Below are positions 1 to 64,000 of a stretch of 64,000 nucleotides of DNA, in pieces. The DNA is from Haliotis rufescens (Eukaryota): NCBI RefSeq assembly GCF_023055435.1, contig NW_025964112.1:42780001-42844000 (forward strand), read 5' to 3'. The number at the start of each line of letters is the position of its first letter. Within the stretch, counting starts at the first letter, position 1. Below the pieces are notes generated by a model. That model ran no database searches and was not told the origin of the DNA. It saw only the letters and a list, made by a program, of their open reading frames with translations. A program made the translations under genes and the position numbers.

Positions 1-1551
1 TGGCCCCCCCCCAAAAAAAAAATAAATAAAAATAAAATAAAATAAAATAAAAAAATGTATCGTTGACACCAGTTTGAGGTACAACTTACACTGTCCCGTT
101 CCTCGTCTCCCATCTCTACATACACATCTCGGGCTGTTGTGGGATCCTCAGCCTGGAACGAAGGGAATCTCTCATTCTTAACATCAATACGTGTTATATG
201 CTCTTCACTTGCAGTTTGATATTGATGACAAACAAGCTTGGAACTTAGTACTCGTAACATTTACATAAATGTACATCTACCATACAAATAATACACATTT
301 ATGATATTTGATAAAGGTTTTATCAAACATGTACTGAAAATCAATTTCAGAAATGACATTGACTCGTTAAACAAATGAAAAAATAACAGAAGGAAATGCC
401 TTGAAAGTGCTGATATAGAAGTTGGTAGTGTTTGATAACATACAAAATTATTGTAGTGATGAAACATATATATCATTCTGTTGATAAGATGTACATAGGA
501 CAGACACATATATAGACTGTGATTACGTACAATGCTGTATTGACATGCTTAGGATATACCATAGGCTATATCGACACATATAGATTAGTAGTAAATATTA
601 CATGAACGAAAAATGTACATATCATGCTGTATATATTTCAATAAGGGGTTATTTGAAACAAGAAACATCTGCACATGTAGTTTATTCAATGACAGTTTGC
701 TCATTCACCATTCCAATAGACTTCTATTGTCTGTCACCAACGCAACAGAGTAATCCCATGTGATTGTTGATGTGTTTGCAATCGCAGGTGACAAAGAGGA
801 CAACTTTATAGATTTATTGATCTTCATGTCGGCAGAGCCCTCGGGGACAACATAACAACTCAGATGGTAGAGACCTAATTCTCAGGATCAAAAACTACAC
901 TGCCATTGCTCATGTACTTCCCATTCGCTTGCTCAATATAATTTATAGTCAGTCGCACATTGAACAAATAAGCAGTACCGTGGTATGTAGACATCTAGAC
1001 ACTTGTAATATGCGAAAGACGTTCTGTTGTGTTCACGAACCGAATAAAATATCCCTGTGAAACGTAAATTAATTAAACAATACATATAGAGAAGAAATAT
1101 TAAGTCATCAAACCAAGCTACAGACCTCCATGATATTGACGGCACATACAGACGCAGGAAAGACACACAGCATATGATGTCATGTTTCTATGGCAACAAG
1201 TCTGACACGTGCTCACTCGGAGATGAATAGGTGATGGATTAGATAAAGCAAATCGTCATGATAAGCTGAATTAGGGCTTGACTAATGCTGTGAAGATAAT
1301 CGATATACTAGCTGTGCTACTTGAATTCAAACAGTAATTGCATCGCTGTCTACATTAACATAAGGGAAGTGACACGGAACAAAACAAAAGCCACAGTTGG
1401 TTTGAGATATATTATGCATACCTAATCCAATTTGACATGCCAATGGAATGAATACGCACAAAAGTCATTTCCCAGAAAGGAAAGTAGAAGATGTTTTAGT
1501 ATTTATGGTTGAACAAGAAAATGGTTTGATAAGATTAAATGAGATTGAGGA

Positions 1552-2151
1552 TTATCTGAACCAGAAGTCTGAACTCTTTCCTACGTCTGTCACGCGCCAA
1601 TGACGTCGTCTTTTAGTCACCTTATCGACAAATGCCATCACGCGGCGCCTCAGGAACACCTTCTGAGCTAGGTCAAGGTCGTTTGCTGACCTCCGATTTC
1701 GTTTCTTCCTTATTCGTTTCCGGAGGTCACCGGATTTGTCCATGTGACCTCGTGACTCCTCGGTCTCCGTGTCAGACTTATTGAACCATAGGTCTGGGTC
1801 AGATTTAGACCTACTGAGGTAGACGTAATTCCCATGCTGTGAGTTTGTGGACACAATTTCAGGGATGTTAGTGTAGCCAGGTTCAAGTTTAGATACATAT
1901 GATCCTTTAAATTCATGCTTTTGGTCACTAATTGATGATACGCTCTGCGACCGCTGGCGTACCTTGGTTGCCTCCGCTTGTTTACGATAAATTCTGTTCT
2001 GGGAACTTCCTGGTCTTGAACTGTGAGCATGATCAAGCTTAGTCGGCTTCGGGGTAGGATTCTTATTCTCCTGATCATCGTCATCAAATGGGGGCAGGTC
2101 AACGCTTTCAAAGGACGACTTGCTGCCGCCACGATCGTACGGGGTTTTGTT
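1552..2151 (-). CDS. Unknown microexon gene, terminal exon (NKTPYDRGGSKSSFESVDLPPFDDDD...RSKSDPDLWF...RKRIRKKRNRR...KSSDFWFR*)
   Basis: The frame of ORF 1552..1854 stays open up to the acceptor attgtatattgtccacag at 2152; 199 codons plus TAA; phase 0. Confidence 0.8.
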   Translation of the reverse strand, partial: NKTPYDRGGSKSSFESVDLPPFDDDDQENKNPTPKPTKLDHAHSSRPGSSQNRIYRKQAEATKVRQRSQSVSSISDQKHEFKGSYVSKLEPGYTNIPEIVSTNSQHGNYVYLSRSKSDPDLWFNKSDTETEESRGHMDKSGDLRKRIRKKRNRRSANDLDLAQKVFLRRRVMAFVDKVTKRRRHWRVTDVGKSSDFWFR

Positions 2152-3425
2152 CTGTGGACAATATACAATCTACCCGATACTAGAAAGATTCCAACAAGAG
2201 GAGATAACGTCTCCTGCTTCTGTTCAGTCGCCCGCGAGAGCAAATTATCGCACGGTAGTTTATGCATGTGTTGTGATTGTAATTAATATTCCTTGAGTTT
2301 TTTAACGTATGCTTTGAAATAACAACGTTACGTTTCGTCCAATGTGTGTGATATTATTTGAAAATGTTTTCGTGAGTGTTCGTGAATTTGGACAGTTTGT
2401 GACATACTATTACGCCATGTTGAAGTACAACAACTGAGTGTAGAGCGGATATGCTGTCTTGTGACTTGACCTACAGTACCCAACACTTGAAAAGAACAAC
2501 TATGATATTTCACCCTGGGAAACAATAGAGAGCAACAGCGTACATTAAGGAGTCCTTGACTTTTCAACTTGATTTGAAACTATAGACGTGGATACCAATC
2601 AGTAACACTGTACAGCCATCCTATAACTGGTCTAATTACAATGTCGATACTATCACAATTTCGTTTTCCCATGGGAATATGTGTTTGAGAACAGCCCCTA
2701 CGGATGGAGACATCTGTTAACCTGGTGCTATTGTTTGTAAAGGTTACACATGAACTACTTTATGGTCTGACAACGAGTTTTAATCATATATTGTTGTTGT
2801 ATCCCTGGGAGAAATACATTATTTACTGCCATGGCAATACAGGGGATCATAATATCTGTTTAATTGTAATAGCAACCCAGCACCATGGAAAGCACTTGCA
2901 ATCTATATGACTAATGATTACATTAAGGTGTAGCCCCGGGTTGCAAGTTAACGATCGAGGACACAACATAGCCCTGACACTTAAAAGCCAAAGGAAGATG
3001 AGTGTGCAGTGAGAACAAAACGTTTAGTTTAATCAAGTAATTACTATATATAAAAAATGATCATTGAAGCACTGTAGATATTGGAAAACGTCTCACACAT
3101 GTATTCACAGAGAATTGTCTTCAGAAAGGATGGATATCAACATTTATCATTTTTTTCATTTGAAGAATCAATTATATATCAATTAAATCTAATAATGATT
3201 ATTTTTATAAATATGAATTGGCATAAAAAATTTTTTTTTTATTAAACGAGTTGAATTATTTGCATAGAATTAATGTCAATTTGACGAGAATATATGTAAC
3301 CATTGGCATTTGTCAGAAGAAGACGTGACACAGGCGCTCAGTACACCAGTGAGATAGAGCTATACACAGGGTGCTATAATATAGCATACAAAGAGGTATG
3401 CATAGATAGTTGGTATGTGTCATAC

Positions 3426-3464
3426 CTTATCGTTATAATCAGAAGCAGAAGGTTCTTTGCTTGG
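3426..3464 (-). CDS. Microexon, 39 nt (PSKEPSASDYNDK)
   Basis: attgaattacag| ... aag|gtatga, phase 0-0. Confidence 0.7.
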
Positions 3465-3822
3465 CTGTAATTCAATATACAATTATAGAAATCAAAATCT
3501 TGGCCCAAAATGAACATAACATATTTCTCAACACATCAATTAAATAGTACCTCCTCGCTTACATACTCTCAATGTATATATAAATGTAAGTATATATTTC
3601 ACATGCGTTATTCACAAGATGAAAAGACGAACTGTTTAGTACATTAGTGGTCGACAAAGAAGAACAAACATGCTATTTACATTACCAGTCCTTGAACATA
3701 AAATGTTTAAACACAAACGTATATATATGTGTTTGTCAGTGGTGATACACAGAGGTTTTAAAGATTAGAGAGTCACATTTTGGAACAGAGGTCTTGGTTG
3801 TAACAGAAGGTACATGTCATAC

Positions 3823-3861
3823 CTGGTATTTTTTAGCCTTTCTAGATTGTGGACGAGAAGG
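3823..3861 (-). CDS. Microexon, 39 nt (PSRPQSRKAKKYQ)
   Basis: atttgttgttccag| ... cag|gtatga, phase 0-0. Confidence 0.75.
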
Positions 3862-4763
3862 CTGGAACAACAAATATTCAATATGAGTGAGTGAGTTTGG
3901 TTTTACACCGCTTTTCAGCAATATTTCAGAAATATATCCCCGTTGGGATCACAGGAAAGGTCTGAACACACCCAACCCTGGTTTACAACGTGACGAGCGA
4001 ACACTTTCACCACTGGGCTACTCCAAAACCCCTATTAAATTTGAAATACTACCGCATTCATATGTTTATACAAATTGTCACATTTCATTTGGTAGGATTA
4101 TCAAAAAGTACTGATTATATTTAAATAGTATACATTGTAAATAGTATTGTGAGCATGGCGTCTTATATGGTTACATAATGCGAAACGTGGATTAATGTTA
4201 CGAGGCATTTTTACAGAATCGACTTAATATAGATAATAATCAAAACTTGTGATAATAATGTGGTGATGAAGTGATGATGTGGATATGAAGGAGCGAATGC
4301 ATATTCCATATGATAATGCTCTCGCGGGCGTAAACACATTGTTACATACATTATTAACATTTGTAAAAATGGTTGTAGAGACACATTTCATAATGATAAT
4401 GTACTATCTTAAGGAGAGAGAGTTACGACACACTTGATAATGTATAGAAGAAATGCAATTTGTGAAAAGCAACATTCATTTAAATTTTATCTAAATTTTT
4501 ATTTCATTTCTGCTGTTTTCAGATTCAAACGTCTTTAAATTACCATAGGAATCAAATACCCAGATCTGCATACAAAATAAATCGCAATGCAAATTTTATA
4601 CATATAAGAAGTTTCGCTTGCAATGCGTTACATTCTATACCATGGTAATTTATACCTGCTCTTAAATCGCCAAATAATGTATAGAAACAATTAATATTCC
4701 TAGATAATAAAACTACCAACATAATATGCATGCATGTTGCAAAATGTAAAATATACAATTGAT

Positions 4764-5203
4764 ATAAGGGTAACGCTATTTTTCAGGGCATTATCATTTG
4801 CAGAAGCCCGAGGTCTTCCATTGACGGCCCGACGAAGGAGGGCAGTTGAAAAGACCGAGGGCTTCTGCAAATGATAATGCCCTGAAAAATAGCGTTACCC
4901 TTATTATAGCTAAAATGGATGGAATTTGTTATCAAATAAAAAACCCAACAATATCGGTTTTGAAACATTTACTGCAATCAACATGAATGCCACTGGCCCA
5001 CTTATAAAAATGAAAACGTCAAAGAACAAACCAGATGACGGCACTATTCAACGTGACGTCACCTATCCCTATCCTATGACGTCACCTTACAACGGGCGTG
5101 ATAATGGCCCGTCGTCAAGCAATATGAGGGCATTATCAAAATTACAGAGGCCCCATCATTTTTGATAACGGTTTAATGATAATTCTATCCTTTTTTGCTA
5201 TAA
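4764..5203. mobile_element. Non-autonomous element with two side-by-side inverted-repeat pairs
   Basis: Perfect 46-bp arms 4764-4809/4859-4904, then an imperfect pair 4906-4920/5187-5201. Confidence 0.65.
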
Positions 5204-5636
5204 ATACTAATAGTACATTCGTAAAGGTTCTGGTAAATATAAACTACATTATAATACACGCCGTGCTGTTAAGAAGATGGTCATAGCACAATGACTCAAA
5301 AACAACAAAAATCATCTCCTTTTATCAAAGGAATAAAATATATTTTCTGTAAACTGTCAATTTCTAAAGCATAATATATCGTATGAACTATAATATATCA
5401 TTTGTTATTATAAAATGCTTCATAAACGGATCCGTTTTATTTAAGAGGGTAAAAGCAAGTTTTGCTTTTGTATCCTGCAGCATATGTTGGGGTAAACACA
5501 TTTACGTGATGCACAAGACTTTCCTCTGAACACAATTACTTGTAACATGCTTTGTGCTATATGGGGATTTGGTGTTAAGGCGTATTGAATAATCACTGCA
5601 GAGAAGTGGTATATACTAAAGTGGGTATATACTTAC

Positions 5637-5669
5637 CCTGTTAGACTGGGGTGGGGTTCTTTGTGGTGT
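5637..5669 (-). CDS. Microexon, 33 nt (TPQRTPPQSNR)
   Basis: ttataatttcag| ... |gtaagt, phase 0-0; near-paralog of the 6410 microexon. Confidence 0.8.
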
Positions 5670-5714
5670 CTGAAATTATAACGGGTTTGTATATACAAAG
5701 CATCAATGTCAGAG

Positions 5715-5985
5715 ACCCGTTAAGATCCGGGGTAGAATAGGTCTTCAGCAACCCATGCTTGCCGTAAAAGGCGACTATGCTTGTCGTTTGAGGCGACTAA
5801 CGGGATCGGGTGGTCAGGCTCGCTGACTTGGTTGATGCATGTCATCGTATCCCAATTGCGTGGATCGATGCTCATGATGGGATCACTGGATTGTCTGGTC
5901 CAGACTCGATTATTTACAGACCGCCGTCAAATAGCTGGAATAATGCTGAGTGCGGCGTTAAAAAACAAACAAACTAACAAACAAA
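5715..5985 (+). mobile_element. Family C short retroelement without a tRNA head
   Basis: Starts ACCCGT(T/G)AAGATCC, ends (AAAC)n, about 15-bp TSD CATCA(AT/GC)GTCAGAGA. Confidence 0.88.
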
Positions 5986-6409
5986 CATCAGCGTCAGAGA
6001 ATATTTGATTATCTTGCGAAAAAGTTTCCATTGAGTGTTTAAGGCAAAACAGCGTGACAATTAAATGAATGGATCGCCAAATATCAGTGATGACACCAGG
6101 TGTTCGCGAAAAGGGTAAGCATGTCTGCTCTACCGGTAGCACCCGCCTTTTAAACAATTTGCAAAGAATGTGAATACAGGATAAAAAACAAACTTTGTTT
6201 GTATTATTATGAAAAAAATCTACAATGACTTAAAAAGAATCATGTTGTAATCGACCGAATGAAATTTAAATACAAAAACCAAAAAGTCCTTCGAGCGCCT
6301 TTATAGAGACGCTTTTCGGGTAATACTTGCCTTAAAATATCAATAGAGCAATTATAAATACATCATGATGTATGTTTTTTTTAATGTAATGAAGAAAGCA
6401 TATACTCAC

Positions 6410-6442
6410 TTTGTTGGCTTGTGGGGATTGTCGTTGTGGTGT
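6410..6442 (-). CDS. Microexon, 33 nt (TPQRQSPQANK)
   Basis: tttcgttttcgttccag| ... |gtgagt, phase 0-0. Confidence 0.8.
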
Positions 6443-6736
6443 CTGGAACGAAAACGAAACACATCTCATTGTATACTCGCATTAGTGACTATGTGAGGTA
6501 GATTTGACGCCGCGTTTGACAATATTTCAGTTGTAATAGCGTGTCCGAGTATTGGGATCATTCAAAGTGACGTCAACACCAACATAAGTACAAACAAACA
6601 TCTTAACCGGTGTTCATATGGGATTCGATCTAAAAAAAGATCGGTTCCTGGCACGACCATGATATACAACTATACAACACCATCCGTATCCATGTATGTA
6701 TTTACGACTTGTATAAGTGTCTATAGCTATAAGTAA

Positions 6737-7185
6737 CCGCCTCCGTGGTCGTGTGGAGAGAGCATCTGCCCGGAGAAAGAAAGGTCGGTGGTTCGATTCC
6801 CTGGCCACGTGATTCCAAAAGAGGTTAACAGATGGTACCCTGCTGGCGTTCTGCACTAAGGGGACAAAACAGGGACTTAGTTTTTTGTGGACCGCCTCCG
6901 TGGTAGAGCGTCCGCCCGGAGAGCGGAAGGTCCGGGGTTCGATCCCCGGCCGCGTCACGCGCCATTAAAAGATGGTACTTGTTGTTACTCTGTCTGGCGC
7001 TCGGCATTAAGTGGCTTAAACAAGGACTGGTCGGCTCGGAGTCAGTATACTGTGTTTGAGTGGGGTATCCATGTTAAACTGCGGCATTGTTTCTCAATGG
7101 GCTAGCACTATAAAACCGGCATCCGTCCGGACTAGTATAAGCGTCGCTATATAAGTGAAATATTTTTTAATGCGATGTTAAAGTC
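6737..7185 (+). mobile_element. Two tandem family B SINEs (truncated about 6737-6880, then about 6890-7185)
   Basis: Two successive accgcctccgtgg heads with GGTTCGA B boxes. Confidence 0.85.
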
Positions 7186-7310
7186 TGTTAAATGATATCT
7201 AGTTTTAGTTCAGTTGACTAAAATATACTTTTATAAATAAACTTTTGTGATATAACTAATAACAACCAATGAATGTGAGAAGAATAAAATAAACATCCGT
7301 TTAAACTTAC

Positions 7311-7346
7311 ACTGTTGGAATTGCTCGGCCTCCTGGAATTCGATGG
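7311..7346 (-). CDS. Microexon, 36 nt (PSNSRRPSNSNS)
   Basis: ttctgatttacag| ... |gtaagt, phase 0-0, open. Confidence 0.75.
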
Positions 7347-7589
7347 CTGTAAATCAGAATATATGTGATGTAAAAATGACGTCTATCAGTTAGTAACAAC
7401 ATATATTTACAGTGTCACTAGCTACCTCGGTGTTGCTAGAGCAACTGTAATGAAATATATATGTGTAGATATTAATTTACTTTGTGAAAGTGATAAGCAT
7501 ATTATCATGCACCACAGGCACTCTTGTATCCATGGCAATGTATCAACGGACAAAAATAAATTCAAGACAGTTATATAAGTCAAATACTA

Positions 7590-7649
7590 TGAGGTGAGAT
7601 GAGGTGAAATGGGACGTTTTAAGTCGCGTCCAAGATTATTGCACTTAAG

Positions 7650-7692
<43 letters not shown>

Positions 7693-7935
7693 CTTGTACT
7701 AGCCCGGACTGATACCGATTTATAGTGCTAGCCGTCTGCGATACCATGCCGCAGTTTAACATGAATACCCCACTTAGACACCGACTCCGACCTGTCCGTG
7801 TTTTAGCTCAATAATGCCGAGCGCCAGGCAGGGTAACAACAAGTACAACGTCTTTTGGTATGACGCGGCCGGGGATCGAACCCGGACGTTCCGCTCTACG
7901 GGTGGAAGCTCTGCCAGGAGACCACGGAGGCGGTC
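7590..7935 (-). mobile_element. Family B SINE with expanded (GT)n; a further fragment at about 8030-8105
   Basis: Reverse complement of family B. Confidence 0.85.
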
Positions 7936-8687
7936 TTCAAGTGGGTGGATACCACTTTGACCACATGTACACATGTATGGGCTATAGTGTTGCAACCACA
8001 TTGGGGTCGTCAAAAACATAAGGATCAGTCCTTGTGTTATCCCTTAATACCCATCGCCAGTCAGGGTAACAACAAGTACCATCTTTTAACGTCTTTTTGT
8101 ACCACCTGGCACATGCTGTATCCAGTCGACCGCGGAGCCAAATACCCCGAGGTATCAACATGCACACTATCCTAACAAGATTATCCCAGGAACGGGTCTT
8201 TCTTTTATCAATGTGTGTTTTGCTATTTTAACTGATATTTCGTACATGTGTCTTTGAGTGTCCTAATCTAAATACAAGGGGAGTCATATCTCTTTCTATA
8301 ATCTGACAAATCCGGAGCGCCGTCGGTCCTCATTAAGTTCAACTGCATATACCAAATGTTCTCTTCATGTGGACTTGGACCTTAACTGCTATGGCTCGTG
8401 TATTAGTAAGTGAGTGTGTAAATTTGATTTGACGACAACATTTCAGTTATATCGCGGCGTGTTATACAAAACCCAAGTGATGAATATCTTAGGCTTTCAT
8501 CACTTTGGTGAAACGAACGAGCATGGGTATGGGGCTGACAAAACCAGAAACATAATCGGGATGAACCGGTATTCGAACCATCAATCATAGGTTTCTGGCG
8601 TGCCAAAGGGACGCAACTCTGCAAGGGAATTGCGGCACCTTAGACGACTGGGCCACCCGTGACCTCCAAGATAGTCGAAATACATAC

Positions 8688-8717
8688 CCTGTTTGACTGC
8701 TGTGACCTGGGTGGTGT
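8688..8717 (-). CDS. Microexon, 30 nt (TPPRSQQSNR)
   Basis: ttgtttgttttattgcag| ... |gtatgt, phase 0-0; similar to the microexons at 6410 and 5637. Confidence 0.8.
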
Positions 8718-10718
8718 CTGCAATAAAACAAACAAAATGACGTTGAAATGACCATGTTTTTTTCAATAATCGTCAATCCACTAAGTTTAGTGATTCAGGA
8801 AGGTTCAACGCCACTTTGAACATTATTTCAGTTTTATCACTGCGTGTCAGCTTGATCATTGATGAATACTCAAAGTGATATTCATCACTTTGGTTAAACA
8901 TTCGAGAACAGGTATGATTCTGACGTCGAAACTTGGTTTAAACCTTGGATCATAGGTTTCTTGAACACATCTGTGTACCTCGGAATCGTAGAATGGACTG
9001 CTTTTAGCAGATTTCTTTTTAATGAATATGGAAATCTCTTTGTCGCTTTTGTTTAGACGACTGGGCCACCCGTGCCGCTCCGAACAATGTTTGATAGAGT
9101 CTACTACTCACTCTGAAGACTCTCTTGTTCTCATTAAAGGCTTGGTGTAAACACTCGATTTATAAATATTTGTATTACCAGTGTTGTTACTATCGTGAGT
9201 TTCCTGAGTGAACAAATAATAAATATCCATTTGTAATACTACTTTCAAAGCAATCTGATATTGATAATAAGTCTATCCTGAGAGATGTGTATTTTTATCT
9301 TATCCAACTGGGGACACAGATATGCTGACGGAAACATGGCTGTCACCTGCCATAGGAAAGCTGAAATACGTGACCTCCTTATAATAATATTCTTACTGCA
9401 ATAACTCATGCATTTCTTGTTATTCATAGTGAATAGTTTTATTTAAAACATGGGAATACTCTCTCATCAAGTATTTATATTCCCTTTTGAAATCAAAACT
9501 TTGGCCTACCTTGTTAAGCTTCTATTGACTATTGGACGGCCATGGTTTACGTTGCGGTCTGTCAAGCACATGCTCACATAAGTAATTTGAACACTCAGTT
9601 GATCATATCGATTCTTTTGGGATATAAATGAACAATAATTGTATATCATGGGGCCCACTTGTCTAAGACGCCGCAATTCCCTATGCACAGATGCGTCCCT
9701 TGGGCACGCCAGAAACCTATGATCGTGGGTTCGAATTCCGGATTGTGTTTCTAAGTTTTTCAGCACCCTACAAGTTGCTTGTGGGTTTCACCAAAATTAT
9801 AAACGCCTTCCGGCCATAAAATATCAAGAATACTGTTAAACATGGCGTTAAACCCAACTCACTCACTTACTCACTCTCTCAGATACTCAAATGGTTGTTA
9901 AACAAAAATAACATCAGATTTAATTCATTTTCAGAAATCCAGTAATATGTGCTCTGAGAAAATGTTTTTATGTTCATGTTTCATGTTTTTCTTGCCTTTT
10001 CAGTTGCCCACCCTTGCTGATCCTTGCGAACACCTGGTGTCATCACTGCTTTTCTGTGCTCCATTCATTTAACTTTCACCTATATTTTGCCTTGTACGTC
10101 ATATTGAATCTGTTTTGTTTTCTGTTTTATTCATTTTTACGATTAACTTTTTGATGTGATCCATTCGATTTCACTATTTCACAATGATCAACCAATGTAA
10201 TTAATCAAAGTATGTTCGAAGATAATTCTATTTGTGCATATAATAAAGATCTGTGCCACACCTGCGAAAATTGGGTTTACGCCTAACCCACAAATGATTT
10301 TCTTGTTATATGTTCATTATGTGAAGAGTGAGTGAGTGAGCGACATCATGGCGGGGTCACAGAAAGCGGCTTCAGTAATTGAGCTCAAGTGGGGAATTGA
10401 ACACGACCCTTCGTTTTGACGGGCGAACGGCTAATTTGTTCATCGCTTGCCTCTCAAAACTACTTACAATTTATCAATAGAGTAATAGTTAGCGTTATCT
10501 CAAGATCAAACGCATCAAAGTGTATGTATCAGGAGTAGAATTTCCGATTTTTTTAAAACAAATACAACCGTAACACTGAGAAAGAACAACTTCATTGGGA
10601 TCACAGCAGTTCTCATAACTAATAATAAAACGGTAAAATGTATCGAGATCAATATTTCTGATGGTTGCCCTACATACACGGGGACCTCATAGCGGGAATG
10701 TAGAGTCAAATACATTAC

Positions 10719-10754
10719 CGCGTCTCCAGAAGGCTGTGGAGATGTCCCAGGCGA
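10719..10754 (-). CDS. Microexon, 36 nt (SPGTSPQPSGDA)
   Basis: tttattttctatttcag| ... |gtaatg, phase 0-0, open. Confidence 0.75.
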
Positions 10755-11551
10755 CTGAAATAGAAAATAAACAAAATAAAACATTTAGGTATAACACAGC
10801 TGTTTTATGTCATGCAAGTGGGCTAGAAATGGTCCTTAGCAACATTTTATGTATGAGATGACATACGACTTTGTTTATCATTGCATTCCCTCTGCATGGA
10901 TATCAGATATCACGATATCAGTCACTGGTTTGCCTGGTCCAGTCTCGATTATGTACATGCCATCGACATTTAGCTGGAATATTGTTTAGTGCGTCGATGA
11001 ACAACTAACAAAGATACTAGAACATAACCTGTCTGCATTGGAATGTGGAACTAATGTTCATCACTCTGAAATGAAAAACTAATAGACACGTTTCTTGAGT
11101 CAAAGATCGCCTGTAACGAGTTTGTTTTATTTCTTAAAATATGAGAACCTGTCTTCCGTGAATTGCTTTATTTCTTCCAAAAATAAATATTTACGGCTAT
11201 CCATTCTGAAGAAACAAATTAGTAGCTATTAAAAGAAGAAAGCGGAATATTGGGTAATATATTCAGCTCTGTCTGAAAGGGGCCCTGGTGTATCAGAATT
11301 CATTCACCGGAATGGAATCTGTTGTCAAATGATAGACGCATCCCTAACGCAGAAGTATTGATGAGAACATGTTCTTAGGGTTTAAGAGTAGATGAAGAGA
11401 ATCACACACGTAGTTATGATGAAAAAAATATGTCAACCTGCAAAATATGTTTAAATGTTACTGTCATATTTATATCATACATTATAGTGTACTGCAATGC
11501 ATATACCAAATATACACATATAGTTACGATCCCTCATCTGCACACGATACT

Positions 11552-11875
11552 GCCTCCGTGGTCTATTAATAGCGCGTCCGCCCGGAGAGCGGAAGGGACG
11601 GGGTTCGATCCCAAAAGACGTCAAAAGAGGGTACTTGTTGTTACCCTGTCTGGCGCTCGGCAGTAAGGGGCTTAAGCAATGACAGGTCGGTTCGGAGTCG
11701 ATATACTGTGTCTGAGTGGGGTATTCATGTTAAACTGCGACATGGTATCTCAGTGGGCTAGCACTATAAATCGGCATCAGTCCGGACTAGTACAAGCAGC
11801 CACAGACAAACACGTGCATGCACGTCGCTATATAAGCGCAATAATCTTGGACGCGCCGTTAAACCCCATCTCAAC
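11552..11875 (+). mobile_element. Family B SINE
   Basis: Family B head, core and tail. Confidence 0.85.
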
Positions 11876-14259
11876 TGCACACGGTATACACAACGGATAT
11901 ACTTCAGAAAATACGTTATGTCCCTATTAAAAGAACGATTTCACGTCAGGGCATGTCCAAATTGTCATGAAATTGTTTGTTATATTATTCATGAATCCAA
12001 TTTTCCAGACATTGTGGAGAAAAAACATCTGGGAGAAAAAACAAACAAGAGGAGCAAAGTTGCAAAGCTCTTCAGCATTGGAACCATCTGAATAAGCCTA
12101 TTTTTTCTGAACATGAAAAGCTTAATGGTTTTGGACTTTTGTCTACCATGCATCTTGTATTTACGTCCTAACAGTGCAAGATAGAAACATATCGACAGAT
12201 TCCGGCAGCTCGATGGAAACCTGGGATGCTGCAGACAGGACTCAGTCGATAGTTGGATAAAAGGCCTTGTGGGCTTGTCGATATTGCCATAGTTATTGGA
12301 AAATATTTTGATATTGTAAATTTGGGATGAAACGATCATCTTATTGACGCGTTACTTGAGTGGAATAAGTGCGAAGAACACCACGTAGATCCTAAGACAA
12401 CTTTATCTGCATTTGTGTTTGATCAGTTAAAGATTAACAGCAGCATACGAAGAAAAATGCGTAAGTGATTTTCGTCTCGGGTGATCCGTCTGAAAGTAAT
12501 GATTAACAGCTCATGCTGTTGTCATGTCAAACGTGGCATTATGCATCATTGTGTCAGTTGTGCCGCCGTAAAGGAACTCAATCAATACCATCGTGCATAG
12601 AGATTGCAACACGGATATGTCCGTTAAAGGGTTAATCACGATTCCCAAGAGCAATGCATTTGAGCCGACCAAATCCATTCTTTCACCATGGTTTTATTTT
12701 TGTAACCAGATCTTAATTGGCTGTTTTCATACATTAACATCAGAACTGTTTAATTATCGGATACTATTACAGCATTTATCTAACTCAACGTTTGATAGTG
12801 AAAATTCTATTAGCCCCATCGTACACCTGAAATGTTTTTAAGTCTTAAACAACAAACAAACAAACTTCTGTTAGACCATGTTACAAACCGATTGTTTACA
12901 ACGTGTAAATTTGTATGAATAGTAACAATAGAAAAATCAGCATCTCCATCAAAACACTAAAGAAACATATAATCCCACGTTGTGTTGTATTTAAACTGCT
13001 GCCATGGAATGCATTAACCAGTTTTACCGAAATTAGTACGTAAGTATCAAGGCTGACATTGTATGGTTGAGTGGTTAAACATGCATGTACTCATTAACCT
13101 GGGACTAATAATATGGCCACAAGCAAGAATTATCAACGCATCTCCTAGACGCATCTATAACATGGACAGAATCTAAAACAAACTCACTTTACAACCTTTC
13201 CTGCAAACACAGAGGTATCTGTAAGACAGGATATGTACCAACGACCTTTTGTACGAATGTGAGTTGGCATGTTGTAGATGACTGTACAAATGTAAGCCAA
13301 ATTCAGTATTGATATCTACATAGTACACCACTGTACACAAAGAGCGTTCATTCAATAGCTCTTGACTAGGTGTATATGACAATCTTTGATCGCTGATGTA
13401 TCGATATACAAAGGTATTGTACAAAAGTGTAGTCTGTTGTATACGTTATGAAGTAAAACACAGATACCTGTTAGTCATAGTAATCCATAGTGCATGGTGT
13501 TCCAGCGTAACATACCAATCGCCCCCAGCAAAACGTGTATGGACAAAGTAGCCATATCAATAGAGTTTTCAATCATTGTTTGCATTCTCGGTTTCAACAA
13601 CTAATAACACGCCCCATCGAGGCTCAGTGGTTTATTGTTGAAAGTTACAAAGCAGTGTTCGCTGAACATAAAGGCGGTTATTTGTAAAGGTATTTTATAA
13701 CGCAGGTTTCTGTATAGAGGAGCCGTAAAGGCTATTTGGCTACGGTCCTCAAGGCTAAATAGAAATATGATTTCATTATTCGCAGGACATTGCTTTCTAG
13801 ATCCAGCATACAGTAGATTGCACCATAACATTAAACCGACTCTTAATACAATTATATGAAAAATGACAGGACATATTACAGTACGTTTTTCGGCATGCAT
13901 AACACAAATCATAGCAGGTGACATTGCTGCATACATGATGTTGTGTTCATAGAATACCCATTGTCGATGCTAATATTGTTAAAACGACATCTAGGTGACT
14001 TGCACTTACTTTTTTATGTACATTGTGCGAGTGGCGGGTGCTACCGGTAGAGCAGGGCGTGCTTCCCGTTTTTGAGACCACCTGGTATTATCCCTGATTT
14101 TCAGTGATCATTTTATACAAATTTCCCAACTATTTTGCCTTTTACGCCCTATTCTCTGGCGTTAACGTTATATATATATTTGATATGCTTAGTTATATAT
14201 TTGTGTATGAAGCTACCCTTGGGTTAATGTTTCACAGAACGTAATATCATCCATATGTA

Positions 14260-14428
14260 GGGGTGCTGGGGTAGCCTAGTGGCTAAAGCGTTTGCCCGTT
14301 ACGCTGAAGACCCGGGTTCGATTCCCGACATGGGTACAATGTGTGAAGCCCATTTCTGGTGTCCCCCGCCGTGATGTTGCTTGAATATTGCTAAAAAAAA
14401 GGCGTAAAATCCAACTCACTCACTCACT
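14260..14428 (+). mobile_element. Family A SINE
   Basis: Same sequence; TSD CATCCA(T/C)ATGTA. Confidence 0.9.
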
Positions 14429-14807
14429 CATCCACATGTATATGCAATACTAAAGGAGTTTGGTCCTATTTGGTTGGCAGTCCCAACACGTTTTATATAA
14501 GTCGTTCACAAACACTATTAGCACAAATGTTATGTAGTGTATTAATCTTGTGGTTAATGATTACACTCAATATTCAATGTTCACATTTGGCACTTCGTGT
14601 AACAAGCAGATCTATATCGGAACAGGTAACAGTGTAGCGTCAGTTGTGTACAGTTTGGTATGTTTAAAATCGTTGTTGCATTGTTGTCAGTTACAGAGAC
14701 ACAGTGAACGTAGAGATAAACCCTCAATAAGTGTCCCGTCAATCAAGAATCTACAGAAGCCTTGGTCAACGTTTCATAAATCGATCTTGGTCTCATTTGA
14801 CAATTAG

Positions 14808-15065
14808 AGTGAGTGAATTGGGTTTAACGCCGCTTTTAACATTATTCCAGTTATATCACGGTATGTCAGCTTAATGTGGGCCCGAAGTGATGAAGGTCCC
14901 AGACGTTTACCACTTCGGTGAAACCCACGAGCACGGGTATGGTGCTGACAAACCTAAAAACATAATCGGGGTGAACCGGAATTCAAACCCACAATCATAG
15001 GTTTAAGGTGTGCCCAAGGGAAGCAATTCTGCGGCGCCTTAGACGACTGGGCCACCCGTGCCCCC
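14808..15065 (-). mobile_element. Family D tRNA(Leu-like)-derived SINE
   Basis: Head GGTGGCCCAGTCGTCTAAGGCGCC, long spacer, B box GGTTTGAATTCC, (CACT)n tail, TSD TTTGACAATTAGA. Other copies at about 8407-8666(-), 8790-9078(-), 9650-9875(+), 24449-24610(+), 51425-51625(-), 57255-57414(+). Confidence 0.85.
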
Positions 15066-15580
15066 TTTGACAATTAGATGTAACTTAATACGTATAGTAA
15101 TTTTAAGTTATAAGGTTTACACAGATGTAGAATTATGGTCGTGCTAGTGGAACTTCCAAATAACTATATACATATGAATTACTCAAGGAAAGCATTATAA
15201 AGTAAGTCCTTGAATTCAGTAGCAGTGAAAGTATCGAAGATCCGCGTGGTCGCTCAGTGCAAGGTTTCAACATCAACGTATGTTCTACATATATTTGTTC
15301 TTCATTGACAAACATAGTAACTGTTTCTAGATATACCTACTGCTGACAACGTTTCTTAATACGACATACATGTATTATTGTTTAATTCATTGACAAATCA
15401 CGTGACAGTGCCACACGGATAACCCACGGCATCAATAAAACAAACAAACGAAGTTTTCTATTAACATTTCAATTTAACTGATCCCAATAGTGTCAAACTA
15501 TTACAAATACAAACTGTACATTTCTTATTTTCTACCCTTTAAAGTAATATATTTTAACCTTATTTATAAAGTATCCTTAC

Positions 15581-15622
15581 TTCTCTTTGTTTTCTTATTC
15601 TACGAGAGTGTTTCCACCCGAG
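15581..15622 (-). CDS. Microexon, 42 nt (LGWKHSRRIRKQRE)
   Basis: atattgcag| ... |gtaagg, phase 0-0, open. Confidence 0.7.
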
Positions 15623-15756
15623 CTGCAATATATCATATTCACCCAGCCATCAAACCATTAAGGCGGATATATCGTCATGTGGCCGAACTCCCACATATTG
15701 TCTCCTCAAACACAATACACAAAAACAAACTGACATACACAACAACCTTTACTTAC

Positions 15757-15965
15757 TTCTTTATGTCTAAACGCCATGATTCGTAGATAGAGGCTGTTGT
15801 CTCGTTGTGCAGGGGGCTTCTTCCCTGGCGAACCCATATCCTTTTGGCGCAGTCGCTTGTGGATGAGACGTCTGGCAGCTCGATACTCCGAGCCGTAGAT
15901 TCTGTCGAACACCACGGACAGGCGGTCGATAGCGTTCTGCTGACTGCTGTCACCGCCGCTGCTTT
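15757..15965 (-). CDS. Unknown microexon gene, exon 2 (ESSGGDSSQQNAIDRLSVVFDRIYGSEYRAARRLIHKRLRQKDMGSPGKKPPAQRDNSLYLRIMAFRHKE)
   Basis: Acceptor ctctctcttttctccaatag, donor GTAAGT, 209 nt, phase 1 to 0, open, GC-richer than the flanks. Confidence 0.8.
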
Positions 15966-16960
15966 CTATTGGAGAAAAGAGAGAGATGCTGGTATTGTTC
16001 TTTGAGAAACGGTATGTTTGCAGTTCGCAAATCTAGGAGGATTATATCCATATCGCCTTTGGGACAGATCACTCGCGCATAAAAGACGTTTCCTACGTCT
16101 GCATAAAAAGAAACGTCTCTCCGGCACATTTATCTCAAACGTTAGGCGGGAGGGAGTGCTTTTTTAATATATATATTTTTTAAACAAAGGTGATTAAGCT
16201 GGAACCTTCTTTTCCCAAAAGAATACCGAGAAAACACAAATGGACACACGGCGAACTTGGCATTTAATACAATATCAGTTGACTGCAAAGTTTGCTTCAT
16301 CTGAGGCGGGGAATTTGAAAGGTAGTTTTATTAAGAATTAAAATGACGCCCAGGATTTAAAGTGAAGCGCAGATGCCCGATAAACATTTTGAGTGATTAT
16401 CATAAACATGTAAAACATAAATATTAACTTTTCCTACTTCAATGCATTTCAGTGAGTACAAAGTATGACAAAATAAATTTGTCTTTAGGTTGTCTGATAT
16501 AAGAAACACGATCCACGATAAATCGATATGATCAATGGCTATAGAGGAAGGAATGAATTATGGATTTGCTCCACACATGTACGTATTATATTCATTACTA
16601 ATAATGCCATACATTGGCTCTGTTCTAGGTTGGAATTCATTAAATGTACACGTAGTGTTATCTAGTATACGAATCATGATCAATCACGAAGTCAAATGTG
16701 ATTGTTCATACTTGACAACGTAGATAATTATGTATTCTACACTGTTTCACCTGCAATTACCTCAACAATGACATCCTGTTTAAGTGGTAATTTAACCTAG
16801 TGTGAACATCTGGCATTGTTATCGTGAGTGATAAATGGGGATTGCCTGAACAATTAACATACCGTGGACCCCTTGGGATTTAGGTAGAATATGTCCGATG
16901 TACCTATATGTATGTTTGTGGGGACCAAACACAAGTATTCGGTGGTTACAAGGTGAAATA

Positions 16961-17460
16961 AGCGACTATGCTTGTCGTTGGTTGGTTGGTTGGTTGGTTT
17001 GTGTTTAACGCCGCACTCAGCAATATTCCAGCTATATGACGGCGGTCTGTAAATAATCGAGTCTAGCCCAGACAATCCAGTGGTTGATATCATGAGCATC
17101 GATCCACGCAATTGGGATCGATGACATGCATCAACCAAGTCAGCGAGCCTGACCACCCGATCCCGTTAGTCGCCTCTTACGACAAGCATAGTCACCTTTT
17201 ACGGCAAGCATGGGTTGCTGGAGACCTATTCTAACCCGGAATCTTCACGGGTTGTCGTAAGAGGCGACTAACGGGATCGGGTGGTCAGGCTCGCTGACTT
17301 GGTTGATGCGTGCCATCGTATCCCGATTGCTTGGATCGATGCTCATGATGTCAATCACTGGATTGTCTGGTCCAGACTCGATTATTTACAGACCGCCGTC
17401 ATATAGCTGGAATATTGCTGAGCGCAGCGTTAAACAACAAACAAACAAACAAACAAACAA
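16961..17460. mobile_element. Family C copy (-, 16979-17252) nested inside a 5'-truncated family C copy (+)
   Basis: TSD TGTCGT at 16973-16978 and 17253-17258; the host continues in register after the insert. Confidence 0.88.
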
Positions 17461-18114
17461 AAAAGGTGAAATATTGGCTGGCTTTGTGTCATGCCCAAGG
17501 GATATGGGTCGTTGATTTTTCTCTTCATCATTTCATCCTGGTCGGTCTGATATAGCTTGTTTTGTTTGCTTGTTGCTAAACACCGCACTCAGATCAAATA
17601 ATCGAATCTGGACAAGACAAACTCACTCACTGCTTTTTCCAGATGGTTTACAAAGACGAAACGTTCTCATTGTCTTCCCAAGCAGGGTGTGGTAGGGGAG
17701 AGTTCTCTCGTCACCCCGAAACCTCGGGCTCGATTTCCCGAATGGGTACAGTGAGCGATGCCAAAGTCTACATGTTCCCCGCCGTGATATCGAATGGATT
17801 ATTGTTAAAAGTGGTTCAAAACCAAACCCACACACTCCACCCAGTATCGTGATGTATGTTCACGAGGTACATCTTACAAACTTGTAGAACCAATAGAGTA
17901 CAAGGTGCAAGCGCTAAAGAATACTTTGGATCTTAGTGATTCACGCCATATGAACGCCATACAGGAAATTTCTGGTGTATATTTGCATCAGTTTTTCTGC
18001 AAATTCGAAATGTCACCGCCAGAGACTAATCATTCGTGAATATCTGCCTAAACAGATTCCATAGGGCGTAAAAGAAAAAAAAAGTTATGAAAATTATCTC
18101 AAAGGATCTCTGAA

Positions 18115-18650
18115 ATCAGTGAGGGCGCCAAGTGTTCGCGAAAACGGTAAGCATGTCCTTCTCTAGGAGAAACACCCCCACCAACATAAATTTCATTGAA
18201 AGAGAGGGTGCATGTGAGTCAGAGGTGTGACACCTCATCACAAAGGTCATGACATGGATAGCAACATTCTTCTTGTGGACACGCGACTTGTCCTATTCTG
18301 TAAATTTTACCATACAATTTCTTGAAATACTTAACCAGGCCGTTGATGGCTGAACCTTGATTGGAAAGCTTAGTTGTACGAACATTGTATCTTTCCGTGG
18401 AACATAACAAACATGTACATGCTCTAAAGTACCCAGAAACTATGCAATTGAGAAATGTGGACGCCATAAACTGGAGTTGATGGTATTGCTCAACAAGACG
18501 TTGAAATTCAAGAGTGGGAAAACAAAGTCTTCTCTCTTTGTATGCTTGGTATATGCATACACTCTCAAGGAATGTCGTGCTGTCAGTTTCATGGGGATTA
18601 TCAAACCTACACGATGGGCTATATAAAGTTACGGATCTGAAGCTCATTCA
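18115..18650 (-). mobile_element. Penelope-like element, degenerate RT C-terminus plus 3' motif
   Basis: Frameshifted SN(I)PSTPVYGV(H)ISQL..YFRAC..TTKLSNQG..LVKYFKKLYG, followed by the cacttg/cacctg 3' motif. Confidence 0.7.
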
Positions 18651-19163
18651 TTATTTAAAAAAACAACAACGTCATGTGATATAAGCGTAGGAGCTGCCAG
18701 ACATTTCTAAAATCGATATTCGAGTGCTTGGTCGATATGTTAATGAGACAAGATTTGTTTACACGTTGTCATGCAGCTCCGGTATATGCATTGTCCACTC
18801 AACATCGTGTAATGTAAGGAGATGACTTTCGATCGTTAGGGCTTTTGTCTTCTGGTGATAACAGAAACAGATGTATCTATACCCCTTGTGTCCAATTGTG
18901 GCTTTAGGATAGTGACAATAGGCTAGGCTCTTTTATTTACACTTAGAAGCGTTCGATGCAGGAACCTGTTATTGATTAGAATGCTTGTACATGAAATTAC
19001 ATCGCAACTTTTAAACAACAGTGTCATTCACTTAAAGACGCTCTCAGCAATACCACTTTGTGTAATAACCAATCAACTTCTGGAATACCAGCCAAGTTGT
19101 AACATATTTTTAAACAAAATATATTACCAGTTGTGATTTAATTCTACACTCTTGGTAGGGTAT

Positions 19164-20070
19164 GAATTCACCATCTAGTCACTCAAACTTGATAACACTA
19201 ACACCTTGGCTTTATTCACCATCTAGTCACTCAAACTTGATAACACTAACACCTTGGCTTTATTCACCATCTAGTTACTCAAACTTGATAACACTAACAC
19301 CTTGGCTTTATTCACCATCTAGTCACTCAAACTTGATAACACTAACACCTTGGCTTTATTCACCATCTAGTTGCTCAAACTTGATAACACTAACACCTTG
19401 GCTTTATTCGCCATCTAGTAACTCAAACTTGATAACACTAACACCTTGGCTTTATTCATTATCTAGTCACTCAAACTTGATAACACTAACACCTTGGCTT
19501 TATTCACCATCTAGTCACTCAAACTTGATAACACTAACACCTTGGCTTTATTCACCATCTAGTTACTCAAACTTGATAACACTAACACCTTGGCTTTATT
19601 CACCATCTAGTTACTCAAACTTGATAACACTAACACCTTGGCTTTATTCACCATCTAGTCACTCAAACTTGATAACACTAACACCTTGGCTTTATTCACC
19701 ATCTAGTTACTCAAACTTGATAACACTAACACCTTGGCTTTATTCACCATCTAGTTACTCAAACTTGATAACACTAACACCTTGGCTTTATTCACCATCT
19801 AGTCACTCAAACTTGATAACACTTACACCTTGGCTTTATTCACCATCTAGTTACTCAAACTTGATAACACTAACACCTTGGCTTTATTCACCATCTAGTT
19901 GCTCAAACTTGATAACACTAACACCTTGGCTTTATTCACCATCTAGTTACTCAAACTTGATAACACTAACGATACATTGGCTCTGTTCACCATCTAATCA
20001 GTCAAACATGATGACACTAACAATATCTTGGCTTCATTCACCATCTACTCGGTCAAACATGATGACACTA
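19164..20070. repeat. 48-bp minisatellite, about 19 copies
   Basis: Unit TATTCACCATCTAGT(C/T)ACTCAAACTTGATAACACTAACACCTTGGCTT. Confidence 0.97.
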
Positions 20071-20280
20071 AGGATATATTTACCGAAACTAATCATAACT
20101 ACAAGCAGCAAGGCAACCTTGTTTTAATTTAAACATTTTGTCCCATGAAAGGAGTTGGGCACAAAAAATAAATGTATGTATGTATATTGCTTTCAGATTT
20201 TTATAATGTAATGAAATATCAACAAGAAAACAAATTAAAAAGGATAGTTATATGATAAGTGCCTTCATTTACATGATAAT

Positions 20281-20508
20281 CGCGTTCAAAATTATTGCAC
20301 TTATATAGTGACGTGCATACACGTGTGTGTGGACTAGGCTGCTTGTACTAGTCCGGACTTTTAGCATGAATACCCCACTCAGACACAGAATACCTGTCTC
20401 CTAGCCGACGAGTACCAAGTACCATTATTTGCGTCTTTTGCCAGGGAATAGAAACACCGACTTTACGCTCTCCGGACAGACTCTATCCACTACACCACGG
20501 AGGCGGTC
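20281..20508 (-). mobile_element. Family B SINE, degraded
   Basis: ccacggaggcggtc head and tgaataccccactcagacac body on the plus strand. Confidence 0.75.
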
Positions 20509-22204
20509 GCGTCAAGCACGAATCTACATAAACAACATAGTGCTTCTTCCTGTATCGACGTATTGACGTTCAACCCCAGTGCCATGACACGGTATTGTAT
20601 TTACAAGTCTGTTCTTTGTGAACTGTTGAAAATGGACGCAGTGCTGATAAATCTGAGTTGATGGCCTACTCGTTCAGGTGGTGTTATCGTAAATTCCCAG
20701 TAACAGGAGCCTGATGAATAAACTCCACGCGATTGGAATACAATCTTTGAATGGGAGAGGCGCCCGGACTGCAGCACCTGGGAGTTGCACGTCCACGTCG
20801 GTGTTTACTGCATTGTAAAACGAATGTGTATGTGTTGCAATCTGATTGGTTGAACGTGAGGTTGGATTCTGCGCATAAATAACTTAAAGCATTTTGATAT
20901 TTAACCTTGACTAACATCTAGTCTCTGAAATAAACATGGCTAAAAACAGTTGTTAAATTATAGTTATAAAATATGATCAAAAGGAGCCAAGAGACTTAAT
21001 TTTCAGATTTTTTAATACTGCTGTTATCTAGACTTGCCAAATATTATAGACTTACATGGACTTTATTGTATATATGTGTCTGTATGACAGATTATATCTA
21101 ATCCAGCTTTGGCAAAAAACGTGTCATTTGGCTTCGTGGAATTGATATCCCATTAATTAAGTATTAAGTTTGATCATTATGTATCAGAACAACCACTGAT
21201 TAATGTTTGTTCCACATTGTCAGGTGTGTTCAGTTATCACGGAAGCATATGACGACATCCATTGTATGATGACGTCAAATCATTCCCCCCACCCCCACCC
21301 CCACCCCCACCCCCGACAAGCATGGGTTGCTGAAGATCAATTCTAATACGGATCCTCACGGGAGTATTTATACTTAATAATATAATAATAAATATGTAAG
21401 ATTATCAAGAAGACGGTCTGTACAGATTGTCATAGTCATTTTTTAAAATAATTTCTGATCACGTTCATAAATACATTGAGTCTACCTACACTCAGATTAA
21501 AATAATTTATTAACGCATTCCTTAAACACCGAAAATACATGATGACAAGTTTGATACATAATTCTTAAGTATAACCACGGTCTACAGATTTACGCGACCT
21601 ATGCTTATGCGATATGACATAATTTCGTGGGACGCTCACAGGGCAAAATCGATTATTGGTAAATATTTATGCCGATATTCTTATTGATGTGTGTACACAA
21701 TATTAACAGGACGTCGTTGCGTTTTGCTCAGTTAGGAATAATTGATTATCATTTCCATTACGTCATAAAAGATATTACCAAGACAGAAACGAAACCCCGG
21801 AAATTAACACAGTCTGCTTATCTCATAAAGATTGTGGGTAATTTACCGTGTGTTATTGGACTGGGTGCGTTCACAGGCCCGGGGTAGGGTGACCGTGAAC
21901 AAGCGGTGTACGTGTTTGTGTTAGTTTTAATGCGTCGGTACCAGGGTCAATGTAAGTGGTCGTCTTGGAGCTAGTGTTAGTGTCAGTACACACGCTAATG
22001 TCAGGGTTGGCGCAAGTGAGCGTGAGTGTGAGTATAAACGTGAGTGTGAGTGTGAGTGTGAGTATAAACGTGAGTGTGAGTGCGAGTGTAAATAAATACG
22101 ACAAAATCATTTCTGTAATTTACGAAATCGGTCGCTAAAAGCCGAGACCAATGTAAAATATATATATCTATATCATAAGCACGTCTCCATGAATCACTAT
22201 CAAA

Positions 22205-22600
22205 TAGTGATGATACCAGTTGTTCGCGAAAATTTGAGCGTATCCTGCCCACCCGATGACACTTGTCATAAACACATGAAAAGGCAAGTCAATTGTTCAC
22301 CCGAACAAACATGGGAACATATGGTACAAGAATAGGAAATTAGAATCAAGAATAGGGAAATCATTTTTGTCACAGATACGTCAAATTTGGAAATGACCTT
22401 CGCTACAGGTTTTGAAAGCTTTGCTGGGGCATTGAATATGATCACTCTTAAATCGAACATCTTTTGAGCAAGAGTCGTGCATGCTCGATTGTATATCAAA
22501 ATTCGCGAAATGTAGACATCAAAGACTGGAGTTTCTGGAATATCGCCAAAATAAGAATTAGTATAAGTGTCTGTGTCAGTTTTTGGCGTCCTTTCGCCAT
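22205..22600 (-). mobile_element. Penelope-like RT fragment plus 3' motif
   Basis: GDIPETPVFDVYISRILIYNRAC. Confidence 0.6.
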
Positions 22601-23242
22601 GGTTAATATAAGTATCTGTCAGTTCAGAACCTCAACAACAACTCGACCATCTTTGCAATTGGCCTATGTATATTGCCAATGAGCTGAATTTGGCTGCATC
22701 CCCCGTCCCACAAACACACACCACCCCCTTCTCTCTGTCTCTCAGTCTCGTTGCCAACAGATATTTTCCAAATCTTTTCATGTTTTGAATCAAGGTGCTC
22801 ACGTGATTTGATGCATTTCGCGATGTAAGACCCGTTTTATCACAATATAGGTCTTGATTATAGATCAGATCGTCCTGACTGGTCACCGCCATTTTGTTTG
22901 AAGCAAATGTGATACGAGATTTGGAATCTGATTGGTCCATAGGAGAGGCTTAGACGGGACATAACTCGTAATAGCCACTGGTGGCGCTGCGATCGAGCCC
23001 ATGCATTCCAGCCTAGTTCGGCAAGGGTGGAAACTGGATTTTCAAAGTCCGTTAACTCCCTTGCCTCGGGAAGATGCGTTAAACCCAACTTACTCACTGT
23101 TTCTTTCTATCTATCTCTCTCGCTCTATCTATCTGTCTCTCCCCTCTCCCTCTGCTTGTGTGTCTCTGTCTATGTCTCACAGTCTCCAAAGCTGTGTCTA
23201 TGTGTCTCTGTCTGTCTCTCTCCCCTCTCCTCTGTCTGTGTG

Positions 23243-23288
<46 letters not shown>

Positions 23289-24875
23289 ATCATCCGTTTC
23301 TCTGCCCTATTTTCTGATTTCATGACATATCTTTTAAATAAGTTAAAATTATTAATGTTAATAACATCGACAATATATACAACGTGGTTGTCCCATAATA
23401 ATGCGGTACAAGCTTCACCATGAACCCAAAGCAAGAACTTACAGCAAAATACACCTTTAAAGCTGATGAATGAGATGTCATCCCCGTCAGCCAATCAATA
23501 AGCTTCAATGACATAAGTGACCAATCAATAGGTTGCCTGCGAGAGCGGGTCGGTCAACAACATAGCTTCCGAATCCATACACAACCATCAAGTCAGCCTT
23601 GCCATCGATTTATCCAGCCCTTTCACAAATTAGAAAATACAGTCGAGTGGATAAATTCTATATCAAACAAGGCCCTCTCTTCTGAAACAAGTTCTGTTGA
23701 GTTCACCCAATATAGGCGGCACGTGTTGTTATTTTAACAGTTCAAAGACCGACACAGTTAGGTGATTGTTGACACAATGACACAAAACACTCAAGTGTGT
23801 TGGCAACGCTGTTTGGCGATTGTCAGTGGAAATGGGAATACAATGGTCTCAACACGATAACACCGCAAACAATGTCTAGGACGTGCACACGCTAGTGGGG
23901 TGAAATATCCAATTGATAAAGTCTAAATAATTACTAATATGAATAACTTGTATAACTAAACATTTACAGGATTACTTCCCTTAGCACGCTTTTGTGACGG
24001 GTGCCACGGAGGACAGGATACGTTCACCTTTTCGAGATTACCTGTATCAATGTTATTTGATACTGATTCATAAACAACGCATGGTTATGTAATTGTCGGA
24101 ATTGTACAGTGAACTCTGACAGTGTTCTTTGCAGAGATATGATTACGGAAAGCTGTTTTCCCTTTAATTTGATACCATAAGAATAGATAAGTGGGGTCAT
24201 AGTGTGTATCTCAGTCTTAGTCTGACTGTCAAGAAGGCGACTAAATGCTATCAGACAGTCACATATGCTTCTCATGGATGGGTTGGAACATCGTTTAAAC
24301 TTACGTTGAGCTGGTTGTGTAAGGTTACGTTCGCTATTGGCCATTGGTTGTGGTAGCTATATGTTATACACTGCTGAAAGTGTCTTCAATCTATGTCAAC
24401 CCACTCCCTGTGACTTCATACTTCCCCAGTCTGTGATTTCGGTGTGCGCAGGTGGCCCAGTCGTAAGAGGCACCGGTATTTGCTTTACATAGGCGTATCA
24501 GAATACGACGAGCTGAGTTTTTACAGCCGGGTTCTTATTATTTTAATTTTGTCAGCACCTACGATCTGCACCACGTTAAGCTGTTAAAAAAGTCGTTAAA
24601 ACACTTATTCACTCTCCCTTATACTGATGGGCAAAGGAAAGTATACAGAGTTTGCATTTTATGTAATTGAAAATTGAAAGAACAGTCTGATATTGTCTAT
24701 TTAAGCATCTCTCATTCCTGCAACAATTTGTAAAGTAATCTGAGGCTTGGCAAGTTTGTGTAAAACATATTGATTCAATGAACACTGGGGTAAGAAAAGA
24801 ATTTGCAACCACATGACCCCGATCACGTTGCAAATGAAAATTTGTGCCGAAAAGAAAAGCAAATTTATAGCTAAG

Positions 24876-25019
24876 AGTGAGTGAGTGTAGTTTTACGCCG
24901 CTTTTAGCAATATTCCAGCAATATCACGGCTGGGTACACCAGAAATAGGCTTCACACATTGTTCCCATGTCGGGAATCGAACCAGGGAACGCTTTAACCA
25001 CTAGGCTACCCGACCGCCG
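24876..25019 (-). mobile_element. Family A SINE
   Basis: Reverse complement with a small deletion. Confidence 0.85.
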
Positions 25020-25777
25020 CTCAAAGATAAGATGTCTCAGCAGTTGTGTTTTATACGATTTTTTAAAATAAATTTTAAACGTTTTATTCAAATTATATTC
25101 TAAAATATAAAACCATGTAGAAGTTTTCCTTGAGTCCTTGAGTTCTGACTTAGATTCAGTTCAGTTATTTTTTTAATATAATGGCGCAACTTAAAAATCA
25201 AACATACGATAAAATCAGAGCTATGATTTCTTTTGTCCCTCATACCTGTGTCCTAGTTAGTTTTCATTCACGTTGATCTGACATGATCTGATCCAACAGA
25301 AAGAGGCACTTACTTGAAATTGACTCATTCACTATCTATATTATTTAGCCTGGACCTCCAGACGCGGACGTTGTCCCCAATCCCCACCGCCGCTATTATC
25401 TCCCGTTGCCCCGCAGACACAAGTCACACAGGTGAATTAATGAAATTATCGACAAATCCCCAGTGCGTTATACAAATTATTTCCCTTTGCATATGAGATG
25501 GGAAGTGGATGTTAGGTGGGATGATTAAACGATGATTTATTGGAAATTATAGTCGGCTGTTTGAGAGATGCCGCCACGACCGGGGCCATTGTGGGAAGCT
25601 TCAGATGACACTAAAGAGCTGGGGGTCAACAGGGTCAATGGCAAGGTCACGTACTGTAAATATCGGCGAACCAAAATCTTTGAAGTTAATACCTTTGCTT
25701 AAACTTTGAACTAGCATTACTGACTCAATTTCCTTACTGGTGGATTATGGGAATACCTCATGCACAGTTGAAGTGAT

Positions 25778-25941
25778 TGAGTGAGTGAGGATGGTTTTAC
25801 GCCGTTGTTAGCAATATTCCAGCAATATCACGAAGGGGGACACCAGAAATGAGCTTCAAACATTGTACCCATGTCGGGAATCGAACCCGGGTCTTCGGCG
25901 TGACGAGCAAACGCTTTAACCACTCGGCTACCCGACCTCCA
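25778..25941 (-). mobile_element. Family A SINE
   Basis: Reverse complement; TSD CAGTT(G/T)AAGTGA. Confidence 0.9.
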
Positions 25942-26076
25942 CCAGTTTAAGTGAGTTTTGATAGTGTGGTGGCTTCACAATTCAGCTAGTTGTAAAAGAA
26001 ATATGAATCGAATCCAAAAACACGAAACGATATGTCTAAAAGACTATTCATTGTGACTTTATATCATCCCACTTAC

Positions 26077-26225
26077 ACGCCGCCTCTGCGATTTAGTGGT
26101 TGAACGTCCGACCGGAGAGTGGAAGGTCCGTGGTTCGATCCCCGACCGCGTCATACCAAAAGACGTTATAAGCGCAATACTCTTGGAGGCGACGTTAAAC
26201 CCCATTTGACCTCATCTAACCTCAC
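26077..26225 (+). mobile_element. Family B SINE, head joined to tail
   Basis: Head through accaaaagacgtta fused directly to the tail. Confidence 0.75.
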
Positions 26226-26773
26226 ACACTGTTAATGTGGGGACGTAAGTACGAATGATATACCCCTGGAGATTTATGTTATAACTACGTCCGCGTTTTG
26301 ATTTATTTTCTTGCTTCCCATCACAAAATGGGTAAAATGTGCGCACACCATTTCTGCTATTCCCGCTGTGATATGGCTGGAATATTGTTGTAAGCAGCGT
26401 AAAATCCAACTCACTCACACATTCAAAGAGTGATCACAAAATACACCACTTAGAAAAATAAGTGAAATGAAACATTCAACGGATTACAATAAGAACAGTA
26501 ACTTGACTTTAAACATTATTTTCCTAATAAAGTTCAGTTTTAAAATGTCTCAGTCCCTTTCAGTTGTCGGCTCATAATATGACTAACATGTTTACTGAAC
26601 AGTAGAAGGGTGTTCAAAACCGTAGTGATGGTTAACTTAATGCACACCTAAAAACCGAATATAGATATGAAGGCAAAGAGTAAATGAGTTTGGATTACCG
26701 CTGCTATGAACAGTATTTCAGTTATATCGCGGTGTGTCAGGTGAATATGAGGGAAAAAACCTCCCCACCCTCC

Positions 26774-26917
26774 NNNNNNNNNNNNNNNNNNNNNNNNNNN
26801 NNNNNNNNNNNNNNNNNNNNNNNNNNNNNNNNNNNNNNNNNNNNNNNNNNNNNNNNNNNNNNNNNNNNNNNNNNNNNNNNNNNNNNNNNNNNNNNNNNNN
26901 NNNNNNNNNNNNNNNNN
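26774..26917. other. Assembly gap
   Basis: Run of N. Confidence 1.
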
Positions 26918-28379
26918 CGAGGTCCTTCTGTACACATCAATGTAACTGACTAGTGATATGGGGGTAATTTTCGATAGGGGGAATTCGGTTGTTTCGGAGT
27001 TTCGAGTTTTGCCACTCTTATTATGGGCGATATTTGATTGACTTTTCAGAAACAAAATGAATAATTATGTTTAATGCGAAATGACAATGCCTTTATAAAA
27101 GTGCGGAAACGCAACGTATGATATAGTTTTTATGAAACTTAAAGTTAGTAAAGTACACATTCTGGTACATTTTTAAGTGGAGTCCGATCGCGTATTCGAA
27201 CCCACACTCTCAGAGTGAGGCACCCAATCCCGGTTGTGGGTTCGAATCCCGGATGGGATTCCACCCCCAAAAGTACTGGAATTTGTTCTTAACTTAGAAA
27301 GTGTAACCCCAACTTCAACGTATGTTACTTTTAGTATAATTAATTTTACATAAATAGTCATGCTGAGAATGTAGCTCCAGTATCAATCATCAACGTTGCA
27401 TCTTTCCTTTTCAACAAGCAGGTGCTGGCATGAGGTTCGAAAATGCAGTAGCTGTATTGCCAAAGGAAATGGTATAAATTCCAAAAAGTTCTTCAATTTT
27501 AATTCAGATTTCATTGCAGAGTAGGTTGAGCCTTTACTTGAATTTGAAACTAAGGTTGTTAGTTACAACACGGCAGACAGTTTTATCGAATCGTTTGCCA
27601 ATATTTCAAAGCTTTCAAAGTGTAAAAATCTAAATTTACAGCTTCCACAATGGACCCTCACGTCTCGTCCTTTAAACAAGTCGATAATATCAAGGCCATA
27701 CCTATACATATGGTCGGTATAACAAAAGAGAACATGATTATGTTATGTCACATCGGCTCTGTGATGTTTACAGTCTCCTATCAAGTTCTGTCGGAAGTAA
27801 TGGCAAATGATAATTATTAGTCTGATATGAAAGACAACCCTGTGTTGCTACATGTTATTGCCGCTAGACAAACAGTCTTCGATGATAGACATCCCACTTC
27901 AAACTCTCGGGTATCAACAGGACTCACCGTTATTGATATCATTCTCGAATAATTGTGTTTGCCTCAGGCTTCAGAGGAAGAACATGATGCACACGTGTGC
28001 TGGGTTTCCCACACATAACTTATCCTTATCAAATTGAATTACACGCTTATAGAAGTGTGTTCAGACATTAGATAGAAATTATCAAGATAAAAACATGCAA
28101 AATATCCTTTGGTATTATTAGGATAAGTACCATAGAGAGTGTTGGCTTTAAGAGGGTGATCATGCTTCTTGTCAAGAAAACCTGAATCAAGGTCTTAAAA
28201 GGAACCTAGAATTCTAGTATTTAGTGACCATAATATTATCTTCCCTTACCTGTTATAAGAATATTTTCATTGTCTGTGACCACTCTGTTTAATTGCCGAA
28301 ATATGTCAGTGTATCTTTGGATATGTTTATTAGAATTTAAGATCAACATGCGAATGTATAAAAACTCCTTGTAACTTAC

Positions 28380-28389
28380 CTCCGGCCAT
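28380..28389 (-). CDS. Unknown microexon gene, probable start exon (ATG GCC GGA G; M-A-G-)
   Basis: Minus strand reads ATGGCCGGAG|GTAAGT, a strong phase-1 donor matching the phase-1 acceptor at 15965. There is an in-frame upstream stop, and a candidate acceptor tgtgtttttcag gives an exon top at 28488. Confidence 0.55.
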
Positions 28390-29372
28390 TGGACTACGAG
28401 AAGATTTGCTTTCGGACGGTGTAAGTTTCGGCTCCGTTGCTATCCTACAGCATTAAGTCTGTCACATCATGGCTCGCAATCCGCCTCTCTGAAAAACACA
28501 AATATCTTGCACTGGAAGAAGCTGTACAGTTCCACCAAACAAAGCATTAGCCTATGGCCGCTCGATCGGGGTGGCCTTTTGAAACGAAGCCGCAATAACC
28601 CTGGATATTTACTATCACGGATAGGTCGAGCTGTACATTGGACAGCCCTGACAGTGATACCTGTGAAGATTCTTAAAGGATCTGACAACAAGGAGGCCGT
28701 AGGGTATTAGTTCACGCCGAGTAAATCGGATGAGGAATGTCGATTTAAGATAGATGACCTGGAAAGATGGATACAAACAACGAAATATTCACAGGATTAT
28801 TATGATTCCGTAGAATTATATGAAATATCTCGAAAAGCATTGGCATCGTTTGCAATTGTATTCTCAACAGAAATTCGTCATTCACTTGCGACCGACTGAC
28901 AGATAATAGCCATTGCTTCCTAGGACATTATATGTCATTAGGTAATATGCGGTGTTGATTTATTAATGCAAGACTGAAAGATGCACTTAACACATATTTA
29001 ACAGCTGGGGCGTATTTGTTTCTTTACATTAACAATGAGATTCAACACCGCAGAGAAATACTTCATATTCTTACAAGTTACTCTAGTGACTCTCATTTTG
29101 CAAAAACGAGGTTTCTTTTCTTAAAGGTTTAGGTGTATGAAGCAAAATATGTTTCAAACTCCAACGATGAATGAAATTTAATTCCCAATTATAAAATCTG
29201 AAATATTTCCAGCTGTTGCCTGACCTTTATGAATTGTAATGTATTGACGTAAACATCCTCTGACGTCGGCGTGAACGTAACTCCCCGTAATTCCACATTA
29301 TGAGGTTATGCCATCTTCATTAACCTCTTCTAGATTGTGGTTGTGGGCGAGATCAAATGATCTCATACATGT

Positions 29373-29635
29373 ACCCGTGAAGATCTGTGGTAGAATAGGT
29401 CTTCAGCAACCCATGCTTGCCGTAAAAGGCGAATACGCTTGTCGTACGAGGCGACTAACGGGATCGGGTTGTCAGGATTACTGACTTGGTTGATGCATGT
29501 CATCGTATCCCAATTGCGTGGGTCGATGCGCATGATGTCAATCACTGGATTGTCTGGTCAAGACTCAATTATTTACAGACCGCCGTCATATAGCTGGAAT
29601 ATTGCTGAGTGCGGCGTTAAGCAACGGCAAACAAA
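29373..29635 (+). mobile_element. Family C retroelement, full length
   Basis: TSD CATACATGT (29364-29372, 29636-29644); same 5' end. Confidence 0.88.
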
Positions 29636-30380
29636 CATACATGTTGTCATGAAGACATTGTCGAGCATGAGAGCCACTCTTTGACAAGAGCGTTTCGAAC
29701 ATTCAGCGTTTCAGTTGTGAAATTACAATTACATAGGTTAATGTCATTTCCACATTGGTGGCGACACAATATGACGTCATGGGGTTGCAGCGTGTAAAAT
29801 AATGACGTCTTACTTTGATTATTAGAAAAGGTAGAGCCTAATGTGTCAATACAGAGCATACATGAATACATATTCTCAAATGTTATATGTAACATCATCA
29901 AATCTCATGGTGACTACAGCTATACACAATTTGCGTTTGTCCATTCAATAATAACAAAAAAGTACGCAAACTTGTTGGGTTGGCGAAGATAATGAGGGAT
30001 ATAGGAATTACAAATTGTCGCATTTCAAACATTACTCATGAGGGTAGAATGATTATGTATAATAACTTTCCGATATCTGCACTTGTGCAATTTAGCGATC
30101 CTCAATGCTGATTGGTCAGTTGAAGTCACCTGACGTCACTCTGCTTCATTGTCGATAAAAATATGAACTTACGTCATCTATTTTTCAGTACGTCATCTGA
30201 ACAATATACTGCCTTCGTGGAATTATCTGGAGGGTTGACATTTCCTACGACGTTCCTTCAATATTTATCTTAAAATGTCAACGAGTGATGTATAGAATAT
30301 TCTACTCCATGTCAAAGGCTCGGGATTACCACTATTCACTCTTTCGGGACAGATTATCCGTAATATCCCTGTATATACTT

Positions 30381-30382
<2 letters not shown>

Positions 30383-30448
<66 letters not shown>
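30383..30448. repeat. (CA)n microsatellite; others are (AAAAT)n 12-55, (CT)n 23247-23286, (TATG/TCTG)n 34631-34737, (TTC)n 46092-46125, (GT)n 48311-48355
   Basis: Directly visible. Confidence 0.97.
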
Positions 30449-30450
<2 letters not shown>

Positions 30451-30849
30451 TCTTTCAAATCCTCTTTATTCCCATGGAAGGCATCAACTATCTACAGCAC
30501 AACTACTTATTAACATACATTATTTGGACACTCGTAAATAGCCTTTCATACAGGCCCTGAAACAAATGTATCCAGTACAGTCCATGAAAGTCTATAATAG
30601 TTGTCAAGTCTAGATGTTTGTCTCTTGGCTTTTGGAACGGATTAAACAACACAGGCATTACTGAGTGTAACGGTTTTGATGGCACCTGGTGTTTGCGATA
30701 CGGGTAGGTGTGTCACCGTCTTTTAAATACAATAGAAATATTATTAACAAAACTACTTCATTGTTAAGTATATTTGTGTTCAGATCCCCGCTCCCCCCCC
30801 CCCCCTCGAGCCCCCCCCCCCCCCCCCCCCCAAGAAATAAAAGAGACTA

Positions 30850-31290
30850 TTTGTTTAGATCTATGCATACATATTGAGAGTGACAAACCAACTGTTCACA
30901 CAAGAGTGGATGGCAAGAGTGATGACATCAACTTTCCAATACTCCACACTGCCTTTACATTGTATGTCGAGCAATATTCCAGCAGCTCAAGCCTTTGTGT
31001 TTACATTTCACAACTTTTGAGGTAATATCGATCGTGGGCTTTCTTTCAAAGAGATTTCAAAGAGCGTAATACGGTTCCTGTTAGAAAGTTATGAAAGACA
31101 TTAGAAGGACTTTTTTCCAAATCATCAGTGACAAGTATGATGTCCAATGCATTTCCCAGGGTTGTGCTGTTTTGTTTATCACGTGAACAATTGACTTGCT
31201 TTTGCATGTGTTTGTGACGGGTGCCACCAGTGGGACACGATACATGAACACTCACCTTTTCTCCAGCACCTGCTGTCACCACTATTTTAT
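30850..31290 (+). mobile_element. Penelope-like RT fragment plus 3' motif
   Basis: LDLCIHI...TRVDGKSDDINFPI...SNIPAAQAF-VYISQLLR, then gacgggtgcc...gcacctg. Confidence 0.7.
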
Positions 31291-32499
31291 TTTGAGTTAG
31301 TGTTCATAGACCTGTGCATGTGGTTTAATCGAAATCGTCCAATTGACTCTACTTTTAGCAGAGATTTCTCATTATTATCGAAATGCTTTTTGTAACTTTT
31401 ACTTTTGTTTTCGGCACGTGTTTTCAACCTGAACATCACGGAAATCAAACATATGCAGAATATGCCCTACCTTGATCTATAAACCATTTCCGCACAACTT
31501 TCAGAAACAGACTTCTTCCATGGCCACTTGGTCACTCGAGCTACAGCTAGGCATTTCTAGCCACTGTGTGCTGCGAGTGCTCGTTGCAGTCTATTAACTA
31601 TGCATCCTGCGTAAAATCAAGCATGGAAATCAATCCATTTTAGCAACAAATCTCATTTCTAGTGACATCTTGATGAGAAGTTTGTGTGACTGTCCCAACA
31701 AAATAAATACGACTAGGTTTACTCCTATGTCATTCGGCATTGGGTACATGCATCATAACAATCGCGGACTTGCAGCGAAAAGTAATTTATGGAGTCGTTG
31801 CATTCATTTGGTCGGGATTTGAAAGGGAAGGAGGGGGATATTCACAATGTAATCTGAAATCAATGGTTATTTTCGATCTGTGTGCGAATTGATCAATCAT
31901 TTTCTTTATTATCAGCGATTTATCGTGTAAATTCGGTGACATTTCCCATGCCGGAAGTGGCACGTTGTCCAGTTTATTGTGACTTCTGATGTCAAGGCGA
32001 GACAAGCACTGTCACGAAAGTGCCATGACAGCTGTTAAAAGGGAACGAATTGTGTAGGTTGTTTGGGTTTCAAACATGTGTTACAATAGATTTCTATTGT
32101 TATCTAACTTGCTTTTATAGTCTCCTCAGTTTTTATGATTTTAGACAACGCAATTAAAGCTAGGTTATGGAGACAGTTCGCTTGTTGTCTGTAGTCACTT
32201 TCATGAATAAAGTTAATGCGCCATGGGATGAGTCAATCTAAGTGAGGGATAATGAGACATAAACTGCATATGTTGTAAAGGACATATATAAACACCTTTG
32301 TCCATTATCTGTGGAACATTTAAGTGTTTAACACATTCTTTTATAGCAGCGTTTCAGTGATATTCAGCTGAGGTATATCCATGACATCCCACCATTATCA
32401 AATAATGTATTCCATTATTAGTCAGTAATAAGGTGATGTAAAAATGGTGTTTAACGTCATCGCATTCAAGATTAATGCACGTATATAGAGTGCATGCAC

Positions 32500-33588
32500 T
32501 CGGTTACATTCCATTGTTAATTAATGGCATTCATTTGTTTCTTGGTGGCATTTCATTGTTACTTGGTGGCATTCCATTAATATTGTTACTTGGTGGCATT
32601 CCATTGTTTCATGTTGGTATGCCATTGTTACTTGGTGACATCGCATTGTTATTTGGTGGCATTGCATAATTTCTTGGTAGCATTTATATTGTTACTTTGT
32701 GGCATTGTATTGTTACTCGGTAGCATTCCACTGTTACTTGGTGGCATTCCATTGTTTCATGTTGGTATGCCATTGTTACTTGGTGGCATTCCATTGTTTC
32801 GTGTTGATATGCCATTGTTAGTTGGTGGCATTCCATTGTTTCATGTTGGTATTCCATTGTTACTAGGTGGCATTGCATAACTTCTCGTTAGCATTCCATT
32901 ATTACTTGGTGGTATTCCATTGTTACCTTCTGGCATTCCATTGTTACTTGGTGGTATTCCATTGTTACTTGGTGGTATTCCGTTGTTACTTAGTAGCATT
33001 CCATTATTACTTGGTGGTATTCAATTGTTACTTGGTGGCATGCCATTGTTACTTGGTTGCATGCCATTGTTACTTGGTGGCATGCCATTGTTACTGGATA
33101 GCATTCCATTGTTACTTGGTGGCATCCCGTTGTTACTTAGTGGCATTCTATTGTTATTTGGTGACATTCCATTGTTACTTTGTGGTATTCCATTGTTACT
33201 TGGTGGTATTCCATTGATACTTGGTGGCGAGCCATTGTTACTGGATAGCATTCCATTGTTACTTGGTGGCATCCCGTTGTTACTTGGTGGCATTCTATTG
33301 TTATTTGGTGACATTCCATTGTTACTTTGTGGTATTCCATTGTTACTTGGTGGTATTCCATTGATACTTGGTGGCATTCCATTGTTACATGGAGGCATTC
33401 CATTGCTACTTGGTAGCATTCCATTGCTACTTGATAGCATTCCATTGTTACTTGGTGGCATGCCATTGTTACTTAGTGGTATTCCATTGTTACTTGGTGG
33501 TATTCCATTGTTACTTGGTGGTATTCCATTGTTACTTGGTGACATTCTATGGTTACTTGATAGCATTCCATTGTTACTTAGTGATTCT
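32500..33588. repeat. 21-bp minisatellite, about 50 copies
   Basis: Unit GGTGGCATTCCATTGTTACTT. Confidence 0.97.
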
Positions 33589-34658
33589 ACAACTACGTGT
33601 AAGGTGAAACTGTTGCTGACGTTCATCGAGGCTTATTTTGTTTCTTAAGATGTAATGTGCACATCTTGTTTCAAAAAGAAAATAAAGACATTTTGTTTGA
33701 TGAAAACTGTAGACCCTCGTTGGTTTCGTAATTAACAAAATCAATCGATCACACACAAACAAAGAAGCAATAGAACACCTGCACTTAGCTTCGCTGCATT
33801 AATTCCCAGTTTCTGTCACTCAATCAATCCGTTTATTAGTGAATACACAACACAGCCACCACAGGTGGTATGTGAGCATACAACAATACACCATACATAA
33901 TTAATCAAGATGACAGAAACATTTATGTGGTCACACTGTTTCATAAAGGAGATTAAAGCGTGACAGTTTCTTAACTAATTTTGCATGCATTGTTGATGTA
34001 GCTTACAAAGTGTAGACAAATTTGCCAACGTCTGATATTCTCGTGGTATATTATTAATTTCTGTACTTTTAAAGCCTCACATCTAATAGATTCGTCACCA
34101 CTCACCCCTTTCACGTAACCTGCATGAATCATTGTGCCCCTGTCGATGGATGTTATGTCCGAAAACACAAGAAACCAATCAGAAAGCGCGTATGACTTCG
34201 AGCACTTAAGTAAAAATCATTCAGGAATTATTTTTGATTTTACATATGTCTTGCATCTAAAAATATACCCAAGCTACAGGTAAATGTGTTTAATCATACT
34301 GTATAATAACGTAAGACCCGATGAATAACATCTGCAATATATAATTATGATATATAGGGGAAATATAAGAGAATCCTTACGCACAATTCTTTTCGCTTTG
34401 GTCATTTACGCTTAGACGGAACCCAGTCGCAAAAAAATGTTCACGAGAGGGGCACGAGTCGCTATTCGTCTTGTCATGGAAAAACACGAGTTGGTCACGA
34501 ATGATTTCCCCCCTTTATCCACCGTGGCTGATGTGAAATGTTTTCATCACATTGTTGTTAGTGATTCATACTGGGTAGTCATATCCACATTTATTTCATA
34601 TCATAATTAATGTTGATGCAAGAGACGTCATGTATGTCTGTATGTCTGTATGTCTGTA

Positions 34659-34697
<39 letters not shown>

Positions 34698-35692
34698 ATG
34701 TATGTATGTATGTATGTATGTATGTATGTATGTATGTGAGTGCGTGTGAGAATGAATGGATGGATGCATGGACGGACGGACGGATGTATGTATGTGTGTG
34801 TTTGTGTGTATATGTGTGTGCGTCCCTCAGAGGTCCAATATCTGCTATACGTGAGTTCAAATCCATGATTTACCCTGGTTATGGTCAGCCTGTCAGCACT
34901 CTACTCATACCTTTATCTGTGTTTTTTTTAAAAGTGATAAACGTGACCTGCGCTTCTTCAGGTTCTCCATCCACTTTAAGCTACCACACTGAGAAATAAC
35001 TGAAATACTTTCAAAGCGGCGTTATTAAATCCAGCTCATTCACTTTACTTAAGTTAAGTACATTAAATCCGATGGTTCATGATCCATGTGAAAGCCGATC
35101 TTCATATTCAAAGTTTCAATAAACCACTAAAAATGTCTTTTATGCATAACCATCTAAGTTCAGTTGAGCACAGAATACTATATGCTCATTTTGCTCAAAT
35201 TGCTTGTAAGGGAGACAACTCAAACATATGCTTGCGTGCATAGACATCAAGAAGGCAACAGACTGAAAGGAAACAAAAGATGAAGAAAAGAATAGCCTTG
35301 GTGCTTCATAGGCTTGATACAAATAAACAGGTTTATTGTCAATACTACAAATGAATAAACGAATTGGGAAGAGAGCGGACTATTAGGAGAGACGAACAGA
35401 AAATTGTCAGGTATTCGGGGTGGGCAATCACACACAGGTGTGGTGTGGTGTTGATTGTGTAGTGTGGCGTGCACTCGTGGGCAAAATACCCGGCCAACCT
35501 CAACGTTACCCCATTAATAAATGCAAAATCCCCATCATAATTTTTAATGACAATGAATGCTTAATTATGATCACTGGGGCATGCAGTCCGACATGGATGT
35601 ATATTCTAGGGAGTTAAGTGCACAATTCAACAATAACAAGTACAGGTATTCCGGGGCATGTATCCCTCCGCCGCATTGTCAGCGTGACAGAC

Positions 35693-36113
35693 CATTCGTC
35701 ACCACTCGCCCCTTTCCATAACCCACATGAAGACTCGTCTCCCTATCGATGAATGTTATGTGCGAAAATGCGCCTAATCAGTCAGACTGCGCGTATGACT
35801 TCAAGTACTTCAGGCAAACAATCCCCCCTGGATAATTTTTGAATTTACATGTGATGAATCTGATAAATTTTCCAACATACAGCTAAATGTGTCCAAACAT
35901 GCTGTTTGATACCCTAAGTCTATATGTGTTTGGAAAATATACACATGGGGAAAATATACGTGCATCATTACGCGATAGTTGACAATTCTTTTAGTAATTC
36001 TTTTAGCTATGCTCGTTTGCACTTAGACGGAAAGCAGTTGCAAAAGATGGCCACCAGAGGGGCACGAGTCGCGATTCGGCTTGTCCCGGAATAACACGAG
36101 TTGATCACGAATG
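35693..36113. mobile_element. About 420-bp dispersed repeat with imperfect TIRs (CATTCGT...ACGAATG); second copy at about 34070-34503
   Basis: Two colinear diverged copies about 1.6 kb apart. Confidence 0.7.
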
Positions 36114-36156
36114 CGCTACAGATTGTATTACGCCGTGACAAACCAACACCGACAGC

Positions 36157-36183
36157 TGACCTTTCACCTGTTACCCCTGACCT
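36157..36183. promoter_or_regulatory. Tandem DR1 nuclear-receptor elements upstream of a candidate SLC3 5' UTR exon (donor after 36551)
   Basis: TGACCT-T-TCACCT and TTACCC-C-TGACCT; CAG|GTATGT at 36551/36552; the ATG exon has an acceptor at 44166 or 44170. Confidence 0.35.
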
Positions 36184-37670
36184 CACATATCAATAGCGAC
36201 GACGGGAGAGACCTTCCCTGCATTCTTCACTCACCAAACTGGATCGCACCTGGGCGAGTCTATTCGTGTCATCTTCCCAGGTGTGACGGTCTCAAATGAA
36301 AACATTACTCGCAGGAAACAAACACTATGTGAGCAGTACCTGTTGTCCTATACCAACATCAATTAATTAGAACAAGTCAGGCATAACCTATATACACTCT
36401 CAATACATTAATTTGAACAGAAGCATTATCTTCATCAGACTCTAAACTCTTGACACCCCTTCACACAGAATATCATTGACCTACTTGGTAAAGATTACAA
36501 AGTTTGTGGAGGCCTTCGTCTGTGTACACAGCTTGAGATTTGTTAACACAGGTATGTGTCAAACTAATTTTCATTTTTTAAACCTGTGACACTTTTTTTG
36601 TCTTCTTATCCACGTGTCAAATGAGATGCTCACTCTCCTGCAGTGGGCAGGGTGTTGTCAGTGACAGCATGACAATGCACTCGAATTATGTCACATAGTT
36701 GATCCATAACCTACGCAAAACTGTCTTCAAAGTGCCATAATGCATTTTTCACAAGTACCCTCTTTAACCACTTAGGTTATACCCGAGTATGAATTATGAT
36801 TTGGTGTTTTGAAGATAAGTGTGCATATACTTCGAGTCTGAGTTGCGGGTGCGGTTTCGAGAGTCATGTATTTGGGTCACAAGTTTGTGTAGCTACCATG
36901 AACTGTAAGCTGTCGTGAGTCTTCACCATACACAGAACAACTGCCGACGGCGACCATCCCTCGTCATCATGTACACAGTGTTCTGTTTGAAGTTTTGTTT
37001 ATTCAACTTTGATAAGACAATTTTGCGTTTTCGAACAGCCTATTTATAAGGGTGTGGTCAATGTTTCGGGAGGGGAATGGGTCAAGTTTTGTTGCCCGGA
37101 CGGAGGTTCTAAGTGAGTTGTTGAGGGGGGACATTTTCTGATTTGTTATTAATGCCCACTCCCCCCCCACCAGCTAATGAGGTCGTCCCCAAATGCATAA
37201 ATTATTTGGCCATTCAAAAAGTACCCATCTGACATCAGTGCAAATGTTTTGACTTGCTACCTCGCGGTATTCTTGTTTGCTTTGTGTTAAAGTCGACATA
37301 AAGATTGAACCAGTCAACCAGTTCATACACCACATGACAAAGCATACAATCTTTCATTCAAATCATAAACATTTTGTCATCTAGACATTTTATACATTTG
37401 ATTTTTATAACATTCCATAGAAATAATAGTGACAAAATAGTGACATATTCATTAGAAATATCTGCCAAAAGTAGAGTCGTTTCTACGATTCCGACTACGC
37501 ACGCCTACTGACATAAAATACTAGAAGTCTAATAATGTGAATTATGTGAATGCAATAGTAAAATATAGTAAAAAGTAAACATATACTACAAATATGATAA
37601 TAGACATAACATAAACAATAACAATAACTAAGATGATGAGAATAATGGTGATACTAACTGTTACTACTAC

Positions 37671-37836
37671 GAGTGAGTGAGAATGGTTTTACGCCGCTTT
37701 TAGCAATATTCCAGCAATATAACGAAGGGGGACACCAGAAATGAGCTTCACACATTGTACGCCAATGTCGGGAATCGAACCCGGGTCTTCGGCGTGACGA
37801 GCGAATGCTTTAACCACAAGGCTACCCGACCGACCC
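37671..37836 (-). mobile_element. Family A SINE
   Basis: Reverse complement of family A. Confidence 0.9.
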
Positions 37837-37873
37837 TACTACAACGAATAATGATAATAACTACAATACCAGC

Positions 37874-38051
37874 NNNNNNNNNNNNNNNNNNNNNNNNNNN
37901 NNNNNNNNNNNNNNNNNNNNNNNNNNNNNNNNNNNNNNNNNNNNNNNNNNNNNNNNNNNNNNNNNNNNNNNNNNNNNNNNNNNNNNNNNNNNNNNNNNNN
38001 NNNNNNNNNNNNNNNNNNNNNNNNNNNNNNNNNNNNNNNNNNNNNNNNNNN
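37874..38051. other. Assembly gap
   Basis: Run of N. Confidence 1.
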
Positions 38052-40481
38052 CCTTCAGTTGGATTATAAGTATCGTGTTAATTGTAAGACCCCATGAAAC
38101 ACATTAGACCTTTGCAGATCGAATATTTATAGCTTCCAGACCAGTGTCAGTGCTCTGTTCACTGTGAAATGTGAAGAAGTTCACTTGTCATTTAGCATAA
38201 CCCTATAGTTGATATATACAACCCAAGTCACAGCTTCCAGGCAGGGTTCCATACCGTTTCCGTGATTGTGGCGGCCCCCTGCCGTGAAAGCCATGGTTCC
38301 TTCCGAGTCCCAGTAGGATAATCCGCGATGTGTGACTCGCTCAACACTAATTAACACAAACCACAGCATAAGCTGCAGGCATACAAGACAATCACGTTGT
38401 GATAGCAATACAAGAAATGCTGTGAAGAATTCTAATAATTGTTGAAATCGCGTTTCATATGTCATTATCGCTGAAAAACATTGTCCGCATAGGGAGTTTA
38501 CGAGTCCTGTGGCATTTAACATGGGATCCACTATGCCAATGGTGAGTTGTAGACACGATATTACAGTGGGTTCTTTTCCCCCATTGAACATAAATATAAC
38601 TGCCGAATGAGCGTATTTCTCGCATCTCTTGGGACCGTACGCTAGCCTCTTAATGGATTTAATAGTATATGCAGTGAAGGGAGTTATACCGTACTGTTAT
38701 TTTGTGATATTTTTTAGAGCTCCCGCGAATAAGAGTGATACATTTTATTAAATTATTAACTTCACTGTTTCCGGCAAGGATTATTCGTTTCAGATTCGGC
38801 CGCTGTCAAAATGTGATTATGTAATACATAAGCCTCGATATTGGGAAACAAGGTCCTTCTTGGGGTATACTGGGTAACACCGTTGCATATTTGCTTCTGA
38901 TATATTCTGCCAGTTTGATCGCATTGATATATAACCAAACTAAATTGATAGAAAAACCTCAACATAAAGTGCCGGGCAAAGGAAAGTATACACCTATGTT
39001 TGGTGATGATTAAAAATGAAACAAACAAGAAATGGTTTTTCGATGGTGATGTGTTTGATACGGCTATCATAGTTATGTTTTGGACCTTAAGTTTGTAGTG
39101 TTTCGGTGACATTTTCAGCCTGCTAACGTTTTGATAACATTTTTAATTTTTTGGTCTGATCCAATTTTAAAGTGTATACTTTCGTTTGCCTGCAGAATAC
39201 ATGTCACAAATCACTAATCACCTTTATAAATGTCCCTACCTCATTTATATCGCGTTACCACGGCACTCTCGCCTATAACTAGCTTTGTTTTAATACATAT
39301 TTAGTGTTGTGTCCCGGTGACCTTGTATGTCGTTATCGTCAATGTCCCGGTGACATTGCCACGGATTATCACAGCACACTACCATTGCCCTACATGAACA
39401 TCGGAAAACGCAGAAGGCTATAGCCACACTTTCTATTAACATTTCAAATAGCGACTTGATCGAAATTGGTTTGATCAGGGTAACAACATTCAAGGCCTTA
39501 CTGAAGCTGTCAAAAGGTTTTGTGGAAACATGTGAAGGCCATTTACACATTTGACGCATCAGTGACAAACATGATACATAAGATCGATTTCACATGCATG
39601 TCCATGTAACATGCATATACTTAGCATTCATGTTCATGCATACACCCATGCATTAAATTAGACTGTAAGAATCGACATGTACGTACAACGCAGCATTCAT
39701 ATAAGCGCAAAATAGCAAATATTTACATGCATGTACCCTACCCTACGTGCATTTGATAGGAGCCCAACGTATGCACATAAATATTATACACATGCACATT
39801 AATATAATCCCATTGTGAATCCACGGGTATGATTCATAGTTATCGCTTGTATACATCTATGCGTTTGACCTTAGCCTACATGTGTGCACAATGAGAGTAC
39901 AAATCACACAGAGCCGTTATATGACAAGACGGAGGCAACAAGGTATGCGGTACAAGGGGGTAGATAAAGGTTCAGATCACGTGGGTAGATGGGTAGGTGT
40001 ACAGGGTCACTCGTTGTAGGTAACACCCCAGACTGGGACAGAAGACAGACACCATGTCATCCTTACAGTCAGCCACAGAGGTTAGTTCATTGTAGCATAG
40101 ACATACTCTACGCAACCTTGTGCTACTGTCATGTAGATGCGGTTTTACACATTAATGTTTGATGGTAGTTTACGAACTAGTGCATACTAATCACATATCT
40201 GCCAGCAGGCTTGTTACCGCCCACGATTTACCGGTTCGCAGATAAGATTTTGAGGTGGACAATACAAGCTTACAGAATCCAAAAATAATTTCTAATTGAC
40301 ATACTTTCTCACCTTCTCAAAGGGGCAGGAAATATTTCGCGAACACCTGGTGTCATGGCTGAGTTTCAATCAGCCATTTAACCTCTATCTTGCTTTTTTC
40401 GGCAGACTGATTAATTTCTGAGGTTGACGTTTTATGTTAACATACATACTCGACATGGCATAATGTTTGGTCGAGTGTGTA

Positions 40482-40581
40482 CAGTAAACTACGGTTATAA
40501 CGAACTCAAAGGGACCGCTAATTTTAGTTCGTAGTAACCGTAGTTCGTTATAAGCGTGTTCGTTATAAACGTAGTTTACCG
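40482..40581. mobile_element. pogo/Tigger-like MITE; a second, longer copy inverted at 61113-61274
   Basis: TA|CAGTAAACTACGGTTATAACGAAC...GTTCGTTATAAACGTAGTTTACCG|TA. Confidence 0.8.
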
Positions 40582-43355
40582 TATATGGAATATCAGTATG
40601 TCCACCACATTGTACCACTGTAACAATAGTTGATTGTCTGTATACTTAGACTTCCTGAATCAGCAATAATACATCACGTGTTACAAGTTCAATGTAGGCA
40701 ACTAAATAACTTCTGAACTGTTTTGAAAGGTTTTTAATAGAAGTAGAATAACATATGGATAAGAACTTCTTTAAATAATGCTGTAATAGCGACGTTTCGG
40801 TTTAATCTTGCTTGACAACCGTATAAGGATCTACACCGAGCTGCCGCTGTTACAGTGTCCTGAGTATAATAAAGAAATTGGTATCAATAAATGTTTCATC
40901 TATTTTACATAACTTCTTCAAAGGAGTTCAAATAGAAGAAACATTATGTTCATCATGTCTTGTAATGAATGTGTCTAACATGTACATGGATTTCATGCTG
41001 CGTCTAATTTGACACCTTTCTCTGTGACCATCACGTTGTCTGTCGTCATTTCGCTGATGTAAATTTCTTTGTGTATGCAGAAGTACTTCACAGGCTATGT
41101 CATCAACACAAACAGATTTAAACAGCGAAGTAAAACACTACAGCACAATGTGACATAGATCAAAACAAGGAAAAAATGTTCCTTTACATTTTTATTGCAT
41201 GCAGATCATTTTCACAATTACATGAAAAGCCTATGACAGAACTTGTAACATGTGTCAGTATTGTTGGTCATAGCAGCTGCACATTTTGTTACATTATGAT
41301 ATTCTGACAGTTTAAGTTGACTATTTTGGAAAGTTGGCAGTCTTTGCTGATTATTTTCGTTAATGAGGTTTTTTTTAACAAATATAACTATAATGGGCAT
41401 TATTTCTTTTCGGGAAACCAAGAGGTATATTCTTCTTGTTAAGAACGATTTTCAATTTTGTTTTCACAAGAAACCAACTTTCCTAGTATGTCCAAAGTGG
41501 GCGAATCTTTCTACTTTCTTAAAACATATCTGGTATAGTTTCTTATTCTAATTTTCAAAAGTCACATGTTTCATTATTGACATAACCCATTTATTTTAAC
41601 AAATTGTTAGTAGGTAGCATGATGTGTAACATTTCATATTGAAACCACTGTAGTGAAGTGTACCCTGTACATCTAAATGGGATCCTGTTGTATTTTTTCC
41701 ATGTATCGTTGGGGAAATGTGTCGTCATTCGTGTTCCCATTTTCCAATATGTTGATTTTTGCGGCAGTGTTTCTCAATTAATGTTGTATACAATTAAATG
41801 GCAATTTTCTAACCTTTCCGAAATTCAAAGAGATTTATGATGTCAATACCAATTTTCTCGAATTTGTAGGACTAATATGTTCTGTATAAACATATTTACA
41901 ATGTGCGTCGAAACTTAAGGTTGACAGAAGATTGAACTCTCCCCCTCTTACACCTTATCTATTTCATCTCAGGGTAGGTTTGTTTGTTTGTCTGTTCCTT
42001 AACACCACGCTTAATTTTCCAGCTATATAATGGCGGTCTGTAAATATTCGACTCTGGACCCGACAATGAAATTAAAAAAATGAAATAAATCTCAAACATG
42101 AGTGCATGTGAAAGACAATCAAACAGCTATAACAAAACAATATTCTAAAGTACTTTCAAATTTATTGAAAAGCTAAACCAAGTTTACCGTCTTACTTTAA
42201 GTGTTGCATGTCTAAGTAGCATACATATTCCAATGTGTGCTCAAGCGGTATCTTTACCTGTGTCCTACATTCATCTTTCACTAGTACATCTAAACATGAC
42301 CTGAGGTAGACAATTGTTTGTCCTATCACTATCAATACGCTCGCGATAACCAGCTGTTTTCATTGCTACGAGTAATACACTAAGCTTGTTTGACTGGCCA
42401 TATTGACTTAAGTTGTTATACCTACACAACACAAGCCATACTCTTAGTCGGATGTGTTTGAAAGACAGGGCGTTGTGAAGTTTACTGCGGTATATCGACA
42501 TATGCGTCCCCTGCTTGGCCTATAGTATATGCCTGATTGTTGTTCACTCTGGAAACTGCCAGAAAACAGTGTCAGTTATGTGAAACAGGGGTTATCGATT
42601 AGTATGTAAATATAGTGTTTCTTTGGTGTTGTTTATGTGACTCCCAATGGTAAACACACAGAGTACAGTTGTCACAATGGCTATTGTCTTGCCTTGTAGA
42701 ACTATAACCTATAAATGTAAATTAAAGCAAATAACAAATGAGGATATGAGAAATTATACAGAAGTTTTATCTGTTATATTCGCTACAGTAAACAAGTAAA
42801 ATGTAGAATCGTTATTTCTTTTATTTCAACAAGAACTTACCTTACATAACCAAATTTACATAACTGACCGCGAATTCACATAAGGGACGTTGCCACTGTT
42901 TTGCCTCGATTCCAATACAGATTCGCCTTGATTAGGTTACAGCAATGAAATCCTCAGCAAAGCTTTAAGAAGTTTTATAGCAGGGCATATATTTTTGTGG
43001 AGGATATTTCCAAATTGGATGCATCAGTGACAAAAATCATGTCCGGTGCATTTGCCTACATTGACTTGTATGTTCCCGTGTCTTTTTAGGTGTACAGTTG
43101 ACTTGCCTTTGCATGTATTTGTGACTTTGGCACCGCTTACTTTTCGCTTTTTATGATCAAGGAATCGTTTTTTTTGTCGCTTTTACTCAGATAATTTGAT
43201 ATGTAATGCCCATACTAACGATGACGGGTTTTGCCAAAGGGGTATACATCTACGTCTTCTTATGCCCCGAAAACAAAACTCCACCATGGTCCACCATGAC
43301 AACATATTATATCAGGCGACATGAACCCTATTTGTATCTCTGAACTAATCGTGAA

Positions 43356-43519
43356 TGAGTGAGTGAGAATAGTTTCACGCCGCTTTTAGCAATCATACAG
43401 CGATATCATGGCGGGGGACACCAGTAATGGGCTTCACACATTGTACCCATGTCGGGAATCGAACCCAGGTAACCGGCGTGACAAGCGAACGCTGTAACCA
43501 CTTGGCTAGGCGACCTCCC
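43356..43519 (-). mobile_element. Family A SINE
   Basis: Reverse complement; TSD CTGAACTAATC(G/A)TG. Older copies lie at about 3884-4033, 10327-10432, 17690-17840 and 26316-26417. Confidence 0.88.
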
Positions 43520-44166
43520 CTGAACTAATCATGTAACTCACGCCCTAGTAGTGGGGAGGATTTATGAACTCCGTGAAATGAATTATCTAAGGCGCCGACA
43601 TTTTATGCAGAATTGAGCCCATTGATTGCCTGGATCCGCTGATCCCATATTCTTCGTAGTATTATGATCCTTGGTTTATCACCACCATTCGTACTTGTGA
43701 CTTTCACCAAGGTGGCAAGCGTATCCCACATACATCAATTTGGGCTTTCCCAGGACGAAAAGCTGACGCGTCGTTACATAACGGAAATAATGTTCAAAGC
43801 AGCGTCAAACTCACCCAGTCACCGCCTAGACGGGTAGGGTTGGTGGCGGTTGCTTCCGGTAAGGCAGGGCGGGCTTACGCTTTCCGAGAACACCTGGGCC
43901 TACTTGCACAAAGCAATCTTATGTGCGAAGACTATTGGTAGATACAATGGTCTGAGTGACGTTAACTATTAACTCACTCACTGCAATGGTCTTGGCGCTA
44001 AGATCTCTTTGTGTGAGGGAACCATGGTGTCATCACTGTTTTCAGTGATCCATTCATATACTTTTATCACCACATTCCCCTTTACGTCCTATGGACTCTG
44101 CTTCAGTAGATATTAGAGACTGGTAATCCTCTGGTTGATGTTTGGAATTTCTATGTGTTCCTCTAG

Positions 44167-44610
<444 letters not shown>

Positions 44611-45298
44611 TGATGTTGTAAATGTTTGCTTCGTTAATTTAAATCAGGATTGGTAAACAATCATATATATTTGGCTCGGGTAAAACAGGTTACATATGCT
44701 GAATTAATATTAACATGTTAATGTTAAATTATTATTTTATAAACTGAGGGGCCAAAAAAAACCCCTGTGAGTTGATTTTATCATGTTTGATTTTCAGTTG
44801 AAAATATCTTCATATAGCGATGTTATATAAAAAAGGAACTGTACTGACGCTTGGTCAGCACTCATAAAATACTTCTAAATGGTTTTATTTTCAAAGATTT
44901 GATTTTAGAATTTTATCGCATAATACGCCACTGCTAATGGGTATTTTAGATGTCCTTAACTTTGAAAATCAATAAATGTGCTATTTTCGACACAAATTTA
45001 CAAAATTTTAAACGTGTTTTGGGGGCATGTGGTTGCAAATTCATTTCTTACCCCATTTCTTCATTGAACCAATCTATCTTTGCAAAAAAATGTTGCACAG
45101 CCACAGATTGTTTTGACAAATTGTTAAAGGAATGAGTGATGGTTAAGTTGACAATCAAATTTAAGAACTAATTTACATATTCTTTCAATTTTCAATTACA
45201 TAGAAAAAAACGGTTTCCTTTCAGTTGCCCCTCTGTTTCAAAACACTCTAAGTTTATCTACTGATAGTCATGCCGTGTTCCTTGTTGTGTGCCCATAG

Positions 45299-45481
45299 GG
45301 ATCGCCAAACGGCTGGACTACCTGACGGAACTGGGGGTCGGGACCATCTCCTTGTCTCCCATCTTCAAAAAGCCGACAGACGCGTCAACCGACTTTGACG
45401 TCACAGACCACAAAAACATTTATGATAAATATGGGACACTAAGCGACTTCGAGAGTCTTCTGAACGAGACACATGCCAGAG
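45299..45481 (+). CDS. SLC3A1: SLC3 exon 2 (GIAKRLDYLTELGVGTISLSPIF...YGTLSDFESLLNETHARG)
   Basis: AG/GT bounded, phase 1-1, GH13 beta2-alpha2 motifs. Confidence 0.92.
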
Positions 45482-45626
45482 GTATGCACATTTACTTAGC
45501 CACCTGATTTTGACAAAAGGTTATTTATTCCAGATTTAAGACCATCCTTTGAAACGCGTGTAAACCTGATTCCATTTTTGTGCAAAAATACTGAATGACT
45601 CTGAATGAATACTGAAGACAACATGG

Positions 45627-45834
45627 GACTATGCTTGTCGTAGGAGGCGACTAACGGGATCGGGTGGTCAGGCTCGCTGGCTTGGTTGATGCATGTCATC
45701 GTATCCCAGTTGCTTGGATCGATGCTCATGATGTCAATCACTGGATTGTCAGGTCCAGACTCGATTATTTACAAACCGCCGTCATATAGCTGGAATATTG
45801 CTGAGTGCGGCGTTAAACAACAAACAAAACAAAC
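45627..45834 (+). mobile_element. Family C, 5'-truncated (also 46532-46731; fragments at about 10910-11012, 21316-21362, 41978-42066)
   Basis: Body and (AAAC)n tail match the full copies. Confidence 0.85.
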
Positions 45835-45916
45835 ATACTATTATACTGTCGTGCTAAGATGGGTGGTAAGAATGTGCTTGTTAGTATAGCCTTTCATCTG
45901 TAACCTCTGACCTCAG

Positions 45917-46047
45917 GCATGCAGCTGACCCTGGACTTCATCCCCAACCTGACCAGCGACCAGCACCCCTGGTTCAAGGAGAGCAGGAACGCCTCCAGCC
46001 CCAAACGCAACTTCTACGTATGGGAGGCGACGGCGCCCAACAACTGG
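45917..46047 (+). CDS. SLC3A1: SLC3 exon 3 (MQLTLDFIPNLTSDQHPWFKESR...NFYVW...PNNW)
   Basis: cctcag| ... |gtgagc; GH13 region I and start of domain B; absent from the ORF track. Confidence 0.92.
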
Positions 46048-46096
46048 GTGAGCTCAACGGCGGCTCGGAAATATAATCCCACATTATAGAATTCTT

Positions 46097-46129
<33 letters not shown>

Positions 46130-46304
46130 ATTATTAGGATAAGAGGACAATCTGCTAGACTCGAAATGTCAAATTTTTTAATTACATGTATTGTTAATTG
46201 TTCTTTAAACCGTTATCTTCACTGACGAGGTCAAGTTGAGAAATGTGCGGTTTTAACGTTCGCACAATACGCCGAAGTCTCACACTCGATGCCTCTTAGG
46301 AATA

Positions 46305-46403
46305 TACTACTCAAAAGAAGTTAAGGACCACCCGATTCTTTCATATTACTGGCACTATAGTAATATGAAAGAATCGGGCGGTCTTAACTCTTTCTGAGTA
46401 GTA
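46305..46403. mobile_element. 99-bp hairpin MITE, Tc1/mariner-type ends
   Basis: TA|TACTACTCAAAAGAAGTTAAGG...GTCTTAACTCTTTCTGAGTAGTA|TA; the two arms meet across a short loop. Confidence 0.8.
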
Positions 46404-46822
46404 TATTCTAGTTAAGGTCCATTCATGGTGTCCCAGGTGTCTGTTGCTACTGTAAAGAGGGGAATATCTCACACACTATTTTGAACATGTGTCTTAATTT
46501 TGCGAACGCCTTTGATTTCATTTCTTACTTAATCCATGCTTGTCGTAAGAAGCGACTAACGGGATCGGGTTGCCAGGCTCGCTGACTTGGTTGATGCATG
46601 TCATCGTATCCCATTAGCTTAGATTGGTGCTAATGATGTCAGTCACTGGATTGTCTGGTCCAGCCTCTATCTTTTTACAGACCGCCGTCATATAGCTGGA
46701 ATATTTTTGAGTGTGGCGTTAAACCACAAACATAATTTCTTATGCAATGATTTGTGCATGGATATTCATGAATTCTTTTGATGTGTGTGGTATTCTGAGT
46801 TTATGTTTTGTGATTGGTGCAG

Positions 46823-46948
46823 AAATCTGTATATGGTAATTCGTCCTGGACAAACGATTCAACTCGAGGCGAGTACTATCTTCACCAGCTACGTAAAGAT
46901 CAACCTGACCTCAACCTTAGAAGCTCAGAGGTCAAGGTGGAACTTCAG
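46823..46948 (+). CDS. SLC3A1: SLC3 exon 4 (KSVYGNSSWTNDSTRGEYYLHQLRKDQPDLNLRSSEVKVELQ)
   Basis: tgcag| ... |gtcagt, 126 nt, phase 0-0; QPDLN motif. Confidence 0.92.
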
Positions 46949-47053
46949 GTCAGTAACTATTGCCTTCTAAGGTCGAATTGTTAAAGTATCCAAAAATAAA
47001 CGTGAGCAAAGGATAACTTGTCCATGATACATTTCTCGGTTATCATTAAAAGA

Positions 47054-47303
47054 GACCACCTCCGTGGTCTTCTGGTGGAGCGTCCGCCCGGAGAGCGGAC
47101 GGTCCGGTTTTCGATCCCCGGCCGCGTCATACCAAAAGACGTTAAAAGATGGTACTTGTTGTTACCCTGTCTGGCGCTCGGCATTCATGTTAAACTGCGG
47201 CATGGTATCTCAGTGAGCTAGCACTATAAATCGGCATCAGTCCACTAGTGCAAGCAGCCACATACACACACACGTGCATGCACGTGGCTATATTTCACCT
47301 CAC
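47054..47303 (+). mobile_element. Family B SINE, internally deleted
   Basis: Same head, core and tail. Confidence 0.85.
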
Positions 47304-47413
47304 CATAAAAAGAAAACACACCCTGCTCGAGACCAATAAAATCATCCTGGTAGGGGAATCAGCCGATGTCACCAGTGTGCGCAAGACATTGTCTCATTTT
47401 ACGTCCGCTTCAG

Positions 47414-47539
47414 GCAATCCTGCAATTCTGGCTCGAGAAGGGAGTGGATGGGTTCTACATCCGAGACAGTGGCTATTTGTACGAGGACTATGACTTGCGG
47501 GATGAAGCACCTTCCTCCGCCAACCTCACACAGGACTCG
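47414..47539 (+). CDS. SLC3A1: SLC3 exon 5 (AILQFWLEKGVDGFYIRDSGYLYEDYDLRDEAP...)
   Basis: cttcag| ... |gtaagt, 126 nt; GH13 region II. Confidence 0.92.
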
Positions 47540-48308
47540 GTAAGTCTGAAACCATGTGTGAGAATGGAGTTGTCTCCCTTTATGGAATACATACTCGAAG
47601 AGTCACTTAGGAGCGTAGTGTTTCAAACATGAACATGTACATGTACCAACAAGCATCAATAGGTCTGAGTATGTTTATAATGTGATAAATAGCAAGCGAA
47701 CAAGTTGTTTATGCCTATGTCACACTAACTGGATAATTTTATGAAACTGGAAAAATGGACAGCGACTATTAAAGACTATGAAAAGTGCAAAATTGAAGGT
47801 GATGGAAAAGGTCACCCAAAACACACGCCTGAACGCAACCAGTACTTTAGCCGAAGCACGTGCAATAAATGACAAGTAACAGTCAATGTGGGTATAAAAT
47901 GGCTCATTCCAGATGTACCCAAAAGTATGATTCACTACTGAATGCCATTAAAACGGTAGTAGACATGGTTAAATATCCTTACTATAGTATGATACGCTAT
48001 TTAATGTCATTACAAAAGTAGGAGACACAGTTTCTTAATAAAGTTCAGATTCACGTACTCAATCCAAAGCAGTACGAGAATCTGTACTTTATTAGGAAAG
48101 TGTTATCCCAAATATAACTTTTTTTACATTTCACCACTTTCTAAATGGCATTGCGTGTTCATGTATTCTCTGAAGTTGAAAAAACAGACAGTTTTTTAAA
48201 TACTTTTATCTCTTGTTATCTGCGTGACCCCTAAATTATGACACTGAGTATATGCACACTGATTTGATATATGAAAGGGGTTGAAATTTGATATTCGGTA
48301 TACATATG

Positions 48309-48358
<50 letters not shown>

Positions 48359-48681
48359 TAGGAGTGTGCGTACGTTGGAGTATGAGGGTGTCGAAGTGGG
48401 CAGAAAGATGGGGCTGGGATGGTGATTAAAAAGCTACTCTCAATTATGCTTGAAAATATAAATTGTTCTCAGGCTAAACAAACAATAATAAATTTTGTTT
48501 AACTATTTTCTTAGGCAACAATTTTGTACCATACGTGTTATTTGCCAATCAGCACATACAAGTCGTGCTACTGTATTTGTGCTTCAACATATGTCGAAAC
48601 CTTTTATTATTATTCTTCACCAATCGCCCTTTTCCGTAAACTTGACACGAGTGTTCACGAGTGCATGTGTTCTCTGCACAG

Positions 48682-48797
48682 AACGACTATGACTACTACA
48701 ATCACACCTACACATACGGCCTGCGTGAAATCAACGACATGCTCGCCAGGTGGCGCTACTTCTTGGAAGACTTTGGGAACAAGACCAACAAATACAG
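48682..48797 (+). CDS. SLC3A1: SLC3 exon 6 (NDYDYYNHTYTYGLREINDMLARWRYFLEDFGNKTNKYR)
   Basis: ctgcacag| ... ag|gtaaat, phase 0-2. Confidence 0.9.
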
Positions 48798-49197
48798 GTA
48801 AATTTCACTTGTTCGTCCCACTCCAAGATTACCCTGGACAAACAGTTAAAACTGTTTCCATTTTCGTCTGTCTTAAAATTGAAGTGTACACCTAATATCT
48901 CTTAGTCACAGAATAATATGTCTTCAAAAATGGCCGTCTTGTTGTACGAACTATAGGGGGTGGGATATGGCGTTACGCGGTTTACAGTGAATTCACAATA
49001 ATATCTCTACGCTGCCCGAGGTTTATTGTAGGTAGCGGAATAAACCGAGTGGACCTTATCACTATGTCTTACATTTCAACACACAGCCATATCTCGTGAA
49101 CTCAAACTCCGAGATACTCAGTCGAGTTATCCGAAGCTCGAGACAAGCGGAGCTCCGATATAAGGTTATCATAGTACCGAAGAATCTGTCGGGACAA

Positions 49198-49470
49198 GAC
49201 CGCCTCCGTGGTGAGCGGATGGTCGGTGACAGATCCCTGGCCACGTCATACCAAAAGACGTTAAAACATGTTGTTGTTACTCTGTCTGGTGCTCGACATT
49301 AGGAGGCAAGCCCTGGTCGGCTGGGAGTCAGTATACTGTGTCTGAGTGGGGTGTCTGTGTTAAACTGCGGCATGGTATCTAAATGTGCTAGCACTATAAA
49401 ACCGACATAAGGTTGTGCACGCAGGTCTTTGTATGAGTACAATAAGCTTATATTTAACGTTAACCCCTTC
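49198..49470 (+). mobile_element. Family B SINE, diverged
   Basis: gaccgcctccgtgg head and core similarity. Confidence 0.8.
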
Positions 49471-49680
49471 CTGTCGGGTCAATATGGTTACATACTCTTA
49501 ATCGAAGTAAATAGATCATGGAGTTCAATGCAATTATTTTTCACTGTTCCGAACGCAAAGTGACGAAAAGTGTTATTCATACATCATCAATATCGAATCT
49601 ATCACTAACAATGAAGTCACAAGGAACAAAGGTTCTCTATCATCACCACCCTAACCATGCATTCTGTTATGTTTTCCCAG

Positions 49681-49876
49681 AATGCTGTTCGCGGATATTG
49701 AGGGCGGAACTGATTTGACGATGAGTTACTATGGTTACTTCAACCGTGACGGTGTAAATTTCCCCCTGAACCGGTTCTGCCTCGAGCTGAAAACGGGCGA
49801 TGATGGAAACGTCGTGTCTGGAGTGGCCAGGCGCTGGCTGGACAATCTTCCGCCCGGACGCTGGGCCAACTGGATG
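49681..49876 (+). CDS. SLC3A1: SLC3 exon 7 (MLFADIEGG...YYG...FPLN...WLDNLPPGRWANWM)
   Basis: ttttcccag| ... |gttagt, phase 2-0, 196 nt. Confidence 0.92.
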
Positions 49877-50285
49877 GTTAGTACCGTATTTTTTGTGTGA
49901 CGTTATCAAGACGCTACCTTTGACGGTGGTCGTCATGATGTAACGAGGGGCGTCCATGTTGCATGGCAACCATCATCAATACACCTCCCTCCAAACATAT
50001 TTGACAATAAAACATCACTTATTTCAATGTCGAAACTTTTTAACGAATACACTTTGTTAGAGCAACGTTAAGTTGTATCAAACGTTAAAACCGTAGGCCT
50101 TTTCATTCACGTATCTCAGGTACATGAAAAATACCGAAAACGACCTACACACGAGACTCGCTGAAAACCTACAATGATGATACCAGGAACGGGTGAGCGT
50201 GAAGGTCGAGGTCACCACGACTAGAATGATGATCACGAGATTCGTGTAACCCCTATACAATTTAGTGTACGTTATTATTTACTAG

Positions 50286-50615
50286 GCCGCCTCCGTGGTC
50301 TTGTGGTAGAGCGTCCGCCCGGAGAGCGGAAGGTCCGGGGTTCGATCCCCGGCCGCGTCATACCAAAATACGTTAAAAGATGGTACTTGTTGTTACCCTG
50401 TCTGGCGCTCGGCATAAAGGGGCTAAAACAAGGACTGGTCGGCTCGGAGTCAGTATACTGTGTCTGAGTGGGGTATTCATGTTAAACTGCGGCATGGTAT
50501 CTCAGTGAGCTAGCACTATAAATCGGCATCAAGCAAGCAGCCACGCAAACACGTGCATGCACGTGGCTATATAAGTGCAATAATCTTGGACGCGATGTTA
50601 AACCTCACCTCACCT
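50286..50615 (+). mobile_element. Family B SINE, full length
   Basis: Near-identical to the 52310-52662 copy. Confidence 0.9.
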
Positions 50616-50679
50616 ATTAGTTACAAGATATTGGCGCATGATAGGTTATCGTGACATTACAACATTTCATTTGTTTCAG

Positions 50680-50976
50680 GGTGGCGATGAAAATGTGAAT
50701 CGTATCGCAGGCCGACTTGGCGGGAACATGACGCGAGCATTTCTCGTGCTGTCAATGCTGTTGCCAGGGACGCCATTTTATTACTATGGCGACGAGATCG
50801 GTATGGTGAATTCAAATGAAGCGCCCGACAATGCGTGGGGTCAGAAGCAGCGAATGAGAGCTCCAATGAGGTGGGACAATTCTACATACGGGGGCTTCTT
50901 GAACGAATCTCAATGCAAAGAACCGTGCAAGCCGTGGATGAAGGTCAATGACTTCACGGGACAGAATGCAGTCGAG
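50680..50976 (+). CDS. SLC3A1: SLC3 exon 8 (GGDENVNRIAGRLG...LLPGTPFYYYGDEIGM...RAPMRWD...PW...VE)
   Basis: tttcag| ... |gtgagt, 297 nt; LPGTP-YYGDEIGM motif. Confidence 0.92.
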
Positions 50977-52054
50977 GTGAGTCCGGAGTGAGGGAAGGAG
51001 TATGGTTTAAGGTTTAAGAGTATTTCAGCTCTATCACGGCTTCAATTTCATTAAGATTAGATCTTTGGCTCCGACCCCTCCGTGTGAAGTTGTAAAACGA
51101 ATATAACCGATGAGTTCCGAATGGAAAATAATAACTTGTCCTGTTGTGGGTACAAATTATACATATTGACGTTTCTGAGCGTGGAAACATCTAGGTACTA
51201 TCAAGGGAATATTTGGGTTTTGTTTTTGTTTCTTTTGCTAAGATCGAAATAAAAGACATGATATGGAATCATTTTAGAAAGCTGTCTTCTGATTGGCTCA
51301 AAAGCCAACGCATCCTTTATTTAAATTTGGTGGTCAAAGTGACGCGAGGTCTCCTCAGATCTCGACACAGGGAGGTATCGGATCGTAGTAAGAGATCTGA
51401 TTTTAATGAGATTATGTCCGCTTGATGTTAAGAAAGCATTAAGTGATGCAGGTTTTGAACGTTTACCATTTTGGTGAATACACAAACACGGGTATGGTGC
51501 TGACAAACCTAGAACAATCAGGGCGAATCAGTATTTCCATGATCACAGGTTAATGACACACCCAAGGGACGCAACTCCGCAAAGCGGATTGTTTAGCCTT
51601 AGAGGACTGGACAACTCGTGCCCCCAGTTGAGTCACGAGTACGTGATGGGTATACCTGACTAATACTAATAAACAAGGAAAACTAATAAAATAATGGTTA
51701 TAATTTTTTTTACAGCTATATATATACTATCGAAAAAAAGAAACGCATAGGTGTTATTGATATGTCAAAACGAAAATATTGCCTATTGTATTCATATTAT
51801 CGTCAAAATATGTATCAATATTGGTAAGAGCATCAATTGACACACTTCCGTTTGCAACAAATCGATTTTGCTTGAAAATGTTGACTTTGATGTGATTTTT
51901 TGAGAATGAGTAAGAAATGCATCGCCACAACGCAACAAGTGGCATCTTGCACGTTGAAATTGGGCAGAAAAAGCATGCAGTGATTGGCAATAAAAAGCAT
52001 GCTTGCTTTCGGAAATAGGCATTCGTTCAGAAGGTGTTTCCAAGCCAAATGTAC

Positions 52055-53407
52055 ATGCCACGTCTTGATGCTGCCACAAGGAACATCGCCATTGGAAGAC
52101 TGCAGGCTGGAGAGTCCCTGAATGTTAGCCAAAGCACAACATCACGGCCTGCAGCTCGCTACAACCAAACAGGCACAACAAATGACCGTCCCCGTACAGG
52201 AAGACCTAGAGTCACCTCACCAGCCCAGGATCGCTACATCCGGGTCCTCCATTTGCGTGACCGTACTGCTACGGGTGAGAGCACTGCAGCCAGGGTGCCA
52301 GGACTTAGGTGAGGTGAAATTGGGTTTAACGTCGCGTCCAAGATTATTGCACTTATATAGCGACGTGCATGCACGTGTGTGTGTGTGTGTGTGTGTGGCT
52401 GCTTGTACTAGTCCGGACTGATGCCGATTTATAGTGCTAGCTCACTGAGATACCATGCCGCAGTTTAACATGAATACCCCACTCAGACACAGTATACTGA
52501 CTCCGAGCCAACCAGTCCTTGTTTTAGCCCCTTAATGTCGAGCGCCAGACAGGGTAACAACAAGTACCATCTTTTAACGTCTTTTGGTATGACGCGGCCG
52601 GGGATCGAACCCCGGACCTTCCGCTCTCCGGGACGCTCTACCACAAGACCACGGAGGCGGCGGCCAGGACTTAGGAGGATATCAGGCCAGACTGTACGGA
52701 ACAGGCTGAGAGAACATGGACTGAGAGCCAGGAGACCCTACGTCGGGAACGTGCTACGTCGTCACCATCGTGCTCATCGTCTCCGTTGGTGTAACAACGT
52801 GACTGCCTGGAACCTTCGCAACTGGCGACGCATTTGGTTTAGCGATGAGTCCAGATTCCTGTTGCAGAGACGTGATGGTAGGAACCGGGTCTACAGCCGT
52901 GTTCATGAACGTTATGCCCTTAACTGCGTGCGTCAAGTGGACAGATTTGGTGGAGGGAGTGTGATGATGCGGGCGACAATATCCTACACTGATTGTACCG
53001 ATCTTGTCAACGTCCAGGGAAACCTGACGGCTGTACGCTACAGAGACACCATCCTGCTACCACACCTCCTGCCAGCCATTGACGTCCAACGTGAGATTTT
53101 CCAGCAGGACAACGCACGGCCCCACACGGCACGTGTCACAATGACCTTTCTCGCTGCTAAGAATGTCAACGTGCTCCCCTGGCCGTCCCGTTCCCCGGAT
53201 CTTAACCCAATAGAGCACCTGTGGGATGAACTTGATCGCCGTCTCCGTCAGCGTCAACATCAACCCCAAACTCTCCAGGCACTAGCTGCATTTCTGCAGG
53301 AGGAGTGGCGGAGGATTCCCCAGGCCGTTATCCAGCGTCTCATCCAGTCCATGGCAAGGCGTGTGAGAACTGTTATTCGTGCACGTTGTGGGCACAACAT
53401 ATATTGA
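52055..53407 (+). pseudogene. Tc1 transposase split by SINE insertion (52055-52309 plus 52676-53407, 328 aa when rejoined)
   Basis: Removing the SINE and one TSD copy restores the frame VPGLR-RISGQ. Confidence 0.9.
52310..52662 (-). mobile_element. Family B tRNA-derived SINE (Meta/RUDI-like), full length
   Basis: 13-bp TSD GCCAGGACTTAGG (52297-52309, 52663-52675); A/B boxes; gtcataccaaaagacgttaaaagatggtacttgttg core; (CTCAC)n tail. Confidence 0.92.
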
Positions 53408-53719
53408 TACTCCATTCACGTTTGAGGAATATTGTGAATGCCTTACCTCAAGTTATGGACATCATTGTATAGACATTGATCTCTCCTAAACGGATGTAAA
53501 ATTTCATGTACTTAAGTTCATTTCCTACCAAGTTATTCATGTTTGAATATACAACATTTTCTCAGCAAATACGGGTTATGCGTTTCTTTTTTTTAATAGT
53601 ATAGATATACTGACATACACAGCATAGTTGATTGAATTCATTTTCGGAATTAAATGATCCGCGTTTTGGATGTGTTTGGGCGCCATGTTTCATACTTGTG
53701 ATTTTATTGTTCTCCACAG

Positions 53720-53871
53720 ATACAGAAAACGAGCAAGTCGTCGTTGATGCACTTGTTCAAGAATCTGACGAAGCTGCGAAACCAGGCGTCGTTCGAATAC
53801 GGAGACTATGTCCGCTCCGTCGACGACAGCAGCGTGGTGTCATTCGTCAGAGAGTACGATGGAGAGAAAGG
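53720..53871 (+). CDS. SLC3A1: SLC3 exon 9 (IQKTSKSSLMHLFKNLTKLRNQASFEYGDY...VSFVREYDGEKG)
   Basis: ctccacag| ... gg|gtaata, phase 0-2. Confidence 0.9.
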
Positions 53872-54044
53872 GTAATAGTTTATAATCCCCGCCAACAAAT
53901 GTTAATCTACTAGCGTAACGACTTAGTAAGAATATTGTGTCGTGTCGCGATTCTGCCGATCTGACATAACAAGCTTAAAGTCGTTCACAGTACATGAATA
54001 TACTTCACAGGTCTATGACTAGATACCAAGGGTCCAACGACATG

Positions 54045-54211
54045 AGGGGCGGTCGGGTAGCCTAGTGGTTAAAGCGTTCGCTTGTCACGCCGAAGATCCG
54101 GGTTCGATTCCCGACATGGGTACAATGTCTGAAGCCCATTTCTGGTGTCCCCCGCCGTGATATTCCTGGAATATTGCTAAAAGCGGCGTAAAACCAAACT
54201 CACTCACTCAC
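54045..54211 (+). mobile_element. Family A short tRNA(Asp-like)-derived SINE
   Basis: A box TAGCCTAGTGG, B box GGTTCGATTCC, GTC anticodon-like loop, (CACT)n tail, 12-bp TSD TCCAACGACATG. Confidence 0.92.
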
Positions 54212-54282
54212 TCCAACGACATGTAACTCAAGGTTTATCAATATATTTACACGGACATTAAATTTCCAAGAATAGGTACCAA

Positions 54283-54510
54283 ACTGCCGTGCAAAAGAAA
54301 GTATACACTTGAAAATTGGATTTGACCAAAACATTACAAACATTATCAAAACGTTACTAGGCTGAAAACAGTCGCCGAAACACTGCACTTTTAAGGTCCA
54401 AAACACAACTATGATACCCGTATCAAATACATCACCACCCAATAACCATTTATTTCTTGTAGTTTTTAGCCAAAATCAAACATGGGTGTACTTTCTTTTG
54501 CTCGGCAGTT
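54283..54510. mobile_element. MITE family with ACTGCCGGGCAAAGGAAAGTATACA-type TIRs; copies at about 38968-39193 and 58948-59157, related end at about 24622
   Basis: TIRs and a shared interior in three copies. Confidence 0.75.
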
Positions 54511-55284
54511 TATATGTTCAGATATACTAGGACCATAAATAGATACCTCCGCTCCATGAATTTATATCATAGGTAAACACATTTTAAGGGTTCACAGATA
54601 AACAAAGGGCCAATGACTATATATAGGTACCTAATGAAACACATAAAATAAATGTACACTTCCGGTCGGATTGCATAATATTGAGTTCCATTTAGGGAAA
54701 GCCATGTTCAGTTCAGCGCACCTTTTTAAACAGATTGGAATTTAGAAGGGGTTAGACTTGATGTTAAGTCCCAGAAATAAAGTTATCTTCTTTAAAAATT
54801 TATATTAATCAATTGATAAAATTCAAATGAAACCCAGAACAATAATTAATTTCAGGAGCTGAGGCAATGTAGACTTGTCAAACCATTCTAGACTTGAGTT
54901 GGACTCCGTTTTTAATTTGTTCTCCAGGGTCTGGGATACAGACTTAAGGGGGTATATTTCGACCATAACCACGCAATAAATAGATCGCTAGTAATAGAAT
55001 TACTCCTTCGAAGTATTTACTTGTAATCTGCTGAACAAGTGAGTAAATTGTTGTGGGTTTTTAACGATGCTGATAGATATAAAAATGTATACAAGTAGCC
55101 CAGTAAGTTAAGTATAACACCAATTCCAGTATGGGCTAAATGACTATTTCATTGGAGCTTTTATGATGACGTAAGACCGATACACGCCGCAAAAAGAGAA
55201 TATAGAAGATGAAGATGTCAACTGTCTTCATCAACAATACAACTTCGCAATTGTCACTAAAATTGTCGTCTTTAATACTTTCAG

Positions 55285-55495
55285 ATTTCTGGTCGCCATT
55301 AACTTCGGCAGCGGCAAAGAAACACGAAAATACAAGGGCACCCACTACACAATTCCGGAAGAAGCCGATGTTGAGCTGACGACAGAAAACGGTGTTAAGC
55401 TGCAAGTCGGCAACACTGCTTCTTTAACCAGTCTCGAACTCGGTCCATATCAGGGCGTGGTCCTATCTTGGGAGTACGTCGCAAAGGAACTATAG
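55285..55495 (+). CDS. SLC3A1: SLC3 terminal exon 10 (FLVAINFG...LELGPYQGVVLSWEYVAKEL*)
   Basis: ctttcag| phase 2; GH13 domain C; TAG at 55493-55495. The joined CDS is 1968 nt, 655 aa, with no internal stop. Confidence 0.9.
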
Positions 55496-56690
55496 TGTTC
55501 CACAAAGTTCCGCAATACAGAAAGCATAATGACAGTGTATTAACCAGAAAACAAAGAGGACAGCTGTATCCCACTGTACGCCTTCGCTAAGCAGTGCGTA
55601 ATATATATCAACCTACTGGCACGCAATATATTTTAAAGGTTGAATGTTGTATTCACAATATATTACGAAGAACTATTTACTTGGTTCACACATGGAAATA
55701 CGTCCCGGCAATAAGTCATATGGCAATAAGGCTATAAGATGAAAAACGTTTCAACAATTAACACAAGACTAAACATAATGTCATACGTTGTAAATGAGAA
55801 AGGAATATAAAAAGAAACCTTACAGAAAGAAAGGTAACATTTTTAGGTAAAAATAGTTATCAAAGTTAAGGAACACAAATACATTAGTTTTTTACATTTA
55901 GTTTGCCCCTCAAGATTTATGTGATCTCAGATATATATGTCTCGGGCGAAATCCTTTTGTATGATGACATCACTGTCAATTTGATAAAAATGTACTCTAT
56001 TATTTTGATAAATAAAGAATGGCATTTTGACGCAAAACACATATTTTTTTAAAAATCTGAATCCTACGAAAGGTTTTCGGCGTTTGCGTACGCCGTTACA
56101 TGGACTTGGTATTTGCACCAACCCGGATTCTTTGATCACAATTCATTGCCCCGACCCACAAAGCGTTCGGCAACCAAACCGACGGGTGCAACTAGTCCAC
56201 AGCTCAGTAGCCTAACTACATGTAGGCGTTTGAATTGTGTTTACTTGAAACCCCAGCGCTAAAAATCAGGAATGTGTGTTGTTGTTTTTTAAAGTTCCAG
56301 TTTAAAGGTTTTTTTAATTAAAACCAGGCCTGATAAAATGGATTACACATAACAAATCGTTTCCCTGCTTGGCTAAAACAAGTGGTACATTTTGTTTGAT
56401 ATATTAATATTCACGGGTTAAGTGTGTGGCTTGTTACCATGTAGACGCTAAAAACGTTTAACATGACTTATTCGAACTTTTATTTGTTGTCATCATACCG
56501 GGTCTACATTCTTCCACAATTGAAGACTACCGAACGTTTTGAGAGAAAAACACTCACAAAGCAACGGATGAAAGCAGAAAGGTCATAGGTTCTAAAACGT
56601 CAATGATATGTACAAGTTTAGAACAAGCGGATCATCGTGTCTTTACCAAACCAATGCGCAGGACAGAGGTACACGTACAGTTTGTAAAGG

Positions 56691-57095
56691 TACGGAAGCC
56701 TTTTAGGGCCAATTGATTTAAAAAAAATTCATAATAGCATAGCATGGATACTAAGGTGAAATTTCAAGATACATACTAATTTGAAATTTCATGATAACAA
56801 TCTTGCAATTTCAAGATAAGAAGTTGAAATTTTAAGATTATAACTTGAAATTTCAACTTAGTACCTATGCTATGCTATTAGGAAATTTCAAGAAGCTTAG
56901 TAAAAATTTCAAGATGCTTTGTTGAAATTTCAAGATACATAAGTTGAAATTTCAAGGTAACAAGTCGATATTTCAACTTATCGTGAAATTTCAAGATCAT
57001 TATCTTACGATTCTAATTAGTATGTATCTTGAAATTTCAACTTAGTATCTTGAAATTTAAAGAAAAAAATCAAATTGCCCAAAAAGGCGTCTATA
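56691..57095. mobile_element. TIR element filled with TTGAAATTTCAA palindromic repeats
   Basis: TACGGAAGCCTTTTAGGGCCAATTGATTT / AAATCAAATTGCCCAAAAAGGCGTCTATA ends; more than 10 internal gaaatttcaa units. Confidence 0.65.
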
Positions 57096-57477
57096 TCAAT
57101 GTCACAATTTCAAAACCAGCATGCATTACAATATCTTGACTGAACCTTGACTGAAAATGGGCAATTGATCCTTGAGCATAGTCACCCCGTTGACGTTTCT
57201 ACTCTACGCGACGAAAGTGTTCCGTGTCCAGACGTTGTAATTTCGGGTAATCAATAGGTTTGTCAACACCGTACCCGTGCTCGTGGGTTTCTCCGATGTG
57301 GTAAACGTCTGAGACCTGTATCACCTCTGGCTTTCTTCCCACATTAAACTGACACACTGGGATGTAACTGAAATACTGTTCAAAGCTGCGCTAAACCACT
57401 CACTCACTCACTCACATGTACAAAAGTGTACCCTGGTCGAAATGACACCAAAGCGGCTGGTCGACATTGTTTCAATC

Positions 57478-58205
57478 ATTATTATTATTTACAGATTAAA
57501 ACAAATAAATACAGCAAAGAGGGTTTGTGTGACCCTGGCACAGTCAGGCTGGTGAGGCTCATCGTCAGCTCAGGGCCCTTGCCTCCTCTACACGCAGACC
57601 AGACAGCGAATGGGACTTCTCCTGGGAAGCGCTGCCCAGTCAAATCCACCCAGGACTATTCGGACAATGTGAAGACCCCAACACGGCAGCCTTCTGCATT
57701 ACCCAGATTGACAGAAAGGCTGGTAGCAGACCCGGGTACTCTCCCAATGCCAGTCAACAGATTGCGAGGTACCAAACCTAACTCACGAGGATAATGGGGA
57801 GTCGGACAACTTGGTACTAGGGATGCAAGGCTGCCATTTCGAAAGCGAGGTCCGCACATTTGCTATGTCTTTTCCTGAATCTTGTGAATGACATTAGTGT
57901 CAAAAGGGACAGAAAATTCAACAATATAAATGATTTCATTGGATTTATCAAAAAGGACCAGATCAGGTTTGTTGGCCCGGATAAGTCTGAGGCTACGGGC
58001 CCCATTCCAAAGAATTTTGTATTTATCATTTTCCTTGACGCCCTCTACATATTCAGGGTCGAACCATGGATGGACCTTTGTGTCAAAACCATAAGCATGG
58101 CGAAGACGGCAATAAAAGGATCGAACCACTCCATCCTTTCGCTTAAGATACTGTGTTTGTGCCAAAGCTGGGCATCCACTGACAATGTGTTGAACAGACT
58201 CATCA
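57478..58205 (-). mobile_element. 5'-truncated R4/Dong-like non-LTR retrotransposon (restriction-like endonuclease region plus 3' UTR)
   Basis: HIVSGC zinc-knuckle end, YLKR(K)D (RHD position), KILW, NKPDLV, IVEFSVP, K..EK; frameshifted; 3' end in (TAA)n. Confidence 0.8.
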
Positions 58206-59319
58206 AATTCTTCTTATTAATATATTATTAAATGTCATTTCTGAATTCACGCAGAGAACAGCATATTCGTGTTTAACCCAATGTTAAGCTGACATACAAT
58301 GCCAAAACATCACAAAACAACACAGTTGAAATAAGAAACCTTTATCGCAAAAGATTAACAGATACCTTTCAAGTGTGTAAAAGTCCTGTACAAACAAAAT
58401 GAAGAACATCATTCACTTCAGCACATAAGCACTTGGAGCATCAATAAAATGTCAAAACACTTAAGAACACTCAGCACATGAATGAAACGCTGTGAACATC
58501 GGGCTAAATAAGTGATACTCGTTGTGTTGAGAATCATAGGACTCATTTTCACGAATGGCAGTGCGAACATGGCCATACAATATACATATATGTACAGTTA
58601 AGCGAAACATTGATTGCCTCAAGGCATAAATGTTTAATATATATATAAGGATTATTTGATTGGTACTGGACATAAGCTGTATCGGGATGTTACCGAAAGT
58701 TAACATTAAATTGAACGTCTAAGTATGCAGAAATTAGAATTCTTTTATACAAATGCAGAATATGTATGTATTTGGACAATGTTGAAGTAAACTTTCAGTA
58801 GAACAAGATTTTGCAAATGCGGTTGTGGCGAATGCCAATATGTTGCACATAAGGACATACATTGATAAGCGTATGATTGCACCATGACAATGAGTCTTGT
58901 ATATTAACGTCATGCATAATTACACCAACTTAGGAAATTCACAAGTAAACTGCCGGACAAAAGAAAGTATAGCTACATGTTTGATGGTAGCTGACAATGA
59001 AACAAGCAAAATGGTTATTGGATGGTGATGTATACGGGTATAAAAGTTATGTTGTGGATATTAAGTTTGCGAGTGTTTCGGCGACTATTTTCAAAACGTT
59101 TCTAATGTTTTAGTGAAAACCAGTTTTGAAGTGTATACTTTATTTTGCCCAGTAGTGTGAATTGATTTACTGACAATGGCATTGTAATAGTTTGCTTCGA
59201 AACGACCACCAACAACAATGGGCTCACATGTCATTGCCTTTAACTGTTTCTGAAGCGGGGGATTAACATATTCGGAAGTAAGAAATTCAAACTTCAGTAA
59301 AATCTAAACCCTGCATAAT

Positions 59320-59870
59320 TGAAAACCTCGTTAATCTGAACACTTCATATAGTGACCTCGTTAATCAAAGTCCTGTATATATGGATACCTCGTTAATCTG
59401 AAACCTGTACATATGAAAACCTCGTTAATCATACCCATGTATATATGGTAACATTTTGCGTCTGAACCCTGTATACATGGAAACCTGGTCAGTCTGAACA
59501 ATGTACATATGTAAACCTCGTTAGTCTGGACCATGTATATGTGGAAAACTCGTTAGTCTGAACCCTGTATATATTGAAACCTGGTCAGTCTGAACCCTGT
59601 ATATATGGAAACCTCGTTAGCCTGAACCCTGTATATATGGAAACCTCGTTACTCGGAACCCTGTATAGATGGAAACCTGGTCAGTCCGAATCCTGTATAT
59701 ATGGAAACCCGGTCAGTCCGAATCCTGTATATATGGAAACCTGGTCAATCTGAACCCTGTTTATATAGAAACCTGGTCAGACCGAACCCTATATATATAA
59801 AAACCTGGTCACTCCGAACCCTGTTCATATGTATACCTCGTTAGTCTGAAACCTGCAAATATGGAAACCC
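59320..59870. repeat. 32-bp minisatellite, about 17 diverged copies
   Basis: Unit CTGAACCCTGTATATATGGAAACCT(GGTC/CGTT)AGT. Confidence 0.9.
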
Positions 59871-62351
59871 GCCTTCCGCACAAATAATGTTCTGAACAAC
59901 TATACATAAATATATACAACTCAGAACCTGATTGGTTTATTTGGAAACACGTAAATCAATGTTACTTCAGTGGGAACGGGGTTTCCGGATGAATGGGTTT
60001 TCACGACATCTTCCCAAGGAGAAACACATTTCTCATTTTAAATAGTGACGCCTATATGTTTGCTTTTCTGAATGTAAATCTTTTTCTAAAAGATTGGATT
60101 ACATATTTTGTCGAAAACAATGTGGAAAGACTCTAACATGCCTTTTCAAAGAAAATGCTTCCTTAGTTCACAAACTGGCTCTTTCATTTTTTCATGACTG
60201 AAAATAATCATCAGACTCCCCTCTTTAAACCGAAATAAACCAAGTAATACAAAAATACTTAATCCGACTAATAGTGTCGAGGACAGACCTGAGAGTAGAT
60301 GAAATGTGAGCAATCGTGATTAAACCCCGTGTGCCAACATGGTGGAAGGTGTAAACCTTACAGAGTTACGTCCCTTGAACTGACAAAGGCTCAGCAGTCT
60401 TTCTTCGGGAAGGTAGATGCGTGAATGACGTCTAGGCCGTTTGATATCGCCTTGACAATGATGGTACGCCAATATTTTAATATATGTCACAGTACAAATG
60501 TACACCAGTATATTGATGGTTATGTTTACATGGAGTTACAGTAATCATAGAGATATACCCTCTGCTTTGTGGTGAATATCAGAGCATGCTAATTATCGAG
60601 ACCTATGAAATGGTGAGTATTCCATTTAGAAACTATTTATACAAGCCGCAAGGAATTACGGTTGATCAGGCCAAGAATTAATTCCTCCTTCACGAGTGGT
60701 AAATACTACGTAATTCCGAGTTTGGAAAAGTTATTATATTTTACCGTTAACACTTTGGGATACAACGTAGAAAAATATATGTTTGTCGACCAATTCAATC
60801 AATTGTTGATACGTTGCATAAAAATATTTTGTGAACTCATGAACAATCTATGGCGTCGTTTTCAATCGAGATAATGCACTGCCAAGATGTTTCGCAAATC
60901 ATGAAAAGAAGAAACAATACACGAGGTTTTGCCAATCAGCGTGAAACAAGAAATAAACGTCATTGTGACATTTTCCAAAAACTGCTTCCCCTGTTATTGG
61001 TCTCTTCTAGGTAATATAGACGATTATTTCGACTCCACTTATCACAAATATTAGTAATAGAGATTCGGTTTAGCAATATCTAAGGTTAAGAAGTTAGGCT
61101 CACTGGTACATACACTAAACTACGTTTATAACGAACACGCTTATAACAAACTGACGGATATATCGAAATGTGTTTGATCCCGTCCATTTGCTGTGTATAT
61201 GCTTATAACGAACTACGGTTACAACGAACCAAAATAAGTGGTCCCTTTGATTTCGTTATAACCGTAGTTTACTGTACATGTATTTTGTGCTATTTTGTTT
61301 GACTGGTTAAGTAGGTTCATGGAGGCATGCAGATGTGCAAACTGAATGCACCCGACAGCTTAACAGCAATTTCTGTTCCACAACAAGCTTGCGAAACAAA
61401 TTATTAAAAAATGCATATTAATGGTTGCGTTCCCCCAGCGCGTGTGTGGAACACGTAGTAATAACCAAAATCAATATTTCAAGGCAATGTCCACCTGCAC
61501 ATAAAAAAAAGCAAAACAGCATCATCCTTTTCCTGAGAAAGAAGATAACCAAGAGGAATCATGTGATGCTGAGTAAAGCAGATAAAAAGACTAATTACTT
61601 CAGGAAATGTTTTCGTCCAACATGTATATAATGCTGACACATTACCTATTATGGCGCGTTGTCGGTTGAAGTAAATCGTTCTTCAGTCTATGGCGAAGCA
61701 GAGACTTAATGCAGGGGTAGGTCAACAATATCAACTTCATTGTGTTTGCATATAAGGGAGGACCCCCCCCCCCCCCCCCCCCCCCCTTTTGAAAACCAAA
61801 TGTAGTATGTTGTAGACAATCACCTCATCCCCACTCCCCACCCCCAAACTGAGAGAGGATTTTGATATTTTGGACCCCTCCCTTTTACAAATGCTGGATC
61901 CACCCTTAGTTTGTGTATGCCTTTCATGGAAACAGTCGTATGGAACTGAATGTAAGGTGGGGTGGTTGTGTGCCTGTATGAATGCTTGCACTATTGTAGG
62001 TATAAACAGCACCACTGCTAAATCAAGAGATAACAGGGACTTTACAGTATTGATTGTTCTTGTGACTTCTGGGACTGAAGCGCTCATAAAATCAATTTAA
62101 TTACCCATATCTTGGTCATTCCCTCGGTCGACATTGTTGTCTGTATATATTCATACGTCCTGTTGTATGCAATATTGATTATTCGAGCTGTGAAATATAT
62201 TTGTAAATAACGACAAACCACACCAATGAACTCGGTCTGCCAATGTGAATATGTTAAAAATGGTAAAAAACAGTTAAGCAAAATCACCTTTCCATCTTTC
62301 AAACTTGTTTCACAGGAGACAGATCACATTTCTAGCTACGAGTCATATAGA

Positions 62352-62869
62352 CATCGTCCCGAGGCAAGGGAGTTAACTGATTCTAAAAGTCCAGTTTTCA
62401 ACCTTGCCTAACTGGGCTGGAATTTCAAGGCTCGATCGTAGCGCCAACATTGGCTATTACGAGTCATGTCCCTCCTATTGACCAATCAGAGTCCACCTAT
62501 TATATTGCTTCCATTTGCTTCAAACAAAATGGCGGCCCCAGTCAAGACGATCTGATCGATGATCAAGATGTATATTGTAATAAAACGAGTATTTCCTCGC
62601 GAAGTGCATCAAATTACTTGAGCACCTTGATCAAGAACATGTAGCGATTTGGTAAATATCTGTCAACGCCGAGTTGACGGTACACATGCTTTTAAAATCC
62701 TGCAATCGACTGAAATCAGCACTGCAGGTTACAAACCGGATGTCGATTTCGTTACGCGATATTGATTGGACTATGGCTAGACTCGTTAATCCAGCTAAAA
62801 AGTAACTCCGAAATTCCAGTCTCGTTCGGCAAGGGTGGAAACTGACAACTCCCTTGTCTCGGGAAGATG
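62352..62869. mobile_element. MITE with long TIRs; a partial inverted copy at about 22750-23076
   Basis: CATC(G/T)TCCCGAGGCAAGGGAGTT ... AACTCCCTTGTCTCGGGAAGATG; possible 2-bp TSD GA. Confidence 0.8.
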
Positions 62870-63554
62870 GACATAGAAGGCCTGAGAATATTGTAACGTT
62901 GTACAGCTTTAAACATACCCATGCTTAAACTTTGTCAAATACCTTCAATGGCTCTCTGTTAGTCTTGTCTGATTCATGGCAGGCATGCAAATTCAATACA
63001 TATATAATAATCATATTCATAAGAATTAATGATATTGGTCACAGTTCGTTCACACACGCCATACCAACTATTTGCTATCATTTGGTATATGCTAAGTTTA
63101 ACATTTTGTACCTTGTAACTTTGTATCTACATGTAAAAGTATTTAACAATCACATAAAATGTATATAATGTGGATAGAAAGGCATAATAATATTCACATA
63201 ACACACGTCCAAACATTCGAAATAGAAATAGGTATAATGCAATATAGTCTAACTCCGTTGTCTCGAATATATTCGAGGCAACCGGTATATTCGACACATC
63301 CAGTTCGACACACCCGGGTTAAAACAGTACATACTGTGTAAGAGATTGCTGAAACGGGACACAACCGGGATTCGGCACATCCGAGACAACGAGGTTCGAC
63401 TGCGTGTATATATTTGAAACAAACCAATGACGTCACAGTCACTGTCAACAATGATCAGAACAACTGTCCCTTGTATGGCACATTCTTCAGTATAATGTCT
63501 ACAGGCAGCTAGTATTTCACTACTCTAAGCAATACTACACTATATCAACAAGCA

Positions 63555-64000
63555 TTAAATAGAAATAGCATAGTATACTAATGTATTCAAAGGTTTGTAA
63601 TCTTCAACGTTGTACCTATAAATGCACATTTCGTGACGGTCGTCAAAGTTTGACTGAGTCACAACGACTCTGCCCAGAGGAGAGAAGGTAACACATTTAG
63701 GCGACGAAAGTCCGTCTTTTGGAGTGAATATGTCCCAGAGGCGTCCATTCTTGGTCAAAATATACACTGTACTGTTGCATATAACAATAGTATTTCCATC
63801 GGTGTCTGTGCATAGGCCTTGGAGTGACACAAACGTTTCTTCCGCCGGTAACCGGAACTCGTTCAGAGAAAACGTGCGCAGCAGTTTTCCTTCGAAATGG
63901 AAGATTTTTATTGCGCTGTTGCCAGCGTCTGAGACGATTATTTGTTTGTTTTTGTTCACAGCAACGAAATAAGGATGGTCGAATTCTCTGGCATCGTCGC
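63555..64000 (-). CDS. C-terminal part of an NHL-repeat beta-propeller protein (TRIM2/3/71-like); runs off the window edge
   Basis: Open to the edge: FDHPYFVAVNKNKQIIVSDAGNSAIKIF, LQGLCTDTDGNTIV and LSSPKCVTFSPLGRVVVT are NHL blades; stop at 63555. Confidence 0.85.
   Translation of the reverse strand, partial: DDAREFDHPYFVAVNKNKQIIVSDAGNSAIKIFHFEGKLLRTFSLNEFRLPAEETFVSLQGLCTDTDGNTIVICNSTVYILTKNGRLWDIFTPKDGLSSPKCVTFSPLGRVVVTQSNFDDRHEMCIYRYNVEDYKPLNTLVYYAISI

What the first reader, a model, noticed from the sequence alone, without database searches (positions are those of the whole stretch)
1552..28389. Hidden orphan gene with an array of eight symmetric phase-0 microexons
Seen: eight minus-strand segments of 42, 36, 30, 36, 33, 33, 39 and 39 nt. 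Each has a YAG acceptor and a GT donor, is a multiple of 3, and is stop-free in phase 0. They lie between a 209-nt exon ending in phase 0 and a 600-nt terminal exon starting in phase 0. Joined, they give about 368 aa, with helical-looking basic ends around a P/S/Q/R/N-rich linker. The ORF track does not recover this structure and I recognise no family. Known: runs of short symmetric exons allow combinatorial in-frame skipping, as in schistosome micro-exon genes and neural microexon programs. Inference: a linker whose length and composition are set by splicing (up to 2^8 combinations), but in an apparently intracellular protein with no signal peptide or TM.
Basis: partly seen in the sequence, partly recalled or inferred. 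Interest (0 to 1): 0.78.

Follow-up and report, generated by a model that had tools for sequence, protein, structure and literature searches.

The report
Abalone gene with seven real microexons
This is a real red-abalone gene for a mostly disordered, snail-specific protein whose linker is built from seven tiny in-frame exons, but the gene and those exons are already in the public annotation, so it is neither hidden nor a true orphan.

Summary
The structure is largely real. Seven of the eight proposed minus-strand microexons (m2-m8, 30-39 nt), the 209-nt exon and the 10-nt start are exact pieces of four RefSeq Haliotis rufescens isoforms (XP_046357604.2...605.2...606.2...608.2). Four junctions (m4-m5-m6-m7-m8) are cut at exactly the predicted bases in contigs of 3 of 4 public runs.

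The 42-nt m1 is in none of the six Haliotis protein models retrieved. It stays a plausible but untested candidate.

The "terminal" 600-nt exon is not terminal in the annotation. RefSeq leaves it at an internal donor (after 1963) or skips it, and goes on to a 63-nt exon (152-90) and a last exon outside the window. RefSeq omits 1962-1621, yet that stretch holds the family's most conserved motifs.

The protein has relatives in Pomacea, Littorina, Nucella and Bulinus, all uncharacterised and without a Pfam family.

Annotated splicing varies m4, m7+m8 and the large exon. That is modular, not a shown 2^8 combinatorial system.

The N gap lies in intron 1 and touches no coding frame. The scan's earlier notes hold nothing on this gene.

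The parts
28380..28389 (-). Coding end of exon 1: ATG plus 7 nt, donor GTAAGT at 28379-28374, phase 1
   Evidence: sequence. With the first 2 nt of the next exon it gives MAGE, the N-terminus of P0001, P0016, P0036 and P0034. An in-frame stop lies 21 codons upstream with no ATG between.
26774..26917 (.). Assembly gap (144 N) inside intron 1
   Evidence: It lies between the exon-1 donor (28379) and the acceptor at 15966. No annotated coding exon is missing. It was not filled or looked up.
15757..15965 (-). 209-nt exon (phase 1 to 0) encoding the conserved N-terminal three-helix module
   Evidence: an exact substring of the four H. rufescens isoforms, residues 5-73; 15 invariant columns across 7 gastropod sequences; helices 5-23, 25-43 and 56-68, with pLDDT 84-92 over residues 11-40.
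15581..15622 (-). m1, a 42-nt candidate cassette exon. Unverified.
   Evidence: YAG/GT, no stop; its splice-signal score ranks 4th of 137 candidates. It is absent from all six Haliotis models. No reads were laid here.
10719..10754 (-). m2, 36-nt microexon
   Evidence: Exact substring of P0001, P0016, P0036 and P0034.
8688..8717 (-). m3, 30-nt microexon (TPPR site)
   Evidence: Exact substring of the four H. rufescens isoforms and of H. cracherodii P0015.
7311..7346 (-). m4, 36-nt cassette microexon (RRPS site). Skipped in isoforms X2 and X4.
   Evidence: present in P0001 and P0036, absent in P0016 and P0034. Joint 6442>7311 in X1, X2 and X3.
6410..6442 (-). m5, 33-nt microexon (TPQR site)
   Evidence: Joints 5669>6410 and 6442>7311 in X1, X2 and X3.
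5637..5669 (-). m6, 33-nt microexon (TPQR site)
   Evidence: Joints 3861>5637 and 5669>6410 in X1, X2 and X3.
3823..3861 (-). m7, 39-nt microexon. Present in X3 and X4, absent in X1 and X2.
   Evidence: Joints 3464>3823 and 3861>5637 in X1, X2 and X3.
3426..3464 (-). m8, 39-nt microexon. Present in X3 and X4, absent in X1 and X2. In the annotation it is joined to the 63-nt exon, not to the large exon.
   Evidence: P0036 and P0034: m8 is followed directly by the 63-nt exon's peptide. Joint 3464>3823.
1963..2151 (-). First 189 nt of the large exon (motif A: acidic SFxSVD...PTPxPT), ending at the internal donor AAG|GTACGC used by RefSeq X1 and X2
   Evidence: P0001 residues 130-192. (match at G000:C334:42781939-42782154). 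(donor letters).
1621..1962 (-). Rest of the large exon, 114 codons, not in any Haliotis protein retrieved. It holds the family-invariant LxPxYxxxP, the basic cluster RKRIRKKR and the LAQKV..RRV helix. A predicted distal donor AAG|GTGACT follows 1621.
   Evidence: P0003 matches query residues 73-174 at E 2.1e-11; P0002 matches 6-179 at 2.0e-16. (invariant L89 P91 Y93 P97 L161 A162 Q163 V171). (helix 161-187, pLDDT 91-95). (the donor is inferred from Pomacea and Littorina).
1552..1620 (-).
   Evidence: Other gastropod transcripts likewise read V... past the equivalent point. Contigs of X1 and X2 have a length that fits a colinear run through here (inference).
90..152 (-). 63-nt symmetric phase-0 exon (motif D, ...TTARDVYVE...). 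It is followed by a last coding exon outside the window (G000:C334:42778732-42779385 matches P0001 residues 213-430).

Best explanation
The region is most of one single-copy red-abalone gene. RefSeq calls it 'nucleolar protein dao-5-like' or 'pollen-specific LRR extensin-like', names that reflect only its low-complexity composition. It encodes a mostly disordered protein of a family so far found only in gastropods.

The gene order is: exon 1, a 209-nt exon (N-terminal three-helix module), seven verified symmetric phase-0 microexons of 30-39 nt (the linker), a large 531-nt phase-0 exon, a 63-nt exon and a last exon beyond the window. The large exon carries short conserved motifs, a basic NLS-like cluster and one amphipathic helix.

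Every exon after the 209-nt one starts and ends in phase 0, so any of them can be dropped without breaking the frame. The annotation uses this in four ways:
- m4 is included or skipped.
- m7+m8 are included or skipped.
- The large exon is cut short at an internal donor.
- The large exon is skipped entirely.

Inferred, not shown:
- A form that keeps the whole large exon also exists in abalone, either spliced after 1621 or read through to the stop at 1552. That segment is conserved, and Pomacea has both the long and the short form.
- The microexons act as cassettes of phosphorylation sites. m3, m5 and m6 each carry one [ST]Px[KR] site and m4 carries RRPS. Splicing would then set the length and site number of a regulatory linker and decide whether the NLS-like cluster and binding helix are present.
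For: - Exon peptides are exact, ordered substrings of XP_046357604.2, XP_046357605.2, XP_046357606.2 and XP_046357608.2.
- The own-genome search with P0001 found 4 of 4 matches on the same contig and strand. The last exon was 100% identical, and the large-exon peptide matched one place only.
- Four exact GT..AG junctions appear in 3 of 4 runs from 3 studies and 2 organism labels.
- Family: 14 hits at E<=0.001. Named members are from Pomacea, Nucella, Bulinus and Littorina.
- Motifs are conserved.
- Pomacea isoform P0039 leaves the homologous exon at an internal donor, while P0009 keeps it whole.
- Disorder: the Atlas model of P0009 has pLDDT 0.41. The large-exon model has mean pLDDT 59, with only helix 161-187 confident.
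- m3, m5 and m6 encode related peptides, and the m3/m6 DNA score has z=4.2.
Against: - RefSeq isoforms are pipeline models and I did not see their read support.
- The runs are only guessed to be RNA. The clean intron-sized joints argue that they are. Contigs drop rare forms, so neither skipping nor constitutive use can be measured.
- No retrieved Haliotis protein contains 1962-1621. Its expression rests on contigs whose letters I could not see. X1 and X2 look unspliced and could be pre-mRNA.
- Junctions m8>large exon and 1621>152 are unseen.
- Exon duplication is weakly supported. The m5/m6 DNA score has z=1.3 and the introns show no similarity.
- The phospho-cassette and NLS readings are motif-level inference only.
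- Restriction to gastropods may reflect the poor detectability of disordered proteins.
Confidence: 0.85

Rival explanations
1. One reading: an unannotated orphan gene of about 368 aa, made of exon 1, the 209-nt exon, m1-m8 and the 600-nt terminal exon. Its eight microexons would be skipped freely in up to 2^8 combinations to tune linker length.
For: - All exons after the 209-nt one are phase 0.
- m4 and m7+m8 are optional in the annotation.
- The read-through end has parallels in transcript-derived proteins of other gastropods, for example the P0004 cluster with 11 members.
- m1 has splice signals as good as the verified exons.
Against: - The gene is annotated with four isoforms and has gastropod relatives.
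- No model or contig seen joins m8 to the large exon.
- m1 is in 0 of 6 Haliotis models.
- Only four combinations are on record.
- None of the 15 joints listed skips a microexon, though 41 more were not shown.
Confidence: 0.1
2. The microexons are constitutive. The isoform differences in RefSeq (m4 skipped, m7+m8 skipped, internal donor) would be prediction artefacts or rare splicing noise. The gene would then make essentially one protein.
For: In the three informative runs only the adjacent junctions m4-m5-m6-m7-m8 were listed. I could not inspect the evidence behind the RefSeq isoforms.
Against: - Models of three Haliotis species (H. rufescens X1 and X2, H. cracherodii P0015, H. asinina P0035) go from m6 straight into the large exon and use the same internal donor.
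- Pomacea is annotated with an analogous short and long pair.
- Contigs cannot show minor forms.
Confidence: 0.1
3. m1 (15622-15581) is a genuine, rarely used or tissue-specific cassette exon that the annotation pipelines missed.
For: Its leave-one-out splice-signal score of 15.2 ranks 4th of 137. It sits among the verified microexons, and the best other unverified candidate scores 10.6. It is in frame and stop-free. It lies only 134 nt after the 209-nt exon.
Against: - It is absent from 6 of 6 Haliotis models.
- Nothing like its peptide occurs at that position in Pomacea, Nucella or Littorina.
- The scoring matrix rests on only about ten sites.
- I have no read evidence.
Confidence: 0.3

Closest known systems
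RefSeq Haliotis rufescens isoforms X1-X4 (XP_046357604.2, XP_046357605.2, XP_046357606.2, XP_046357608.2)
   Same: The same gene. Exon 1, the 209-nt exon, m2-m8, the first 189 nt of the large exon, the 63-nt exon and the last exon match exactly.
   Different: The annotation lacks m1 and lacks 1962-1552. It therefore omits the family's most conserved motifs. Its product names are composition artefacts: no LisH or SRP40 domain, and no Pfam hit at all.
Pomacea canaliculata LOC112557716 (XP_025083499.1, with isoform P0039) and hypothetical proteins of Littorina saxatilis, Nucella lapillus and Bulinus truncatus
   Same: The same family. They share the N-terminal helical module, motif A, LxPAY motif B, the basic cluster, the LAQKV helix, motif D and the C-terminal IAAL.KLAD / SPEFQ..LD.FL end. 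Pomacea also has a short form that uses an internal donor in the homologous exon.
   Different: The linker sequences are unrelated. The internal donor sits 9 residues after motif A in Pomacea and 29 in Haliotis. It is therefore analogous, and not shown to be the same site.
Schistosome micro-exon genes (MEGs)
   Same: Runs of short symmetric exons separated by long introns, with isoforms made by exon skipping. I saw the starts of the abstracts of PMC10526429 and PMC10399815 in the listing.
   Different: MEG products are secreted, while this protein has no hydrophobic N-terminus. Microexons encode only 82 of 393 residues of isoform X3. There is no sequence relation.
Combinatorial mini-exon and short-exon linkers in intracellular proteins (troponin T 5' mini-exons, titin PEVK exons). 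Recalled, not checked here.
   Same: Short in-frame cassette exons encode a flexible charged or proline-rich segment of an intracellular protein, and splicing sets its length.
   Different: The families are unrelated. Combinatorial use is documented there and is not shown here.
Exon-phase symmetry in disordered regions (PMC3632108; only the search listing and start of abstract seen)
   Same: Symmetric exons encode intrinsically disordered modules.
   Different: That is a general statistical trend in human genes. This is one gastropod example.

Membership tests
RefSeq gene 'nucleolar protein dao-5-like' of Haliotis rufescens | Exon peptides identical to and colinear with the annotated proteins | tested here: met
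   the 209-nt exon, m2-m8, the 63-nt exon and the last exon are exact substrings in order; 100% identity for residues 213-430.
Unnamed gastropod protein family (Pomacea LOC112557716 and relatives) | Shared N-terminal module and motifs A, B and C with significant sequence similarity | tested here: met
   E 2.0e-16 to 7.2e-4 for 13 non-Haliotis hits; invariant columns in both modules.
Nopp140 / dao-5 nucleolar phosphoproteins | LisH N-terminus and SRP40 C-terminal domain (recalled definition), detectable with Pfam | tested here: not met
   There were 0 Pfam families for P0001, P0036, P0035, P0009, P0038 and P0039 at E<=0.1.
Schistosome micro-exon genes | Secreted product with a signal peptide | tested here: not met
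   the maximum 19-residue hydropathy is 0.07 in P0001 and P0036, and the N-terminus MAGESSGG is polar. The definition comes from the abstract starts.
Schistosome micro-exon genes | Short symmetric exons interspersed with long introns | tested here: met
   Seven exons of 30-39 nt, all multiples of 3 in phase 0, with introns of 358 to 4826 nt between m1/m2 and m8. They make up only about a fifth of the coding sequence.
SRRM4-type neural microexons | Length of about 27 nt or less, and a UGC element just upstream of the acceptor (recalled definition) | tested here: not met
   All are 30-42 nt. TGC directly before the AG is seen only at m3 (and at candidate m1), so at 1 of 7 verified acceptors (output).
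Combinatorially spliced cassette arrays | Several exons skipped independently of each other in transcripts | tested here: inconclusive
   Four annotated combinations: m4 in or out, crossed with {m7+m8, large exon skipped} or {no m7/m8, large exon cut short}. Contigs showed only adjacent junctions and cannot show rare forms.

The most novel reading that the evidence does not exclude
Splicing may work as a module selector in a gastropod-specific disordered scaffold.

The linker microexons would each add one kinase site: TPxR in m3, m5 and m6, and RRPS in m4. After m6 the transcript would choose between three paths:
- m7+m8;
- a short acidic module;
- the full conserved exon with an NLS-like cluster and a binding helix.

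The short/long choice in the large exon would be shared between abalone and apple snail, and so very old. It would toggle localisation or partner binding. The conserved long form is missing from all abalone annotations seen here.
Probability: 0.2. Interest if true: 0.5.

Novelty: new member of a known kind. Interest (0 to 1): 0.25.

Why it matters
The finding matters mainly as annotation hygiene.

It also recovered a conserved coding segment (1962-1621) that the abalone protein models retrieved here omit.
- That segment carries the motifs that define the family across gastropods. Isoform catalogues for this gene are therefore probably incomplete, and its automatic names are misleading.
- Biologically this is one more case of symmetric short exons encoding a disordered, probably phosphoregulated linker. 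It is useful as a clean example and is not a new principle.
- If the short/long choice in the large exon really is shared between abalone and Pomacea, it would be an anciently conserved alternative-splicing event in an uncharacterised mollusc protein. That would be worth a targeted experiment.

Tried and rejected
Searches that gave nothing:
- Pfam on the large-exon and 209-nt-exon peptides. The only hit was a sub-threshold BioW match, E 0.06, 13.3 bits against a cut-off of 25.
- Pfam on ten family proteins. The only hit was a sub-threshold Lamprin match in P0014.
- The word-index protein search with the large exon found nothing. Its 110-348 aa length window explains this.
- ESM Atlas with P0009: best feature score 0.78 and TM at most 0.20, which is no usable lead.
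- PDB profile search: one chance-level row, E 0.046.
- Foldseek of the N-terminal model against the PDB: 0 matches at E<=10.
- Rfam on 1-34000: only a tRNA-like SINE head, and no intronic snoRNA.

Ideas rejected or weakened:
- Recent tandem duplication of microexon-plus-intron units is rejected. The flanks show no similarity.
- The H. cracherodii model's PPSNNG-repeat N-terminus maps to a 21-nt minisatellite at 32.5-33.6 kb. It does not map to exon 1 or to the gap. I treat it as a doubtful alternative first exon.

Papers:
- No paper names these accessions. One search gave 4 hits for 'dao-5-like', none on Haliotis by title.
- One search was too broad to be useful.
- Supplements were not consulted.

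Full report
What is there.
The window is 64 kb with 40% G+C and two N gaps, 26774-26917 and 37874-38051. All features below are on the minus strand.
- I enumerated every segment of 24-60 nt that is preceded by YAG, followed by GT, a multiple of three and stop-free, between 15756 and 2152. There are 137. The rule by itself therefore proves nothing.
- I built a crude leave-one-out splice matrix from this gene's own verified sites. Six verified microexons and m1 take the top seven ranks of 137. m2 ranks 11th, and the best other unverified candidate scores 10.6 against 15.2 for m1.
- The 209-nt exon 15965-15757 is open in the frame that starts at 15963.
- The 600-nt segment 2151-1552 is an open frame of 199 codons plus TAA, behind a CAG acceptor.

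Transcript evidence.
- The look-up of sequencing runs listed 24 runs. Twenty hold the large exon, and none is on record as RNA. X1-X14 are guessed to be RNA.
- I laid X1, X2, X3 and X5 on 1952-7951.
- Contigs of X1, X2 and X3 carry joints 3464>3823, 3861>5637, 5669>6410 and 6442>7311. X5 does not. Each joint removes a CT..AC interval, which is GT..AG on the minus strand.
- These are exactly the m8-m7, m7-m6, m6-m5 and m5-m4 junctions. They also show that the three runs contain spliced RNA.
- None of the 15 listed joints skips a microexon. Another 41 were not shown, and contigs drop rare variants. This says nothing firm about skipping.
- m1, m2 and m3 and their junctions lay outside the laid stretch.

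Identity.
- The word-index search with the large exon was blank. Its length window excluded the real proteins.
- The exhaustive HMMER search found 14 proteins at E<=0.001.
- The best hit, P0001, is XP_046357604.2, 'nucleolar protein dao-5-like isoform X1' of Haliotis rufescens.
- Related records are X2 (P0016), X3 (P0036, named 'pollen-specific leucine-rich repeat extensin-like protein 1'), X4 (P0034), an H. cracherodii model (P0015) and an H. asinina model (P0035).
- I matched single-exon peptides to these proteins without joining anything:
  - X1 = MAGE + the 209-nt exon + m2-m6 + the first 63 codons of the large exon + a 63-nt exon + a last exon.
  - X2 = X1 without m4.
  - X3 = MAGE + the 209-nt exon + m2-m8 + the 63-nt exon + the last exon, with the large exon skipped.
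  - X4 = X3 without m4.
- m1 is in none of the six Haliotis models.
- The own-genome search placed P0001 in four pieces on the same contig and strand. The 63-nt exon is at window 152-90. The last exon is at G000:C334:42778732-42779385, which lies 616-1269 bases before the window starts, and is 100% identical.
- The large-exon peptide matches one place only in the 1.33-Gb assembly.
- The genome is therefore red abalone or something indistinguishable from it at this locus.

The gap.
- Exon 1 ends ATGGCCGGAG|GTAAGT at 28389-28380. Its last G plus the AA that opens the 209-nt exon gives the E of MAGE.
- An in-frame stop lies 21 codons upstream with no ATG between.
- The gap at 26774-26917 therefore sits in intron 1, and no annotated coding exon is unaccounted for.
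- I cannot say whether the assembly is continuous across the gap. I did not try to fill it.

- The large exon is not terminal in RefSeq. X1 and X2 leave it at AAG|GTACGC after 1963.
- The remainder, 1962-1621, contains the columns that are invariant across 13 family members: L89, P91, Y93, P97, L161, A162, Q163 and V171 of the exon's peptide.
- That remainder alone matches P0003 at E 2.1e-11 in a library of 1.84 billion sequences. It is conserved coding sequence.
- No Haliotis protein retrieved contains it.
- In Pomacea, isoform P0009 keeps the whole homologous exon and then continues into a segment like the abalone 63-nt exon. Isoform P0039 leaves the exon at an internal donor shortly after motif A. 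Littorina P0038 has the long form.
- By analogy, the abalone distal donor should be AAG|GTGACT after 1621, in phase 0.
One example is the P0004 cluster with 11 members.
- The contig table hints that such RNA exists in abalone:
  - X1 record 1 and X2 record 9 both extend 1827 letters left of 1952. That would reach about 125, which is 28 bases into the 63-nt exon, as expected for a colinear unspliced path.
  - X3 record 17 runs colinear from 2151 across the internal donor and has 351 more letters on that side. That is enough for all of 1962-1621.
  - X3 record 17 also has 30 letters beyond the acceptor, while X3 shows no contig in 2152-2951.
  - These are inferences from lengths. I could not see the letters, and holes in contig coverage prove nothing.

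Nature of the protein.
- There are no Pfam families, no PDB relative and no Atlas lead.
- 77% of P0001 residues are P, S, Q, R, N, K, E, D, G or T, and no hydrophobic stretch is present.
- AlphaFold models give a three-helix N-terminal module, with pLDDT 84-92 over residues 11-40.
- In the large exon they give one confident helix, residues 161-187 (the LAQKV...RRV motif), in an otherwise low-confidence chain.
- Foldseek found nothing for the N-terminal model.
- m3, m5 and m6 each encode one [ST]Px[KR] site. m4 encodes RRPS. The segment RefSeq omits holds the basic cluster RKRIRKKR.
- m3, m5 and m6 encode related peptides. The m3/m6 DNA score has z=4.2, the m5/m6 score has z=1.3, and the flanking introns are unrelated. 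This fits old exon duplication but does not prove it.
- The profile search found only gastropods: 8 proteins, named ones from Nucella, Pomacea and Littorina.

Mechanism.
- Shown: every exon after the 209-nt one is symmetric in phase 0. The annotation uses m4, m7+m8 and the large exon as optional modules.
- Inferred: the gene encodes a disordered scaffold. Splicing would set the length and kinase-site count of its linker. Splicing would also decide whether the NLS-like cluster and the conserved helix are present.
- The biochemical role is unknown. Nuclear localisation of the long form is my best guess, at low confidence.

Comparison with known systems.
- This works like other cassette-exon linkers. 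It is not a schistosome MEG: there is no signal peptide and only about a fifth of the coding sequence is in microexons. The MEG definition comes from the abstract starts.
- It is not an SRRM4-type neural microexon set, on size and on the UGC element. That definition is recalled.
- It is not a Nopp140/dao-5 relative.
- Troponin T and titin PEVK are recalled analogies.
- PMC3632108, on exon-phase symmetry and disorder, was seen only as a search listing.
- No paper on this gene was found.

Verdict.
- The gene is already annotated and belongs to an uncharacterised gastropod family.
- New points are modest: a conserved coding segment absent from the abalone models, an untested 42-nt candidate exon, and a possibly ancient short/long splice choice.
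- The scan's earlier notes contain other abalone microexon cases but none on this gene.

Noticed in passing
window 32507-33583: A 21-nt minisatellite of about 51 copies, open in several frames on both strands. The H. cracherodii RefSeq model (P0015) takes its PPSNNG-repeat N-terminus from the equivalent sequence. That is probably a doubtful alternative first exon.
   Followed up: partly
window 19166-20071: A 48-nt satellite with 18.8 copies and 95% matches, inside intron 1. It gives a spurious 321-aa plus-strand ORF.
   Followed up: no
window 5552-5951 (also 6752-7151 and 7552-7951): Intronic repeats that attract very many contigs in all four runs. The summed word depth reaches about 7x10^5, with many irregular joints.
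   Followed up: partly
window 6758-6800, 6904-6946, 11570-11612, 14284-14326: Four copies of a tRNA-like SINE head containing GGTTCGATCCC-type T-arm letters, in the introns. Rfam calls 14265-14336 a tRNA at 31.7 bits, just above the cut-off.
   Followed up: no
window 1962-1621: A coding segment conserved across gastropods but absent from every Haliotis protein model retrieved. This is probably an annotation gap in three abalone species.
   Followed up: partly
window 3438-3852 and 1952-3261: Contigs of X1 and X2 run colinear through the m8-m7 intron. In X1 a contig also runs from the large exon into the intron above it. This points to retained introns or pre-mRNA in these libraries.
   Followed up: no
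window 37874-38051: A second assembly gap (178 N), outside the gene. It was not examined.
   Followed up: no
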